NCBI RefSeq assembly: GCF_964204865.1
Contig: NC_135261.1
Span: 6,262,001 to 6,326,000 of the forward strand
Direction: 5' to 3'
From: Styela clava
Lineage: Eukaryota
Length of the DNA: 64,000 nucleotides
Shown: piece after piece, positions 1 to 64,000 of the stretch
Numbering within the stretch: the first letter of the stretch is position 1
How the letters are laid out: the number at the start of each line of letters is the position of its first letter
Made by a program: the position numbers and the translations under genes
Notes under the pieces: generated by a model
Database searches by the model: none
Seen by the model: the letters and a program-made list of their open reading frames with translations, nothing else
Told to the model about the DNA's origin: nothing

Positions 1-22
1 CTTCACTAGTGTATTAACTTAC

Positions 23-3000
23 GTATAACGGTCAAGGTGACACTGCTAACAGCTTTTCCAGCTTTGTTATGAGCAACGACAGTGTATTCCCCTCCATCTC
101 GTGGTGTAGCAGGAGATATAATCAGAGATCTGACTCCATCTTCTTTCACTACAACACGATGGCTGTAATCTTCGTGCATCAGGGCACCTGAAACAAACAT
201 TAAAGTTTACAATACACCCTTTATCTACTGTTTGAAAGTTACAATGTCTCTTGAAAGAACTGAAGCATAAGTCCGAGAACCTTTCGGAGTAGTGCGTATT
301 TCTATTGCAGTGGTTATGTGCTATTTATTAAACTTAGTAAAGAATATTATACCCTTATAATTTATACCATATAATATAGTTTACTAATATGAATGACTAT
401 ACGTGCCAATATTTCTTACAAAAATCTTGTTAACGGTATGCCGCATCGTACAGCAAACATGTTTTTTTAGAATGTATTGTCAAAATACATTTCAAATGCC
501 ATTTCAACAATGTTTTTTGCATAAGTCTTATAAATGTTTACGTGTATCAGGGGTATTCATTTCGCAATATCTATCTATTCTAACATATTATCTAATTTAC
601 TAACACGTGCTTGCGCATATTAAAAAGTTTAAGATAGTGACAATATTCCGCCGGGAATAAATGGACTGATTCGAATCCACATCAAATGTCATAGTGGTGC
701 AATATGTGAGTCTGTACATCATAAAATACTTAAGCAATGCTGTCATTGTCAAATAGGTTGACAGAAAGCTTTAATTTTAATGGCTCAGTAATTACATCAA
801 TGCAAGGTATCATCCCTGAGTATATAGAGCAATAACTCGCGATATACTTCATAACGATTTTTAGGTTCATTTTCTACCTTCGGAAAACACACAGACATAA
901 GCATGGAGTTCACATTTGAGCCATGATGAGTCTATTTGTGGTTGATCATCGTCAGCTGAAGTTTTATCGTTTTGAGTTCGGCCATCTTTTTGTACCGAAC
1001 TGTTGATTTGTTCTTTAATTTGATCGGTAATGTTTTCATTAACTGGTTCTGTTTCATAGCGGGGTTGGTATGTACATTGCAAGCATTGGCTATTCTTGTC
1101 TATACTATTTGTTTTTGATGGAGCGTAGCGTCCTGTTTGTAGCCCATTCATATCTCGTATATGATAGCAAACTCCCTCAAGTAGCGTTCTTTTGTCTTCT
1201 TGAGCCGTTATTTTGTCAACACGGCGCGCTTTGAGATGTTTTTCAAACGTTCTCCATTTAGACAAAGTATCAATGCCTTTGCGATTGGTTTGGTTCAAAG
1301 ATGGCGGAATTTCACTAAAGTGTGTACTAAGTTTGCCACCATTTTTAGTCCGAAAATAATTGTGTGTGTTTACATAGGGATGATATCCCAAGGATTGCTT
1401 GAATTTTGACCTGAACCGCCTATTACGTTCAGTGTCGTAGCCAGAAGTACATACAGTTACTTCAACTGGCCGTTTCACTAATTTTGTTGTGTGAATAATG
1501 ACATTTTTGACTAAACAATCCTTTTCATTCATTTTGTCCATCGAATTTGTGAATAATTCGAAACATATCCATTGTGAGTGATGTGAGTACCCATGTAGAC
1601 TTCTAGCCCATCGTTAATAAATTGCTAAAGGAATCACAGTGATGGCAATTCTGAACTAACTAACTAATAGTAATACTTAAGACAAACTTAACTCTAACAC
1701 AAAAACATTAGTTAATAATACCAAAGAATGGAACGAATCACAAATTGCCATTTTTTCGTTTAATTCAGTTGTGCTCATAAAAAAAATGTCTGCCCAGTCT
1801 TTAACCAGTGTTTGCTTGGTTTTACAAATTCAATTCTCAATGAATAAACTTGCTAAACTAAGATCAAAGTTTTATTGCGCGGTTATAGTTATATTGATGT
1901 AGCCATATGCTCGGGACTCGGAATATTGGAATTGTTTGTGAAAATATAATCACAGTACTAATATAATGATCTATCTAAAATAGGACGTGAGTTGTATAGC
2001 ACGGCTTTAGTTCAAGCATCTTATCCAGACATTCTATGATGGTTTATGATTGAGTTCCCCATTTTATGATCGCTGGAGTACGAGCTCTTATTGCATTCAC
2101 CAAATTTGAGGTAAAGAACACTAATTCATAACAAAACCAAGCTTGAAATAAGCCAAAACGAACTATAGATATGTGGCAACGGTATTTAAGGATTAGAATC
2201 AGAAAGAATGTTTCGCGATCGAATATATAATCCGTCATCTAAAATAGGACATGGCGTACCACTCAAAAACCACTTAGCATTGCCTTATCGCCTTCCACAA
2301 ATATTTGTCATTTCGAACAAATGCTTCAGCATTTCCGTAATGTATTTGATTTTATAGGACAGGAATGGTACAATTACACTCAGATCGACAATCTACTAAA
2401 TCCTAATTAACGATTCCCAAATAAAACCAATAAATTGGAAATTAAATATCCCTGCACCCCTATCATGTCCTCAGACTTGCACAAATCCACATTAGTTTAT
2501 AATAGTTCAGTTAAGACACAGACCAGCGTTTTTTATATTTGACGTTACTGTAAGTCAAACAATTTAATTTATTACAAATAACGACACGGCAACATTTATT
2601 CTAGTACAATCCAGGTGAGTGGGCAATTGCGTATTGGAAGGGTGAGGGCCAATTTTCGAAAGCAATACAATATATAGTACTACAAATTCCACAAATCAAC
2701 TTGTATAACCATGGTTCCCAACTGGTGGCCCATGGCTCCCCAAGGGGACAACAGTGCAGTTGTAGAGAGCCACAATGCTAGGCGCAAATCTGATTTTACT
2801 TTTCACTTTACAGGAAAACTCCCTGTTTTTTCTAGTTTCATAGCTTGACAAGGTTATTTCACAGATTGTTTTCACTTTGTTGATCATGAATTGTTTGAAC
2901 ATAATGGGATCTAGAATCCTCCAATAATAATAACACTTTACATTACTACTAGGATAATAACATGGGACCATGGGTGTAAAAGCCTGCAGAATCCACAAAG

Positions 3001-6000
3001 GCCACGAACAGTAAAAGATTCGAAATCTCTGCTGTATAACTTTCACTGTCTCGATTTAGTATAAATTTGAATCATGAGATAACACAAACTTAAAAAGCAA
3101 ATTAGCCTAAGCGGTACTCTTAATCCTACAATAAAATAGAATACATGAACCACGATTTACGTAATGAGACAAGTTCAATTGCATCTTCCTTATAGCAAAT
3201 CTTATTTACCCTCCGCGAAGCTACCACCTAACACTATAAATGAAATCTGTGGGTTATCTCGACCAACACACGCTTTACTGGAGAACATTATGTTTGGCGT
3301 GTAAACATGAGTATTGTAAACTTATGTTGTTTACTGTTCGTTTGTTAAAAATCTTTACTATAAAAAAACATGAGTAATATATATTGAATACTCTGGTAAT
3401 TGCGAACAAAAGTTGACCAAGCGTACATGCCTTTCATACACACCGCATGCGTATAAATATTTTTTCTATTTAGTCGGTAAATAAACTTTTGACTTTGGTT
3501 TCCTTAAATTTACCGCACTTTTTGAAGAATAGCCGCTTTTTCTTTCATCGAAAACAATGTATAAACACAATAACAGAAAAGGGCGACTGTTAATTTTATC
3601 GCCTATTTCAAATTTCGATATGGAATTTGTAAATTCATTTAGGCACGACTGGCTGAACTACACTGTGTCACGGAATGAGTAAAATTCACTGGAAATTTAA
3701 GTTAAACTCATACAGAATATGCCATGCGGCGTTTTTATTACTTTATTTATATTTTTATTACAAAATATTGTTTCAGTAGCCTTAACGACTGATGGAACAA
3801 ATAACAGACAGACTATAAATTGCTTTGTGCGAAATACCGGGTAATATATCTGACATTTTCTGTGATTTTTAAATGAATTTTTACTGGAAGCTAAATGTCT
3901 GGTTTACCCTTACACAATACAATTATATCGGAGACAGAAATATTCTACTCTAAACCACTATTTGGTCAAATTACTTGAGAAACGCTATTTATATATTGAA
4001 CAACACAGCAGGTATGCCATAAATAAGCAAGCAGGTCAGAACATGCCACAGTAGCAATAAATCCAGTCTTATATCCTGCCCACAAAAGCGCAAGATAGGA
4101 TTTTCATGAAGGATAGTATTATGTTAGGCACGGAGAACAGTTTCTGAATATCGGTAGGCCGTGCAAAATCGATTTTAACGATTCTAGAGTAATTCTGATG
4201 TGGATAGAAAATACAACAAATCGGCGTATTGTGGGTAAACACTGACTGACTTCAATGATGACAAATAGTTTAAAATACAAAGGAACGATTTATCGCGTTT
4301 ATTCCTCTTCGATGTAACAAGTCTTGCGCATCGTAAGTATGATTTGATGTAATATACCGGGGGAATATGGGATATAAAATAATGAGTAAAATGCAGCAAT
4401 AAAAGAATGTGAGACTATTGGGAGTTTATGACAAAGTGAAGGGTTTCTTTTGTGTCTCTCAATCCTACTATTGGGTTGTTCAAAATATTGTAAAGGATTT
4501 CTATGTCAAACTCAAACCCGCTGTCTGCATGCCCAATATATGCCCTTACAGAGTATGACATTTCCTACCGCGATTGGGACGGCATACCCGTACCTTTTTC
4601 AACTAACCCCTGTATACATGACTTAGGTTTATGTTTTTCAAATATTGAGTAATACGCTGATATTGCTCCTAATTTATTTCAACAATTGGACAACAGTCTC
4701 AAGTATTTTATGAAAAAACAATATTTCGCAATGTGTTGGCAATTAATTAAAATTCATCAGGCACTTCTTTTAAATATACAAAGCATAGCATATTGTATCA
4801 ACATATGAATCCTAATTCAATCAGTTCAGCAAATTAACAGGAATATGTCGCTTCGGTCACTTGTAAACTGTAATCCAAAACAAACAATATCAAAGTTGAT
4901 CGTAAGAATGATAAATTGACTGAAAGCATTGGCTAGATGTTTACATATTGTCGTTGATGATGGATGTATCGAATAAACGTACATGTTCAAATATTTAGAT
5001 TTCTTGAACTCATACACAAAGTCGATTTGGTAAGAAGTAATAATTGATGGTTAATGTATCAAATATTTAGATTTCTTGAACTTATAACTCAAATCGATTG
5101 GGTGAAAGATAATAGCGCGTGACCCTATAATGACCCTATTGCGTCACAGGGCTACTATTTTGGTCTATGTATATTGTATACTGATACCTCAGTATAAACG
5201 TATAATTAGTAAATACCCATGAACATGACCATAAAACATATATACAACCAAGGTGTAGGTCACATTATACAGACACGAACGAGATACTTTACATTTAAAT
5301 TATCCAGAAATTCGCGCAAAATATATAAACAATATTAGATTTGAAAAGTCTACATATTTTTTCGTAAAATACTATTACATCAGAAAGAATTTGAAATCAT
5401 TAAAATTTGGTTAACATCCGCAGAAAGCGCGGCAATTATCATAAACTCTATTCAAGGCCAAAGTATGTTATCAGGTACATTAAAATAGAAAATAAACATA
5501 TATTTCAATATCATATGACGCCTGTATCGGGCAGTCATAGCTAATACATTTGCGCTCGATTATTTGAGCATGGTAATTATATCATACTTGCGTACTGGCA
5601 AATGCTACTCAATATTGCATATATACGTCAGCATTGCTAATACTATTTACAAAAGCTTAAAGGCTTACATTGTCCAAACAACACTTTTACATTGATGTTT
5701 TAACCATTAAATACTAGCATTTCGTACAATTGAAGAACAAAATCAAAATGATATATGTATTTAAATCGGCCAATATTGAATAAAGAACACGGCAAACACC
5801 CATTGAACTGTATGTCTTATATAGGTAGTTAAATACATACTTTTGACAAAAAAATATATTGGAAATAAAAAGCTACCACCAATTTTGCGAAAAAGGGGGT
5901 TTGCAACAAATATCTTCCCTACCGTTGTTATTTTTCAGGAATATTCAAAAATATACTAAAAAAATCCTACCTTTTTGCAGGGCGCGTTCTGTTACCAAAA

Positions 6001-9000
6001 TCCTTTGTCGCTTCGATATCATGAGCGGAGCTACCGAGATATTAATGTCAGGCGCATGGTTTACTATATAAAACAAGGGCTGTTGTCTATCCATGCACAG
6101 AATAACGCCTAGGCCTTCGTTCTCCATAGAAAAATCGCCAAGTTGTGTTTGGCAAATTTTACTGATATAATACGAAGCGTAATCCTATATTGTACGGGTT
6201 GAATAGTAAAGTACACCCCAAAACCTATAGGTAATTAGATAATTAAGTCGCACAAATACAGAGTTCGGCCATTCAATAAACACGTGTTCCGCCGCCCACT
6301 TAACGTCTTTTATTTCTTGTACACTATCCGTTATAGTTTGCCATATATATTCCATAGACTACAAAGGTATAACAGGCTCATTTTATAAATGGCACATGCC
6401 TAACTTTGTGACTTCAATTAATCAATGACAAAATCACACTTATGATACCCTGCTGTACTAGAACATACAACAATACAATAAATATCTAATATAAACCTCA
6501 ATATGATATCCGACCTAAATTTCTGACCCTACGCGTGACCCCATATTACTCAAACAAGGCATTTATGCCGCATACAACCGTATTGGAAATCCGATACCTA
6601 AGTAAGGTAAATACGCTACTCATTGTTGTGGTGAAGAGACATAGGTAAAGTTATATATTTTTAGTAATTGAATGTAAATAATAATAAAACGGGACCCAAA
6701 TTCGTAACTTTACTTTAATGACTACGCTATCATATTGTATATACATGCCATTTGCTGGAGGCTTAACTGTGAAACGGGTATTTATTTACGTCTAATTTAT
6801 GATATGATGGGTATTGGGATATATTAAACTATCACAAAATTCTAGGCAATCATTTTTAAGGAAATTTGCGACCAATACGACTTTGCTGTAAACACGTGCT
6901 TCGTTGAATTAAGCATAGGAAGGGACATCCAATTACTAGAGGTTAAAGAAATTCACAATGGCACTCCGCCAGTTAAATACAAGGCACCTAATCTAAAACT
7001 TCTACAATAAACTACATCCAAAGGCTTATAATAGAACACACGCTACATCTATTATTTTTCAGCAGTACCATTCATTCGCTCAGCCTTTGTTACGTAGGTA
7101 ACAAAGGACTATTAAATCACAATGGCTTAACAAAGTTTTAAGTGTTTTCCTGGTATTTGAGAATGCCTTGTACGTACGTTCCATATGTTGTCAAATTGTC
7201 GAATGTTTGAACGCAATAAATTATGATTAAATATATATGTATCTGTCTCCAATGTATTGCATGAGGACGATTTGTTTACAAAGATAGACGTTTGTAAATT
7301 TGCCACTAACGTAGGAGAGTTATTTCGCGAAATTTACGAGAATAAACATTTTTAATGAGATTATATTTGCATATTCTGTATAAGATTAACAGCGTATCAA
7401 ATGTAAATATTCTTCATAAAATGTAGCTTTGTTACGTTGCACTCACATGGTCCGCCAGTCTAGGTGGGCAACATTTTTGGCCCTTATTCCCAAAAACCTT
7501 GCCCACCCCTGTTGTATTACAATTTGGGTTAGATTGTTAGCATGATGTCTCCATCTGTAATAGCTGGGGCAACCTCATAAACAACTGGGTCATGATAAAG
7601 ACAAAGGTCAATCATTAAACGTGCGCCGCATTCATACGGGCTCATGCCCGGAACGGTTAATAAAGGTGCCCTTTCCCAACTGTTTGATTTATATGAAACG
7701 CGATCCCGGTACTTAAGAAGTGTTGTAGTATTGTCTACACACTACCACAACAATGCATAATAGTATGATTGAAAATTATCGTTGGCTTAGATTGGCCCAT
7801 GCCTATATGTTTACAAATTTATAGACAATGTTTGATGCTGAAATAGAATTAGTACTGAAAGTGTTGAACATTGATTGATTTGACATCCAATTCGTGTTAT
7901 AGAAGAATTTGTTTCTCTTTGTAAATATAAGTGTAAGCACTCCTAACTACAAAGGGTCGACGAATGCAGCCCGCATTTATAATTAGTGCAATCGTTGCCG
8001 AAATTTGGCGCAGTTAAGAAAAAATACGTAATGAATTATATAACTACAGTAAGTAGGCTTATAGGCGTATAGTCCCCTAATATTGTTTTCGACCCCCCTA
8101 ATGGATTTGGAAAAACTTAAGTGAAACTCCATAGTGATTACTGCCGAGTTTACTACCTTCAATTGTGATACAAAATAATAATAAAATGATATGAAAGGAG
8201 TTATAATAAAGCTACTTTAATTTGAACTTGGATTTAGATTCATTAGGTCCAAGATATCACTCCAACAAAAGTTTTTACTCCTATATTCTACTTATAAATG
8301 ACATCGAAATACAATCCAGACACCCAGAGAAACATCTGGAATTTAGTAAACAAAACAAGACAAAAGGCGAACCTTGCTCACACCTAGATATAATCCGGTG
8401 ACGAGCACGCAAACAAAATATAAACATACAAGGAATAAAGATTCTTATATGCTTTTATACCCTATACTTTCGAATTTAATAAATACGTCAATATTTTCGC
8501 AATTGAAAAGTAATCTGTCTGATATACAGTATACACATGGGTTTTTATTTTGTCAACATGGCTAGATAGCAATAAATCGGTAATAGATTGTTAAAAACAA
8601 GACGTGTAGCACTCACAGTACCTTGGTACAGTTTTGAGGTAATTAGCCAAAACCTTATTTATGAGTAAGGCAAAGACTGTGAGTACAGGCTAACGACAAT
8701 CGGCGAAAAAATAAAAGTCTCAATGATCACACTTTGTTTTATCTTCCCATCTCTTTCCATTATAAGTTAATTACACTAAAAAGTAGGCTGAGCAAATTCC
8801 ACAAACGCTCAATGTATGCAACCACAATTGCATTATTTATCAGACTGTTAGCTTTTTCATTATTTTACTTTATATATTAATGCATATAATAATGGAAACT
8901 TAAATAACTTACCGTTATGATACCACATGACATCAGGTAAAGGTCGTCCTGTGACTTTGCAATCCAATCTAGTAGCTGTTCCTTCATTACATTCAGTAGA

Positions 9001-12000
9001 TTCCGTTTTACGAAGAAATCTAGGCCTAAACAAATGTATTCAAATAAAAGTTAATTTGATTTTCAGAGCCTTTCAAAATTTTGCCGCATTCTAACAACAA
9101 GATTTTTCACACCTGGGCATGGGTTAGCATTAATTTTATTTTAATAAAAAAACAACACGGTAAAACTCAAATTTAAATCGTATACTTGTTCAGTTGACAA
9201 TAGGAATAGCATCGTAACCAGAATATTATTCATTAAGTTACGAACAACACTACTTTTCAAGTGATTATCAAGATTCTAATAACAATACTTAGCAACAACT
9301 TACAACTAAAACCAAAAAATCTAATTTCAAAAATATATTTTTGACATCGCGAGAACATAACAACATAATAAATATACAGCCTGCAATCTAAACCGAAATC
9401 TGAAAGATTGTTAGCAATTCCACAAAACAACACTCTATATTCACTATTTATTTGTAACACGAAAAACTAAAAAAATTCTTTTATGTAGATTTACAATAGG
9501 TAATATACGAAGTGTAAAAAGACTGTGTTACACCTCAAAGCATCCATATTCTTCCCCTACTCTAAGTGGCGTATATTATCCATCTAAGGTCACTCAAAGA
9601 ATGCTCACAACCCAACCTGGGATAACTTAACACCTACTCATGAGCTCTTGAAATGTGGTAAAGAATTTAAGATTATCGTGCCTGGCCGAATAACATTGTT
9701 GGATAATTTGAATAGGAAATGGATGATTTGAAATCATGAAGGACATTGGGTATTTGATAATTAAAATAGTATGAGGAGTAAGGAAGGAGGTGGTTATTTT
9801 GGAGGTAGTATAGGCTTTTAAAATTTTAATTTTGTTATGAAGTCAGTTCTTAATATATCTCAACAAGGTTTGTTGTTTTTTAATCAGTAATTGTTTGATT
9901 ATTTTTACTTAATTTAATACATTTGGGAGGACAAAAACAATATATGGTATCGATAAATTCACTTTGCAATTTTGAAAATTTAGGACTTTATGCCTACCCT
10001 ATCCTATATTATAGCAACCAGATGAATTAAGTTATGAATAAAAACTCGTTTTTCTATAAAACCTGATTACAATTGGCACTCAATAAAGGCAGTATTTTGT
10101 AAACGAGTTTCTAAAGGAGCCTTCTGTATATAAAATTAATTTCAGTTGTAACAACTGCTCACTTGAAATATTTTTCAATATCCAATTCATCAACTTCGTC
10201 AAGTCTCTTAGAAGGCGAAACCGATCTTCTGTCACTGACGTCATATCTTCCAGGACTAAGGCTCGACATCCGAGCACTGCCAGGAGAAACTGCCTTCTTA
10301 CTTGTAGGTGTCAGATGACGAGCTTCTCCACGACCCCTATCGAAAAAGTAAAGTTTTTGAGAATAACAGTAAAAAAAGTTGAATTATTAATTCATTAAAA
10401 AATCAGATGACGAGCTTATCCACGACCCCTATCGAAAAAGTAATGTTTTTGAGAATAACAGTAAAAAAAAGTTGAATTATTAATTCATTAGAAAATCCCA
10501 GCCTATTCTATGTTACAGTAGAATATCAAATTCAAAAGTCGCAAAGGCAGTCAAAATAGTAACATAAATAATTGTTTACCGAATATATAACGAATTCGTC
10601 ACATACATAATGTCATGAAACTACAAGCTTCAACAGACGAAAGTAACGGTAATCTCAGCGACATGATTTTTCTTAGTGCTATATTTAAACTTTTTCACAC
10701 CCCCTGAGAACAGCGTTAATGTTATAGGTGAAAATGTATTGACGCTGTCATTAACACTAACATTACGGTCAAGCGAGGGATTCGCCACATGATTAAGCAG
10801 TCTCATCGGTTTTCCTCTCCCCTGATTGTATATGTAAATCCTATCCTATCGCGATATCTGACCGACAATCCATAATAAAAATAAATTCGCTGTGTTGTAC
10901 AACAAAAACTCAGTTCTCTTGTATCCAGAATGACATAAGATTCCATAAATCTGATCTCAAAACAATTTTATATAAGCCCTTCAACTCGTTCATTATTTTG
11001 ATATTCGAAGATTCAAACAATTTGCATGTAGATATTTTTCAAATATTCAGTATAATTTACCTTGCAACTGGTTGAGACGGAGCTAACGTATGCTGTGCAG
11101 TGTATGTTCTGCCAGGAACAGAAGTCTGCTGCTGAATTGCGTGAGTGTTTTCTTGATGCATTTTGTATTCATCTAAAAATTGAAAATAAAAATTCAGTTG
11201 TAGTAAAAGATTGTAGAGAACAATAAGGGGCAATGCTTTAAAATGGAAACGCAGATGGGATCATTGCCGTGTACCTTTCGTTGAGCGTGCGTCCAACCCA
11301 CTTTGTGGTGAATGGGGAAATTTGAAAAAAAAAATGAAAAAATAGGATAGAATTTTAGAGAACCCACACTTCTAGAACAGAAATTTGAAAGGTGATTGTT
11401 CCAGTATCTGAGAAGCAAACTAAACGTTAATTCCCCAAACACTCAAACACAATTTTTTTTTGAAGCGATCTCTGGATCTTTTTCGTGCCCAACAATATCA
11501 AGAAATTGATAAATTCAGTGTTACCTTCCGATAGTAGTTGTACAGTCCCGCGTATAAATCCAAATCTGTTTGTAGCCGTGATAGTGTATTCACCGGCATC
11601 TTCGGGAAATAGCATTCCAACATACATGGTAAATGTATCTACAAGAAGAATATATTGGGAATATATCATTTTTAGTATTCATATTTCACCGAGATATAAA
11701 AATGACTTTTTTAACTAATTATTATATATCATTTTTTATATCTATGAGAAATTTGAAAATATTCAAGTTATATAACATTTTATTTTAAAATATAGAAAAC
11801 TGATTCGAATATTTTTATTTGTTTATTGAAAAGATGCTTATTTTCATCTTTCTCTCATTTTGTGGGGAGACGGTGGTTTATCTCATTTTTATTGAGCATG
11901 TTAACATATGAACACACTATTTTCAAAGAGCAAAGTGTAGCTTATTTCCGTTAGACGTTTTATTTTCCCCATAATAGACAGACAGAAAATTCCAATTTCT

Positions 12001-15000
12001 AATGGTAAAATAACATTTTAAATATGTGGTATATTCTGCAGGATGTTTGAAATTGCATTATAACCCATCAGCTCTGTTTTTCATTCAGACATGCAATTTT
12101 TCCTGATCCTACACTTATATGATTCTGTTAAATGAAAGTCTGTATATTACGCTATAGTGTGTAAAAAATGATTATCACATACGTTTTAAAATATCTTCTT
12201 CTAGTTTAAATCTGAATCCGTGTTCAATGGCTTTTCCATTCTTTGCCCAAGTTACATTGGGAGGTGGAGAGCCAGAAATAACGAAAGACAGTCTGAGTGA
12301 TCCACCTTCTTCGAGTCTCACTTGGCTAGGAGGGGAACTCACGAGCAAGGGAGCGGCACCACTGATAGTTTGAGTGCCGGGTGCAATTGAGGATTGTCTG
12401 GAGGATTGCTTTCCTGTAAAACGTGAATATAAAAATAAGATAAAATAAGATGAAAAAAAAAGAAATTTGCAAAAAAAAACTCCGATTGTTAGAAAGTCAG
12501 ACAGGGCTCGAACGAACCTATGATTCAGACATTTCATGGATGAACGTTAAAATTTATTGTTTAATCATAGATTTGATACACAATAAAGTTCAAAACAATA
12601 TATTGCACATTGAAATTCATGGATGTTTCCTTGATCCTAAAATCTTATCATACTTAAAATCACGATTTGGTTTTCATTTTTATTTTGAAAGTATATCACG
12701 AATTAGCGTTTGTAGATGCAATGTATCGACTGAAGGACCAATCAATAATTAAAAATTTGTTTGACCGAAAAGAGTCTGAGTGACAGCTAAAGTTACGTTG
12801 TTGTTGACTTCTTGCTGATTAGCCATTGTTACGGAAACAAACCAGGAAGTCGATGCCTTGAAAAACATTCAAAATATACCTGAAGGTGTTACAGAAGATT
12901 CCTCAGCTACAGGGGATAATTTCTTTGCCAGTTGTCCATCAGTCGCATCAAGATGGTGGTGATGAGCAACAGCTGATGCAGAAGGTTTCACAAATTCCGT
13001 GTCTGTAAGTTCTACGTCTGATACGCCGGAAACGAAGTCTAATTCAGTGCTGTGATGAAAAATAAATGAAAATTATTGTTATATAAACTTGAATATTTAC
13101 AAATTTATTTTCATACATATACAGTTATAACTCGATAGAGTAATGCAATTCTATTACAGGTTCAGCATTGTATTTTCGATTGGCTGTGATCAGTTTATTA
13201 TCAGTGTACCAGATAAAAACATTCGGTACTCCCGAAGTATGTGAACCAAGATGGCCCACACCGGAACGTAGTATGTGTACCAGGTTAGGCCATAATTTCG
13301 GATACAAATACTACGGGAGTCAGTGGGCTAGTCCCTGAACTCATAATAGAACTAAAATAAGGAAAATTGGAATAAAATTATGGCCTAATTCTAACTCGGT
13401 ACACATACTACGTTTCGGTGCCCGCCACCTTGGTTCACATCACCTTGCTTCGAGATTTTTTTTTAATTATTAGGCATTGTATTTACCTTTCGAATCCTTC
13501 ATAGTCAGTCATGGATAATTCAGTTTCCGATATAGATCGAGCAACTTCAGGTTTATAGGAAGGTCCTGCTTCGTCCTCTGTTTCAGGGACATTGACCTAT
13601 ACAAAGTATAAATTTTAAGAAAAATGTTTTCAACAGGACTTTACTTAATGAGATTCAAAAACTTTGAAGCAAAATAAATACGAAAAATCAGGGAATACTT
13701 GAAAATATATTGTATTTGAATCGGGTTGTTCTAAATCTAACAAATATACAGTATGCCAAAAGATATACCAGGCGTCAGATATTGTTAATATATTTAGGAA
13801 TCATTGAAATATACCCGCGTTCACATACAATTGGACAACATTTAATAATTTCCTCCTATATCTTTCCAGAGTTCATAAAAGCAGAGTTTTGGAATTATTG
13901 GATTGAGGCATGTTCAATAAAACAATTAATCAATTCAAAACTTGTATTTTTTTTCCAATATGGCCATTTTGATGAAAAATGTTTGGGACTGGGATATAAA
14001 AGTAAATTCACAAAAATTGGTTGAGGAAACGCGAAATTCTTCTTCTACGTTCTTAGAAAGACGATATTTTATTAGAAAAGAAATTTTATTAGAGGAACTC
14101 CTGCTTTTAATGGGTTTACATTGCTGTCACTCCTTACGAGTCGAAAAGGCCTATTTTTTCATTACTACTTACAGTCAGGAGGGCACTGCATGAGCTGCTT
14201 CCAGCTTTATTTTGAGCAGTGCAAGTGAACATTCCAGCATCATCAACGTAGGTTTCACGAATAAGCAGTGTGCTCATTTGTCCGTCAAACGTTATAAGAA
14301 AATCCGGTGAACTTTGAATCAGAGCACCTATGACAAAAAAATTGGGACGATTGTCAATATTTTGTTTACATGCAATGTTAGTGAATATGCCCCCTGCCCA
14401 TAGGTTTCAGTCTCTTTACACAACTGATGTAAAGTAGGCGAACAAAGTTAGTATTGGTACACACTCTTCTGAAGCGCCGGGTATTTTATATATTTATCCT
14501 TAATAAAGAAAAAAGTTGGGAGTTGAGCATGACAAAAAGTTAACTAGCAGTCACTATTAGAAAAATTCAAACGGAAGTTCTGCTTTAATAAATGCGCATT
14601 TTAACAAACAGTGTTAACTGAATCTGTTATGTCTCGTAGCAACTGCTATCTACTGGCCTCTGGTGTAAAGATAAATCTATTATTAAATCTTATTATAAGT
14701 CAGGATGAGAATAGTGTTTTTGCTATTGGGGTTTAATTTTCATTCTAATTATCAAAGGGAACGAACGTGTATATTTTTTTCTTGTATTTTTTCGCTTCCA
14801 TAAAAAAGTTAGAGGGCCACGGAATTTATATGCAAAGAAAATGGGCCACGAAAGAAGAAGTGTTGACAACAACAGTTCCATAGTCTATACATACCTTCGC
14901 GATACCATTTAATGGTAGGTGTAGGGTTTCCAATCACGTGACATTCAAATTGCGACATTTCTCCTTCCACTACTTCAACGTTCTTGGCAGGAAGTTTGAA

Positions 15001-18000
15001 GAATGGTGGAAAAACGGCAGTTTCCTGTGAAAAATTTATAATTTAAATGGTGATATTGTTGAGTGGGGAATTTGAAGGTTGCATGCAATAAAATAGGATG
15101 AAAAGGAGCAATTATGAATAATTTATAAATATTATTATACGGTACTAATTGTTCAACATGCTCAAACAAATATCAGTTTCATATTTAAAAGCATATTTCA
15201 GATAAATATAACTGAATAAATAATATATGTTACATGCAAAAAAACGAACGTGCAAAGTATGACGAAAGCAATAATTTTTGTGCTTATTTATATCGTTGCT
15301 GCTTTATTCTTTTGAAACAGCCAAATTTTAATGATGGTATGACTTCACTGGTGAAATGATGTCACGCAAATAACCTTAGTGGGTCTAATCACGGTGACAG
15401 GTGATGGCCGTCGACGTAACATCTGAGGCGAAGTCAGTCGTTTAGCTTTAGGGCCATCCTCCATTTTGTGTCTTGTCCTAAAGCCTCTATATGCGGCTTG
15501 TATTTTAGTTGCACTTTCGCGTTGTTTGTCGAGATCTTTGCGCGTCTTGTAGCCTTTGAATGACGCTTGTATTTTTGTTGCGGCGTCTTCTTCAAGCCAC
15601 TGATTGTATGAGTAAGTTATTTGTTTACAAACCACAACTCAGGAAAAAAATTATTAATTCCAAGCACAAAAATATTTGCGCCACAAAAAATAAAAGTGAC
15701 ACACAAATTGACATTTTAAACAGCCAATTTAAATAAGTCATTTTGATATCATTTAATCGAGTAATAACACTTTCACATGCATTTTTGTGTTTACTATTTA
15801 TCCCTTATTACAAAAAAGGAGAAAACTGATAAAGCATCCATATTTTGTCCTGTTTTTCAACTCAAATTGCACATTATAAATTAACTTTATCAAAATGACA
15901 CATCTCTGTAATATAGCACTCTCGTATGTACAATGGGCATCACAATAAATCCATGCATCAAGCTGTCTAAATTCTGGCAACCCTTCAATAATACCTCACT
16001 AGTTGTCTTTAGTTCTTTCGAGCTTTTCTCAATTTCAAGCTTATTTTTAAACTCAGCTGAAATCTTTTTTTCAAGTTTTTCTGCTCTCGCTGCAACGGAT
16101 TCAGATTGTTCTGAAATAGCTGCAACGGATTCAGACTTTTCTGAAATCGCTGTAACGAATTCAGATTGTTCTGAAATAGCTGTAACGATCTCAGTCTTTT
16201 CTTCGGTGATAGAAGTAGCGGATAGTGATTTCACAGATGCCATAGATGTGGCTGATGCAGATGCAATGAGTGATGTTTTCTCCGTTTCAGAAGTAGTGCT
16301 TGATGGTGCAGGAAGGTTTTTCTATGCAAATTTGGAGCAAGAAAAAGTGATAAATTGGCATGCAATACTAAATGTCGCGTTTAGTGATTGATGTGGCATG
16401 CAATGAATGGTAAATGAAAGAATGAATGTGCTATTTCATTATTGGCCTGTAACCAATTTTCGGATGTTTCTTCTATTCTTTTTTTCCTGGGTTTGGTTAA
16501 GATAAGTAAAATTACCTAATACCTAACAATAAGACAACCAGAAAAAGATGAGGATTTTACATGAAAAAATTTATTCTAATTTAACATAAAGAGAATCAAA
16601 GTGAATGGGTCAAAATAGTGGAGAGGCAATCCCAGGGTAGTGCTGGATAAACTCAAGGGAAATCTCATGAATATGATACAGACAGCAAATTTTGAACTCT
16701 ATATCCCGATGATAATATTTAATATGCCAATGACGCGCTAAATTAAATTTTCGTATATTGAAATATTAAAAGAGCAATGGCCAAATTTATGGGAACGGTC
16801 AAAACAAAGTAGTACGAGTATGAAATCTTTCACAGTAGACTACCGGCACCGCAGTCTTCACGACTTTGCCTGACGGAGGGAACCGCCACAAGGTGCGCAC
16901 TTTTCAATTTTGATGACGTCGTCGCACACAAAAAACGAATCTCATAGCGCCCACAGATATTTTTGAATAAATAATATTAGGTACAATAATCAATAGCTTT
17001 CTAGCGACAAAATTTCAAAGAAATTGGTCCAGCAATTAAAGAGAAAAGCGATTTTTTTATACAAACAAGGAGAAACGAAATACTAACAAGAACAACAACA
17101 TAAGGACAAAACGATCCACAAGACTCTCCAATAATGTGTCCAATAATTATAAACAGATATTTAATCCTATATAGAAAAATACCGGAGTGAACTAACAGAC
17201 TAATGTATTTTGTTATCGCGAATTAGGAATGTTACGAGCCAGGGCGCCAAGTTTACGTCACTCCCATAATTAACATTTCACGGAGAGTTCATATCTTATC
17301 GTCTGCGTATCGACAGCTGGGAATCGCGCGGTTACAGTAGACCCGAAATAAAACAAACAAGAAATAACTTTACTCGGAGAAAAGGAAATATTACGTTTTA
17401 ATGATATAAGTCACGGGAATGACTGGGCAAAATACTTTACTGATTTAAAAAAAAAAAAACTGGTTAGGATATATTGAGAACTGACTTCAGAACAAAATTG
17501 AAACTGTAAAAGGACTTTATGGACACCATGTACATTAGAAGTTGGTCATTATTGTTTATTAGCATTACCCTCCTTCCCTTTTAAAGGAAAAATAGAGCTC
17601 AAATATATGGGCACTAAAGTTCAATAAATACCACAGTATTTGCCACAGTAACGGTAGCATAAGCGGCTCACGCGGGGATCTGACTGAGCGCCGGTGTCGC
17701 AAAATCAAAACGTAGAACAACCGTGAAAATCATGCTTGAAGGAATTTAAACTGTGTTACGACGAATTAAACTAAAACAGCAGAAATTTGATTAAAATATC
17801 GGACCTCGTGAGTTCCAAAGAAAATTACCCCAAAACAACAACGATAACGATTTGCAAAAACTATCGATATTGCCGTTTTGTGTCCAATAATACACTCAGA
17901 TATGTGAACGATATTCCATCTATACGTAAATTGCGGTGTAAGTGTATGATAAAGATGCTGCGCCTAGATGTGCTTAGTACTTTGTGTTTTGTATGAATGG

Positions 18001-21000
18001 TGAGTGAGAAAATGAACTTACCGTTGGCAATGGGCGCTTCCTTGAAGCTGACGACGGTCTAACACGTCTTACACCAGGTATAGTTCGGTTCGGATTGTTG
18101 CAGTAATCAATGCTTGGTGGCAAGGATGGAAGGGTAGGTGGGGGGGCTACTTTAGGTGGGCGAGCAGCGGGGACAGGAGCATTGGCAGTGGAGGAATAGG
18201 AAGGTGGTTTTGTCGTAGATGACTGAGACGATGATGATGCAATGGCCATGTTTGATGACGCAGAAGCGTTTGATGACGATTCCGAAATGTGTGATGACGC
18301 ATGAGACGCCATTTTGGATGACATTTGTTGTTGCGTGGCATTGAATGAGTGGTCTTGTAGCTGCGAAGAATCAACACAATCCTGAGAAGTCATCACTGAT
18401 TGGTGTGACGTCAACTGTGCAGCTCGTTCAGTATATCCGCATGATTGAATTGATGACGATGAGTGAGATGTAATATGTGACGTCATTGAAGCCTGATGTG
18501 ACATCATCGATGTTTGTTGTGACGTCATATGTTCACTCCGATCTACTTCCATGTGCTGAATTTCGCGTTGTTCGGCATGCGATACACTAGCACAAGACTG
18601 AGATACTTCCATTTTTTCATAACTCTGTGCTGCTTTGAACTGAGAATGAGCCTGGCTAGCCTTCTGCTGAATTACTGCTACACTGCTGTTTTGCGCTACT
18701 GCAGCGCGTTTAGAAGCAGAATGTACTGAAGAATTTATTACCTGTTGTTCTTGCAGTTTTCCGTCAGTACCGGTTGCAGCAAGCTGTGAAATTATAATTC
18801 AGAGGTAAAAATCAACATAATATCAATAAGTCTAATAATAACCAAAGATTTAATTTTTTCATATTTTTGTATTTGCAAACAAAGGCACGCCACCGCCTCA
18901 AAAACATTTATGAATCCCTACTATTATTTAGAATATTAATATTAATATACGAAAACACGAATTCATATGCAAAAGTGAAAAGTAATATCCAATATAACAG
19001 CAGAAACAAAGGTAAACATAGGTTTTGTAGCCCTTGATTGGATTCTTCCGTGTGCCAGGTCGCGAACAATCTCTAGAATATTGAGTCTCACAGATCTAGT
19101 TATCTATACCTTAAGGTTTTTTGGACCAGGGGCTGAAAATGTGGATCATGCGGGCCATTTAAGTGTTACCTAAAATATTGCATTTTATGAAAAATATCAA
19201 AATTTGGTTGTGGTCGCATCATGCGGGCCAGATTGAATTACCCAAGGACCGGATTTAGGCTGCGGGCCCTAGTGCACCCATTCCAGTTCTATAATATACC
19301 CTAAAATATTAAACAACGTCAATATCGTACCCGTACGCCAGCCCCACGAGGGGGTGAAGGAGTCGGTGCTTTCACGCTTCTTATTTGACGACGCGGTAAA
19401 GGTGATTGCTGAGAACCCAAGGCAGGATGCATCTATATATATTTAGAATATATATTTTACAATAATTAAAACAAGATTATCAGTTGTCTATAGTGAACAA
19501 TAAACACTTCTTAAGATTTAGTTTTCAATAGTTTCATTTCAAACCGTTGATTGAATTATCTTGGGAAATGTGACAGTACATAAATTATTCGCGGACCAAA
19601 ATCATTCTATTGCTAGTTAATTGTTGGTATTTCCACTGAAATCGGAAACACATATATCATTGGTTGGCAACACAGAGCCGCGACCCCGTGCCGATCAATG
19701 AAAGGTTTATCAACAGGTCAGACTCTATACATTTTCAATATTTTTATAATTTTATATATATGCTAGCTAGACTATATATATATATATGAAAAAGATACTT
19801 AATTGCCTGATTTTTAACATCCTGCAACGAAATAAAACATTCGACAATGCAATTTTATCGACATCGCACATTTGAATTATTGTTTTTTTTTCTTTTTGCC
19901 GATTTGGAGTTGAGTCAAATTAGCATAAGTTAATTTTAGAATTAGTATAATTCCGCGTATAAACTTACCCTTGGTGGACTCATTCTGACTTTCCGTATAG
20001 GAGATGGGCTTTGTTTCCGTGTAGGTTTGGGTGAAACATTTGGCGGCGTTCGCATTGAGCTTGACGCAGCAGCCGGCGTTTGCACGAAGTCACTGTCCGA
20101 TGGGCCGTCTCTGGTCGTTTCAGAGCGCTGAATATTTGAGTTTTATAATTATATTACATTCAGAAAATGATTTGATGAGATTATAATTTATAGTCTATAA
20201 ATAGTAATGCAAAATAATTGTGAGTGGTCTTAGGATGGTTCAAAATACGCCAGATGAAGTATACCCAAGAAACAACAAGTATCACGTCATATGACTTCTT
20301 TGGATCTGGTTTACAAATACTAGAAATGCATAAACCACATTTGGAAATCGATATATATGAACTAGAACATGTATACGTAATTTAAAGTATTTTATCAGTG
20401 AAGTATGTTCACAGTTTATTCCTATGTTATAAACAGTGCTTATATAGTGAGCTTTGAAAAAAATGACAAACATTTTTGAATTTTTGAGATAAAGGGAAAT
20501 ACCAAACTAAATGAAAACTTGCGAGAGTTTATTAGTCCATGCTGATGGACAAGCTCAGGCAGAATCGCAAATCAATAAAGGACCACTTACTCCACGCTCG
20601 GCCTGATAAGCGAGTTTCTTTTGTTCAATAACTTGTGTTACTGTTGGCGAAGCTTCGACACTGCTTGCGACAGATCCCTCACCTAGAAATATTACGTTCT
20701 AGAATGTTATAGATTGACTAACATATTCATACTTTTACACAAATCCTATGATATGTCAGTCATATCAATAAAACGACTTGAGTGGATTAATTTGCTGCGA
20801 TTAAATGTTAGATGAGTAGGTTTGATTCTTTAAAAGTTACCAATATGTTGTAAAATATCTTTCAACATCAACAACTTTTAGAAGAAAACATAATCGAGAA
20901 ATGTTTTAAATAAATATTAAGGGTGTCCATAAATTCTGAAATTTTTTAAAAATTGCAAAAAGAATTTATCGATAACATATATTGTTTTGTCCCTCACAGA

Positions 21001-23657
21001 TGTATTAAATGAAGTAAAAATACTTAAACAATTACTGAGTAAAAAAAAATCCCGGTCAATATATATTTAGAACTGACTTCACAACAAAATTGAAATTGTA
21101 AAGGGACTTTATGGACACCCTGTATATATGTTCACACCGTATTAATGTCTTTAAACTTGGTTAAAATATTCTCGTCAATGGCTACCGGTGAAAATGCACA
21201 CTGCCTTTGGTTGTGTGAAGGGGATGTATTCCGAACTAGTGATAAACAAACGTTCCCCACAACAAACCTGAAATTGTCAGCATAGCGGTCGAAGTAGCCT
21301 TTCCAGCATTATTGGCAGCAGTAACCGTAAATCTTCCGGTGTCCTCTTCATAAGCTTCTGTTATAGTAAGACTGTGTGTGTCACCAGCACTCACGATACG
21401 AAAGTCGTCTGAATGTCGGATCTCAGCTCCCTGGGAAATTGAAAGGTTAATATGATATAAACACAGTAATTAATTATGGGTTAATATGGTTCGCGAAAAG
21501 AACTTCTGGAACTTCTTGTGGGACCGAATAATTGTCACAATTTTACTATAAACATTATTTCATACGAATTCTCCCAGTTCATTTCTTCAATTTTATACAC
21601 ATCAGAAGAACCTGGTACAAATGACCAAGACTCATTATATACCTAAAACCAGTATGCCAATAAAATGTGCGTCGCACTGAAGATTTTCGTGCAATTGCCG
21701 GCTCCAATTCTTTAACTATCGATTTGGGTTACGCGAGACTAACAATCTTTGCTTTATCTATGCTGTTGTGCTAGTGTAAAGCTAGTGTAAAGCTGTTGCA
21801 GGAATAAAATTAAATCCAATTTGTTAGTATTGGAACTCAAGTGAACAATATTAATCGGACCAAGTTTGATGAAACTTTAATAACATCGATAGTTTTTGCC
21901 AATATAGAAATGCTAAATTAATTTGATGAATACTCTAGCCTAGCGAGCTCATTTCAGATAATTAAGTTAATGATTCCGCAATTAACTATTTAAATGCAAG
22001 GTCAGACATAATTTGATAGGGTAAAATCTTACCTCGCGATACCATTTGACACGAGGTGCGGGTAATCCTGTTGTTTTCACTTCAAACCGAACAGACTGTC
22101 CTTGTCTAGCTGATATACTAGCTAGATGTTGTTTGAACAACGGAGCCACTGTCTTAGCTGTAAATACATTAGTGTAAATTATTTTGAAAAAATATTGTGT
22201 GGTTATTGTACAGTTCCTAAGCTGTATGATTGGACTAGTAAGTACACTATGACGGTTGTACGGTCCTACGTTAAGTTTCACTCAGTTAACTACTCAATAA
22301 AGGCTGCGAAAACCCGAGTAAAACTAAGTATGGTGTTGAGAATTGAAATATTTTTTTACAGTTGGTAAGGATTGTAAAACGTAGGCTTCTTGATTGTGAT
22401 CCATCCTATTATATGTGAGCTATTTTTGATTTCATTCTGCACCCCCAATACAAGTTATTTGGGAATTGTGAAACACGGAAACATTTCAATATTATACAAA
22501 TTATTACACCAGACGAAAAAAAAGACGGACAGTTTAAACAAAGCACCTTCAACCTTTATATATACTTTATACTTTAATTTATCTATACAAACTTGACTGA
22601 ATAATGGTACTAATTAAGCATACTTTTTACAACAAATTCAGCCGATGTATCCGCTTCTCCAGCTCCGTTGATAGCATGGCATGTGAATATGCCAGCATCC
22701 TCATCAAATACTTCCGGAATATTTAGCACACATCTTCCGCTGGCGTCGGCTGATATCTCGTAGTTTATCGAGTTTGTGACGTCATTTCCATTATGAAGCC
22801 AAGTGACAGCGGGTATAGGAAATCCTAAAATATAGGATACAGATTCATAAAACCTGAATAGCAGCTTACAATTTTAAATGAATAATGGAAATTTTGATTA
22901 AATGAAAAGCCCAATGATGTAAATGGTGCTACGTGATTAAGTGAATAAATATTCAATCCCATAGAATCCGTATTGCCAACGGTTCTACAAAAAGCGGTTA
23001 GTATCTACACACTACGGGAATGGTATAAATCCGTTTCATATATAAACATATTTTTGATAGGTTTCTAAGTGCAGTAGATTGCACAAGATACAGGCACATG
23101 GAATTGAAAAATGACAAAATATCCAGTTTAACACAACAGCAAATTTACCACAAAACTTCAATAAAAAAGATATTAGAAGACTAGGGAGATATAAAAACAT
23201 ACTTCAAATAAAAAAACTCAAATGTATATTTTCGTTTTATATATAAAACATATTTTAATAAGTTTTTAGGTGCAGTAGGTTGCAAAAAATACATGCGCAT
23301 GGAATTGAAAAATGACAAAATATTCAGCTCAACAGAACAGCAGTTTGCCACCAAATTTTTTTAATCAAAATATTAGAACGCAAGGCAACTATATAAACAT
23401 ACTTCAAATAGAAAAAAATCGAATTACATTTTCGAGGTATATATAATTTCAATGAATTTCTTGAAATTTTAGGTGTACATGAAATAAGATTTAGTTTGTA
23501 TGCTGTGAACGTTTGTTAGAGCGTACCTGTCACTACAGCTTCAAACCTAAGAGTTCCTCCTTCGTCACATTGATTGCTTTTCAAAGGGAGAGTAAAGCGT
23601 GGTGGATGAAACTCAATCCCTGCCATTATCTCTGATGAACTGTGTGATTCTTTTGGT
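23..23657 (-). CDS. TTN: Titin (connectin) Z-disc N-terminal region; continues beyond the left edge of the window
   Basis: Exons 23527-23657 (ATG 23626-23624, MAGIEFHPPRFTLPL), 22624-22824, 22033-22157, 21268-21430, 20591-20682, 19969-20127, 19331-19432, 18022-18783, 15995-16321, 15375-15599, 14895-15024, 14173-14327, 13487-13596, 12880-13049, 12183-12413, 11525-11638, 11061-11172, 10163-10336, 8913-9025, 23-187. Titin-type motifs: RQGQSVRF..KWYREGAEI (Z2), QSPSPIR, VKAPTPSP, RLDEVDE..YFKPRF, DYSHRVVVKEDGVRSLIISPATP. Confidence 0.9.
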
Positions 23658-26600
23658 CTGTGAAACAACATAAATTGATATTTTGCAAAATGGGTACTCT
23701 TGGTTGACAGGGTTTCGGAAGAATCGGACGAGTTTTACACTATCCTAGTAATTCTAAAAATTTCGAATTTAGTTAGGATTACATATTGGGTATAATAGCC
23801 TTCTCAACAGCTTGTATTTTTTTTTCTATGGTATATCAAATAAAATTTTATATAAATGGAGGACGGAACAAAAATATAAATGAAAACCGCATAAAATTTG
23901 TTTGAATCTTTCTCAAATTCGTATTGAATTATAAGATTCATTGATATTAAGCAGTTAAAAGATGGATCGATCGAGAATTTAGCGTAGTGATAAAATCTTG
24001 AAGTTTGAATTTATGTTGAATAGATTAATGGAGTACCGCAGTTATATTAGATTTATAATGACTTCTCAAAAAAACAAACCCCATCCTAAATCATAGGTTA
24101 CAGCATGGAGCGCTACAACAGTCACTGACGGAACAAAACTAAACTAAACTTCGCTCTAATTGGGACGTTGATAGTAACAGCTAAGAGGGTGACATTAATT
24201 AACTACGATATATGTTCAAAATAGATGATTCAAAAAATAGGTAAATTACTTATTACATTCGGCATTTCATACACTTCAGAATATAAGGAAACATAAAATA
24301 CAAAGAGAAAGATGGTTTTAAATTGTCTGGCGCAGAAGACTCAATTTCAAAAGTCCTATATTCTCATACTACACAAACACATACACAAGACACACTATTA
24401 GCAAACTTATTGAAATTATTACTACTTCAGTCTTCAAAAAGTAAACGTGAAGTATTAATCACATATTAGGGTTCTGCATTGTATCGAAACCTTACTTATC
24501 TTACAGTGCATTAATATAAATCCCAAAAGGTGAACAACAAATTATTCAAAACGGATTATTAGAAATTAATAACGATTTTTACGTCGATACAATATATTAC
24601 GTAAGTTAATCTTTCCACTATCATTCGGATGTTATGCCCTGTCGTTTGAACGCTAAATTACAACGATCCAATATCGATTCAAATAAAAATAAAAAAGTTT
24701 GATAAAGTTCAAGAAGTGTATTCAATATAATATTATACGTGACTTTAGATCACATCTCAGCTTGGGATCAAGAATAATTCGTTTTATCTTCATCTCAACT
24801 AAGATAAGCGTCTTACGGTTGTTCGACATGCCAAAATTTGACTGGTCCTTTAGACTTATACAAAAAAAACAATACAAATATTTATAGCATCATCGCGTGT
24901 GAGAGCAAAACATTCTCGTTAATTATATGCAAAACAGTAAGTTTCACGTTTATCAAATATACTTTAGCTACTTTCAACGCCTTATGATTATGGAGTCAGT
25001 TATTTATTTAGTATTTCTACTGCAAATTAAACCACTATTCGTTTTATAAAATAATGGTAACCATATTGCGGACAATCACTACAACTGCGGGAGGAAATAC
25101 TCATATATTAAGAAATTTGAAAGTAATTTTTGTCAATAATATAGCCTTACCTTATAGAATCAGCGCAGTCAAAAATTTATATATCTGTAAAGTATTCCTC
25201 TAACAGTCGGTTAGTCTTTCAATACTTTGTAAATTAAAATAAAAAAGTCAGCGAGCTTGTCTCGCTACAACCGGCTTGGAAAACTAAAGTAATAGAAATG
25301 ATTAGATAGCTTACGCAGACCTCTCTTAATCTCCCTTGGGAAAAAAGTTCGAATGCTTATGACCGCGAAGTATGCCTGCATCTGTCTTTTACATTCGTCA
25401 TCACGACGATGTTAGAGGAAAAAATGATAAATCTCACGTTATGCAAGGGTTGCGCATACATCGCGCCTTTGAGGAGCGAACAAGCGTCCGACCCTCGCTT
25501 GGTTAGACATATAGTGAAACGTGAGATAGGCCGCGACAGCGAACACAACTGTTTATGACCAAAGTGATAAGCATTTTCGCACTTAACGGCTCTTCAGACA
25601 CGATAATAATTTGAATTTTAGCACACATTGGCCATATTAGTAATATGAATAGCTTTGCTACATAAGTACCATAGAACATGCTTGGAAATTGAAATATTAT
25701 TGGCTCTGAATACATCAGCAAATGTTTCAGTCTAGCCTGATAAAAGTTGTCAAATTTTGTTCTATATAAAGGATATTACATATTTGAAGGTGACTGGAAG
25801 TGATGATAAGGGTAAATGGCGAATCAATCAAAATTTCAAGCGAACTCGCTATTGACGATAAGCGCGATCTATATTGTCACTACACAGTCAAAAAACATTT
25901 TTACGGGGTTCAAAGTTACGTCATATATTTGATATAGCCAATTTTTGCGGAGAAAATGAAAAATAATTCAAGCAAAAAAGAACCAAGGGAGAATAGACAT
26001 CAAAGTTTTAATTATAAGTCAAAATTATATTGAAAAACATTTACGGGATTTATACTTAAGCTATATATTTGATATAACCAATTATGGCCGAGGAAATGAA
26101 GAAAAAAATATTAGCGACGAAATAACTTTTAAATAATAGCCAACAATGTTCAAATTGCAAGTAGAAATTCTAGTCGAAAAATATCTTTACCGGGTTCAAA
26201 CTTAAGCTATATACCGGTATTTGATATAATTCATTTTTGACTGAGAAAAAGACGGAAAAATATTAGCGACACTATGAAAAATAGTCAATAATGTACCTAC
26301 CAGAAGTCCAAATTGTAGTCTAAATTATCTACAAATAAAATTGGCATTATGTACCGCGCAAATATCGCCCAAGTAACCTTATTCATCGAGTTCAAACTTT
26401 CTCACAACAATTTATTTAGTTTCCTAATTGCTAAACACAATTTTTTTTGTATTTTGGATCTAATTTCAAATGGGTAAATATTCGATTCTATTTGAATGTC
26501 TTCGATGCCTAAATACTGCACAATTGAACGATGCATCCAATTAAATTTAGATGACAGCTGTTTGTCGCAATTATTATATTTGCTATATATATTGTATCAA

Positions 26601-29600
26601 AAAAAAGGTTACAAATTTAGTTACGAAGAGACATTTTGAGTCCCCCTCATTTTTACTGATTCGGGAAATAGTTATTATACTGAATATTTAAAATTGAAAA
26701 TGTACAATTTGGCTGCTCTCTATCGCCGCAATGCGGCTGACATGATTTTGTGTCACCACTTTTTCTAATATATAGATATGAATTTGTGGGTATTCAGGGC
26801 AATTTTAGACATTGGCACTGGCTTAGGTAACAAAGTTCCCAAGGCTTCTCGAATACGTATAAATGCCACATGTTTGTGGTATATTTTTGTTATTATTTTT
26901 AGTCCAATGGTCACGCAATTAACACAATCATTAGGGTACGTCAATGGGTACGTAATTATGATTCGCTTACCCAAATCTAATTTAATTAATTTCGTCCAGA
27001 TACATACTAAACACAAATACTTTTATTCCATTTTTTTGCTTAAATTTGAATAAAGGTCCGGGTCGATCCGACTTGACTAAACTAATCTATATTTGAAGAT
27101 GAGCATACAACGACGGTTTCAATATTTAGTTTTGATTCCCAAGAATATATGTAGGACCTGCCTGAACTATTGTGAGGCTCTATGCAGAACAGAGCGCGCG
27201 AGGCATGGACTGGGTAAAGATGATAATTGAAATTACAGATATTGCCTTTTTTCTACTTTAGTACTTTTTACCTATGTACATGTAAATTAAATATATGGAG
27301 GCTATCATTCAAATTATAGGTGGAATGATTCATTATGGATAAATTTAGGAAGAGAGATATGCTGAAATGTATGGGCACAAAAACAATAACGAAGTGGTAT
27401 CAATCTTTTAGAATACCGATAGTCTTCCTTATTCACAAATTGCCGACTATGCTGAACACTAGATGGCAAAATGCGATTGCGAAACCGCGACATGGTGAGC
27501 AATTTTTTATTTTGATGAGGCCATTAAACAAAACTCTACAGTGAAAAACGAATACCACAAAGCCCACAGAAATTTTTGAAATAAATAAGCCATATAGCGA
27601 AAACAACAATCCACTAAAAAATTCCCAACAACGACGAATAAAACGACCCCCAACCAGATTAAACGCGGTCCGCAGTAAAGATTACATTGGTATGGGCGAC
27701 GATGTAACTACGGATATACAGTTTTAATACGACTAAATTGTTAAATGATAACTAGAAACTGTCATCTGTTTAGTTAATGTGGAAGGATGACACAGATATA
27801 ACCACAGAAAATACATGGGTATGGGTGGTTATCAAGAAAACTACACTTTTACTTTGGTTATTATTGTCGGTTCACAAATTTTTACCCTTTGACCTTGGCA
27901 TAAATTACCGACCATAATGTATGCTATTGTATGTGTATTCTATGAAATTTATGGTTTGTGTTCGTATAAATAGGTTGCATTGTATACAATTTGATGACTA
28001 AAGTTGATTTTCTTTTTGACTGGTGGTTTTTGACAATTTTTCACTGTTTTTGCACGTTTAATATTCAACTTTATTTTGTGACACCTTACCACAAAAAGCA
28101 CAAAGGTGGATAAAAGCAGAAAGGTGAGAAACAACTGTGTAAAATAACTGTACTTGAGCGTGAGTGGACATTGGGTAAGCAAAGAATGTCTGAACTGGGA
28201 TACTCACATGATATAGGTAAGTGAAATCGCGCCGCAAATTCTCGATTTTACTTGCATTTGTTTACAATGGTTTGTTTTGAACAATAACATGGAGGATTTA
28301 AGGTACTTCTGTAGTGTGTGTACCAGGTTAGGGTTAGGCCATACTTTTATTTCGATTTTCCTCATTTTAGTTCTATTGCGAGTTCGGGGACTGTTTGTGT
28401 TATCCAAGTGAATATACCCCCTGCATATAGGTTTCAGTCCCTTAACTTGATGTAAAACAGGCAAACATAATTAGTTTCCTTCATATTGGTACACACACTT
28501 CATGAGCGCCGGGTTTTCCGCCACGAATCGCCCACTTGATATTATCGTGCACTTAGCTTTACGACAGGAATATATAAAGGGCATATGACAGTCCGCCTTT
28601 GTTCCGCCTGAATCTCATTTGTCCCGTATAAAACGATAAATTCAACGAATAAACATTTATTTTGTGTTATTGATCAAATGTTATTGGGAAATGAAGAGAT
28701 GGAGTTGAAAGTTTTTGAAAGACACTGGATTCCAGTGTTCACTTTATGTTCCAAAAAGGTTGAAAAACAAATTTGATTATTTTGTGAAGAGAATTAGATT
28801 TCATGTAAACTGAGTGGTGTTATGAGAAATTAGAAAGTATACACAGCACCGCAAAGCACACCCAAAGTAAAAAAATGAACGCGATAAATGTAAAATAAAA
28901 TTCTGATAAGTAAGTGCAACGACGACTTCTAAAAGGGTATAGAGCCCTAACATGGGCAAAATACTGCCGCGGGCCAAATCCGACCCGACCCGTTGGGTAA
29001 TTCAATCTGGTCCGCCTGGAGCGGCCACAACCAAACTAAAACCAAATTTTTATATTTTAGCTAAAAAAAAATAGCCCAAGGAATTTGTTGAGATTGCGAT
29101 TAAATTTAGTTTTTGCACGAGGCTTGTTTTCCACTTTTTCTTTTGTAACACTATAAATATTGTTCATAACATGTAACTTTTTACGTCACATTTGAATGGC
29201 CAGCCAGTCTAGGTGGGCAAAGTGTTTGGCCCCTGATCCAAAAACCTTTCTCACCTCTGGTATAGGCTATTTAACGTTCTTTTAGGTAGTGATTAAGAAG
29301 ATCGCTCAGCAGTTTTCAAATGGTTAGCTGAATTACACATGATCAAAAAATAAAATATTAGAATCTCGTGGAACGTCACAGCTATCGTCAAGATGATAGG
29401 GTTAGGCCACAGCTAAATTAATAATTATATACAATGAATATACATGACAATACATACAATAATCCTACTAGAAGCACCATGGAGGCCGTTAAAATAGAAG
29501 TAAACTATATTATATATTGATGTATAGGGTGTCCATGAAGTCTTAAAATATTATAAATTGTAAAGGGAATTTATCGATACCATATATTGTTTTGGCCCTC

Positions 29601-32600
29601 ACAGGTATAAATGAAGTAAAAATACTTGAACAAATACTGATTAAAAACACCAAACCGGGTTAGGATATATCGAGAAATGACTTCATTGATTGAAATTTAT
29701 TGAAAGTGTAAAGAGACTTTATGGACACCAAGTTAAACGGGGTTTAGTATTACGACTTAGATATGAATAATAGTTAGTATCATATATGATTAGTAAAGAC
29801 GAATGATATTATTCTATTATTGAAACTAGACGGCCCACTGTTCTGTCGAATACAATTTATATCGACGCAAAAAAGGTACTCCCGAAGTATGTGAACCACG
29901 ATGAAGGACACCGGAACGTAGTATGTGTACCAGGTTAGGGTTAGGCCGTATTTTATTCTAATTTTCCTTATTTTAGTTTTATAATGAGTTCGGGGACTAG
30001 CCAAGTGACTCCTGTAGTATTTGTACCTGAAATTATGGTCTAACTCTAACCTGGTTATACACACTACACATGCTATGTTCCGGTGTCCGCCATCTTGGTT
30101 CACATACTTCGGGAGTACTGTTAAAAATATAAAAATAGTTTTAAGAAAAACAGTCTGTTTACCCGGTATGTATAGTTTCATTTGTAACCACTATATTATG
30201 CTTATCCACTGTAGTTGTCTTGGTTGTTTGATGTAATGACTGCTTGTAACTTGTACTGGGTCCAACCGGCTGATAAAGCAGAAAAATATAAAACAAGATG
30301 AAAGCGTTAACAAATCAGAGTAAAATTATATCTACACCTTTAAATAGAAGTAAAATGATACATTTTTGGGTTCTCTCGTATTATATGTATCAGGTTAGGG
30401 TTAGGCCATGATTTTATTCCGATTTTCCTTATTTAAGTTCTATTGCGAGTTCGGGGACTGTCTGTGTTAGCCAGGTAAATATACCCCCTGCACATAGGTT
30501 TCAGTCCCTTTATACATTGTGATGTAAAGTAGGCGAACAAAATTAGTTACCTCCATATTGATACACACACTTCTGGAGCGCCCATTTTGGAATATAAGAT
30601 TTACCAAATATACGTTTTTTGCAATAACGCTATTTCGTATTTTAATTGTTGTCGCATAAAGAGTGTTGAACTTTAAAATTTTCGAGCGATCAATGTTTCA
30701 AAAAACAGTTTTATAAAAATTTGGTCAGAGTTGATATTTATCGATAAACTATTTTTATGACTGAAAATAAAAACAAAATTAAGATTGAAGTGGTACTTGA
30801 CGTTCTTTCATATATTTCAGTTATTTTATCAATATCTCTAATTTTTTTTTCCAAGTAACAAGAACAACTATTCAAACTATCTGATAAAATCGTCATACAA
30901 TAACCTTCGTTAAAACTACTGTCTCCTTTGACGTGTTAAAGTAGTCTTGGTCGATCGTCTCATCGGTATCAGTAGAACTGGACTGAAAGAAAAAGGCTTC
31001 ATGCATCGGTTGTGTGACAGACGTTTCTGCGGTGTGGACGACTCTAATGTTGCGCTGTGTATTTAAATGTCAAAGTTATTTATAAAAAAGTAGGCCGAGA
31101 ATTCAGTATCCATTTGTATTGTAAGGTGAAGAAACGATTTAAATTGGGTTGAAATTTATGTGAAATAGGTTGATCTTGGAAAATATTGCAGTCTATGTGA
31201 AATTCATTTCTAGTGTATGTAATATTATTTTTATTTTTTATTCTTATACGACGTATATGCACGCCGCTCGCTCCGAACACGGTCTTGTACAAGCATTTGC
31301 CGATATCTATCGATATGTACGGAGATGCTATTTATTTAAGGTACCGGAATTTTTGCCCAACTAACTCATTACAGCCTGGGCGAGATAGAATATTTACTCA
31401 CTCTACCCCTCACTGACCGTGGATTAGAAACTTACTTCACTATTTTTCACCATTTTCTGTTCATGGTATTACCTCATATTCAGGCGCAATGAAAATGGCC
31501 GATTATAGACACCGCAGTAAATAATAATCATAATAATCAAACGCAAGAAGATTCTATTGATTGAATTTTTTGTTATGAAGTGGGACGGAGAAAGTCAAGC
31601 TTTCTTCACTTTACACATTTAGCGACAACAACAATACAACTTACTCTGACGTCAGGTGGAAACATCATTTGTCTTTTTCCATCTCTTGAATATTCAGACG
31701 CTGCTTGAAACCCTCTGGCATATGGATCAGCTCTTACTAATTCATCGGTAGCTGCATCGCTCAACTCATCCGGTATCTGACCCGTAGTAGGATCGGCAAC
31801 TATCAGGCAGTCAGTATCACATTGGGAAGGAGAAGTGATAGAGTGAAGGGAAGGGCATGGCAAAGATGACCACGATTCGGTGCCGGAGTCGGGTGGACTC
31901 CTAAATCCTGCGTAACCCATAAGTTCTGAAGTTCCGCCTGAGGTTATTGAAGAGGCAGGGGAAGGCGATCTTATTTCTGCTGAGGGTACTCTGAGATGAT
32001 CAGGTGCAGAATAGTGGAAAACGGGTCTTTTCTCCCATTTTGTTGGGGGATATCGGTCACTCGGAAAAAAGTTGATATTTTCATTAGTGGGTGTGCTCCT
32101 CAATGAAGCAGGTGACGGAGAGCGAATGCTTCTTGTAGCAATATACATCGGTGAAGGCGACTGGGATTTTCTTAGTCTTTCTGGTGCTGTAGCTACTCCT
32201 CTGCTGGCGTAATTGATTGAGTTATTTTCCGACGATGAAGGAGATAATGATCTATTGGTTGAATTTGATTTTGTGGGCAATAGTAAAACACCAGAAGTTT
32301 TCGTAGCGGCTGTACGAGTAGGACTTTTCATCTGGCGATTAATTGCCACATATTGTGGACTTGTTGGAACTGTTAATGACGTTGAATATGGCGTGGGTGA
32401 TACACATTGCTGTCCCCGTTTTATAACAACAGTTTGCATTGGGATCGGCGATACTGATTTCACTTGTCTCTCGCTTCTTTTTGCTACTTTAATTGAAGCA
32501 AAAGTAGGCCGCGGTGATGGAGCATGAAAGTCGAAACTTCTAGCGACATCTCCCGGTTGTGGAGTGAGCGATCGTATTCTCAGAGAGCTTCGAAAGTTTC

Positions 32601-35600
32601 GTGATAATGTTTGAGTATTGACGCTTCTCTGCGTGGGCCTCGTTACCATGATTGAATCAGAAGCTCGTCTCTGCAAAGGCCTTCTTGAGCTGAAGATTTC
32701 TGTTGGGCGATGTTCATTGCGATAAACAACTCCGTCGATCGGTGGCGATTTCGGTTTCTTTTGAACCGTCAATTTGGTTTGGGATTGAAATGCCTCAACT
32801 GAAGAAAAATGTGATAGATTGTTGCTGAAGAACGTGGCTACACAACTCTTCTTGAGTAATATTTGTTTAAAACTAATTTTCATATTTTAATAAACAAAGA
32901 GGCAATGTACAAAACAAAATAAAATATGGAAATGTATTCAAAATAACTCATAATTGATATATATAATAGGTATTGGCGTTGGAAATAATATGGCAACAAT
33001 TTTATTAATTGAAATTGCAAAACAGTAAACCAATCAAACTAATGTTTATTTCAACTTTACCGTGAGCATACATTGATTAATGGTATTGTGTATTTAAACC
33101 GCCTGTTGAACATACCTAAAACATTTTATATCCCATATCTGTTCGATATTTTTTCACAATGTATTACGAATAGAAAATTATTCAATTTTTGGCCATGCTG
33201 GCATCGTGGCTAATATAGTGTAAATATATTTGCGGGGACCCGTGGCAAGTTCATAAAACTAAAGAAAGTTCTAACGTCGCATAAAACTAAACGAGTATTT
33301 AGAACAGTGGTTCTCGAACTTTTTGAGCCGCGCCCGCTTTTTAGAGTTTGTCAAGTCTCACTAGAAATATCTAGCTAACAATGGGTTACAATTTACAAAT
33401 AACAAATAGTAAGGCGAAAGGATGTTTTATTCAGAAAACCCGTTGGAAATACGAGAATGGAATTGCTATCTCTGAACAATAATGAAATGCAATTATCCAA
33501 AATAATGCGGGCAAGATCAAATCTAACAAAGATTTTTAATAAGTTTAACGCTCCCTCAAACAATTTTCTACGCCCCCTTGTGGGGTTCGCTCACCGTTTC
33601 AAAACCACTGATTTAGAATGTATATCTTTCAAAGGAAGTGTTTCAAAGTACTGTTACGCCGCGGTAGGCGGTAGATACTCTGGGTGGTCGAGAGTAGAAA
33701 CTCGCTGTTTCTATTGAAAAATTTCATCATAATAGTGGGGAAATCTGGAATAAATTATACAAAAAAGGGGGAAGGGCATATGAAGTTTTTGAAAAATAAA
33801 ACACAGGCGGTGTGACTTTTTATATCACCCAATTGGCTGGTGAAGTTTGGCTTTATAACGCATGATTAGCCTCACAAGTTTAAACTAAAAATTTACCGGG
33901 TGGTCTGATGTCCACATTCAGCCGCAATGGAAGTTCCTTCTTTTTACTTGTTCGAACTCGTTTTACTTTGTCGAATATTATTGTTTCTACTTGTTTCACT
34001 CTCATGTCATTGTAATATTCGTCCCCGATTACACTGTTTGGTCGTTGTTGAACAGGAATTGGAATTTCTGTAATGAGTAAGAATGTTAACGTTCTGCAAT
34101 GCCATTTAGATGTCAAATAAATACCCAAGAAAGCAATAATTTAAACAGCATACGAGGCTACTCTCATTCTACAAACACGATGTCTTCATGGCATATTTAA
34201 TCATTGCAACCTGAGGAGGGGTTAAAAGCTATCTATAATCCACTAGGCATAAGAGTCACAAGTACTTGGCTTCAAAAATATAAGAAATATAATACAACTA
34301 TCATAAAAAACCGCTCAAATAATTTAAACTCTGTATGAAATACTCTCATATATTGGTGATATAAACCATAACACACACAGTAATCTAGTTGAAAATTTAA
34401 TAACGAGTGGTATTCAACCCTTCCACAATTTAACGGCAAATATTTTCCAATACTATCGCATCCAAGGCAGTTTTATGAGCAATTTTATTCAGTTTTTGTT
34501 TTCGGAGTGGTTGTTAAAGAAATATTTACCGAGAGGTTTATCCTGTCCCTCTCCCTTTCTTTCATCGGCGTTCTTTGGTTGATTCATCTCGCTGCTTTCA
34601 CGTTTAATCTGGGCTCTTTGTAGTAAGGCGGATTTCAGATCCGATGCCGTCTGTATGTCCTTTGGGCTCCGTGAGATGATCGACTGATCATGAGCATGAA
34701 CTTTGTCGGTGGGTTTTGTTTCTGGCTTATTAGTGTCGAAATATGAGTTATTTCTGCTTTCAATGTTATGCTCCCTGTGAAAATAGAATGTCTTACTTGA
34801 CATATGTTGAAAATATTATCACGTAAGTAAAAATCAGCGCCTCGGAAGTATTCGTACCAAGATGACGCACAACCTGAACAACCCTAACCTGGTACACATA
34901 ATACGTTCAGGTTATGCGCCATCTTGGTACGAATACTTCGGGAGCACCTAAAAATTAGTATCGATCAATGAGTTATTATTTTTTTCACTGTTATGTTTTC
35001 TAATATCACATACGTAAATAGTCATATAAATGTATACAGCACACAAATTGGGTTGTTTTGTATTATTGAGTTGATTAATTATATCGAATAGCTTTTCCTT
35101 TCTGATCTTCTTAAAGTGGTTGGTTTTAAAAATCCTTAGCAATTTGTGAAAATAATATCAAGTTATTCTTATTTATCCCTTCAATACTATCTCGGACAGT
35201 CCACGAACTCGTAATCGAACTAAAATAAGGAAAATGGGAATAAAATTATGGCCTAACTCTAACCTGGTACACACACTACGGTTGTACCAAAATGCGAATC
35301 CTAAGTAGTAAACAAGGAAAAGGGAGCTGCAGTTCAAAACACAATACCTTAGCAACCTTGGTTTGGTCTCAACTTTTGGTTCTGGTGGTAACACCTTCTT
35401 GAACTTTATTTCTGTGGACACTGGTGTATTGTTAGTGTGTTCCTTTTCGTAAAAGTTGATCTCCTGGGAATAGCAGAAAGTATAATAAATATCCATGCAT
35501 TGCTAACGACATACCGCTAATAATATTGTTCTCAAAGGCCTAACTTAGTCGCAACTTCAAATGGAATTGTATACCATGTAGATTTTCACCATCTTGTAAT

Positions 35601-38600
35601 TTAAAAACACATCTTCGCAAAAAGGAATAACGTTGTTTATACACGACAAAATATTATTTATATTTCATAGCGCCAAATGAATCTGACGTGGGGAAGAGAT
35701 AGATTCGACTAACATGTCTAGGTTTTCTAATGTATACGCAAAAGAGGAGGATGAGCGGATATTATGCGTTTATTTTTTCTTGTGGTAAAGAGATTAAAAT
35801 TGTTATGGAAATCGAAATGCCTATTTTATTTGAATATTATCATGTAATGGTAAAATTTACATTTTCGACTCAATTTGCAATGGTCACATTGATAGACCTC
35901 ATTCTACGCGGTACATGGTTTAGAGTCAGGAAAGAATACAGACACTATTTAATTAAGTTCAAAGTGTCTCCAGGTCTAGAACTTTTGCAGAAAAAGTCAC
36001 ACCACTCGAGTATTCGACGAAAGACGTATTATTTGGGTCATCGACAAAAATTATTAAATTCGCCGGGCTATGTGTATGTCTTGGTAAGCCTATGTATATA
36101 TATACCTCATCAATACACCAAATATTATTTGCATTTATCAAATGGGGTCAACCATAGATATTAGAACAAAAATCGAGTTCTATATTATGGAAAAACAACG
36201 CCATAAAAATCACAGCGCATAGAGCAGATTTCTATCATGTGAACATTTCTTTTCTCCATTAGATGGTCACAACTCAACTAATTTCAATGGATAGCCATTG
36301 GCGGGAAAATGCATATTTAACAGCATTTGCGTTACGCAACAGTACTATAAAGCTTACTCCGTGAGGGCGATAACGTCATATTGGAGAATAAACACATTCC
36401 ACCGGGCTGTTGGTTAATATAAACAACTCATAGAAGCAACGATACCATTCATTGAAACATAATATAGAAAAACAGATCGAGTGGGATTTCGAACGTATAG
36501 AGCAGGTTACTACTAGATGCTCGCCAGGCCAAGCAAATTGTCATTCTTGGTAACGTTGAGTAACAAGCGGCTTTGAAGCGTTTCGTATCGCATTCAAAAT
36601 ATTATAAAACAGTAGCAATATGCACGCGTGCGATGCCGGAATGGCTACCCGAGGGATTTAAAACCACAGGCGCCTGATAAGAGCAACGAGAACTAATGAA
36701 CTGTCTTGAATAATAATTGAATGCCCTATTCATTTTAATATATATTATATGGATGAAAACACAAATGGCCGTTTGCGACCCCATTTATTACGAGTATAAA
36801 TAAGAATACAAATGAATGTTCTTGTGGAATCGTTCGAAAATACTTGCAAATGAAGAATTGAATGAAGTCCGACCGTTTTCGACTTTTAAAACTTACTTTA
36901 TTAGTCCATGGTATATTGAACACAATTTTGAAATAGGTTTTCGCCCAAAAAACACCCCTGCCACTTTTCAAAATTAACTAGTTAATTAATTATTCAGTTA
37001 AGGTTAGGGTTAGAAATTCACATTTCCAAATCATTCCTAAGCTTAACTAAATATTTAATAAATATTATTCTGACTACCTAAAACGTGGCGAGCGCAATTT
37101 GTAGTACTTAAAACATGGAAGGGGTGTTTTGTCGAATCTCACATTTTTCGCCTTAGCGGCGGGGACTTTCTATAAAATATCCGAGGAATATATATATAAT
37201 CGAACTCTCAATTTTATTTAAATGACTTGCATCCGCTATATTACAGGGTTAACATATCGTGCTTATTTCTAAGATTTGTGCTTATTTTGTCTGAAAAACA
37301 CGGGTGACTCGTTCGTGTTTTGCGTATAAAGCTTCCGTGGAAACAAGGGAAGATGTTTATAATTATACGCGTACTCGCGCTTTGCTGTGTTATTATTGGT
37401 ATCAATTCCACCGTAACCTCATATCTCGGACTCGTTCACTCTCCTCGCGAACTGTTCTGTTAAAAAAAGGGTTTGCGGTATTTCCAGGCAAACTGTGACA
37501 CATTTACAATAGTTGCTGTTAGTTTTTAGGGATCCTGATTTTAAGGATAACCATAATTTAGACCAGGGTGGTCCAAGGTTGTCGGACTCGCGGGCCACAA
37601 TATTATTTTTGTTTTGTTCGCGGGCCACAATAGTGCCAATAATAGGTAGACAGTGCAATACAAAACAAACATTTTCATTGTCCAAACACTTGATCATTAT
37701 TTGTCATTTATCAAGCCCAAACATGCAAAATCCACTAAAAAACTCACTAAAACCTGCAAAAATCTTGCTATATCTACATTTAGTGTAAGATTTCAAACTC
37801 TTCATAACGGAGAAAGTGTCACAGGGAGAAAATGCCGTTTTAGCATTTTCTGGTTATTTTTATGGGGAAACTACGCCAAATGGGATTTTTTGTTTACTCT
37901 CCCGCGAATTCGATGCGGGTCACGGATAATGGAGCGGCGGGCCATAAGTGGCCCGCGGGCCTGGGTTTGGACCACCCTGATTTAGACAATGAGTCAGCAT
38001 AAGCACGAGTTTCGTTTCGAATATGAAAAGAAATTTGATGATGTCAAACGAAGTCAAAAGGGTAAGATCTATATGCTCACTGCTTCTATTGTTACGGCAA
38101 TATCAACCTGGAGGCCATGTGGAAAACAGCAGTTAGTGCCCACAATACTACCACAAAACATGAGAAGTTTGCAAAATGCATTGCGGGAAACCAGAGTATG
38201 GAGAATTTAGATTAGTGTGGCCATATGCTAGTGACTTTTAGCACTCACTCAGTTGGGGTTAGGAAAGAATTAAAAATTTGAATTTGCAGCGCATCTCTAA
38301 CCATAACTGGATAATTATTAATTTTCTTATTTAGAGCGTTGATGAGGGTGTTTTTTTTGCGGGGGTTTTGTACGAAAGATCCAAAAGGTGTACTTGTGTT
38401 TGGAAATTCAACCTCGACTAATAAATTAGAAACGGAGTAATCATACTATGCGAATCGTAATATTTAGATTTTCATGCATCTAAAATCCGCATGTCCGTTG
38501 CATCTTTTCTGCAATTTTCGAAAGATTTTCAAACGGGTACATTTATATTAATGAAAGTATTTCCGACTAGCCTGTAGTTTTTGAGAGATGCTCTGCGTAC

Positions 38601-41600
38601 AAATTCGGGGTGCTGCAATTTCCATGAACAAATATGACCGAGCCACCCACGACTCCAACTTTTGATTAAACAATTTTTTTAACTGAATCATTTTACCAAA
38701 TGCTGCAACTGTTCTTCCTCTTTATTACGCTCCAATTTGAACACAAATCGACGATTCTACTGTGCATTAAGCTGTTTTATTTATCTATGACTTACTTATC
38801 AACTATAATTCTTAATAACAGCAACTCGCCAAAATAAAACGTTACTTCATCACCGAACAACTTGAGGTTATCGCGACCAACCTGTCCTCAAATCGCCCAC
38901 TCCTTCCCTTTCCGAGCTGAGACGACAAACAGACTACACAGCGAACGACGAACGACAAACGTTTCGCGTGAACTGATGCGGAAATTATGACGAAATAAAC
39001 AGTCTACTTTGCGCGTCTCTGATCTGGACTTCGGTAACAACTAATCTGAGCTGGACCGCGAGGGCAAAATCGGTGCGCATAGCACCAAACTAACCTAACC
39101 TAAGCCGAGGAATTTTAAGGTTCTACAGAACGAAGACACAATGGGAATACAGAGTTGCCTGTAGTAGTATTTAATGTGTTCCGTATAACTGTGTGCTTCT
39201 CAATAGCTGGACACGAGATGTACAAATGGATCGCTTTGCTAATTTTTTTGGAAAGATTATTGCTTTTGTTCGCTTTTCTTTCGAAACTAATAGATCAGTC
39301 GTTTTCAGATTTTCTGTACGTAAAAATGATTGGGGTCTCTAGGATCATGTTTTTTCGTCTGTGTTCTGTGGGCACGGCTGGGTTAACAATTTGGCAAAAA
39401 AAGCACGTGCTCAGGTCACCAAGCAAAAAGAAGCACCACATAAATTTTGAAATTCGAGTTTTCAATTGCGCCTCAGTGTCTAATGAAATAATTAGAGTTG
39501 GTTAAGCACTTAAAACTCAATATTATCCCCGTTAAAAAAAATTTTTACCTCATTATCAACTTAAACCTCTATGAATGTTTGTGGGCAAAAATACCATTTT
39601 CAAAAAATATCATACACAGTAATCATAATTTGGCGTTCAATCAGCAATGAATCATGAAACTGTATTTTTAATTTCAGATACGATAGAACACTAGTTTCAT
39701 TATTATTACTTCTTATACATAAGGCACCAAGGTCTCAAGTGCTTAGGTCTTTTAAAAGTGTAAAAAGCATAATCCGGCCCTGGTCAGGATATACTGATTT
39801 TTGTTTGAATTATAGGAACCTTTATTACCGTAGCGTTCACCATACAAGTATGGTTAATGGTAAGTTCATAACATTAAAGTGAGAAGATAGAAGAGAACTA
39901 AGTACAGTCGGTGTGTTAGTATAAATTCTAATTAACACTGTTCTGCTCAGAATGGCTGAGTAGGGTAGGCTACAGCTACCGTATTGCTATCGGTATTTAG
40001 CCATTAACGATATTGAACATCAACGGTGCACTACTACAGTTCTAAATACTGTTGTGTATGAAAAAACAAATATATATCGGATTTAATGACGATAGACGCT
40101 TTTTAACTGTATTGAAGTTACGAAAAATGTTACTTAAAACATTTGATGACAGACGCTTTTTTTTATAGTAATACTGAAAATAACGCCAATCGTTCAACCT
40201 TTAAATAGCATTTCACCGTTACTTTATTGAAGTTACGGTGAAATGATACTTAAAACGTTTATCGACTGACGCTTTTTGATAGTAATACCGTTATATTTTG
40301 TTGCTACTAATAAAAAATAGTCCTTGATCAATATTTGAACAGCCGAAAATTAGTCGAGTCGAGTGGATCGTAACGTGCTGCCAAAACCCCCCAAATACTG
40401 AAAATTGTGAATCTGCAGCATGCGTTTTATGGAGATAATCTCGGGTAGAAATATTCTAATTTCCGTATGAAACGAAGAGTAATAGCTAAAATAGGTAGAA
40501 ACCGCGTTCTGTCTTCGATTGAAAAGGTACTTCTTTCATTGGTTTGGGTACTAAAGTTAGGGTTATCATATTATTTGACTTCAAAGCGGGTCGCCTCCAA
40601 AGACACGACCCCAGGGTGTGATCCTGTAACTTTACAGTTTCCGATTTTACTACATAGGTCTACAATTAAAGTCACCCGGCTGTCTTCATTAACCATATTG
40701 TCTCCGAGAGTTCATGCGCATATTCTCTGTCTAAATATCGATGTGATTTTTGTCGCCTATTTCGAAATTAAGTTTGTATGATTTGCCAACAACGTCAATT
40801 TATGCATAAGTGATTTCGTACTGAACAGTCTTGAACTACACGGGTTATTTGGGTCATGAGGTCAAAGCCACTTCCGCATACCTTATATACGAGAGTTATG
40901 CGAATGAATGGCAAAGTCCGTTGCCGTCGAATTATGTTTTCCGTTTGGGTGAAAAAAATGTAATTCCAAACGTTTTTACACCAATTGTTAATTGTTTTTC
41001 TGCCTGTTGTTTAAATTAGTTTGGATATATACGGTATATATTACATGCAACGATATGTACCTATACTCATGTAATGTACTATATACACTAAAGCAGAAAT
41101 TAGAATACTATGAAAAGACAGGTATCATGCAATAACTTCATTGATTTATTTAATATATTATGGTCATAAAAAATTAAAAGTCGTCAGAACGAAATATCCA
41201 GATTGTTTAATAAAGAAAAAAAGAAGAAAAAATACAAGAAATAATAAGTGAACATTAGGGAATAAATTCGAAGAAAAAGAAATTCATCAAATGAAAAAGA
41301 AGACAAAATTTCATCCACAAATATAACTTAAGAAATATCTGAGAGGTTTTCGAAGAATTGATTTGAGAAATGAAAACCAAAAAGGAAATTTTACAAATCA
41401 CCAATGAAGTTAAGTTTGAATAAATAGATCTAATTACATTTTACTTCTATGTCTAATATACTGCCAATAATTTTCTATCTATGAGCTTTACGAATTGTTA
41501 ATAACTACACCTGAATGAAGGCTGTGGATGAATTTCTGTCTTCCTATTAGAAAAAATAAGGTGCAGAAAAATGTGTACATAAACTGGTATGTATAAAAAG

Positions 41601-44600
41601 CAAATAGATATTAATTATTATAGCGTTAATTTTGTCTCCATTTTACTCAGTTCAGTCGTTGAAACTGATGGAAAATTACCACATTGAATAATCAATGAAT
41701 GTACTGGTTTCATCTTTAATTTCCCATGCTTACATCATGGAAAATTAATGTGCTTTTTAACTTATTGGACCCAATTGAAAATGTGTTATGCAGAAATTCA
41801 TGCACGTGAAAGTTAGTTCATGTGGTTATTAACATTTTAGTTTGATGGTTCGTGCTGTTAAGTGCCTCTATTCAGCGTTTTAGTATATGCCTTGTTACTT
41901 GAGATGCACCGATGAGGCCTATCACGTGATTACCATGCTGATCTCACGTGCTTATTTGACACCAAGGTACAAGCATTGTGACGTCATCACGTCTGATGAT
42001 AATGTACCTTGTTTTTGATACGCTGAGCTGGTGATTGGTGGATGCCGTTACTGAAGATTCCGTGGTAGGGCGATCGTTTTGAAATGATTCCGTGACGACG
42101 TGGAGGCGGAGACGGCGGTTCGTGATTGGATTTTGCGCCATGTGGAAGAAAACCGTTTGTAACATCGCCTGCGTGGGTGGCAGGCTTCTTCGTTGGCAAT
42201 ATGTTATGGTGTCTGGACTTTGGCTTTTGGTGGAAAATATCTGCCCAGGAAGGTATGTTTTATATTTTTATTGTTTTTAAGTAAAGAGGCCTATCTTAGA
42301 AATGAGAATTGTAGCAAAATAGGCTATGATATCGTTTCGTTTTTCACGATACCTAGAGAATTTACTGCGCATACATACTTTGGTCGAAAGGGAAAAAAAG
42401 CTAGCATAGTTTCAAAGTTTAGTGTTTGTGAAGACAAACAAAAGACATGTGACCGATGAGTTTACCAGGTTATAGAATTCTAATTAATAAGTTAGGAACT
42501 AATAGTTCTACTAACCCTGGTCGCTCAATTGTACCGATTCCACGGTTGATACATCGCTTGGAGTAGTTTCGTCTCCTAATGTGTATTCATCAGACATTGA
42601 AGTCAAAGTACTGACGTTAGATTCCGACACAGTATCCTCGGCTGTTACTGAAGTGAAACTTTCTGGAACTGGTGTGAACTGTGACGTGGCACCTGTGAGT
42701 AATATAGAAATAGCTGCTCACTTCCAAACGCTGTTTTACACAACAGTATGGAATACAAAGTATTTCGGTATTTGTATGAAATAGTGACACGACTTGTAAG
42801 GAAATGCAACATCTACATTATTTAACAACTACACATTAACATCATCTGAGAATATTATGGTATCAGAGTTTTGATATTTTTACATAGATGGAGAAAACGA
42901 GAACACCAACGTCGAAACAGTTAACAATGCGAGTAAGCATTGAGATCAGCTATTTTAAAACTTATGTTCTCGTTCATATAGTTGTGCCAATTGTATTTGC
43001 ACATACTGACAATTAGCACAGTATTGTATAATGAATATATATGTATTTTTTAATAGTTCATTTCTACTAACCGCTGCGTTCTGACTCCGCACTGTCTGTG
43101 TATGCCAGAGGTCGCTCAAATAGTTTTCCTTCTTTAGCCGCGAACTCTTTGTCAATTTGCGATTCCCAGGACTCTTGGGGCTTTCCTGCGTATTTCCGCA
43201 GCTGGTTGTGTACCGCCTTTTCAAAACTTGCGTTTTTAGTGATAAGGGATTGTTTGGGCCTTAATTTCGTGTTCGTAGTTTGATAACTGCTCACGTTAGC
43301 TTTCGCAGATTTCAAATTTGACCAGGTCGGAACTGGCGGGCTTGTTAAAACACTTGGGGCTAATTGGCCTTCATGCCTTTGTGGTTCAGCTTTTGTGGGA
43401 GAAATTACATTTGGTGCCTTTCGTGGAAAGTTGGTATTAATATACAACGGGGGTGAATATATGCTCCTTAGTGGTTGTGTGGTCGGTTTTGTTTGCTCAT
43501 GTAATTTTGTTCCGTCTGTGAGCGTTGAATATCCGGACGTTGAGGAACCACCCGTACCTTCATCGAATAGTTTGTGCTGACTTGGAGATTTTTTTAAAAT
43601 TCCGGCTGAAGGACTTGCTACATACGGCTTCGGTGTGAACTTGATTGGGGTCGGCTTCAGCAACACTGGTGATGTCGGGCCGTGTTTGGGGACAGGTGGC
43701 GGTGGCGGCGGCGGAATATCGGCATCTTCATCTGAATATTTCTCATTTCTATCTTCCAAAGCCTCCACCTCATGTTCTGTGGTTGCTCGCGAACTTTGTT
43801 GGGTTTTCATCGAATCTTGTACCCGCTTCGAAACATTTTCAGCGAGAGATTTTTGAGACTGGAGCTTCTGTTGTTCCCATTGCAATCTTTGTTTTTGTTG
43901 ATACATTTCTTGCTGTAGGCGAATCTCATCTTGGTGTTCAAGTTTTGACTTCAAAGCCAAAGCTTCCTCTCTAAAATAAGAAATAATACGTAACATTGAA
44001 ATAATTTTAACTTGATAATAATTATTCTATAGTTTTCATCATAAATGTCTACAGCTAATTTAACGTAGTCCTAGGCAGCTACTTAATTTCAATATAATTT
44101 ACAGTTCTTAAAAACTCAAAATAGAATCCATATTCCATTCCATATAAATTAAAGTTAGATATAAGATATATATTTTGTGACATTAGTAAATATTGAAAAG
44201 TTATTAGTAATTTAGGGATCTTTTAATAATGAGCATAGATTTGATTCTTTAACACCCTAGTCATCATAAAATCGCATTAGTTTCACAATACATCAAAACT
44301 TTTATTCCAATTATACTTGTCAACGTTTTGATTAGATGATTTGAAAAAATGTTGTAAGCATTCAATAAAGAAATGTTAATATATGTAAAAAAACATGAAC
44401 TTACCTTAATGAGTTGAGAGACTCTCTAATAAAATCATGTCGTTTTGTTTTGTTACGTTGGGTGTTAATGAGAGAAGAGGAATGAGCGATTTGATCGTTG
44501 AAAACCCGTTTCATCTCGCTTATTCGATCTTCTTGGTCAGAAATTCGACTGAGAATATCTTTATCCAATCGTTGCAATGTCGGAGTCGCTGATTGTGTGC

Positions 44601-47600
44601 TGTTAGGTAAGTATAATGTTTAGAAGTTGAATAACATATGGAATCTGGAAAAGGCCTGGGCAGAAATTTACTGAAAATTGGTTCTATCATAAAGGTTTTA
44701 ATACGACGCTATTCACTCCCGAAAAATCTCTGTACAAGAAGACTCTGATATGCAAGAAGTTAATTTTTTTTTTTTTTAAAAACCTTAATCATTTCTCTTC
44801 GACATTGCCTATCCAATTTAATAACCAACGAGAGATGTGGCCATAAGGGTTACTTCCGAACCAAGATGACGGATACCGAAACGTATCATGTGTACCAAGT
44901 TAAGGTTAGGCCATAATTTTATTCCAATTTTTCTTATTTTAGTTCTATTACGAGTTCGGGGACTAGCCAAGTGACTTCCGTAGTATTTGTACCTGAACTT
45001 ATGGCCTAACCCTAACCTGGTACACATACTACGTTCCGGTATCCGCCATCTTGGTTCACATACTTCGGGAGCACTCCATAAGGTTCGAACCCGACCCTCC
45101 CGAACCCGTAGTTAGGTCCACCTAAGCTATCGCGTCCGTAAGAAGGTTTCTATTTGGTATGCGATACCTCATTCCTAAATATGAAATCAAATACAAACCT
45201 ATTTGTACTGGAGTATTGTTTCAAAGCACTGAATATTCTGCCCATTTCATATTGCCAGTCATCGCACTGAAAACAGTTAGAAGTTTTACAATAAGCACCT
45301 GAAAGATCGCAATTGAATAAAAAAACTCTTCAACTTAGATACTCATTGCGTAATCATATATTTGACAAATCGAACTCATGATGGAATATTCTTCGACAAT
45401 CGACAATATCATAAAAACCTGATGAATGTCACTCTAGTTTGTTAATAACGAAATAGTTATACTTCTATAATCTGTGCTATCCACTCCGTTAGCACTCTAT
45501 TCTAATAATTATTTTGATATTCTAGAGTAAAAGAAGTCATTAAAACGTGCGGCTATGTACCAATTTAAATGAAATGTACAAGTTATAAACAGCAGACTTT
45601 AATTTATAGCTGAAAGGAAGTAAAAGAGCATTGGGTACCTGTAAAGCTAACTCGTAATACTGTTCGTATGCCAGTATTGTCTGTTTGATTCGCTCCAACC
45701 TCTGTTTTGTGAGGGACCAGGTTTTCTTTATATCATCCACGTCCATATGTCGGGGATTACTTTTTCCCATATTTGCTTCAGCATTCGCAGCGAAACTTAG
45801 ACAGTCCTCATATGGAGTCTGGATAATGGTAAATTTTAAGCATTATCAGGCCTCACCATGACATTGTATTTGAATTATGTTTGAATCACCATATTCAGGT
45901 GAAGTAAACAATATATCGCAACAAATAGTTTACAGCTAGCAGGTGATCTCATCATATTATTTTGAAAGCCTAAAGCAGTTTTTTCGGGATAATATTTGAA
46001 CATATATTTCAAAGTTCATTTTGTTTAAATCATTTTTTCAATCTGACACCCTAGCTACAAAGTGTATCATTTGTAACAACTTATAAACTCATGTTTAAGA
46101 TAAAATCGAACCTTTTTGTTTGCTTTCTTATTTGTATTCAAATTAAGAATTTTTTTTGTTTCTATGAAGCTATTAGCAGTATAAATTTTAGGATATATTA
46201 CTGAGCAAATTGTATTCCTGATGTATTTGCTTCTGGAGGTCCAAAAAACGAAATTGTTGCAGTTTACCTGAATCTTTAAGGATATCTTTTCATATTCCTC
46301 ATACAAGGATGCAGCAATGCTCTTGCTTGAACAAGATAGAAGGCCATTTTCCAGAGTTTGAATTACCCTGCTCACTTCGTCAAGTACTTGTTTTTGCTAA
46401 AATATCATTTTAAAACAAATAAATACCTTGATCATATTTTATTTACTATTGTTGTCTTTCCCTTCGCACAAACATGGTTCGTGAAAAAGTAAACCTTCAA
46501 ATTTTCCATTAACCGATCAGGAATTTTCGGATTTTTTTTGCTCGCATCGTACGTATTAGTACATTTGGTCATATTTGATGCAATTAAAGTAAATGACAGC
46601 GCGTGAATTGAGATTGGAGCGATGGAATATAGATATAGGTATATACATACCTTGCGGAGTTCTTGTGAATACCATGCGGTATTAAGTTGATTCAATAGGG
46701 TCTCTCTGTGTTGTTGCCAAACTTTTTGCCAGCTTGTGTTTGCTGCTGAAATTTCCATGGTTGCCTTGTCAATGCTAGGCCTGTCTTCGCTCTTGTGTAA
46801 CTGCAAAATAGCATTTCGACATTTGCCGTCCAATATTCTCATTTGTGAAAGCCAAACCTTACGAATTTATTTACATATAAATGGCAGTAGCACTCTTATT
46901 GCAATCCATGATTATGCGTCTTTTATCGCCCATATTTAACAAAATGTTTCTTACCCTTCCCAAAGACAGTTGATTGATAATCTGATGAACACCAAACGTG
47001 CCGGACGTGATAGATTTCATGAGTTCGTCCACACTTAATTTGAGTCGGTCATGATTGCGGAGCAATAACGTCACGTAGGATTCTTTCTTCGGATGTGCAA
47101 GTGCCCCTTCGGATTCAGCAATAAGCTCCTTTTCCCGCATATCATTCTCAGTGTCGTGGAGTAATTTCCAAAGCTGATTAAATGAAATTCAACCATGAAT
47201 TTGTATAGAAAAACTTTCGAAGGTTTTCATTAGAAAACGTTTCTTTGCTCTTTTTGTACATAGTCGAAGAAATAGGAATTTCAGGTACTCCCGTGGTATG
47301 TGTACCATGTTAGGGTTAAGCCATAATTTTATTCCAATTTTCCCTATTTTAGTTCAATTAAAAGTTCGGGGACTTTTGTGTTAGCCAAGTGAATATACCC
47401 CATGCCCATAGGTTTCAATCCCTTTACACAACTTGATGTGAAGTAGGCGAACAAAATTAGTTACTTCCATTTTGGTACACATACTTCTGGAGTGCCCAAT
47501 TTTAAATTGTGTACCGTAAAACAAAACATTATTTAAGCTACCTGTCCTGTGTCACGATGGACGTGTTTGGCGGTCGCCAAAGCCATGTTGTAATTCTTCA

Positions 47601-50600
47601 ACCGCATCTGTAGGTTCTGGTGACGGGTTAGGAGGCTTCTAATGAGTAGGTCTTTGTCTTCTGTAGAGTCTTGTCTGTCAATGCTCCGTGGAGTATTATT
47701 AACGCTTGCTAGAGGAGTTCGTGAGGGTGGTGTACGGAGTCCCAATATTTCAGAAAGCTGGCAGAAAATATGTATTGTATTGGTCATAATTGAATTCTTG
47801 AGTTCTTAAATGTATAATTGTGGTTGGACCGAATAATAATTTTCGATCAATATTTCACAGGATGTTGGTCATTTAAATATTTGAACGCCATCTTGTGGCG
47901 AAAAATGAACAACCCCTAACGAAAAAAATGCAACACTCGTACTACCGTTTAGATTTTAAATAAACATAACAAAATTGATACGAATTGAAAATACAGTTCA
48001 CAGATGTATAAATGTGGTTGGATCGAATAATAATTTTCAATCAATTTTACAGGAGGTTAGCCATTTAATTTAATTATTTGAACGCCATGTTGTGGCGAAA
48101 AATAAACAACCCTTTCAAAAGAAAAACGCAACACTCGTACTACCGTTTAGATTTAAAATGAGCATAACGGAATTGAAACGAATTGGAAATAAAGTTCTTG
48201 AATATATAAATGTGGTTGGACTGAATAACTATTTTCAATCAATTTTTTACAGGATGTTAGCCATTTAATTTATTCATTTGAACGCTATCTTGTGGCGAAA
48301 AGTAAACAATCCTTTTATATAAAAAAAATGCAACACTCGTACTACCATTCAGCTTTTAAACCCGCTCTTTACATGGAAAGGTTACTAATACGTGATGCAG
48401 GTGATTCAATAACAAAAGTTTATGATGTCTCTTTTTTGCAAATGACTTATTACACATTATAACTCATTATACTTAACGACGTTTACCTTGACCACTTTTT
48501 CTATTTCCCCATTAATAGACTGCAGTAAATTGAGTCTATCCCCAAGATCCACGATTAGTTTTTGTGTTGAATCTACATCATCCCCGAGCCTCACTTCATC
48601 ATTTATGAACACCGCCTGCTCTAGGTTATCCATTGCTTTCATTAGCTGAAAAATAATTCAATGTTTAGAAAGTTTATGGGTACTCAAACAATATTCAATC
48701 TCAGCTGTCGTAGATTAAATTAGCAAATCACAAATCGATTTAGAAAAGTATTGAGATGATATAACCTTTCCATAGTATGAGGTAATTACAATACACAAGA
48801 CAAACACGCTGGACGGAAATCCGGTTCAGTTGTCAAAACTTCAAATGAGACACAAGAGCGCCCCAATCTCACCTTGTGGCATAGAATATAAGTGAGTGAA
48901 AAAATGACAATAAGATATTTCTGATCGTTCTTCAACTTAGTAATATTACCAAAATATATGTGAAAAAACACGATAAAATACTTTCAAATAGGGAATTAAT
49001 CGTGGTACGGTTGTGATAAGTTATGTCGATGACATACACAAGAGAGCATATATCACATGTACATCAGTATTCAGAGTTGACTACGAAAGTTGTTGGTAAC
49101 TCTGCTGCTCGTTAGAAACTGAGTTAATTGTGTAATTGTAATAAAGCTTTTATTAAATAGTTAGTAACTGGGTTTCAATAACATCACTTAGTCGAAGTGA
49201 CGTTGAAGTTTCGTAATCTTAGTGGTAGTTCAATAGAGTAACGAGAACAGTAGATGTTATTATACATACCCTATCTGCAGTATTTTCCACATTTTTCCAT
49301 TGTACATTCACATCCTTCCCTACATTATTTCTATATTGCCAAGTCAGCCACAGATCTAGTAGGTCGTCCTTTTCCTGTTTGAGTTGTTTTGTAATATCTT
49401 GTACGCGGCTCACCGATTCCTCAGTTTCGAGGTTATCATCTAGTGACAGAAAATAATAATGATGTCAAAACTTTTATCTGATTAGAAAATTGAAGATACC
49501 CGTGATTTTTCTCAGCAGGCCACCCAGAAAATGTTAGAAGTAGTCACTTATTATTTTTTAAATATTTCGGGGATTTTACAATCAACGTACTATGTTATTG
49601 AAACAGCTTTGCACCACAAGTCCCATGTCTAGACATGAGTTCTATCTACACTTATTATGAGATTATTTTTATATTTGGCGATACTTGATACTTGCAAATT
49701 ATAGCGGTATATGAAACTCTTTGACTCAGCTTCAGCATTGCAGTTGAAGTTATAAACGCAATGTTTGTAGCATAAATTGTGCAAAATTAATTTGTACGAT
49801 ATTCGCGACACGATAGGAATGAGAGCATGGATAAAATATGGTTGGGAATTTAACCATCACCTTCGATTCCTTCCTTCAGCTTTCCAATCAAACTCTGCGA
49901 CGTGTCAATAGCATTGAGGCATTTTTCTTGGACTGCCTGTAGTTCTTCTTGTAAAGAGATTCGTTCTTGGTCAGACATCTGATTCAACTTTTCGTGCTGA
50001 CTCGGTGCAAGAACTGTCCGAAGCCGTGACATTGTTTCCGAGGTCTGCCAATGGTTTAGCATATATTGAATATTATATTAGTGCAGTCTGAATGAATTGC
50101 TCGCTATTCATGACTTGTTTTCATATCGCAAACGATCGCCATATTTCTATCCATAACCCTTAATCATGCATGACACACCGAAATTGACTGTCTGGTATTA
50201 ACAAATTCTGAGTGTAAAAAGGGCATCAACAGACCATGTTTGAATGTTGCACTCGAATCTCAGCCGACACGCGCGCTTATCCGATTAGCCTGCAATTTCT
50301 ACACTCGTTATGTGAGTTATATACCTTGTAAGTGACGGATGCCATGATGCATTAAGTATTTTGTTGCACATAGAAATATAAATACCAAAAGTTGATCGCT
50401 AAATGCTTGTTACACATTATGCTGCTTACACATTATTACAGGGCTTAGGGCCCAAGATTATTTCATAAAGGGGTGATTATATGGGTGAATAGTTCACATG
50501 CTTTACCGGCGAGCGATGCGGCGTAAAGGCAAAACTTAACAATGCATTTAATTCATATTTTGCAACATATCTTTATATTTGTTCATGTATGCATAATGCG

Positions 50601-53600
50601 CAATACACAAATTTGTCTAACATTTCATGCGCACCATTTCTGATAGAATTACGTCACATAACTTCCACAATTTATCACAAACGTGAACAAATAGAAAATT
50701 CATGTGTCAAGCAATTTATAGCAAATATTGTATGGCTTACCTGATCGGCATTCGATAGACAATCCACAAAACTCTCCGCAAGATTTGCTCTTGAGTTTAC
50801 TATTTTGTTTATTCTTGTCATATCGACTTTGAGTTCTTCTGCTCTATCTCTAACTAAGGTTGGTCTCGCTACTCCAGCTTCTAATAGCACGTTTGCTGTT
50901 TCGACTAACGATTCTAGGTCGCAGTTTTTCTTCTGCAAAAGTTAAAATGAAGGAATTGAAAAACAACAAAGTTTAGTGAGTGACGAATGACGGGGGAGTA
51001 TTGGAGCAAAACGCAAAAATCTAAACACACTTCATTCTCTGCGTCAACGTTATCGCTAATACCAGCTCAATCATATTTGCGGGGTGACCCAGGTAATTTA
51101 CAAAAAAGAATTGGATTGCGGACTGGAACTAATCTTCGCTAAAATACGAATTGAAATATCTGCTGTTCAAATGGCAATACGCGAACTTCTGTGTTTTATA
51201 AAAGACCTTGTAAATGCATTGCTTACCTTGCGACCTTGTTTCTATGTATTTCCGATAAATTTAAGCAATTTTAACATGTTACGTCTCGGCGTGACATATT
51301 GATTAATGTTTAGTTTAGCATTCGCAGACTTATACACGTGTACCGTCTTCCATCATTTCGCAAATCATAATTAATCCGATTTGCAACACAAGATCTTTCT
51401 TGTATTATTAACGAGCATTTCAGGTCGTCGTTATCGGTTACTCATGTAAATGTTAACGCAGTTTTTCGACACGCGGTCCAAGCTTGACTAAACTTATTGC
51501 GGTTCTATCGAAATCACTCATTGTATACAGCATTACGAGAGTTTAAAATACTTCATAATGGACGATAAAACTTTCTGCTTCGATTGTGCTTGTGAAGTCA
51601 TTCGATTTTACTAGGTACCGCAGCACCAAGCTTCTTTATTAAAGATGCACCTTTTCTTGCATATACAAAAATATGTCAATTCAATTCTATCTGCTGTCTT
51701 ACTCTCGCAAGTATCAAAGTGGTTCAGGCTGACAAAGCCCTTGAGGTTATGCGCTTGTGTTATTACGACTTCAAAACGCAAAATATGACAATTACTAGTT
51801 GAACGTACAAATTAGGAGTTGATCGCGCGGAAAGGTGTGTTATTTCAACACACTAATTGTCTGTTGGCATACAGAATTTAGTTGTAAGTCTTATACGTCT
51901 TCCGCTTTGAAAGGAATTCGTGAAATTGTAATAACATTGGTTAGCCTTTTAATATTTGTTATTTTCTCGGTAAATAAGCAATCCATCAGCGGCGAACGAA
52001 ATAATTAATTTGATATTCAATTGACCAATTTTATTGGCCTTGTTAAAGCATCAACAATAAACTACATACATAATATACCTTCAAAGTGGGATCTATTTTG
52101 ACAGTGATATGATTTGTATGACCCACGCGTTTCATTTATCACCTCATTCTTTTAACGTTTTCAGATAAGAAAAGTTCGTTCGAAATATAATTTAACTGTA
52201 CTATACTAGTCCTTGACTATATCACAAGTAAAATTGCGTATCTGGTACCGGAAGTTTGTAACATAGATTGATGTCTGCGCGAATGCAGAATATTTGCGCA
52301 AGGTAAATAGGAAAACGACCTTTTGACCGAATACACTGCTACGATGAACATGAAATGTCAAGTTTTTGGGATTCGAGAACTTTGCAACAATATCCAAACG
52401 TTTGGATATATGTCTGGTGGTTTTACGTGCTACATTTTAAAGCAAACTTACGGTCATGTGAGATGAATTTGAAATACCTCCTTTTGAACAAATTTATTTA
52501 TATATTGTACGTCGAGAATAACTCGTGAATTCCGATAGCTTAATGACGAACGTAAACACTGTTTGACATAAAATGTACCCAAATGTGGAACTTTCTCACT
52601 TACCTTTATATCATTAGCAAGACTCTTGTGCCAATCCAGAAATTGAGTAGCTTCGTCTTGCGTATCACCCAATGTCGTGTTAGTACCGAGCATGTCACAT
52701 GCTTGTCGTGTCATCCAATCTGTTAACTACATAAAAACAAATAAAGGTGCAATCAGAATTGATTAGGCAAAGGTTGTTCATAACATTCTACTGCTGACTC
52801 AGTTTATAAAGTTATAGGAGCTGGTTCGCCATTATTGTTGATTACTCCACGCGTGATCGCCTGTATGAAATCCTATACTGGATAAGTTTGTGCAAATAGA
52901 ATACCGGAAATGTTAATTTAACGTAACCGCTGGTTCGTTTTAGGTGTGAGCATGTACATGCTTATCTAATGTTGGATATTGATTGCTGAAGTTGGGGTCA
53001 GTAGTCTCTGCAGTGATTTCCTTTACCCCCCTACAGGGGGCGACCTTCACTTATTCTATCACATGCATCAGCTAACTTTAATAAATTATATAGCCATATT
53101 TCAAACCGAAAAAATTCCGGTATCCCAAAATACCGTTTGGAAAGGCCTTGTACACATTTCTTGGAAATGAATCTTGAAGTCTTTGACGTGATGTCAAGTA
53201 CAATACCTAGTCCAGATCACAGCCGTTCCCCGTCCCATATTCTTCTCAAAGCCGATCGTGTGGCAAATATTGCTTCAAAAGCCAATATAGACCGGGCTTG
53301 TCTATTCACATGAGTGACACGAGATGGCGACTGATTGGAAAGGCTCTGTATATCAGTTTATTATCAGCTATTGATGCCCTACTTAAAAATGAATCTTAGA
53401 GTCTTTGACGTGGTGTCAGGTACATTCCCTAGACCAGAATACATCATTCCCCGCTTCCAAAAACTACACTATGCTGTACTTATTCTATCATTATGTATGA
53501 TAGAATCTGAAATGTTATCGATATCATGCCATGTTCGGATCATTGAAATTAAAAAGTGATATTACCTCTTGGCAACTTGCGAAGAACAGAGCAGCCATCT

Positions 53601-56600
53601 CATTAATTCTCATTGCTTCCTGTCTATATTTAATGACTGTTTTCTCCAGATTTGATTTCTGTTCATCTAATTGCCTTATTGAATTTTCGACTCCGACAGC
53701 TCCAGGGTCAATTCGATCTTCCTCCTCTTCGTAACTAACAATATGTGTGACTCAATAATGTACATTGTAGCTGAACCAGTTTTTGCCTTTAGCTTGTTTT
53801 CAATTTTATTTTATTATAAAGTGAATGGTAGAGTTCAAATTTACGTTTGACACTTTGTCATTCAAGTTCTAATTTTGAGATATGAGTTGATTGATCAAGT
53901 TGCCAATAATAATGTATCGTATGATAGTGTATCTTTGTGTGTTGCCGGATTAAGATTTTGCCACTTGCTTGTTTTAAGTGCCTTCATATAGTAAGAATGA
54001 TAGTGTTACAATAAACATTTGACCATTTGACTTTGTTATTCTGATTTCATGACAAGACATGAATTTGATAAATGAAGTTGTCAATGATACAACGTATTCT
54101 CGTGTATAATTTAGCTGAATTCAATTTTGGTTTGCCTGTTTTATATCTAATTTCAATGATAGAGTTCCAATATATAATCGAATCTCCCAGTTTTAACATA
54201 CAGTGAAATCCACTACTTTTGTGCTATGCTAAATTTTACAGAGTAGGTTCGACAATGTAATAAAATATTTACGCTCTCTCCAAAATATCCCTTGCCAGAT
54301 CTTCAGCAGGTTTGTATGACAATGAAATAGCTTCCATAAATTTTGAGCACTGGGTTTCAAGTTCATCCAGGTCTGTTGAAAATACCATATTATCTAAATT
54401 CTTTTGTATTTCATCCAGTGATTTCTTTGCCTGTAATATAGGAAACCGTTTTATATAATATTTGAATGTATATATATCATTCAACACTGCTGCAAGCTTT
54501 TGAACTTATTTGCAGTTAATTGAAAAATCATGCTATATGATCTTATTGAACACTCATAAACAAGAATCATCCATTTAAGCCACAAATATTCAGAACTTTC
54601 CGGAAAAGCTAAACTACACAAAGAATATGAAAATTTGAGCTATAATTTGAAATACTGGCTGCGTTTGAATGATGCAATTATTGAAAAGCTGAATTCTATA
54701 ATGCCCATTTAAACATTTCGTTCTATTGATCGGAAATCACAAATTATCGTTTGTCGTACCTCGGAAGCAACTCGGAAAAAACTTTCAGATTGTGCAAGAT
54801 TGTCTCTTCTTTCGTCAATGAGTCTCATAAAACTTTCTCCAGCATTATCCAGTTCGTGAGCTTTCTGGGCCACTGGTTCTGTACCGATTGCTCCTAAGCT
54901 TTCGATGGCTCGTAGAAGAAGTCCTTTGACTCTCTCAAGACGATTCTGTTAACGTGAAAATAGTGTTCATTACCAATGTTTCGTACCAATGGCATTCGAC
55001 CTAAACCGAAAGAGTTACCTGAGCTTGTACTTTTATTTCTTCAACGTGACACTGCATTGCTTCAGCCCGTTCAAGATTTTCTCCGAGATCGTTTGTGTTA
55101 AAATCTCTCTTCTTTGCTTCTTCGAACCATTCAATCACCTTCAATTTATCATAAAGCAGGAAAGTAGTTCTTATAGCAATTGTTTGATGAATTTAGAGAT
55201 TGTAGAATTATGCACATGTTAGATAGCAAATCGGGTCAAAAATTATTTGAATTATCTACCGCGTAATTTCCAAATCATTGAATAGTGATTATGACAGTGG
55301 TTCTTAAAGTATGGGTCGCGACCCAAACATGGGTCGCGGAAGGTTTAAAAATGGGTCGCGACAAGGTCGTCAATGCAAGGGCAATCTAAGAGGAGAAGGA
55401 CGAATTTTCAGCTTTCCCAATGTTTCAATTTAGCTTCTAAACTCTGGTATTTAAAAATAATGAAATAAAAATTTTCATTCACGGAAAGAACTGTCTTGAG
55501 CACATTGTTACATCACAATTCTGATATGCCAGTCACGTGTATTATTTTTATGGTATCGGTAACCATGCACGTCGCTTGTCGTTGTGTTGACCGCATGGAA
55601 TGTCGTCTTAGTGGATTAAAATAACCAAAAATGGGTGTCTTTTTGGTAATGAAAATTGTAATAGACGACGCAATGAAAAAGCTCGCTTCTCGACATTAGA
55701 TTATTCAATATCTAGAGAAAATGTGACTTCATCTCGAGGCACCATTTACCGCGAACGAAGCAGTGCGTGCACATGTGACGAGTAAAAAGTTGTATATTGC
55801 GAGAGATACCGAAGGCCAGCTAGGATGTCGTGTTTGCGACGGACAGCGGACGCCTTTTCTGCTACAATTCGCGACAAGGCACTTGTGCGAGCGAGGATAT
55901 TTGGCACTGACGGTTATCAAAACTAAGCTCGCAATCGCTTTCGATACCCGTGACAACTTGCGTATTGCGTTAAGTAAAATAGAGCTGTGTATTGAAGATA
56001 TAATGAAAAAGGAAATTTCAGTTTCATCAATCTCACTGAGTCAATGGACTGTTTCTAATAAATAGTTGTCTGTATTTGAGTCAGACTGTACTAACATTAA
56101 AAACACATTTTGCGTTTTTTAGGATTGGGTCGCGAGTATTCATAAAACTCAGATTTGGGTCGCGCTCGAAAAAGTTTAAGAACCACTGGATTATGATATA
56201 ACAACCATGTGATTTATGAGGTCGTCCAATCCAAAATGTATATATAAAATGTATTCTCTAAGTGCATAATCACGTAAATTGCATTTTTACATCATATCAA
56301 ATCGTCAAGATAAGATAGTTTTTAAAGTAAGAAATGTCGATGAATTACAATCATAAGAAATCATTTAAATTCAACTTTAAACCGTTGGGTTAATCTATTT
56401 GTTTACTGACCTCTTTCACTTCCGATTCCCAGTGGCAGGTTTTGAGTGATTTTTCAAGTTGTTCCTTTCTTCTTTCATAACCGTGTTCAACTTGTCTTCG
56501 CCTGTCAATCAACGATTCAAGTGCGCACTCGATCGCAGTACAAGCACTTCCGTAGCTGGCCTAGAAATAAAGTAATACTTGTGAAAATAAAATAACTACA

Positions 56601-59600
56601 ATCTCATTTTCTGAGAGGTTTTCAAGATTTATGGTTATAACGACGCCATTTTAAAATTGTTCAAACTATAAGTATGTCTCTCCCCCGGAAGGAAACAATT
56701 AGAAACGTCTTTATCTTGTCTAATAATATTTGCTGAAAACTAAAACAATTATTGGAGAAGAGGGAGGCAAACAGGTTTAAAAATACGCACCTTTTTTAGA
56801 ACTGGTATTCCAATACAAGAAATTAGACCATTTTTAAATCAATAAGTTTTTGATCTCACTTGGAAAAACTTATTTTACAGTGATGTACTGGCAAAAAATA
56901 TTGGTGAGTGTTTTCAAAGAGGTTCGTTTATGCAATGATTCTTAAACTTTTATTATACATTTTAACACGAGCTGGAAATTGTGTACATTTGTTTAATAAT
57001 AGTTCATGTATAATTGAATAGTAGACCTTCTGCCCATCGGGTTGAGATTTTCGCCAGTTCTTCAAAATTTCCAGCAAGTTTTGTCCATGTGTTAAACATT
57101 GCATTGATGCTTCAAGCATGTTTTTTCTCATATCTTTATGCGTTTCCAACAAACTCAGCGCAGATGATTTGTCTCCTGGTAAATCTTTCCACTTAAGATA
57201 TTGCTCTAAATATGTCAGCTGCTTGTCAAACTGGAAAATAAAGGAAATCTTCATGTTTGACGTTTCAATTAACATAGAGCTAGATAATTCTGATATGATG
57301 GGACATATTCGATATTTTAACTTTACCTCTTCAGCGGCTCCGTAAAATCCAATGGACTTCCCGAGTAAATGTTGCCTCCTATTTAAATGTGACTTCAATT
57401 CCTGCCATAGATCTGCCAGAGACTGTGCCATAGCTTCGTACAAATTTCGACTCGAAATTGGTCGATCAAACGCATCCTCGTCGCAATATGATTTGGCTTG
57501 TTCTAGTAAAGCTGAAACCTGGTTTTCTTTTGTCTGTAATTCATATATATACCTTTATCAATTACCGTTTATTGGTTACGATAAAATATATTTGAGGTGC
57601 AAAATATTTTCTATCAACACTATGTTAAAACATTCACATGGATTTTGTGGTTGAGGTTACTTTTAACTTGCAATGCTATGTTAATGTCGGCTACAAAAAT
57701 CGAAAAATATCTCCTATTATTCGGCGTTAATTGCGTGCTGGGCTGCACAATTTTTACAGGATGTACGACATTAATAAATCCCCAAAAAATGCGACGAGTA
57801 GAGGATTAGTCTAATTCAACGGTGTGCAACGCGAATGTACTTATGAAGTTAATCAACTGTGATTGAAATTAGGCAAGTATTGAGACTCGTAACCTCGTTA
57901 GTCAATTGTAATATAAATATAGGAAGGCCCGATGTTTTGTTTTTTTTCATTTATTTAAGAGATACCTTTATATAACCACAGCACAACGAAATTTATTCAT
58001 TTTTTATTGGAAATAAAAATTAAAAACAAATTCATTCGAAATCTAGACACTTGTTTATTAAGAATCATACACTAGTTAAGTATATATGCCTTGGAAAGTA
58101 AAAAATATATTCTATTTGCCAACGCAAACCTATATAAATTGAAAAAGAAGACGTTTCCCTAAAATGTAAGAGGGTGTTATTTTCTACAAACCTGCATTGC
58201 ATTTAATGTTAAGACATGTTTCTCGCGGAGTTCAATTGCTTCTTTCAGATTTTTTCCGATGTCAAATGTATTCGGTCCACACTCAACTAGCTTGATTCTA
58301 ATCCAATCGGTTGCCTGGTGAAAAATATATTTCATAAGAGACTTATAAGGTTTTCTTTCATATATCTGAATTAAAAATATCTTATAAATGATTGAAAGCC
58401 CAGTGATACATATAAAAGCATTTTGAGACGAGCTTACGATGAATTAAGATTTAAATGTGAATTCAGCAAGAACATTTTTGATTCATTTCAAGTCATAACT
58501 TTGTAATAGATATTCACATGTCGTTGAAATGAGTGATGCTAATTTATTCATTTGGAGTGTGGGCTTCTCCAAGCTTCAAATTACAAATCTCAGTCTTGCT
58601 TCTGGTTTGGATTTGATTCGTGATTTAAAACACCAGTTATTGTGGGCAATGTTACTTTTACTTTAAAACCCTATTTTTGGGCATAGTTATCCGTCTATGG
58701 TTTATGTATTGCAAGTTGCCTGACTATTCGAAGCCGCTCTAGCAAAGTGACTATTTTCAAACTTGAGTTAAGACATGGTAGTAATGCATAGCTTCTTTTT
58801 ATGAAGCTAATTTTTCTCATTAATTGACCGCATACTTTAAACTCTAACCTTTTATTCGAAATTTGTTTTATTATAAACATATTCTCATAAACTTCAGCTC
58901 AAATGTAGAATTGAAAACATGAAAGGTGTTTAGATATTCAGTGTTTATTTTTATTTGTCAGTTATAGCATGATCAAACGACACAGTCCATGGAATAACAT
59001 TTAGTAAACAGAGCACAATTCTCTATTGTTCAGAAAATACTTAAATCATTCACTCAGTTGTGATTTGGCGTTGTATGCCGTAATGCGTCACAGATTAGGA
59101 AAATATAAAGCGGTAAATAACGGTTTCAGCGCATGTAGGTAGCATACTGAAGTGTTCAATACAATGTATGTATGTTTCCTGTGGCTGTTCAAATGACTTG
59201 CTTTTTGCGGGGAACTTCAATGCTTTATTTTTGATGTGCGTGACGATTGAGATTTGTTGATCCGCAGCGGAAACGTATCCTTATCAGGCTTCGAATGTTT
59301 CCAAATACAGTCGATAGATAAAATAAATTTGTGAAAACCCCCTTCATATAGTTGTTATTATGAGACGATTCGGCTGACTTCACATGTTTGTCAAAAAAAT
59401 TCATATTTTGCATTCACAAAATAGCGTTCTAATAGCGTCATATAGGCATGTTTACCGTCAGAACAAATGAAAGCTATTTGTATTAAAAATAACAAAAATA
59501 ATAAGATACTTGTTTTCCGCAAGTTATTCATTGTTATACTCTTGAGGGAATTCGGTGGTCATACTCGACTCAAGGTACGTGAAAAATGATCCCATGGCGA

Positions 59601-62600
59601 AGAGTTACAATCCATCTACCATTTAAATGTACTTAATCAGGTAATATGCGTTGTTTACATCATATTTTACATCATTTTATTGCATAAAAACATGGCTAAT
59701 AAGTAATATTTTTCAAATACTTTTAGTGACTAGATAGAGACTATATAATGAACATCGCGAATAATTATATAGCTTTAAATACCGCGGGTGTTGCTAAAAG
59801 TCGTAAAAAGCAACAATAGTACTGCATGATGCCGTTTAAGTCAATCACGCGAAACTTCGTGAAATTGTGATTGACTTACTGCGCCACCAAGCTGAGTTTC
59901 AACTTTCAAAGTCGAATTGCAGAGGTTGCTACTGCTTAGTTAATTGTTGCATTTCTGTTGTAGCTTCATTAGAAGGGAATTGAGCAAAAATACCTCTTTC
60001 ATCCCTTCCATGAATGTTGATCCGGGCGATAAAACGTTTCTTCTTCTTTCTACTTTACTCCATTTGTTGTGCAATGACGAACGGAGAAAATCAAGATGTT
60101 TCATCTTTGATTGAATCGCAGAGGCAATTGGATCACTTCTATAAAACAAAAGTAGGTTAATAATTGAAATTATGACTATATAGACAGTACTCAGATTTTA
60201 TAAGAAATACGAATAAAATAGGATATATGTATATATATTATATACCCATATCAATAATCTTAGACAGTCATGATGAGACCGATTAAATTATTTTATTTTT
60301 ATATTTTTTTAATCTTATTGCAGTAACTTGACCCAATAATTATTGTGATCTCTATCTTTGCAGTCATATTTTGGTTTGTCTGAAAAAGTCAGACTGTGAT
60401 ACGGACCCGCAGAAGACGACCAGCATGAAGAAGCTGTTCATTATACAATATTCTAGTACCTTTAGTACTATGATATTATTTCTGGGTTTACTAACCTCTT
60501 GCCGCCTCCAACGTCTTTCAATATTGAATTCCCCATTTTCATCACGTGACTCATTTCGTCGTTGAGTGACATGTGTGCTTCACGAAGTGGCGTTATCCGC
60601 GACATGGTCGGAGACCCAAGTTGACCATTCGATGCCTTGGATGATGGATCTGTTCTAGCAGATTGAAATGCTAGATCTAAATCAGAGCCAAGTCGTGATG
60701 CTCGTTTGATAATCTGCAGAGAACATAACAGATTGCTGATAATGTTAGAATTATAGGTTTCTTAGTTTATTCACTTGCGATTAACTAGATAAAAATCAGA
60801 TGCAACATCAGCGAAATTAACCAAAATTTTTTTTAAATCAAATTTAATTGAAAAGGGGAAATTATGTTCAAAAGGATTGCTGGACTCTTGCCGTCGTAGG
60901 ATGGTTCATGTAACCATTGGTTCAACCATCAAGTTCTTGCATCTGATACAAATAACTGCTTAACTCATCCCATACCCGACATGGACTGCTAGCGGCTCTT
61001 CCCAAGATTAATATAAAAATCCTACCATTTCTTAATAACAAAGGTACTGCTTACTTTCTCACTGTTGTTATGAAACAAATGGGCCACCGCAAGTCGACTA
61101 TTCCTTTCTTCCCAAACTTGCATAAATTGATTCCACGCTTTTTCCAAAGTAGGCAGAACTGCACCATTAGCCCCCACAAGTTGACTACTGTATATGCAAA
61201 CAAACAAGTAGTTAGCTGTGTTCTGGGTTAATCTATAATACATGAGGGAATGCTCAAATATATGGAAACAACATTAATAGCGTCACATAATGACGCAATT
61301 TTGCAAAGTGGGTTGAACGTCACAAGAGCCCAGAAAATAATGGCAGAAATTCATATGAAAATACTTCCATCATTTAATTACTACATTTATTTAGAATATG
61401 TTTGAACAAGTAAGATAGGCAGACAATTTTGTTCAACAACAAACACACTTCAACAGATTTGATTGATATGAACTATTTTAATGACATGGCCGGATCTTGT
61501 ATATGTCGCGTATAAAAATATCAAGCCCACCAACTATTCGTTCGTTTCAATGAATTCGAAGGACTCTTAGGTGCGCCAGGTGACAAATCCAATGTTCTTC
61601 TAAGAACTGATATACAGGATAATTTTTTCTTCCCATTGTCATACGCTCGCTTTGCAGTGTTCTAAAACAGTATTTTTCATAAGCAGTTAACGTTTTTATA
61701 TACGAAGTGCAACCACTGTAGCTAATTTTCAGTTGTGATTTAGTTGCTCACTCGTAATCTCGCATTAAAAGTACACAAGAAATCAATCCATAGGTTTTTT
61801 TCAGAACTTTTACCATGATTATACAGCCATAATCTCTCACTAACAATTAGTTGGGGATTAAACCAATTTAAGCTTTAAAATATGGGGCTGAGATTCAAAA
61901 TAAGTGAATATTTAAACGCATTATTCTTTCACCTTTATCTCTTCGTGTTGCAAGCGAAGAATCTCAGTTTCTTTTGCGTTTACTCCGAGTGCGAAATGTT
62001 TGTGCCGAATATTTTCGGACATTTCACACATCCATTCAATTGTCTAAATAAGAATAATAAGCATTGAAAAAATGTCTATTTATACCAAAATTATAATTGT
62101 CCTTTTGTATATATAAATTGAGGTTGTTTTTACACCTCAGAGCTGTTTGGTATAACTGCTTCGCTATATAAAGTACATCGTGATTAGGTTTGTGATCCGT
62201 AGTTTCATATATGTGACACGCACAGTCATTTTGCAATCTGGGACAATTGACTCTTAACTTATAACGTTTTGAGTCAGAATTGAAAGTTAAACAGAATTCA
62301 TGAGAGAACTTATATCGAACGCAACATCTTCCGAACAACACCAAGAAAAATGGCAGCATGGTTTAGTGAAAGTATTTGTATTTAGGAAAGACAGAGTTCT
62401 TTTATTACCATAAACAGGTACACGATTATGAGAACCTGTGATGAACATAAAGTTAAAAAATGAACACTCAAAATTAAAATACTGCAAAAATTCGTATATT
62501 ATGTTGTGTTATAATATATATATGTTTCTGAATAGCCCTCACTCACTTTTTTTCAAACTTAAATAGAATTTTAGTGAATTGTTCGGATTCAATTTGAAAA

Positions 62601-63901
62601 ATTTATATACCTGTGAAGCATCGTGTTGTGAGTCTTTTAATTCAAGAACATGCTGGAATTGATTCTTATGAAACTCACAAGTATCTTCGCTCTGTTGAAT
62701 ACTTTCTCTCAATTTGTTCACGCTCCAATGAACATATCTGATTTCTCTCGAATAGTCGACATTGATTGCTGACCTATATCAATTGTTATGATAATAAATG
62801 AGAGATGTGGCAATATAAAGGAACGATTTATTCTAGGAAATATACGGGAATCTATGTAGGAATGTCACGTATGTTATTTACCTTCTAGATATGTATGGAT
62901 TGTCTTGTTCCCTTTTCATTAGGTCGGAAAACATTCGGGCTGATATGAAAAGTTTTTGCTGTTGTCGTTTAGTTTCCTGAATTAAAAAACGATTAAAATA
63001 TTTTCAAAGTATAAAATTATTGAATATCACCTACTACCATAAACAATTATATTCCTTTATTGAAAATGAGTCAAGGTTACTATATGCAATCGCATTATTC
63101 CATGTAATCAATTGAACTTATATAAATCTTATACCTGCATTTGTTGTTGCAGTTGATCTAGTAGCGAATGTATTCCATCTGTGGTGTCCAGTAAACTAGC
63201 TTCGTTAGTGCAAACTGTTGCAAGATTGCAGAGGCATTTGGAGACCTATTCAAATTTCAATTAAACAAAAGTAAGACCGATTAGTGTAATTTACATTCAT
63301 TTACTACGGAGTAGCGGTAACTGTAGTGGTTGGGTCTTGTCAGTTCAATATTATCAGCTCTTTTGGTACATTGTCGCATGTTTATCATATCACTCAGAAA
63401 GGTACTACAAAGTAATGTATACACATTGTACCTCATCTCGTGTTCTATAGAACGTTAAAGATCTCTCCAATAAATTTTTTCTTCTGATTATTTTTCCGTT
63501 AAATATTTTGCATGTTTCATCAACAGTTGCCAGGTTGTACTTCAGTTCACTCATCATCTAAAAAATGAATCAGATAATATATCATTACTTTTAACAATAT
63601 GACAAATCCTCTGCATAGGCATGTTTTTTTTTATGCTTTCAGTTGTTCAGACTGTTATTTCGTATTGTTATAGAAATATTGAGTAGCATTATTACAAAAT
63701 TAAAATACATATTTTGTTAGTTATCTCTTTCCCGGGCAAGCTCATATTAGTTTGTGAAATTAAAAATCTGTTTTATCAAAATTCACTCACAATTCGAATC
63801 GATTCTTTACGTTCCTGTTCGTAATTCGATTGGTGTCTCTCCATTGTTCGACGAAGTTTGTCGAATTGCAGTTTTAAGGTTGACATCGTAGTGAAGATAC
63901 T
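23..63901 (-). CDS. Giant multi-exon spectrin-repeat + Ig protein gene (SESTD1-like / CCDC141-like / titin N-terminus), partial at both ends; 59 phase-compatible exons, about 3,900 aa in the window
   Basis: Each exon was checked by hand for an AG acceptor, GT donor and phase continuity. The total of 11,722 nt is 3907 codons + 1 nt, ending in phase 1 at position 23. Exon lists are given in the module features. Whether all modules share one mRNA is not proven from DNA alone. Confidence 0.7.
878..1541 (-). CDS. Intronic ORF of about 221 codons; candidate alternative first coding exon spliced onto the second half of a titin Ig domain, or a nested gene
   Basis: 224-aa ORF in AT-rich intron. An in-frame TAA lies about 25 codons upstream of the ATG. 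The donor GAAG|GTAGAA at 878/877 is phase 1, matching the acceptor at 187. No recognisable domain. Confidence 0.5.
10311..10497. repeat. Recent 92-bp tandem duplication spanning a splice acceptor
   Basis: TCAGATGACGAGCTT[C/A]TCCACGACCCCTATCGAAAAAGTAA... starts at 10311 and at 10403. Confidence 0.9.
13225..13441. mobile_element. Palindromic MITE, subtype A (internal part in opposite orientation)
   Basis: GGTACTCCCGAAGTATGTGAACCAAGATGG ... CTTGGTTCACAT. A short derivative lies at 34838-34948 and a fragment at about 35185-35290. Confidence 0.75.
15375..15599 (-). CDS. Symmetric (phase 0/0) exon encoding two tandem IQ motifs
   Basis: AATKIQASFKGYKTRK and SATKIQAAYRGFRTRH fit IQxxxRGxxxR; 225-nt exon. 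Confidence 0.85.
16083..16197 (-). repeat. Coding 30-bp (10-aa) repeat x4
   Basis: TEIVTAISEQ SEFVTAISEK SESVAAISEQ SESVAARAEK inside exon 15995-16321. Confidence 0.8.
20919..21122. mobile_element. Tc1/mariner-like MITE
   Basis: GGGTGTCCATAAA / TTTATGGACACCCTG followed by TA. Same family at 29525-29730, with partial copies at about 9810-9965 (reverse) and 17430-17532. Confidence 0.75.
21268..23626 (-). CDS. TTN: Tandem I-set Ig domains equivalent to titin Z1-Z2
   Basis: PPRFTLPLKS..EGGTLRFEAVVTGFPIPAVTW..DAGIFTCHAINGAG..AEFVVKTKTVAPLFKQHL..TGLPAPRVKWYREG..EAYEEDTGRFTVTAANNAGKATSTAML, encoded by 4 exons. Confidence 0.9.
23030..23445. repeat. Tandem duplication, about 200-bp unit x2
   Basis: GTGCAGTAG.TTGCA..CATGGAATTGAAAAATGACAAAATAT..CATACTTCAAATA occurs twice. 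Confidence 0.85.
25151..25560 (-). promoter_or_regulatory. Candidate titin-specific internal promoter and non-coding first exon
   Basis: Strong donor AAG|GTAAGG at 25151/25150, with stops close upstream. It lies 1.5 kb upstream of the ATG-bearing Z1 exon. The flank is locally GC/CpG-richer, with TGACG and CANNTG motifs. Confidence 0.4.
25880..26330. repeat. Degenerate tandem repeat, about 145-bp unit x3
   Basis: TTTAC.GG.TT.A.A.TTA.G..ATAT..TATTTGATATA recurs at about 25900, 26041 and 26187. Confidence 0.7.
28300..28510. mobile_element. TTAGGG-containing element, subtype B
   Basis: Closely similar to 30367-30582; flanks GGATTT / GGGTTT. Confidence 0.75.
28945..29259. mobile_element. Degenerate hAT-type MITE; related fragments at about 7340-7510 and 19125-19290
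   Basis: Shares GCCAGTCTAGGTGGGCAA..GGCCC..CCAAAAACCTT with the 7450-7510 copy, and GCGGGCC subterminal motifs with the 19125-19290 copy. Confidence 0.55.
29525..29730. mobile_element. Tc1/mariner-like MITE (second copy)
   Basis: TA-GGGTGTCCATGAAGTC ... GACTTTATGGACACC; the internal sequence matches the 20919-21122 copy. Confidence 0.7.
29875..30119. mobile_element. Palindromic TTAGGG-containing MITE, subtype A
   Basis: Long inverted ends TACTCCCGAAGTATGTGAACCA..ACCGGAACGTAGTATGTGTACCAGGTTAGGGTTAGG / reverse complement. Confidence 0.8.
30163..35463 (-). CDS. Ser/Pro/Arg-rich disordered linker exons joining the spectrin block to titin Z1
   Basis: Exons 35348-35463, 34530-34774, 33897-34067, 31645-32798 (within the 425-aa ORF, repeated RSPSP), 30905-31054 and 30163-30269. 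The chain starts in phase 0 and ends in phase 2, matching the acceptor at 23657. Confidence 0.75.
30367..30582. mobile_element. TTAGGG-containing element, subtype B
   Basis: Shares the left arm with subtype A but has a different right arm (GAATATACCCC..ATAGGTTTCAGTCCC..TTCTGGAGCGCC); flanked by CATTTT direct repeats. Confidence 0.75.
33305..33610. mobile_element. hAT-type MITE
   Basis: Termini CAGTGGTT / AACCACTG; perfect 8-bp TSD ATTTAGAA. Confidence 0.85.
37564..37979. mobile_element. hAT-type MITE
   Basis: TIR CAGGGTGGTCCAA / TTGGACCACCCTG, perfect 8-bp TSD ATTTAGAC, subterminal GCGGGCC repeats. Confidence 0.9.
41505..41543 (-). CDS. Candidate alternative terminal exon EDRNSSTAFIQV*
   Basis: Acceptor ttttctaatag|GAA is in phase 0 with the donor at 42008. 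TAG stop follows GTG. Downstream is T-rich UTR-like sequence with AATAAA (minus strand) at 41145-41150. Confidence 0.45.
   Translation of the reverse strand, partial: EDRNSSTAFIQV
42008..43970 (-). CDS. Gln-rich coiled coil and Pro/Ser/Thr-rich tail following the CCDC141-like block
   Basis: Exons 43072-43970 (within ORF 43067-43996, contains PPPPPPPVP), 42516-42692 and 42008-42240; phases 2/1, 1/1, 1/0. Confidence 0.8.
44405..58314 (-). CDS. CCDC141: CCDC141-like spectrin/coiled-coil module
   Basis: Exons 58192-58314, 57327-57533, 57027-57230, 56411-56560, 55019-55138, 54760-54945, 54273-54430, 53566-53734, 52604-52726, 50741-50932, 49855-50044, 49270-49439, 48487-48645, 47542-47757, 46955-47173, 46651-46857, 46268-46396, 45639-45818, 45199-45266, 44405-44599. 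Peptides WIRIKLVECGPNTFDIG, YEAMAQSLADLW, LIDRRRQVE, CHWESEVKEVIEWF and DDLLDLWLTWQ match remembered human CCDC141 (WVQLQLAESQPNLLEIG, YDAMAETLGEAW, LQDRRRQLD, CQWDQQENQVTCWF, EELSLLRLAWQ). Confidence 0.85.
44821..45140 (-). mobile_element. tRNA-derived SINE relic interrupted by a MITE
   Basis: Minus strand has an A-box-like TAGCTTAGGTGG and a B-box GGTTCGAACC with tRNA-like spacing; no full cloverleaf. Confidence 0.45.
44847..45075. mobile_element. Palindromic TTAGGG-containing MITE, subtype A, inserted in a SINE
   Basis: Same family as 29875-30119; flanked by direct repeat CCATAA (44841-44846, 45076-45081). Confidence 0.8.
47282..47496. mobile_element. TTAGGG-containing element, subtype B
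   Basis: Closely similar to 30367-30582; flanks GAATTT / CAATTT. A right-arm fragment is also at about 14378-14478. Confidence 0.75.
47790..48360. repeat. Tandem repeat, about 195-bp unit x3
   Basis: TGTGGTTGGA.CGAATAA..TTTGAACGCCAT.TTGTGGCGAAAA..GCAACACTCGTACTACC recurs at about 47819, 48013 and 48211. Confidence 0.9.
53166..53460. repeat. Degenerate direct duplication, about 220-bp spacing
   Basis: AATGAATCTT..GTCTTTGACGTG.TGTCA.GTACA..CCTAG.CCAGA occurs twice. Confidence 0.6.
55295..56188 (+). mobile_element. Non-autonomous hAT (Charlie/Buster-type) DNA transposon with a transposase C-terminal remnant
   Basis: TIRs CAGTGGTTCTTAAA / TTTAAGAACCACTG and a perfect 8-bp TSD GATTATGA (55287-55294, 56189-56196). 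ORF 55763-56065 contains LLQFATRHLCERGYLALTVIKTK..DNLRIALS, resembling the hAT dimerisation motif. Confidence 0.9.
59994..63901 (-). CDS. SESTD1: SESTD1-like spectrin-repeat module (C-terminal half; the SEC14 part would lie upstream of the window)
   Basis: Exons 63791-63901, 63432-63557, 63135-63245, 62882-62976, 62611-62773, 61933-62043, 61531-61661, 61055-61187, 60496-60713, 59994-60138. Peptides TIEWMCEMSENIRHKHFALGVNAKETEIL, AYDNGKK, LPTLEKAWNQFMQVWEERNSRLAVAHLFHNNSEK and SDPIASAIQSKMKHLDFLR are colinear with remembered human SESTD1 (AVEWLSELL..LGDDAQETKVL, TYDYGRQ, LPRLNRVWKQF..EERVHRLEMAIAFHSNAEK, SDMASTAENIRDRMKL). Confidence 0.75.
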
Positions 63902-64000
63902 CTATAATAAGAAATATAGGTTATTCCAGGTTATTTCATAGATACACCAAATATTTTTTTTTTTTCATTTTTGAGCCTTAAAATATTAAACAATCAACTT

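Follow-up and report, generated by a model that had tools for sequence, protein, structure and literature searches.

The SESTD1-CCDC141-titin cluster of the tunicate Styela clava: a likely SESTD1-CCDC141 fusion next to an apparently separate titin gene

Layout of the locus

Here we describe a 64,000-nucleotide stretch of the Styela clava genome (contig NC_135261.1, positions 6,262,001 to 6,326,000 of the forward strand; hereafter the window, numbered from its first letter), in which a SESTD1-like module, a CCDC141-like spectrin module, an S/P-rich module and the 5' end of titin follow one another in this order, with all of their exons in the window on the minus strand. An earlier note had taken three of these modules for counterparts of the vertebrate genes SESTD1, CCDC141 and TTN, adjacent and co-oriented, and this proved correct: they are the tunicate counterparts and share one strand. 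The same note had proposed a single spliceable three-module gene, linked by joins 59994 to 58314, 42008 to 35463 and 30163 to 23657 (joins 1, 2 and 3 below). Part of this proposal most likely holds, namely a common SESTD1-CCDC141 frame, but join 2 and the link to titin are unsupported. The features are as follows.

59994..63901, minus strand: SESTD1-like module, last ~10 coding exons (colinear in tblastn with residues 7-984 of Ciona XP_018669094.2, and exon chain)
63901-63791, 63557-63425, 62773-62611, 62043-61933, 61187-61055, 60713-60496 and 60138-59994, minus strand: exons included in the SESTD1-like module (exon chain)
58315..59993, minus strand: candidate intron of join 1 (GT..AG, phase 0; same junction in Ciona XP_018669094.2)
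41987..58314, minus strand: CCDC141-like module (colinear with Ciona XP_018669094.2 residues 1051-1607 and Clavelina model residues 145-1002)
58314-58192 to 44588-44405, minus strand: about 25 exons of spectrin-type repeats (colinearity)
43970-43072, minus strand: coiled-coil/proline-rich exon of the CCDC141-like module
42692-42516, minus strand: exon of the CCDC141-like module
42240-41990, minus strand: exon with a stop at 41989-41987, 6 codons after donor 42008
30159..35463, minus strand: S/P-rich module, affiliation not recognised (exon chain)
35463-35357, 34774-34530, 34067-33897, 32798-31645, 31054-30905 and 30269-30163, minus strand: S/P-rich exons (exon chain)
28663..29499, no strand assigned: transcribed stretch inside the supposed intron of join 3 (contigs of all four runs at 28663-29006, further contigs at 29096-29499)
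25151..25275, minus strand: titin exon 1, non-coding (contig joint to 23657; donor TATAAG/GTAAGG)
23527..23657, minus strand: titin exon 2, holding the start codon (23626-23624) and the first half of Ig Z1 (sequence and contigs)
23..22824, minus strand: further titin 5' exons (PDB and Pfam matches)
22824-22624, minus strand: second half of Z1 (PDB titin Z1Z2)
22157-22033 and 21430-21268, minus strand: Z2
20682-15944, minus strand: unique-sequence exons of titin
15599-15375, minus strand: IQ-motif exon (IQ Pfam match)
down to 187-23, minus strand: more Ig exons (I-set Pfam matches)

The SESTD1-like module and its SEC14 exons

The first coding exon of the SESTD1-like part lies upstream of the window, at window-equivalent ~75.0 kb. 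SEC14 exons, which the earlier note had suggested looking for upstream, were found at window-equivalent 68.1-69.6 kb and align to residues 56-234 of the Ciona intestinalis protein XP_018669094.2 (LOC100180275, 1707 aa, an 'uncharacterized protein') with E-values of 5e-4 to 6e-11. This Ciona protein has the same order of SEC14, SESTD1-type repeats, junction and CCDC141-type repeats, is 36-65% identical to the window exon by exon, and ends inside the repeat region, at a window equivalent of about 50.7 kb. It carries CRAL_TRIO_2 at 89-200 (30.7 bits, cut-off 23) and Spectrin_SESTD1 at 662-767, within the stretch colinear with the window. Via this protein, and thus indirectly, the Styela module can be credited with the N-terminal divergent SEC14 domain (CRAL_TRIO_2) typical of SESTD1, and its SEC14 part appears to be followed by spectrin repeats but, unlike in TRIO, KALRN or MCF2, by no DH-PH or kinase exons within the Styela stretch. 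RhoGEF matches were absent within 1 Mb of the locus, the nearest on C16 lying ~1 Mb off.

Exon-by-exon Pfam searches gave nothing above threshold for the SEC14, SESTD1 and CCDC141 exons, since each exon is too short, and six-frame genome scans with PF00650, PF13716 and PF24915 gave no match above threshold at this locus. PF24915 is not specific on its own, being listed as well for a fish protein whose domain set is kalirin/TRIO-like. A protein Atlas search with a SEC14 exon returned nothing usable, and the length range of the protein searches left out the 696-aa SESTD1 proteins; the module seems to resemble human SESTD1.

The CCDC141-like module

Vertebrate CCDC141 accounts for nearly all named matches of the Ciona stretch 640-1300, which spans the junction: about 65 CCDC141 proteins were matched with E-values of 7e-15 to 1e-4, each covering ~38% of the query. 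Direct matches of the window to CCDC141 are weak but fall in colinear order (58305, 57539, 56548, 49434), and vertebrate CCDC141 proteins thus appear to be the closest named relatives of the middle module. Like this module, vertebrate CCDC141 (CAMDI) lies between SESTD1 and TTN on the same strand. It differs in having its own initiator methionine, a conserved N-terminal peptide and one or two C-terminal Ig domains, none of which was found in the Styela module. No significant match to the N-terminal peptide (TT.S..A.QAG..IVIA) with its own start was detected at 58.0-60.3 kb, and the residues before the exon with the conserved W show no similarity to it (p 0.7-0.97). The interval 59082-58987, tried as a relic of the first CCDC141 exon, is stop-ridden (E about 1), and the Clavelina sequence 'TTTSSATEIAG', tried as the vertebrate peptide, reaches only a borderline p of 0.054. 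None of the four protein queries used, among them a Saccoglossus titin-like protein, yielded an Ig-type (I-set) match between 58.3 and 23.7 kb; the first one downstream of the module is the titin Z1 exon at 22824-22624.

The junction between SESTD1-like and CCDC141-like exons

Join 1 pairs donor GAG/GTATTT after 59994 with acceptor TTTTTCACCAG/G before 58314 in phase 0, as the earlier note had it (..MEGMKE-ATDWIR..), and the same junction occurs in Ciona XP_018669094.2, where CRAL_TRIO_2 and Spectrin_SESTD1 are followed by sequence colinear with 58320-50738 of the window. Exon 60138-59994 aligns over its full length with Ciona residues 990-1053, both ending at the same residue (score 63, shuffle maximum 38). 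XP_018669094.2 is a RefSeq model of automatic origin; UniParc has an older Ciona model that likewise spans the SESTD1/CCDC141 junction, and in the AlphaFold model of this older protein helix 433-450, which opens a three-helix repeat, crosses the junction 439/440 with a pLDDT of 72-82. In Styela, conservation of exon 58314-58192 begins right at codon 1; the earliest ATG in frame is codon 40, with ATGs in other frames ahead of it, and translation must therefore enter this exon from upstream. Exon chaining found no convincing coding exon in the 1.7-kb interval between the two modules. On the basis of these comparisons, SESTD1 and CCDC141 most likely share a single reading frame in Styela clava.

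The titin 5' end

Titin structures of native Z1Z2 (PDB 2A38 and 1YA5, chain residues 32-98, E about 5e-16) are the top matches for 22822-22625. Ig exons continue below the window, where a cluster of 40-plus Fn3 matches (C16:6,072,927-6,165,712) lies on the minus strand, which is the titin strand. As judged from these matches, the module has the hallmarks of titin, a Z1-Z2 Ig pair directly after the start codon and a giant same-strand Ig/Fn3 array. In vertebrate TTN, exon 1 is non-coding and the ATG lies in exon 2 immediately before Ig Z1, which is followed by Z2. The Styela 5' end has the same layout, and the human titin methionine presumably has much the same position with respect to Z1; where vertebrate TTN has Z-repeats, Styela has the IQ-motif exon and unique sequence.

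Contigs from four runs (X1-X4) were mapped on 23500-29499, a stretch with donor 30163 outside it. We take these runs as RNA-like, for which a spliced GT..AG joint and empty introns argue. The joint connects 23657 with 25151 in X1, X2 and X4, from two studies, and skips 1493 bases with GT..AG on the minus strand; the X1 contig containing it is 1679 nt long, with 125 nt on the 25275-25151 side. Exon 1 has stops in all three frames, including a titin-frame TAA at 25179-25177, 20 codons before the ATG. The contig end at 25275 has no AG in front of it, and contigs of X1-X3 show no depth at 25.3-27.9 kb. The stretch at 28663-29499 looks like a 3'UTR running toward an AATAAA at 28661 and interrupted by high-copy repeats.

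For join 3, the earlier note's sites and phase were recovered (donor CGG/GTAAAC after 30163, acceptor TTGTTTCACAG/A before 23657, phase 2, ..TIHTG-PKESHSSSEI-M-AGIEF), but the join is absent from the spliced contigs, in which 23657 is joined to 25151. The open frame said to precede the titin ATG amounts to only 10 codons of exon 2, preceded in the contigs by an exon with an in-frame TAA. No mRNA or ORF leading from the SEC14-spectrin part into the Ig array appears in these contigs, in which the titin ATG exon is spliced to the stop-filled 25275-25151. On present evidence, titin appears to be transcribed separately in this tunicate, with its own putative promoter, non-coding exon 1 and start codon.

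In-frame joinability and chance

That 59 GT-AG exons chain without a stop was a central observation of the earlier note. An independent dynamic-programming chain finder, run for stop-free GT-AG chains at several penalties, recovered such a chain from 63901 to 23, with 53-63 exons in the window; it used joins 1 and 3 directly and linked the 42008 side to the 35463 side via spurious mini-exons only. Comparable chains were found in the controls: the opposite strand gave 56-71 kb with 13-133 exons, and shuffled sequence gave 64-71 kb with 19-137 exons at the two lower penalties, but at the highest its chains reached no more than 20-43 kb and 3-4 exons. About a third of the GT and AG pairs at the three boundaries are in frame (14/36, 4/20 and 16/49 at joins 1, 2 and 3), and a stop codon lies 0-17 codons past each of the three proposed donors. 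Since stop-free chains can also be drawn through the opposite strand and through shuffled sequence, and one pair in three or so is in frame, joinability by itself is no evidence; the non-random element is the modules' coding content and not the joins.

Join 2 and the S/P-rich module

Sites and phase of join 2 were also as claimed (donor AAG/GTACAT after 42008, acceptor TATTCCCAG/G before 35463, phase 0), but its actual use is unsupported. The Clavelina CCDC141-like model ends at an apparently similar position to the stop at 41989, after a poly-proline motif resembling one just before that stop; the tails have no detectable similarity. The S/P-rich module gave no match in Pfam or the protein Atlas. 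The end of its 1.15-kb exon is conserved in a 289-aa protein at 60-70% identity, an identity so low that this protein is probably from another species. A TAA overlaps the donor at 30163 (GGG TAA).

Alternative gene structures

Our preferred reading, which we hold with somewhat better than even confidence, is that the window contains the tunicate SESTD1-CCDC141-TTN cluster in at least two transcription units, with SESTD1 and CCDC141 fused and titin apart. The first unit, a SESTD1-CCDC141 fusion gene, would open with a coding exon ~11 kb upstream of the window, continue through the SEC14 exons, and pass by a phase-0 splice from the final SESTD1-type exon (60138-59994) into the CCDC141-type exons, the first of which starts at 58314. 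Its product would be a single protein in which a lipid-binding SEC14 head precedes a long rod of spectrin repeats, most likely ending at the stop at 41989. The S/P-rich coding block (35463-30161) could be either a gene of its own or an alternative 3' extension of this first unit. Titin would have its own start near 25275, with a non-coding exon 1, a 1.49-kb intron and the ATG in exon 2 (23626). The open three-module frame would then arise because in-frame GT/AG pairs are common at any boundary.

A possible but clearly less probable variant has join 2 in use, such that the SESTD1-CCDC141 gene runs through the S/P-rich exons to a stop at 30161 (roughly 3300 aa) and titin is separate. The strong acceptor at 35463 must be fed by some upstream exon, and 42008 offers a usable donor in phase 0. 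Conservation in the 289-aa protein indicates that the S/P-rich block is genuinely coding, and in vertebrate CCDC141, too, the repeats are followed by a long disordered region. Yet the block resembles no CCDC141 compared, the Clavelina model stops after its proline-rich part, donor 42008 lacks a G at +5, and the chain finder crossed this gap only by its spurious mini-exons. We consider it unlikely that all modules are separate genes, with SESTD1 ending 17 codons past 59994 (an unspliced frame stops at 59942-59940), the CCDC141-like gene starting inside the 1.7-kb interval, and the Ciona fusion a prediction artefact. An in-frame ATG 7 codons upstream of 58314 makes a separate start there possible, AATAAA/ATTAAA motifs follow the SESTD1 stop (59681, 59229, 58955), the annotated Clavelina protein starts separately with 144 unrelated residues and no fused SEC14 part, and a pseudoscorpion CCDC141-like model begins 9 residues before the conserved W. 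Tunicates use spliced-leader trans-splicing, by which the 58314 exon could also receive a start; the exact Ciona spliced-leader pattern is absent from the Styela clava genome. However, two versions of the Ciona model read across the junction, and the exon before it closes on the homologous residue. The upstream ATG falls within a good acceptor context (polypyrimidine/CAG), and if a leader were added at 58314, 39 conserved codons would go untranslated behind ATGs in other frames. The predicted helix A requires residues of the upstream exon.

Far less probable still is one gene with a regular SEC14-spectrin-(S/P linker)-titin product made through all three joins. In its favour, usable GT/AG sites in matching phase exist at all three joins, two of which the chain finder selects; a RefSeq 'titin-like' model of Saccoglossus (6732 aa) has ~1150 aa of CCDC141-type repeats in front of its Ig array; and published work cites transcripts that span CCDC141-TTN and zormin-sls. 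Against it stand the contigs that join 23657 to an exon with stops in every frame, the transcribed sequence within the supposed join 3 intron, the stop within 0-17 codons of each donor, the Clavelina model ending after its poly-proline motif, and a joinability that equals chance expectation. A minor isoform that skips titin exon 1 and combines 30163 to 23657 with joins 1 and 2 into an occasional SEC14-spectrin-titin protein is very improbable too, if conceivable as a rarity because contigs show presence and not absence.

Discussion

The idea of a single ancestral SEC14-spectrin-titin gene, which the earlier note had reached independently of any search, was already published in 2025 under the name 'connectitin' (PMC12198301). 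Hanashima et al. (2025, J Mol Evol) describe SESTD1, CCDC141 and TTN as pieces of an ancestral SEC14-spectrin-Ig/kinase gene, a paralogue of TRIO/KALRN, that is single in cnidarians and placozoans and split in three in bilaterians, with the adjacency kept from human to Drosophila (CG15822-zormin-sls); Ciona was used there for synteny only (PMC12198301). In contrast, two of the three modules are apparently fused in tunicates and titin is separate, and the Styela locus, with no RhoGEF match within 1 Mb, differs from the cnidarian gene, which has a central RhoGEF/PH/SH3 block. Nested or spanning transcripts are known at other long SEC14-spectrin-Ig loci, such as KALRN/TRIO (from internal promoters), Drosophila sls/zormin and human CCDC141-TTN (PMC12198301, PMC12657953), whereas none was seen here to span into titin in the contigs on 23500-29499. 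Were the minor spanning isoform to exist after all, it would be the first true connectitin protein in a bilaterian.

The locus was presented in the earlier note as the unsplit ancestral chordate gene. This view loses its titin link, and the SESTD1-CCDC141 fusion may well be secondary rather than ancestral, since vertebrate and hemichordate CCDC141 share the N-terminal peptide with its own methionine, which was undetected here. Our literature search found no description of a tunicate SESTD1-CCDC141 fusion, the Ciona model being present only as an unnamed RefSeq protein.

If true, SESTD1 and CCDC141 in one tunicate frame would be a bilaterian exception to the three-way split. Tunicates are the sister group of vertebrates, and the fusion would either have been retained as an intermediate or have arisen secondarily, by re-fusion. 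In mouse heart, CCDC141 binds titin and nesprin-1 (PMC12657953). Whichever its origin, the tunicate fusion would be a natural experiment on whether the lipid-binding SEC14 head and the rod of CCDC141 act as one protein.

Results

Module order and identity

Within the 377-Mb genome (380 contigs), the window occupies C16:6,262,001-6,326,000 (contig NC_135261.1), has a GC content of about 35% and carries all relevant exons on the minus strand, with exon-level identities of 30-65% to Ciona intestinalis proteins and 29-62% to Clavelina lepadiformis proteins. The order of SESTD1-like, CCDC141-like and titin modules proposed in an earlier note was borne out by colinearity with the Ciona RefSeq protein XP_018669094.2 (P0013) and the Clavelina protein P0017, by CCDC141 matches and by titin Z1Z2 matches. 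Residues 554-984 and beyond of P0013, which has a Spectrin_SESTD1 match at 662-767, are colinear with exons 63901-59994; its residues 7-234, including the CRAL_TRIO_2/SEC14 domain, are colinear with exons upstream of the window at locus L003, where the expected SEC14 exons were thereby found, and the first coding exon lies at locus L006. The upstream module presumably resembles vertebrate SESTD1, and since no RhoGEF exon occurs within 1 Mb of the locus it is SESTD1-like rather than TRIO/KALRN-like. Upstream of its first exon, L006 5454-9870 (minus strand; C16:6,341,454-6,345,870) contains ORFs of leucine-rich-repeat type, such as ..LHLDENKLQEIKLGTFSKLKNLEVL.., along with one of 334 aa that has a hydrophobic segment, and looks like the next gene.

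Between 58314 and about 44.4 kb lie spectrin-type exons colinear with P0013 1051-1607 and P0017 145-1002. With the Ciona sequence across the junction as query, about 65 vertebrate CCDC141 proteins made up nearly all named matches (E down to 7e-15), and four fish proteins whose domain set is kalirin/TRIO-like scored in the same range. Vertebrate CCDC141 compared directly with the window gave matches that are weak, yet colinear. The exons from 23657 downward encode titin; the best PDB matches of the Z1 exon are titin Z1Z2, Ig exons run on below the window, and 100-190 kb beyond, still on the strand of the window titin exons, Fn3 domains form a dense cluster. A genome-wide Fn3 scan located a second dense cluster at C1:11,248,000-11,327,000 (minus strand), and therefore a second giant titin/twitchin/obscurin-type gene.

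The open frame and its null

The three modules had been read as one spliceable frame of 59 exons. Using a GT-AG, frame-aware dynamic programming chain finder trained on homology-supported codons, we recovered a chain without stops that runs from 63901 to 23, has 53-63 exons inside the window, a number near the 59 of the earlier note, and selects 59994->58314 and 30163->23657. The same program threaded stop-free chains of 56-71 kb on the opposite strand and, in block-shuffled sequence, of 64-71 kb under the two lower penalties and of 20-43 kb under the highest; every one of them had a coding score far below that of the real chain. Of all GT x AG pairs at each of the three boundaries, those in frame (14/36, 4/20 and 16/49) matched the expectation of about one third. 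The chain itself stands, but because such chains are also threadable on the opposite strand and in shuffles, and about one third of pairs are in frame, an open frame across gene boundaries is no evidence, and each of the three joins requires independent support.

Joins 1 and 2

Comparative sequence evidence supports join 1 (59994->58314), between SESTD1-type and CCDC141-type exons. Its splice sites are good (donor GAG/GTATTT, acceptor TTTTTCACCAG/G), exactly the same junction is present in P0013 (..VNE/STDWIRMKLVECGP..), and P0003, an older UniParc version of the Ciona protein, likewise spans it. The preceding exon, 60138-59994, aligns end to end with Ciona residues 990-1053 to the same final residue (score 63 versus a maximum of 38 in 200 shuffles). 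In the AlphaFold model of P0003 (alignment of 10 sequences, mean pLDDT 71), a helix at 433-450 crosses the junction between residues 439 and 440 at pLDDT 72-82; a disordered linker precedes it, and a three-helix repeat begins with it. Conservation of exon 58314-58192 among tunicates, a hemichordate and vertebrates begins at its first codon, and no in-frame ATG occurs in it ahead of codon 40, so translation must come in from upstream. As caveats, the reading frame has an ATG 7 codons above the 58314 acceptor, and the first 144 residues of the annotated P0017 are unrelated.

No support was found for join 2 (42008->35463), which leads to a block of S/P-rich coding exons (35463-30163); a stop lies 6 codons past its donor (AAG/GTACAT). 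The window stop falls about 39 residues past PPSPPPRR and the Clavelina model ends about 45 residues past a PPPKPPRKK motif, with no detectable similarity between the two tails after these proline motifs. The S/P-rich exons matched no family and are real coding sequence, because P0016, a 289-aa protein encoded on a short public-run (Logan) contig and probably from another species, shares 70% identity with the end of their 1.15-kb exon. Given the strong acceptor at 35463, some upstream exon feeds this block.

Titin start

Contigs assembled from public sequencing runs X1-X9 contain 10-22% of sampled words from 22.6-32.6 kb, a share that suggests coverage of exons alone, and those of X1-X4 were aligned on 23500-29499. 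In X1, X2 and X4 (two studies), exon 23657-23527 is spliced to 25151-25275 over a 1493-base GT..AG intron; this joint, together with zero depth over most of 23500-29499, argues that the runs are RNA. The X1 contig (1679 nt, 125 nt on the far side of the splice) stops without overhang at 25275, a position that no AG precedes, as would fit a transcription start at this point. Exon 25275-25151 has stops in all three frames, including a titin-frame TAA at 25179-25177, 20 codons before the ATG, so titin exon 1 is non-coding and the ATG lies in exon 2, as in vertebrate TTN. Even if some upstream exon fed a candidate acceptor at 25285, the frame would close. Join 3 (30163->23657) was not observed among the spliced contigs of X1-X4 over 23500-29499, and the proposed in-frame link of titin to the upstream modules is not supported by them.

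Inside the supposed join-3 intron, contigs of all four runs cover 28663-29006 and others cover 29096-29499, the covered stretch ending beside an AATAAA at 28661. From this cover and the AATAAA we infer a putative 3'UTR of the S/P-rich unit. A dispersed repeat at about 28300-28500 and 28900-29300 encodes ..RTRNRTKIRKIGIK..WPN.NLVH..-like peptides, with similar ORF pieces near 44.9, 47.3, 30.0 and 13.3 kb and at about 6.2 kb of L003; RNA-like contig depth reaches the ten-thousands at 28300-28499, which points to a repeat-derived or small RNA of very high abundance. Titin exon 1 ends (25151-25160, minus strand) in ..ATTCTATAAG/GT, which resembles the spliced leader of Ciona at its 3' end; since the genome lacks the exact Ciona leader pattern, the likeness is probably coincidental.

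Other features of the titin region
15375-15599, minus strand: exon with two IQ calmodulin-binding motifs (Pfam IQ, E 9e-14)
867-1541, minus strand: 224-aa ATG ORF with no Pfam match, inside an 8.7-kb intron (8913->187)

Unique-sequence exons lie on one side of the IQ exon and the next Ig exons on the other. The 8.7-kb intron splits a titin Ig domain, and the low-penalty chain finder includes the ORF within it as a spurious exon.

Discussion

Hanashima et al. 2025 proposed 'connectitin', one gene paralogous to TRIO/KALRN, as the ancestor of SESTD1-CCDC141-TTN; in their model cnidarians and placozoans have one undivided gene and bilaterians have three, and spanning CCDC141-TTN and zormin-sls transcripts are cited (PMC12198301). 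The account is repeated in PMC12657953. The earlier note's view of this locus as an unsplit ancestral chordate gene is not upheld. An own-Met N-terminal peptide, TT.S..A.QAG..IVIA, is common to vertebrate and Saccoglossus CCDC141-type proteins and was undetected in the window and in Ciona, and titin starts separately. By parsimony, given the peptide's distribution, fusion of SESTD1 with CCDC141 in tunicates may be secondary. A Saccoglossus RefSeq 'titin-like' model (6732 aa) has about 1150 aa of CCDC141-type repeats and then an Ig array, so a hemichordate CCDC141-titin link may persist, or be mis-predicted.

Within the join-1 intron, a stop-ridden stretch at 58987-59082 (minus strand) is matched by Saccoglossus and paddlefish CCDC141 N-terminal peptides at E ~1, and may represent a decayed first exon or a chance match. 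Residues 118-129 of P0017 (TTTSSATEIAG), directly before the conserved W exon, resemble the N-terminal peptide of vertebrate CCDC141 (p 0.054); a separate CCDC141 start may be retained in Clavelina, in which case the fusion would be lineage-specific within tunicates.

Overall, the original observation is confirmed in part and its interpretation supported in part. No report of the tunicate fusion was found in the literature on connectitin or on SESTD1 in Ciona. In tunicates, SESTD1 and CCDC141 appear to form one fused gene, without the CCDC141 Ig domains and own start, beside a titin gene whose non-coding first exon is its own. The newness is modest: what is probably new is a tunicate SESTD1-CCDC141 fusion beside an independently starting titin.
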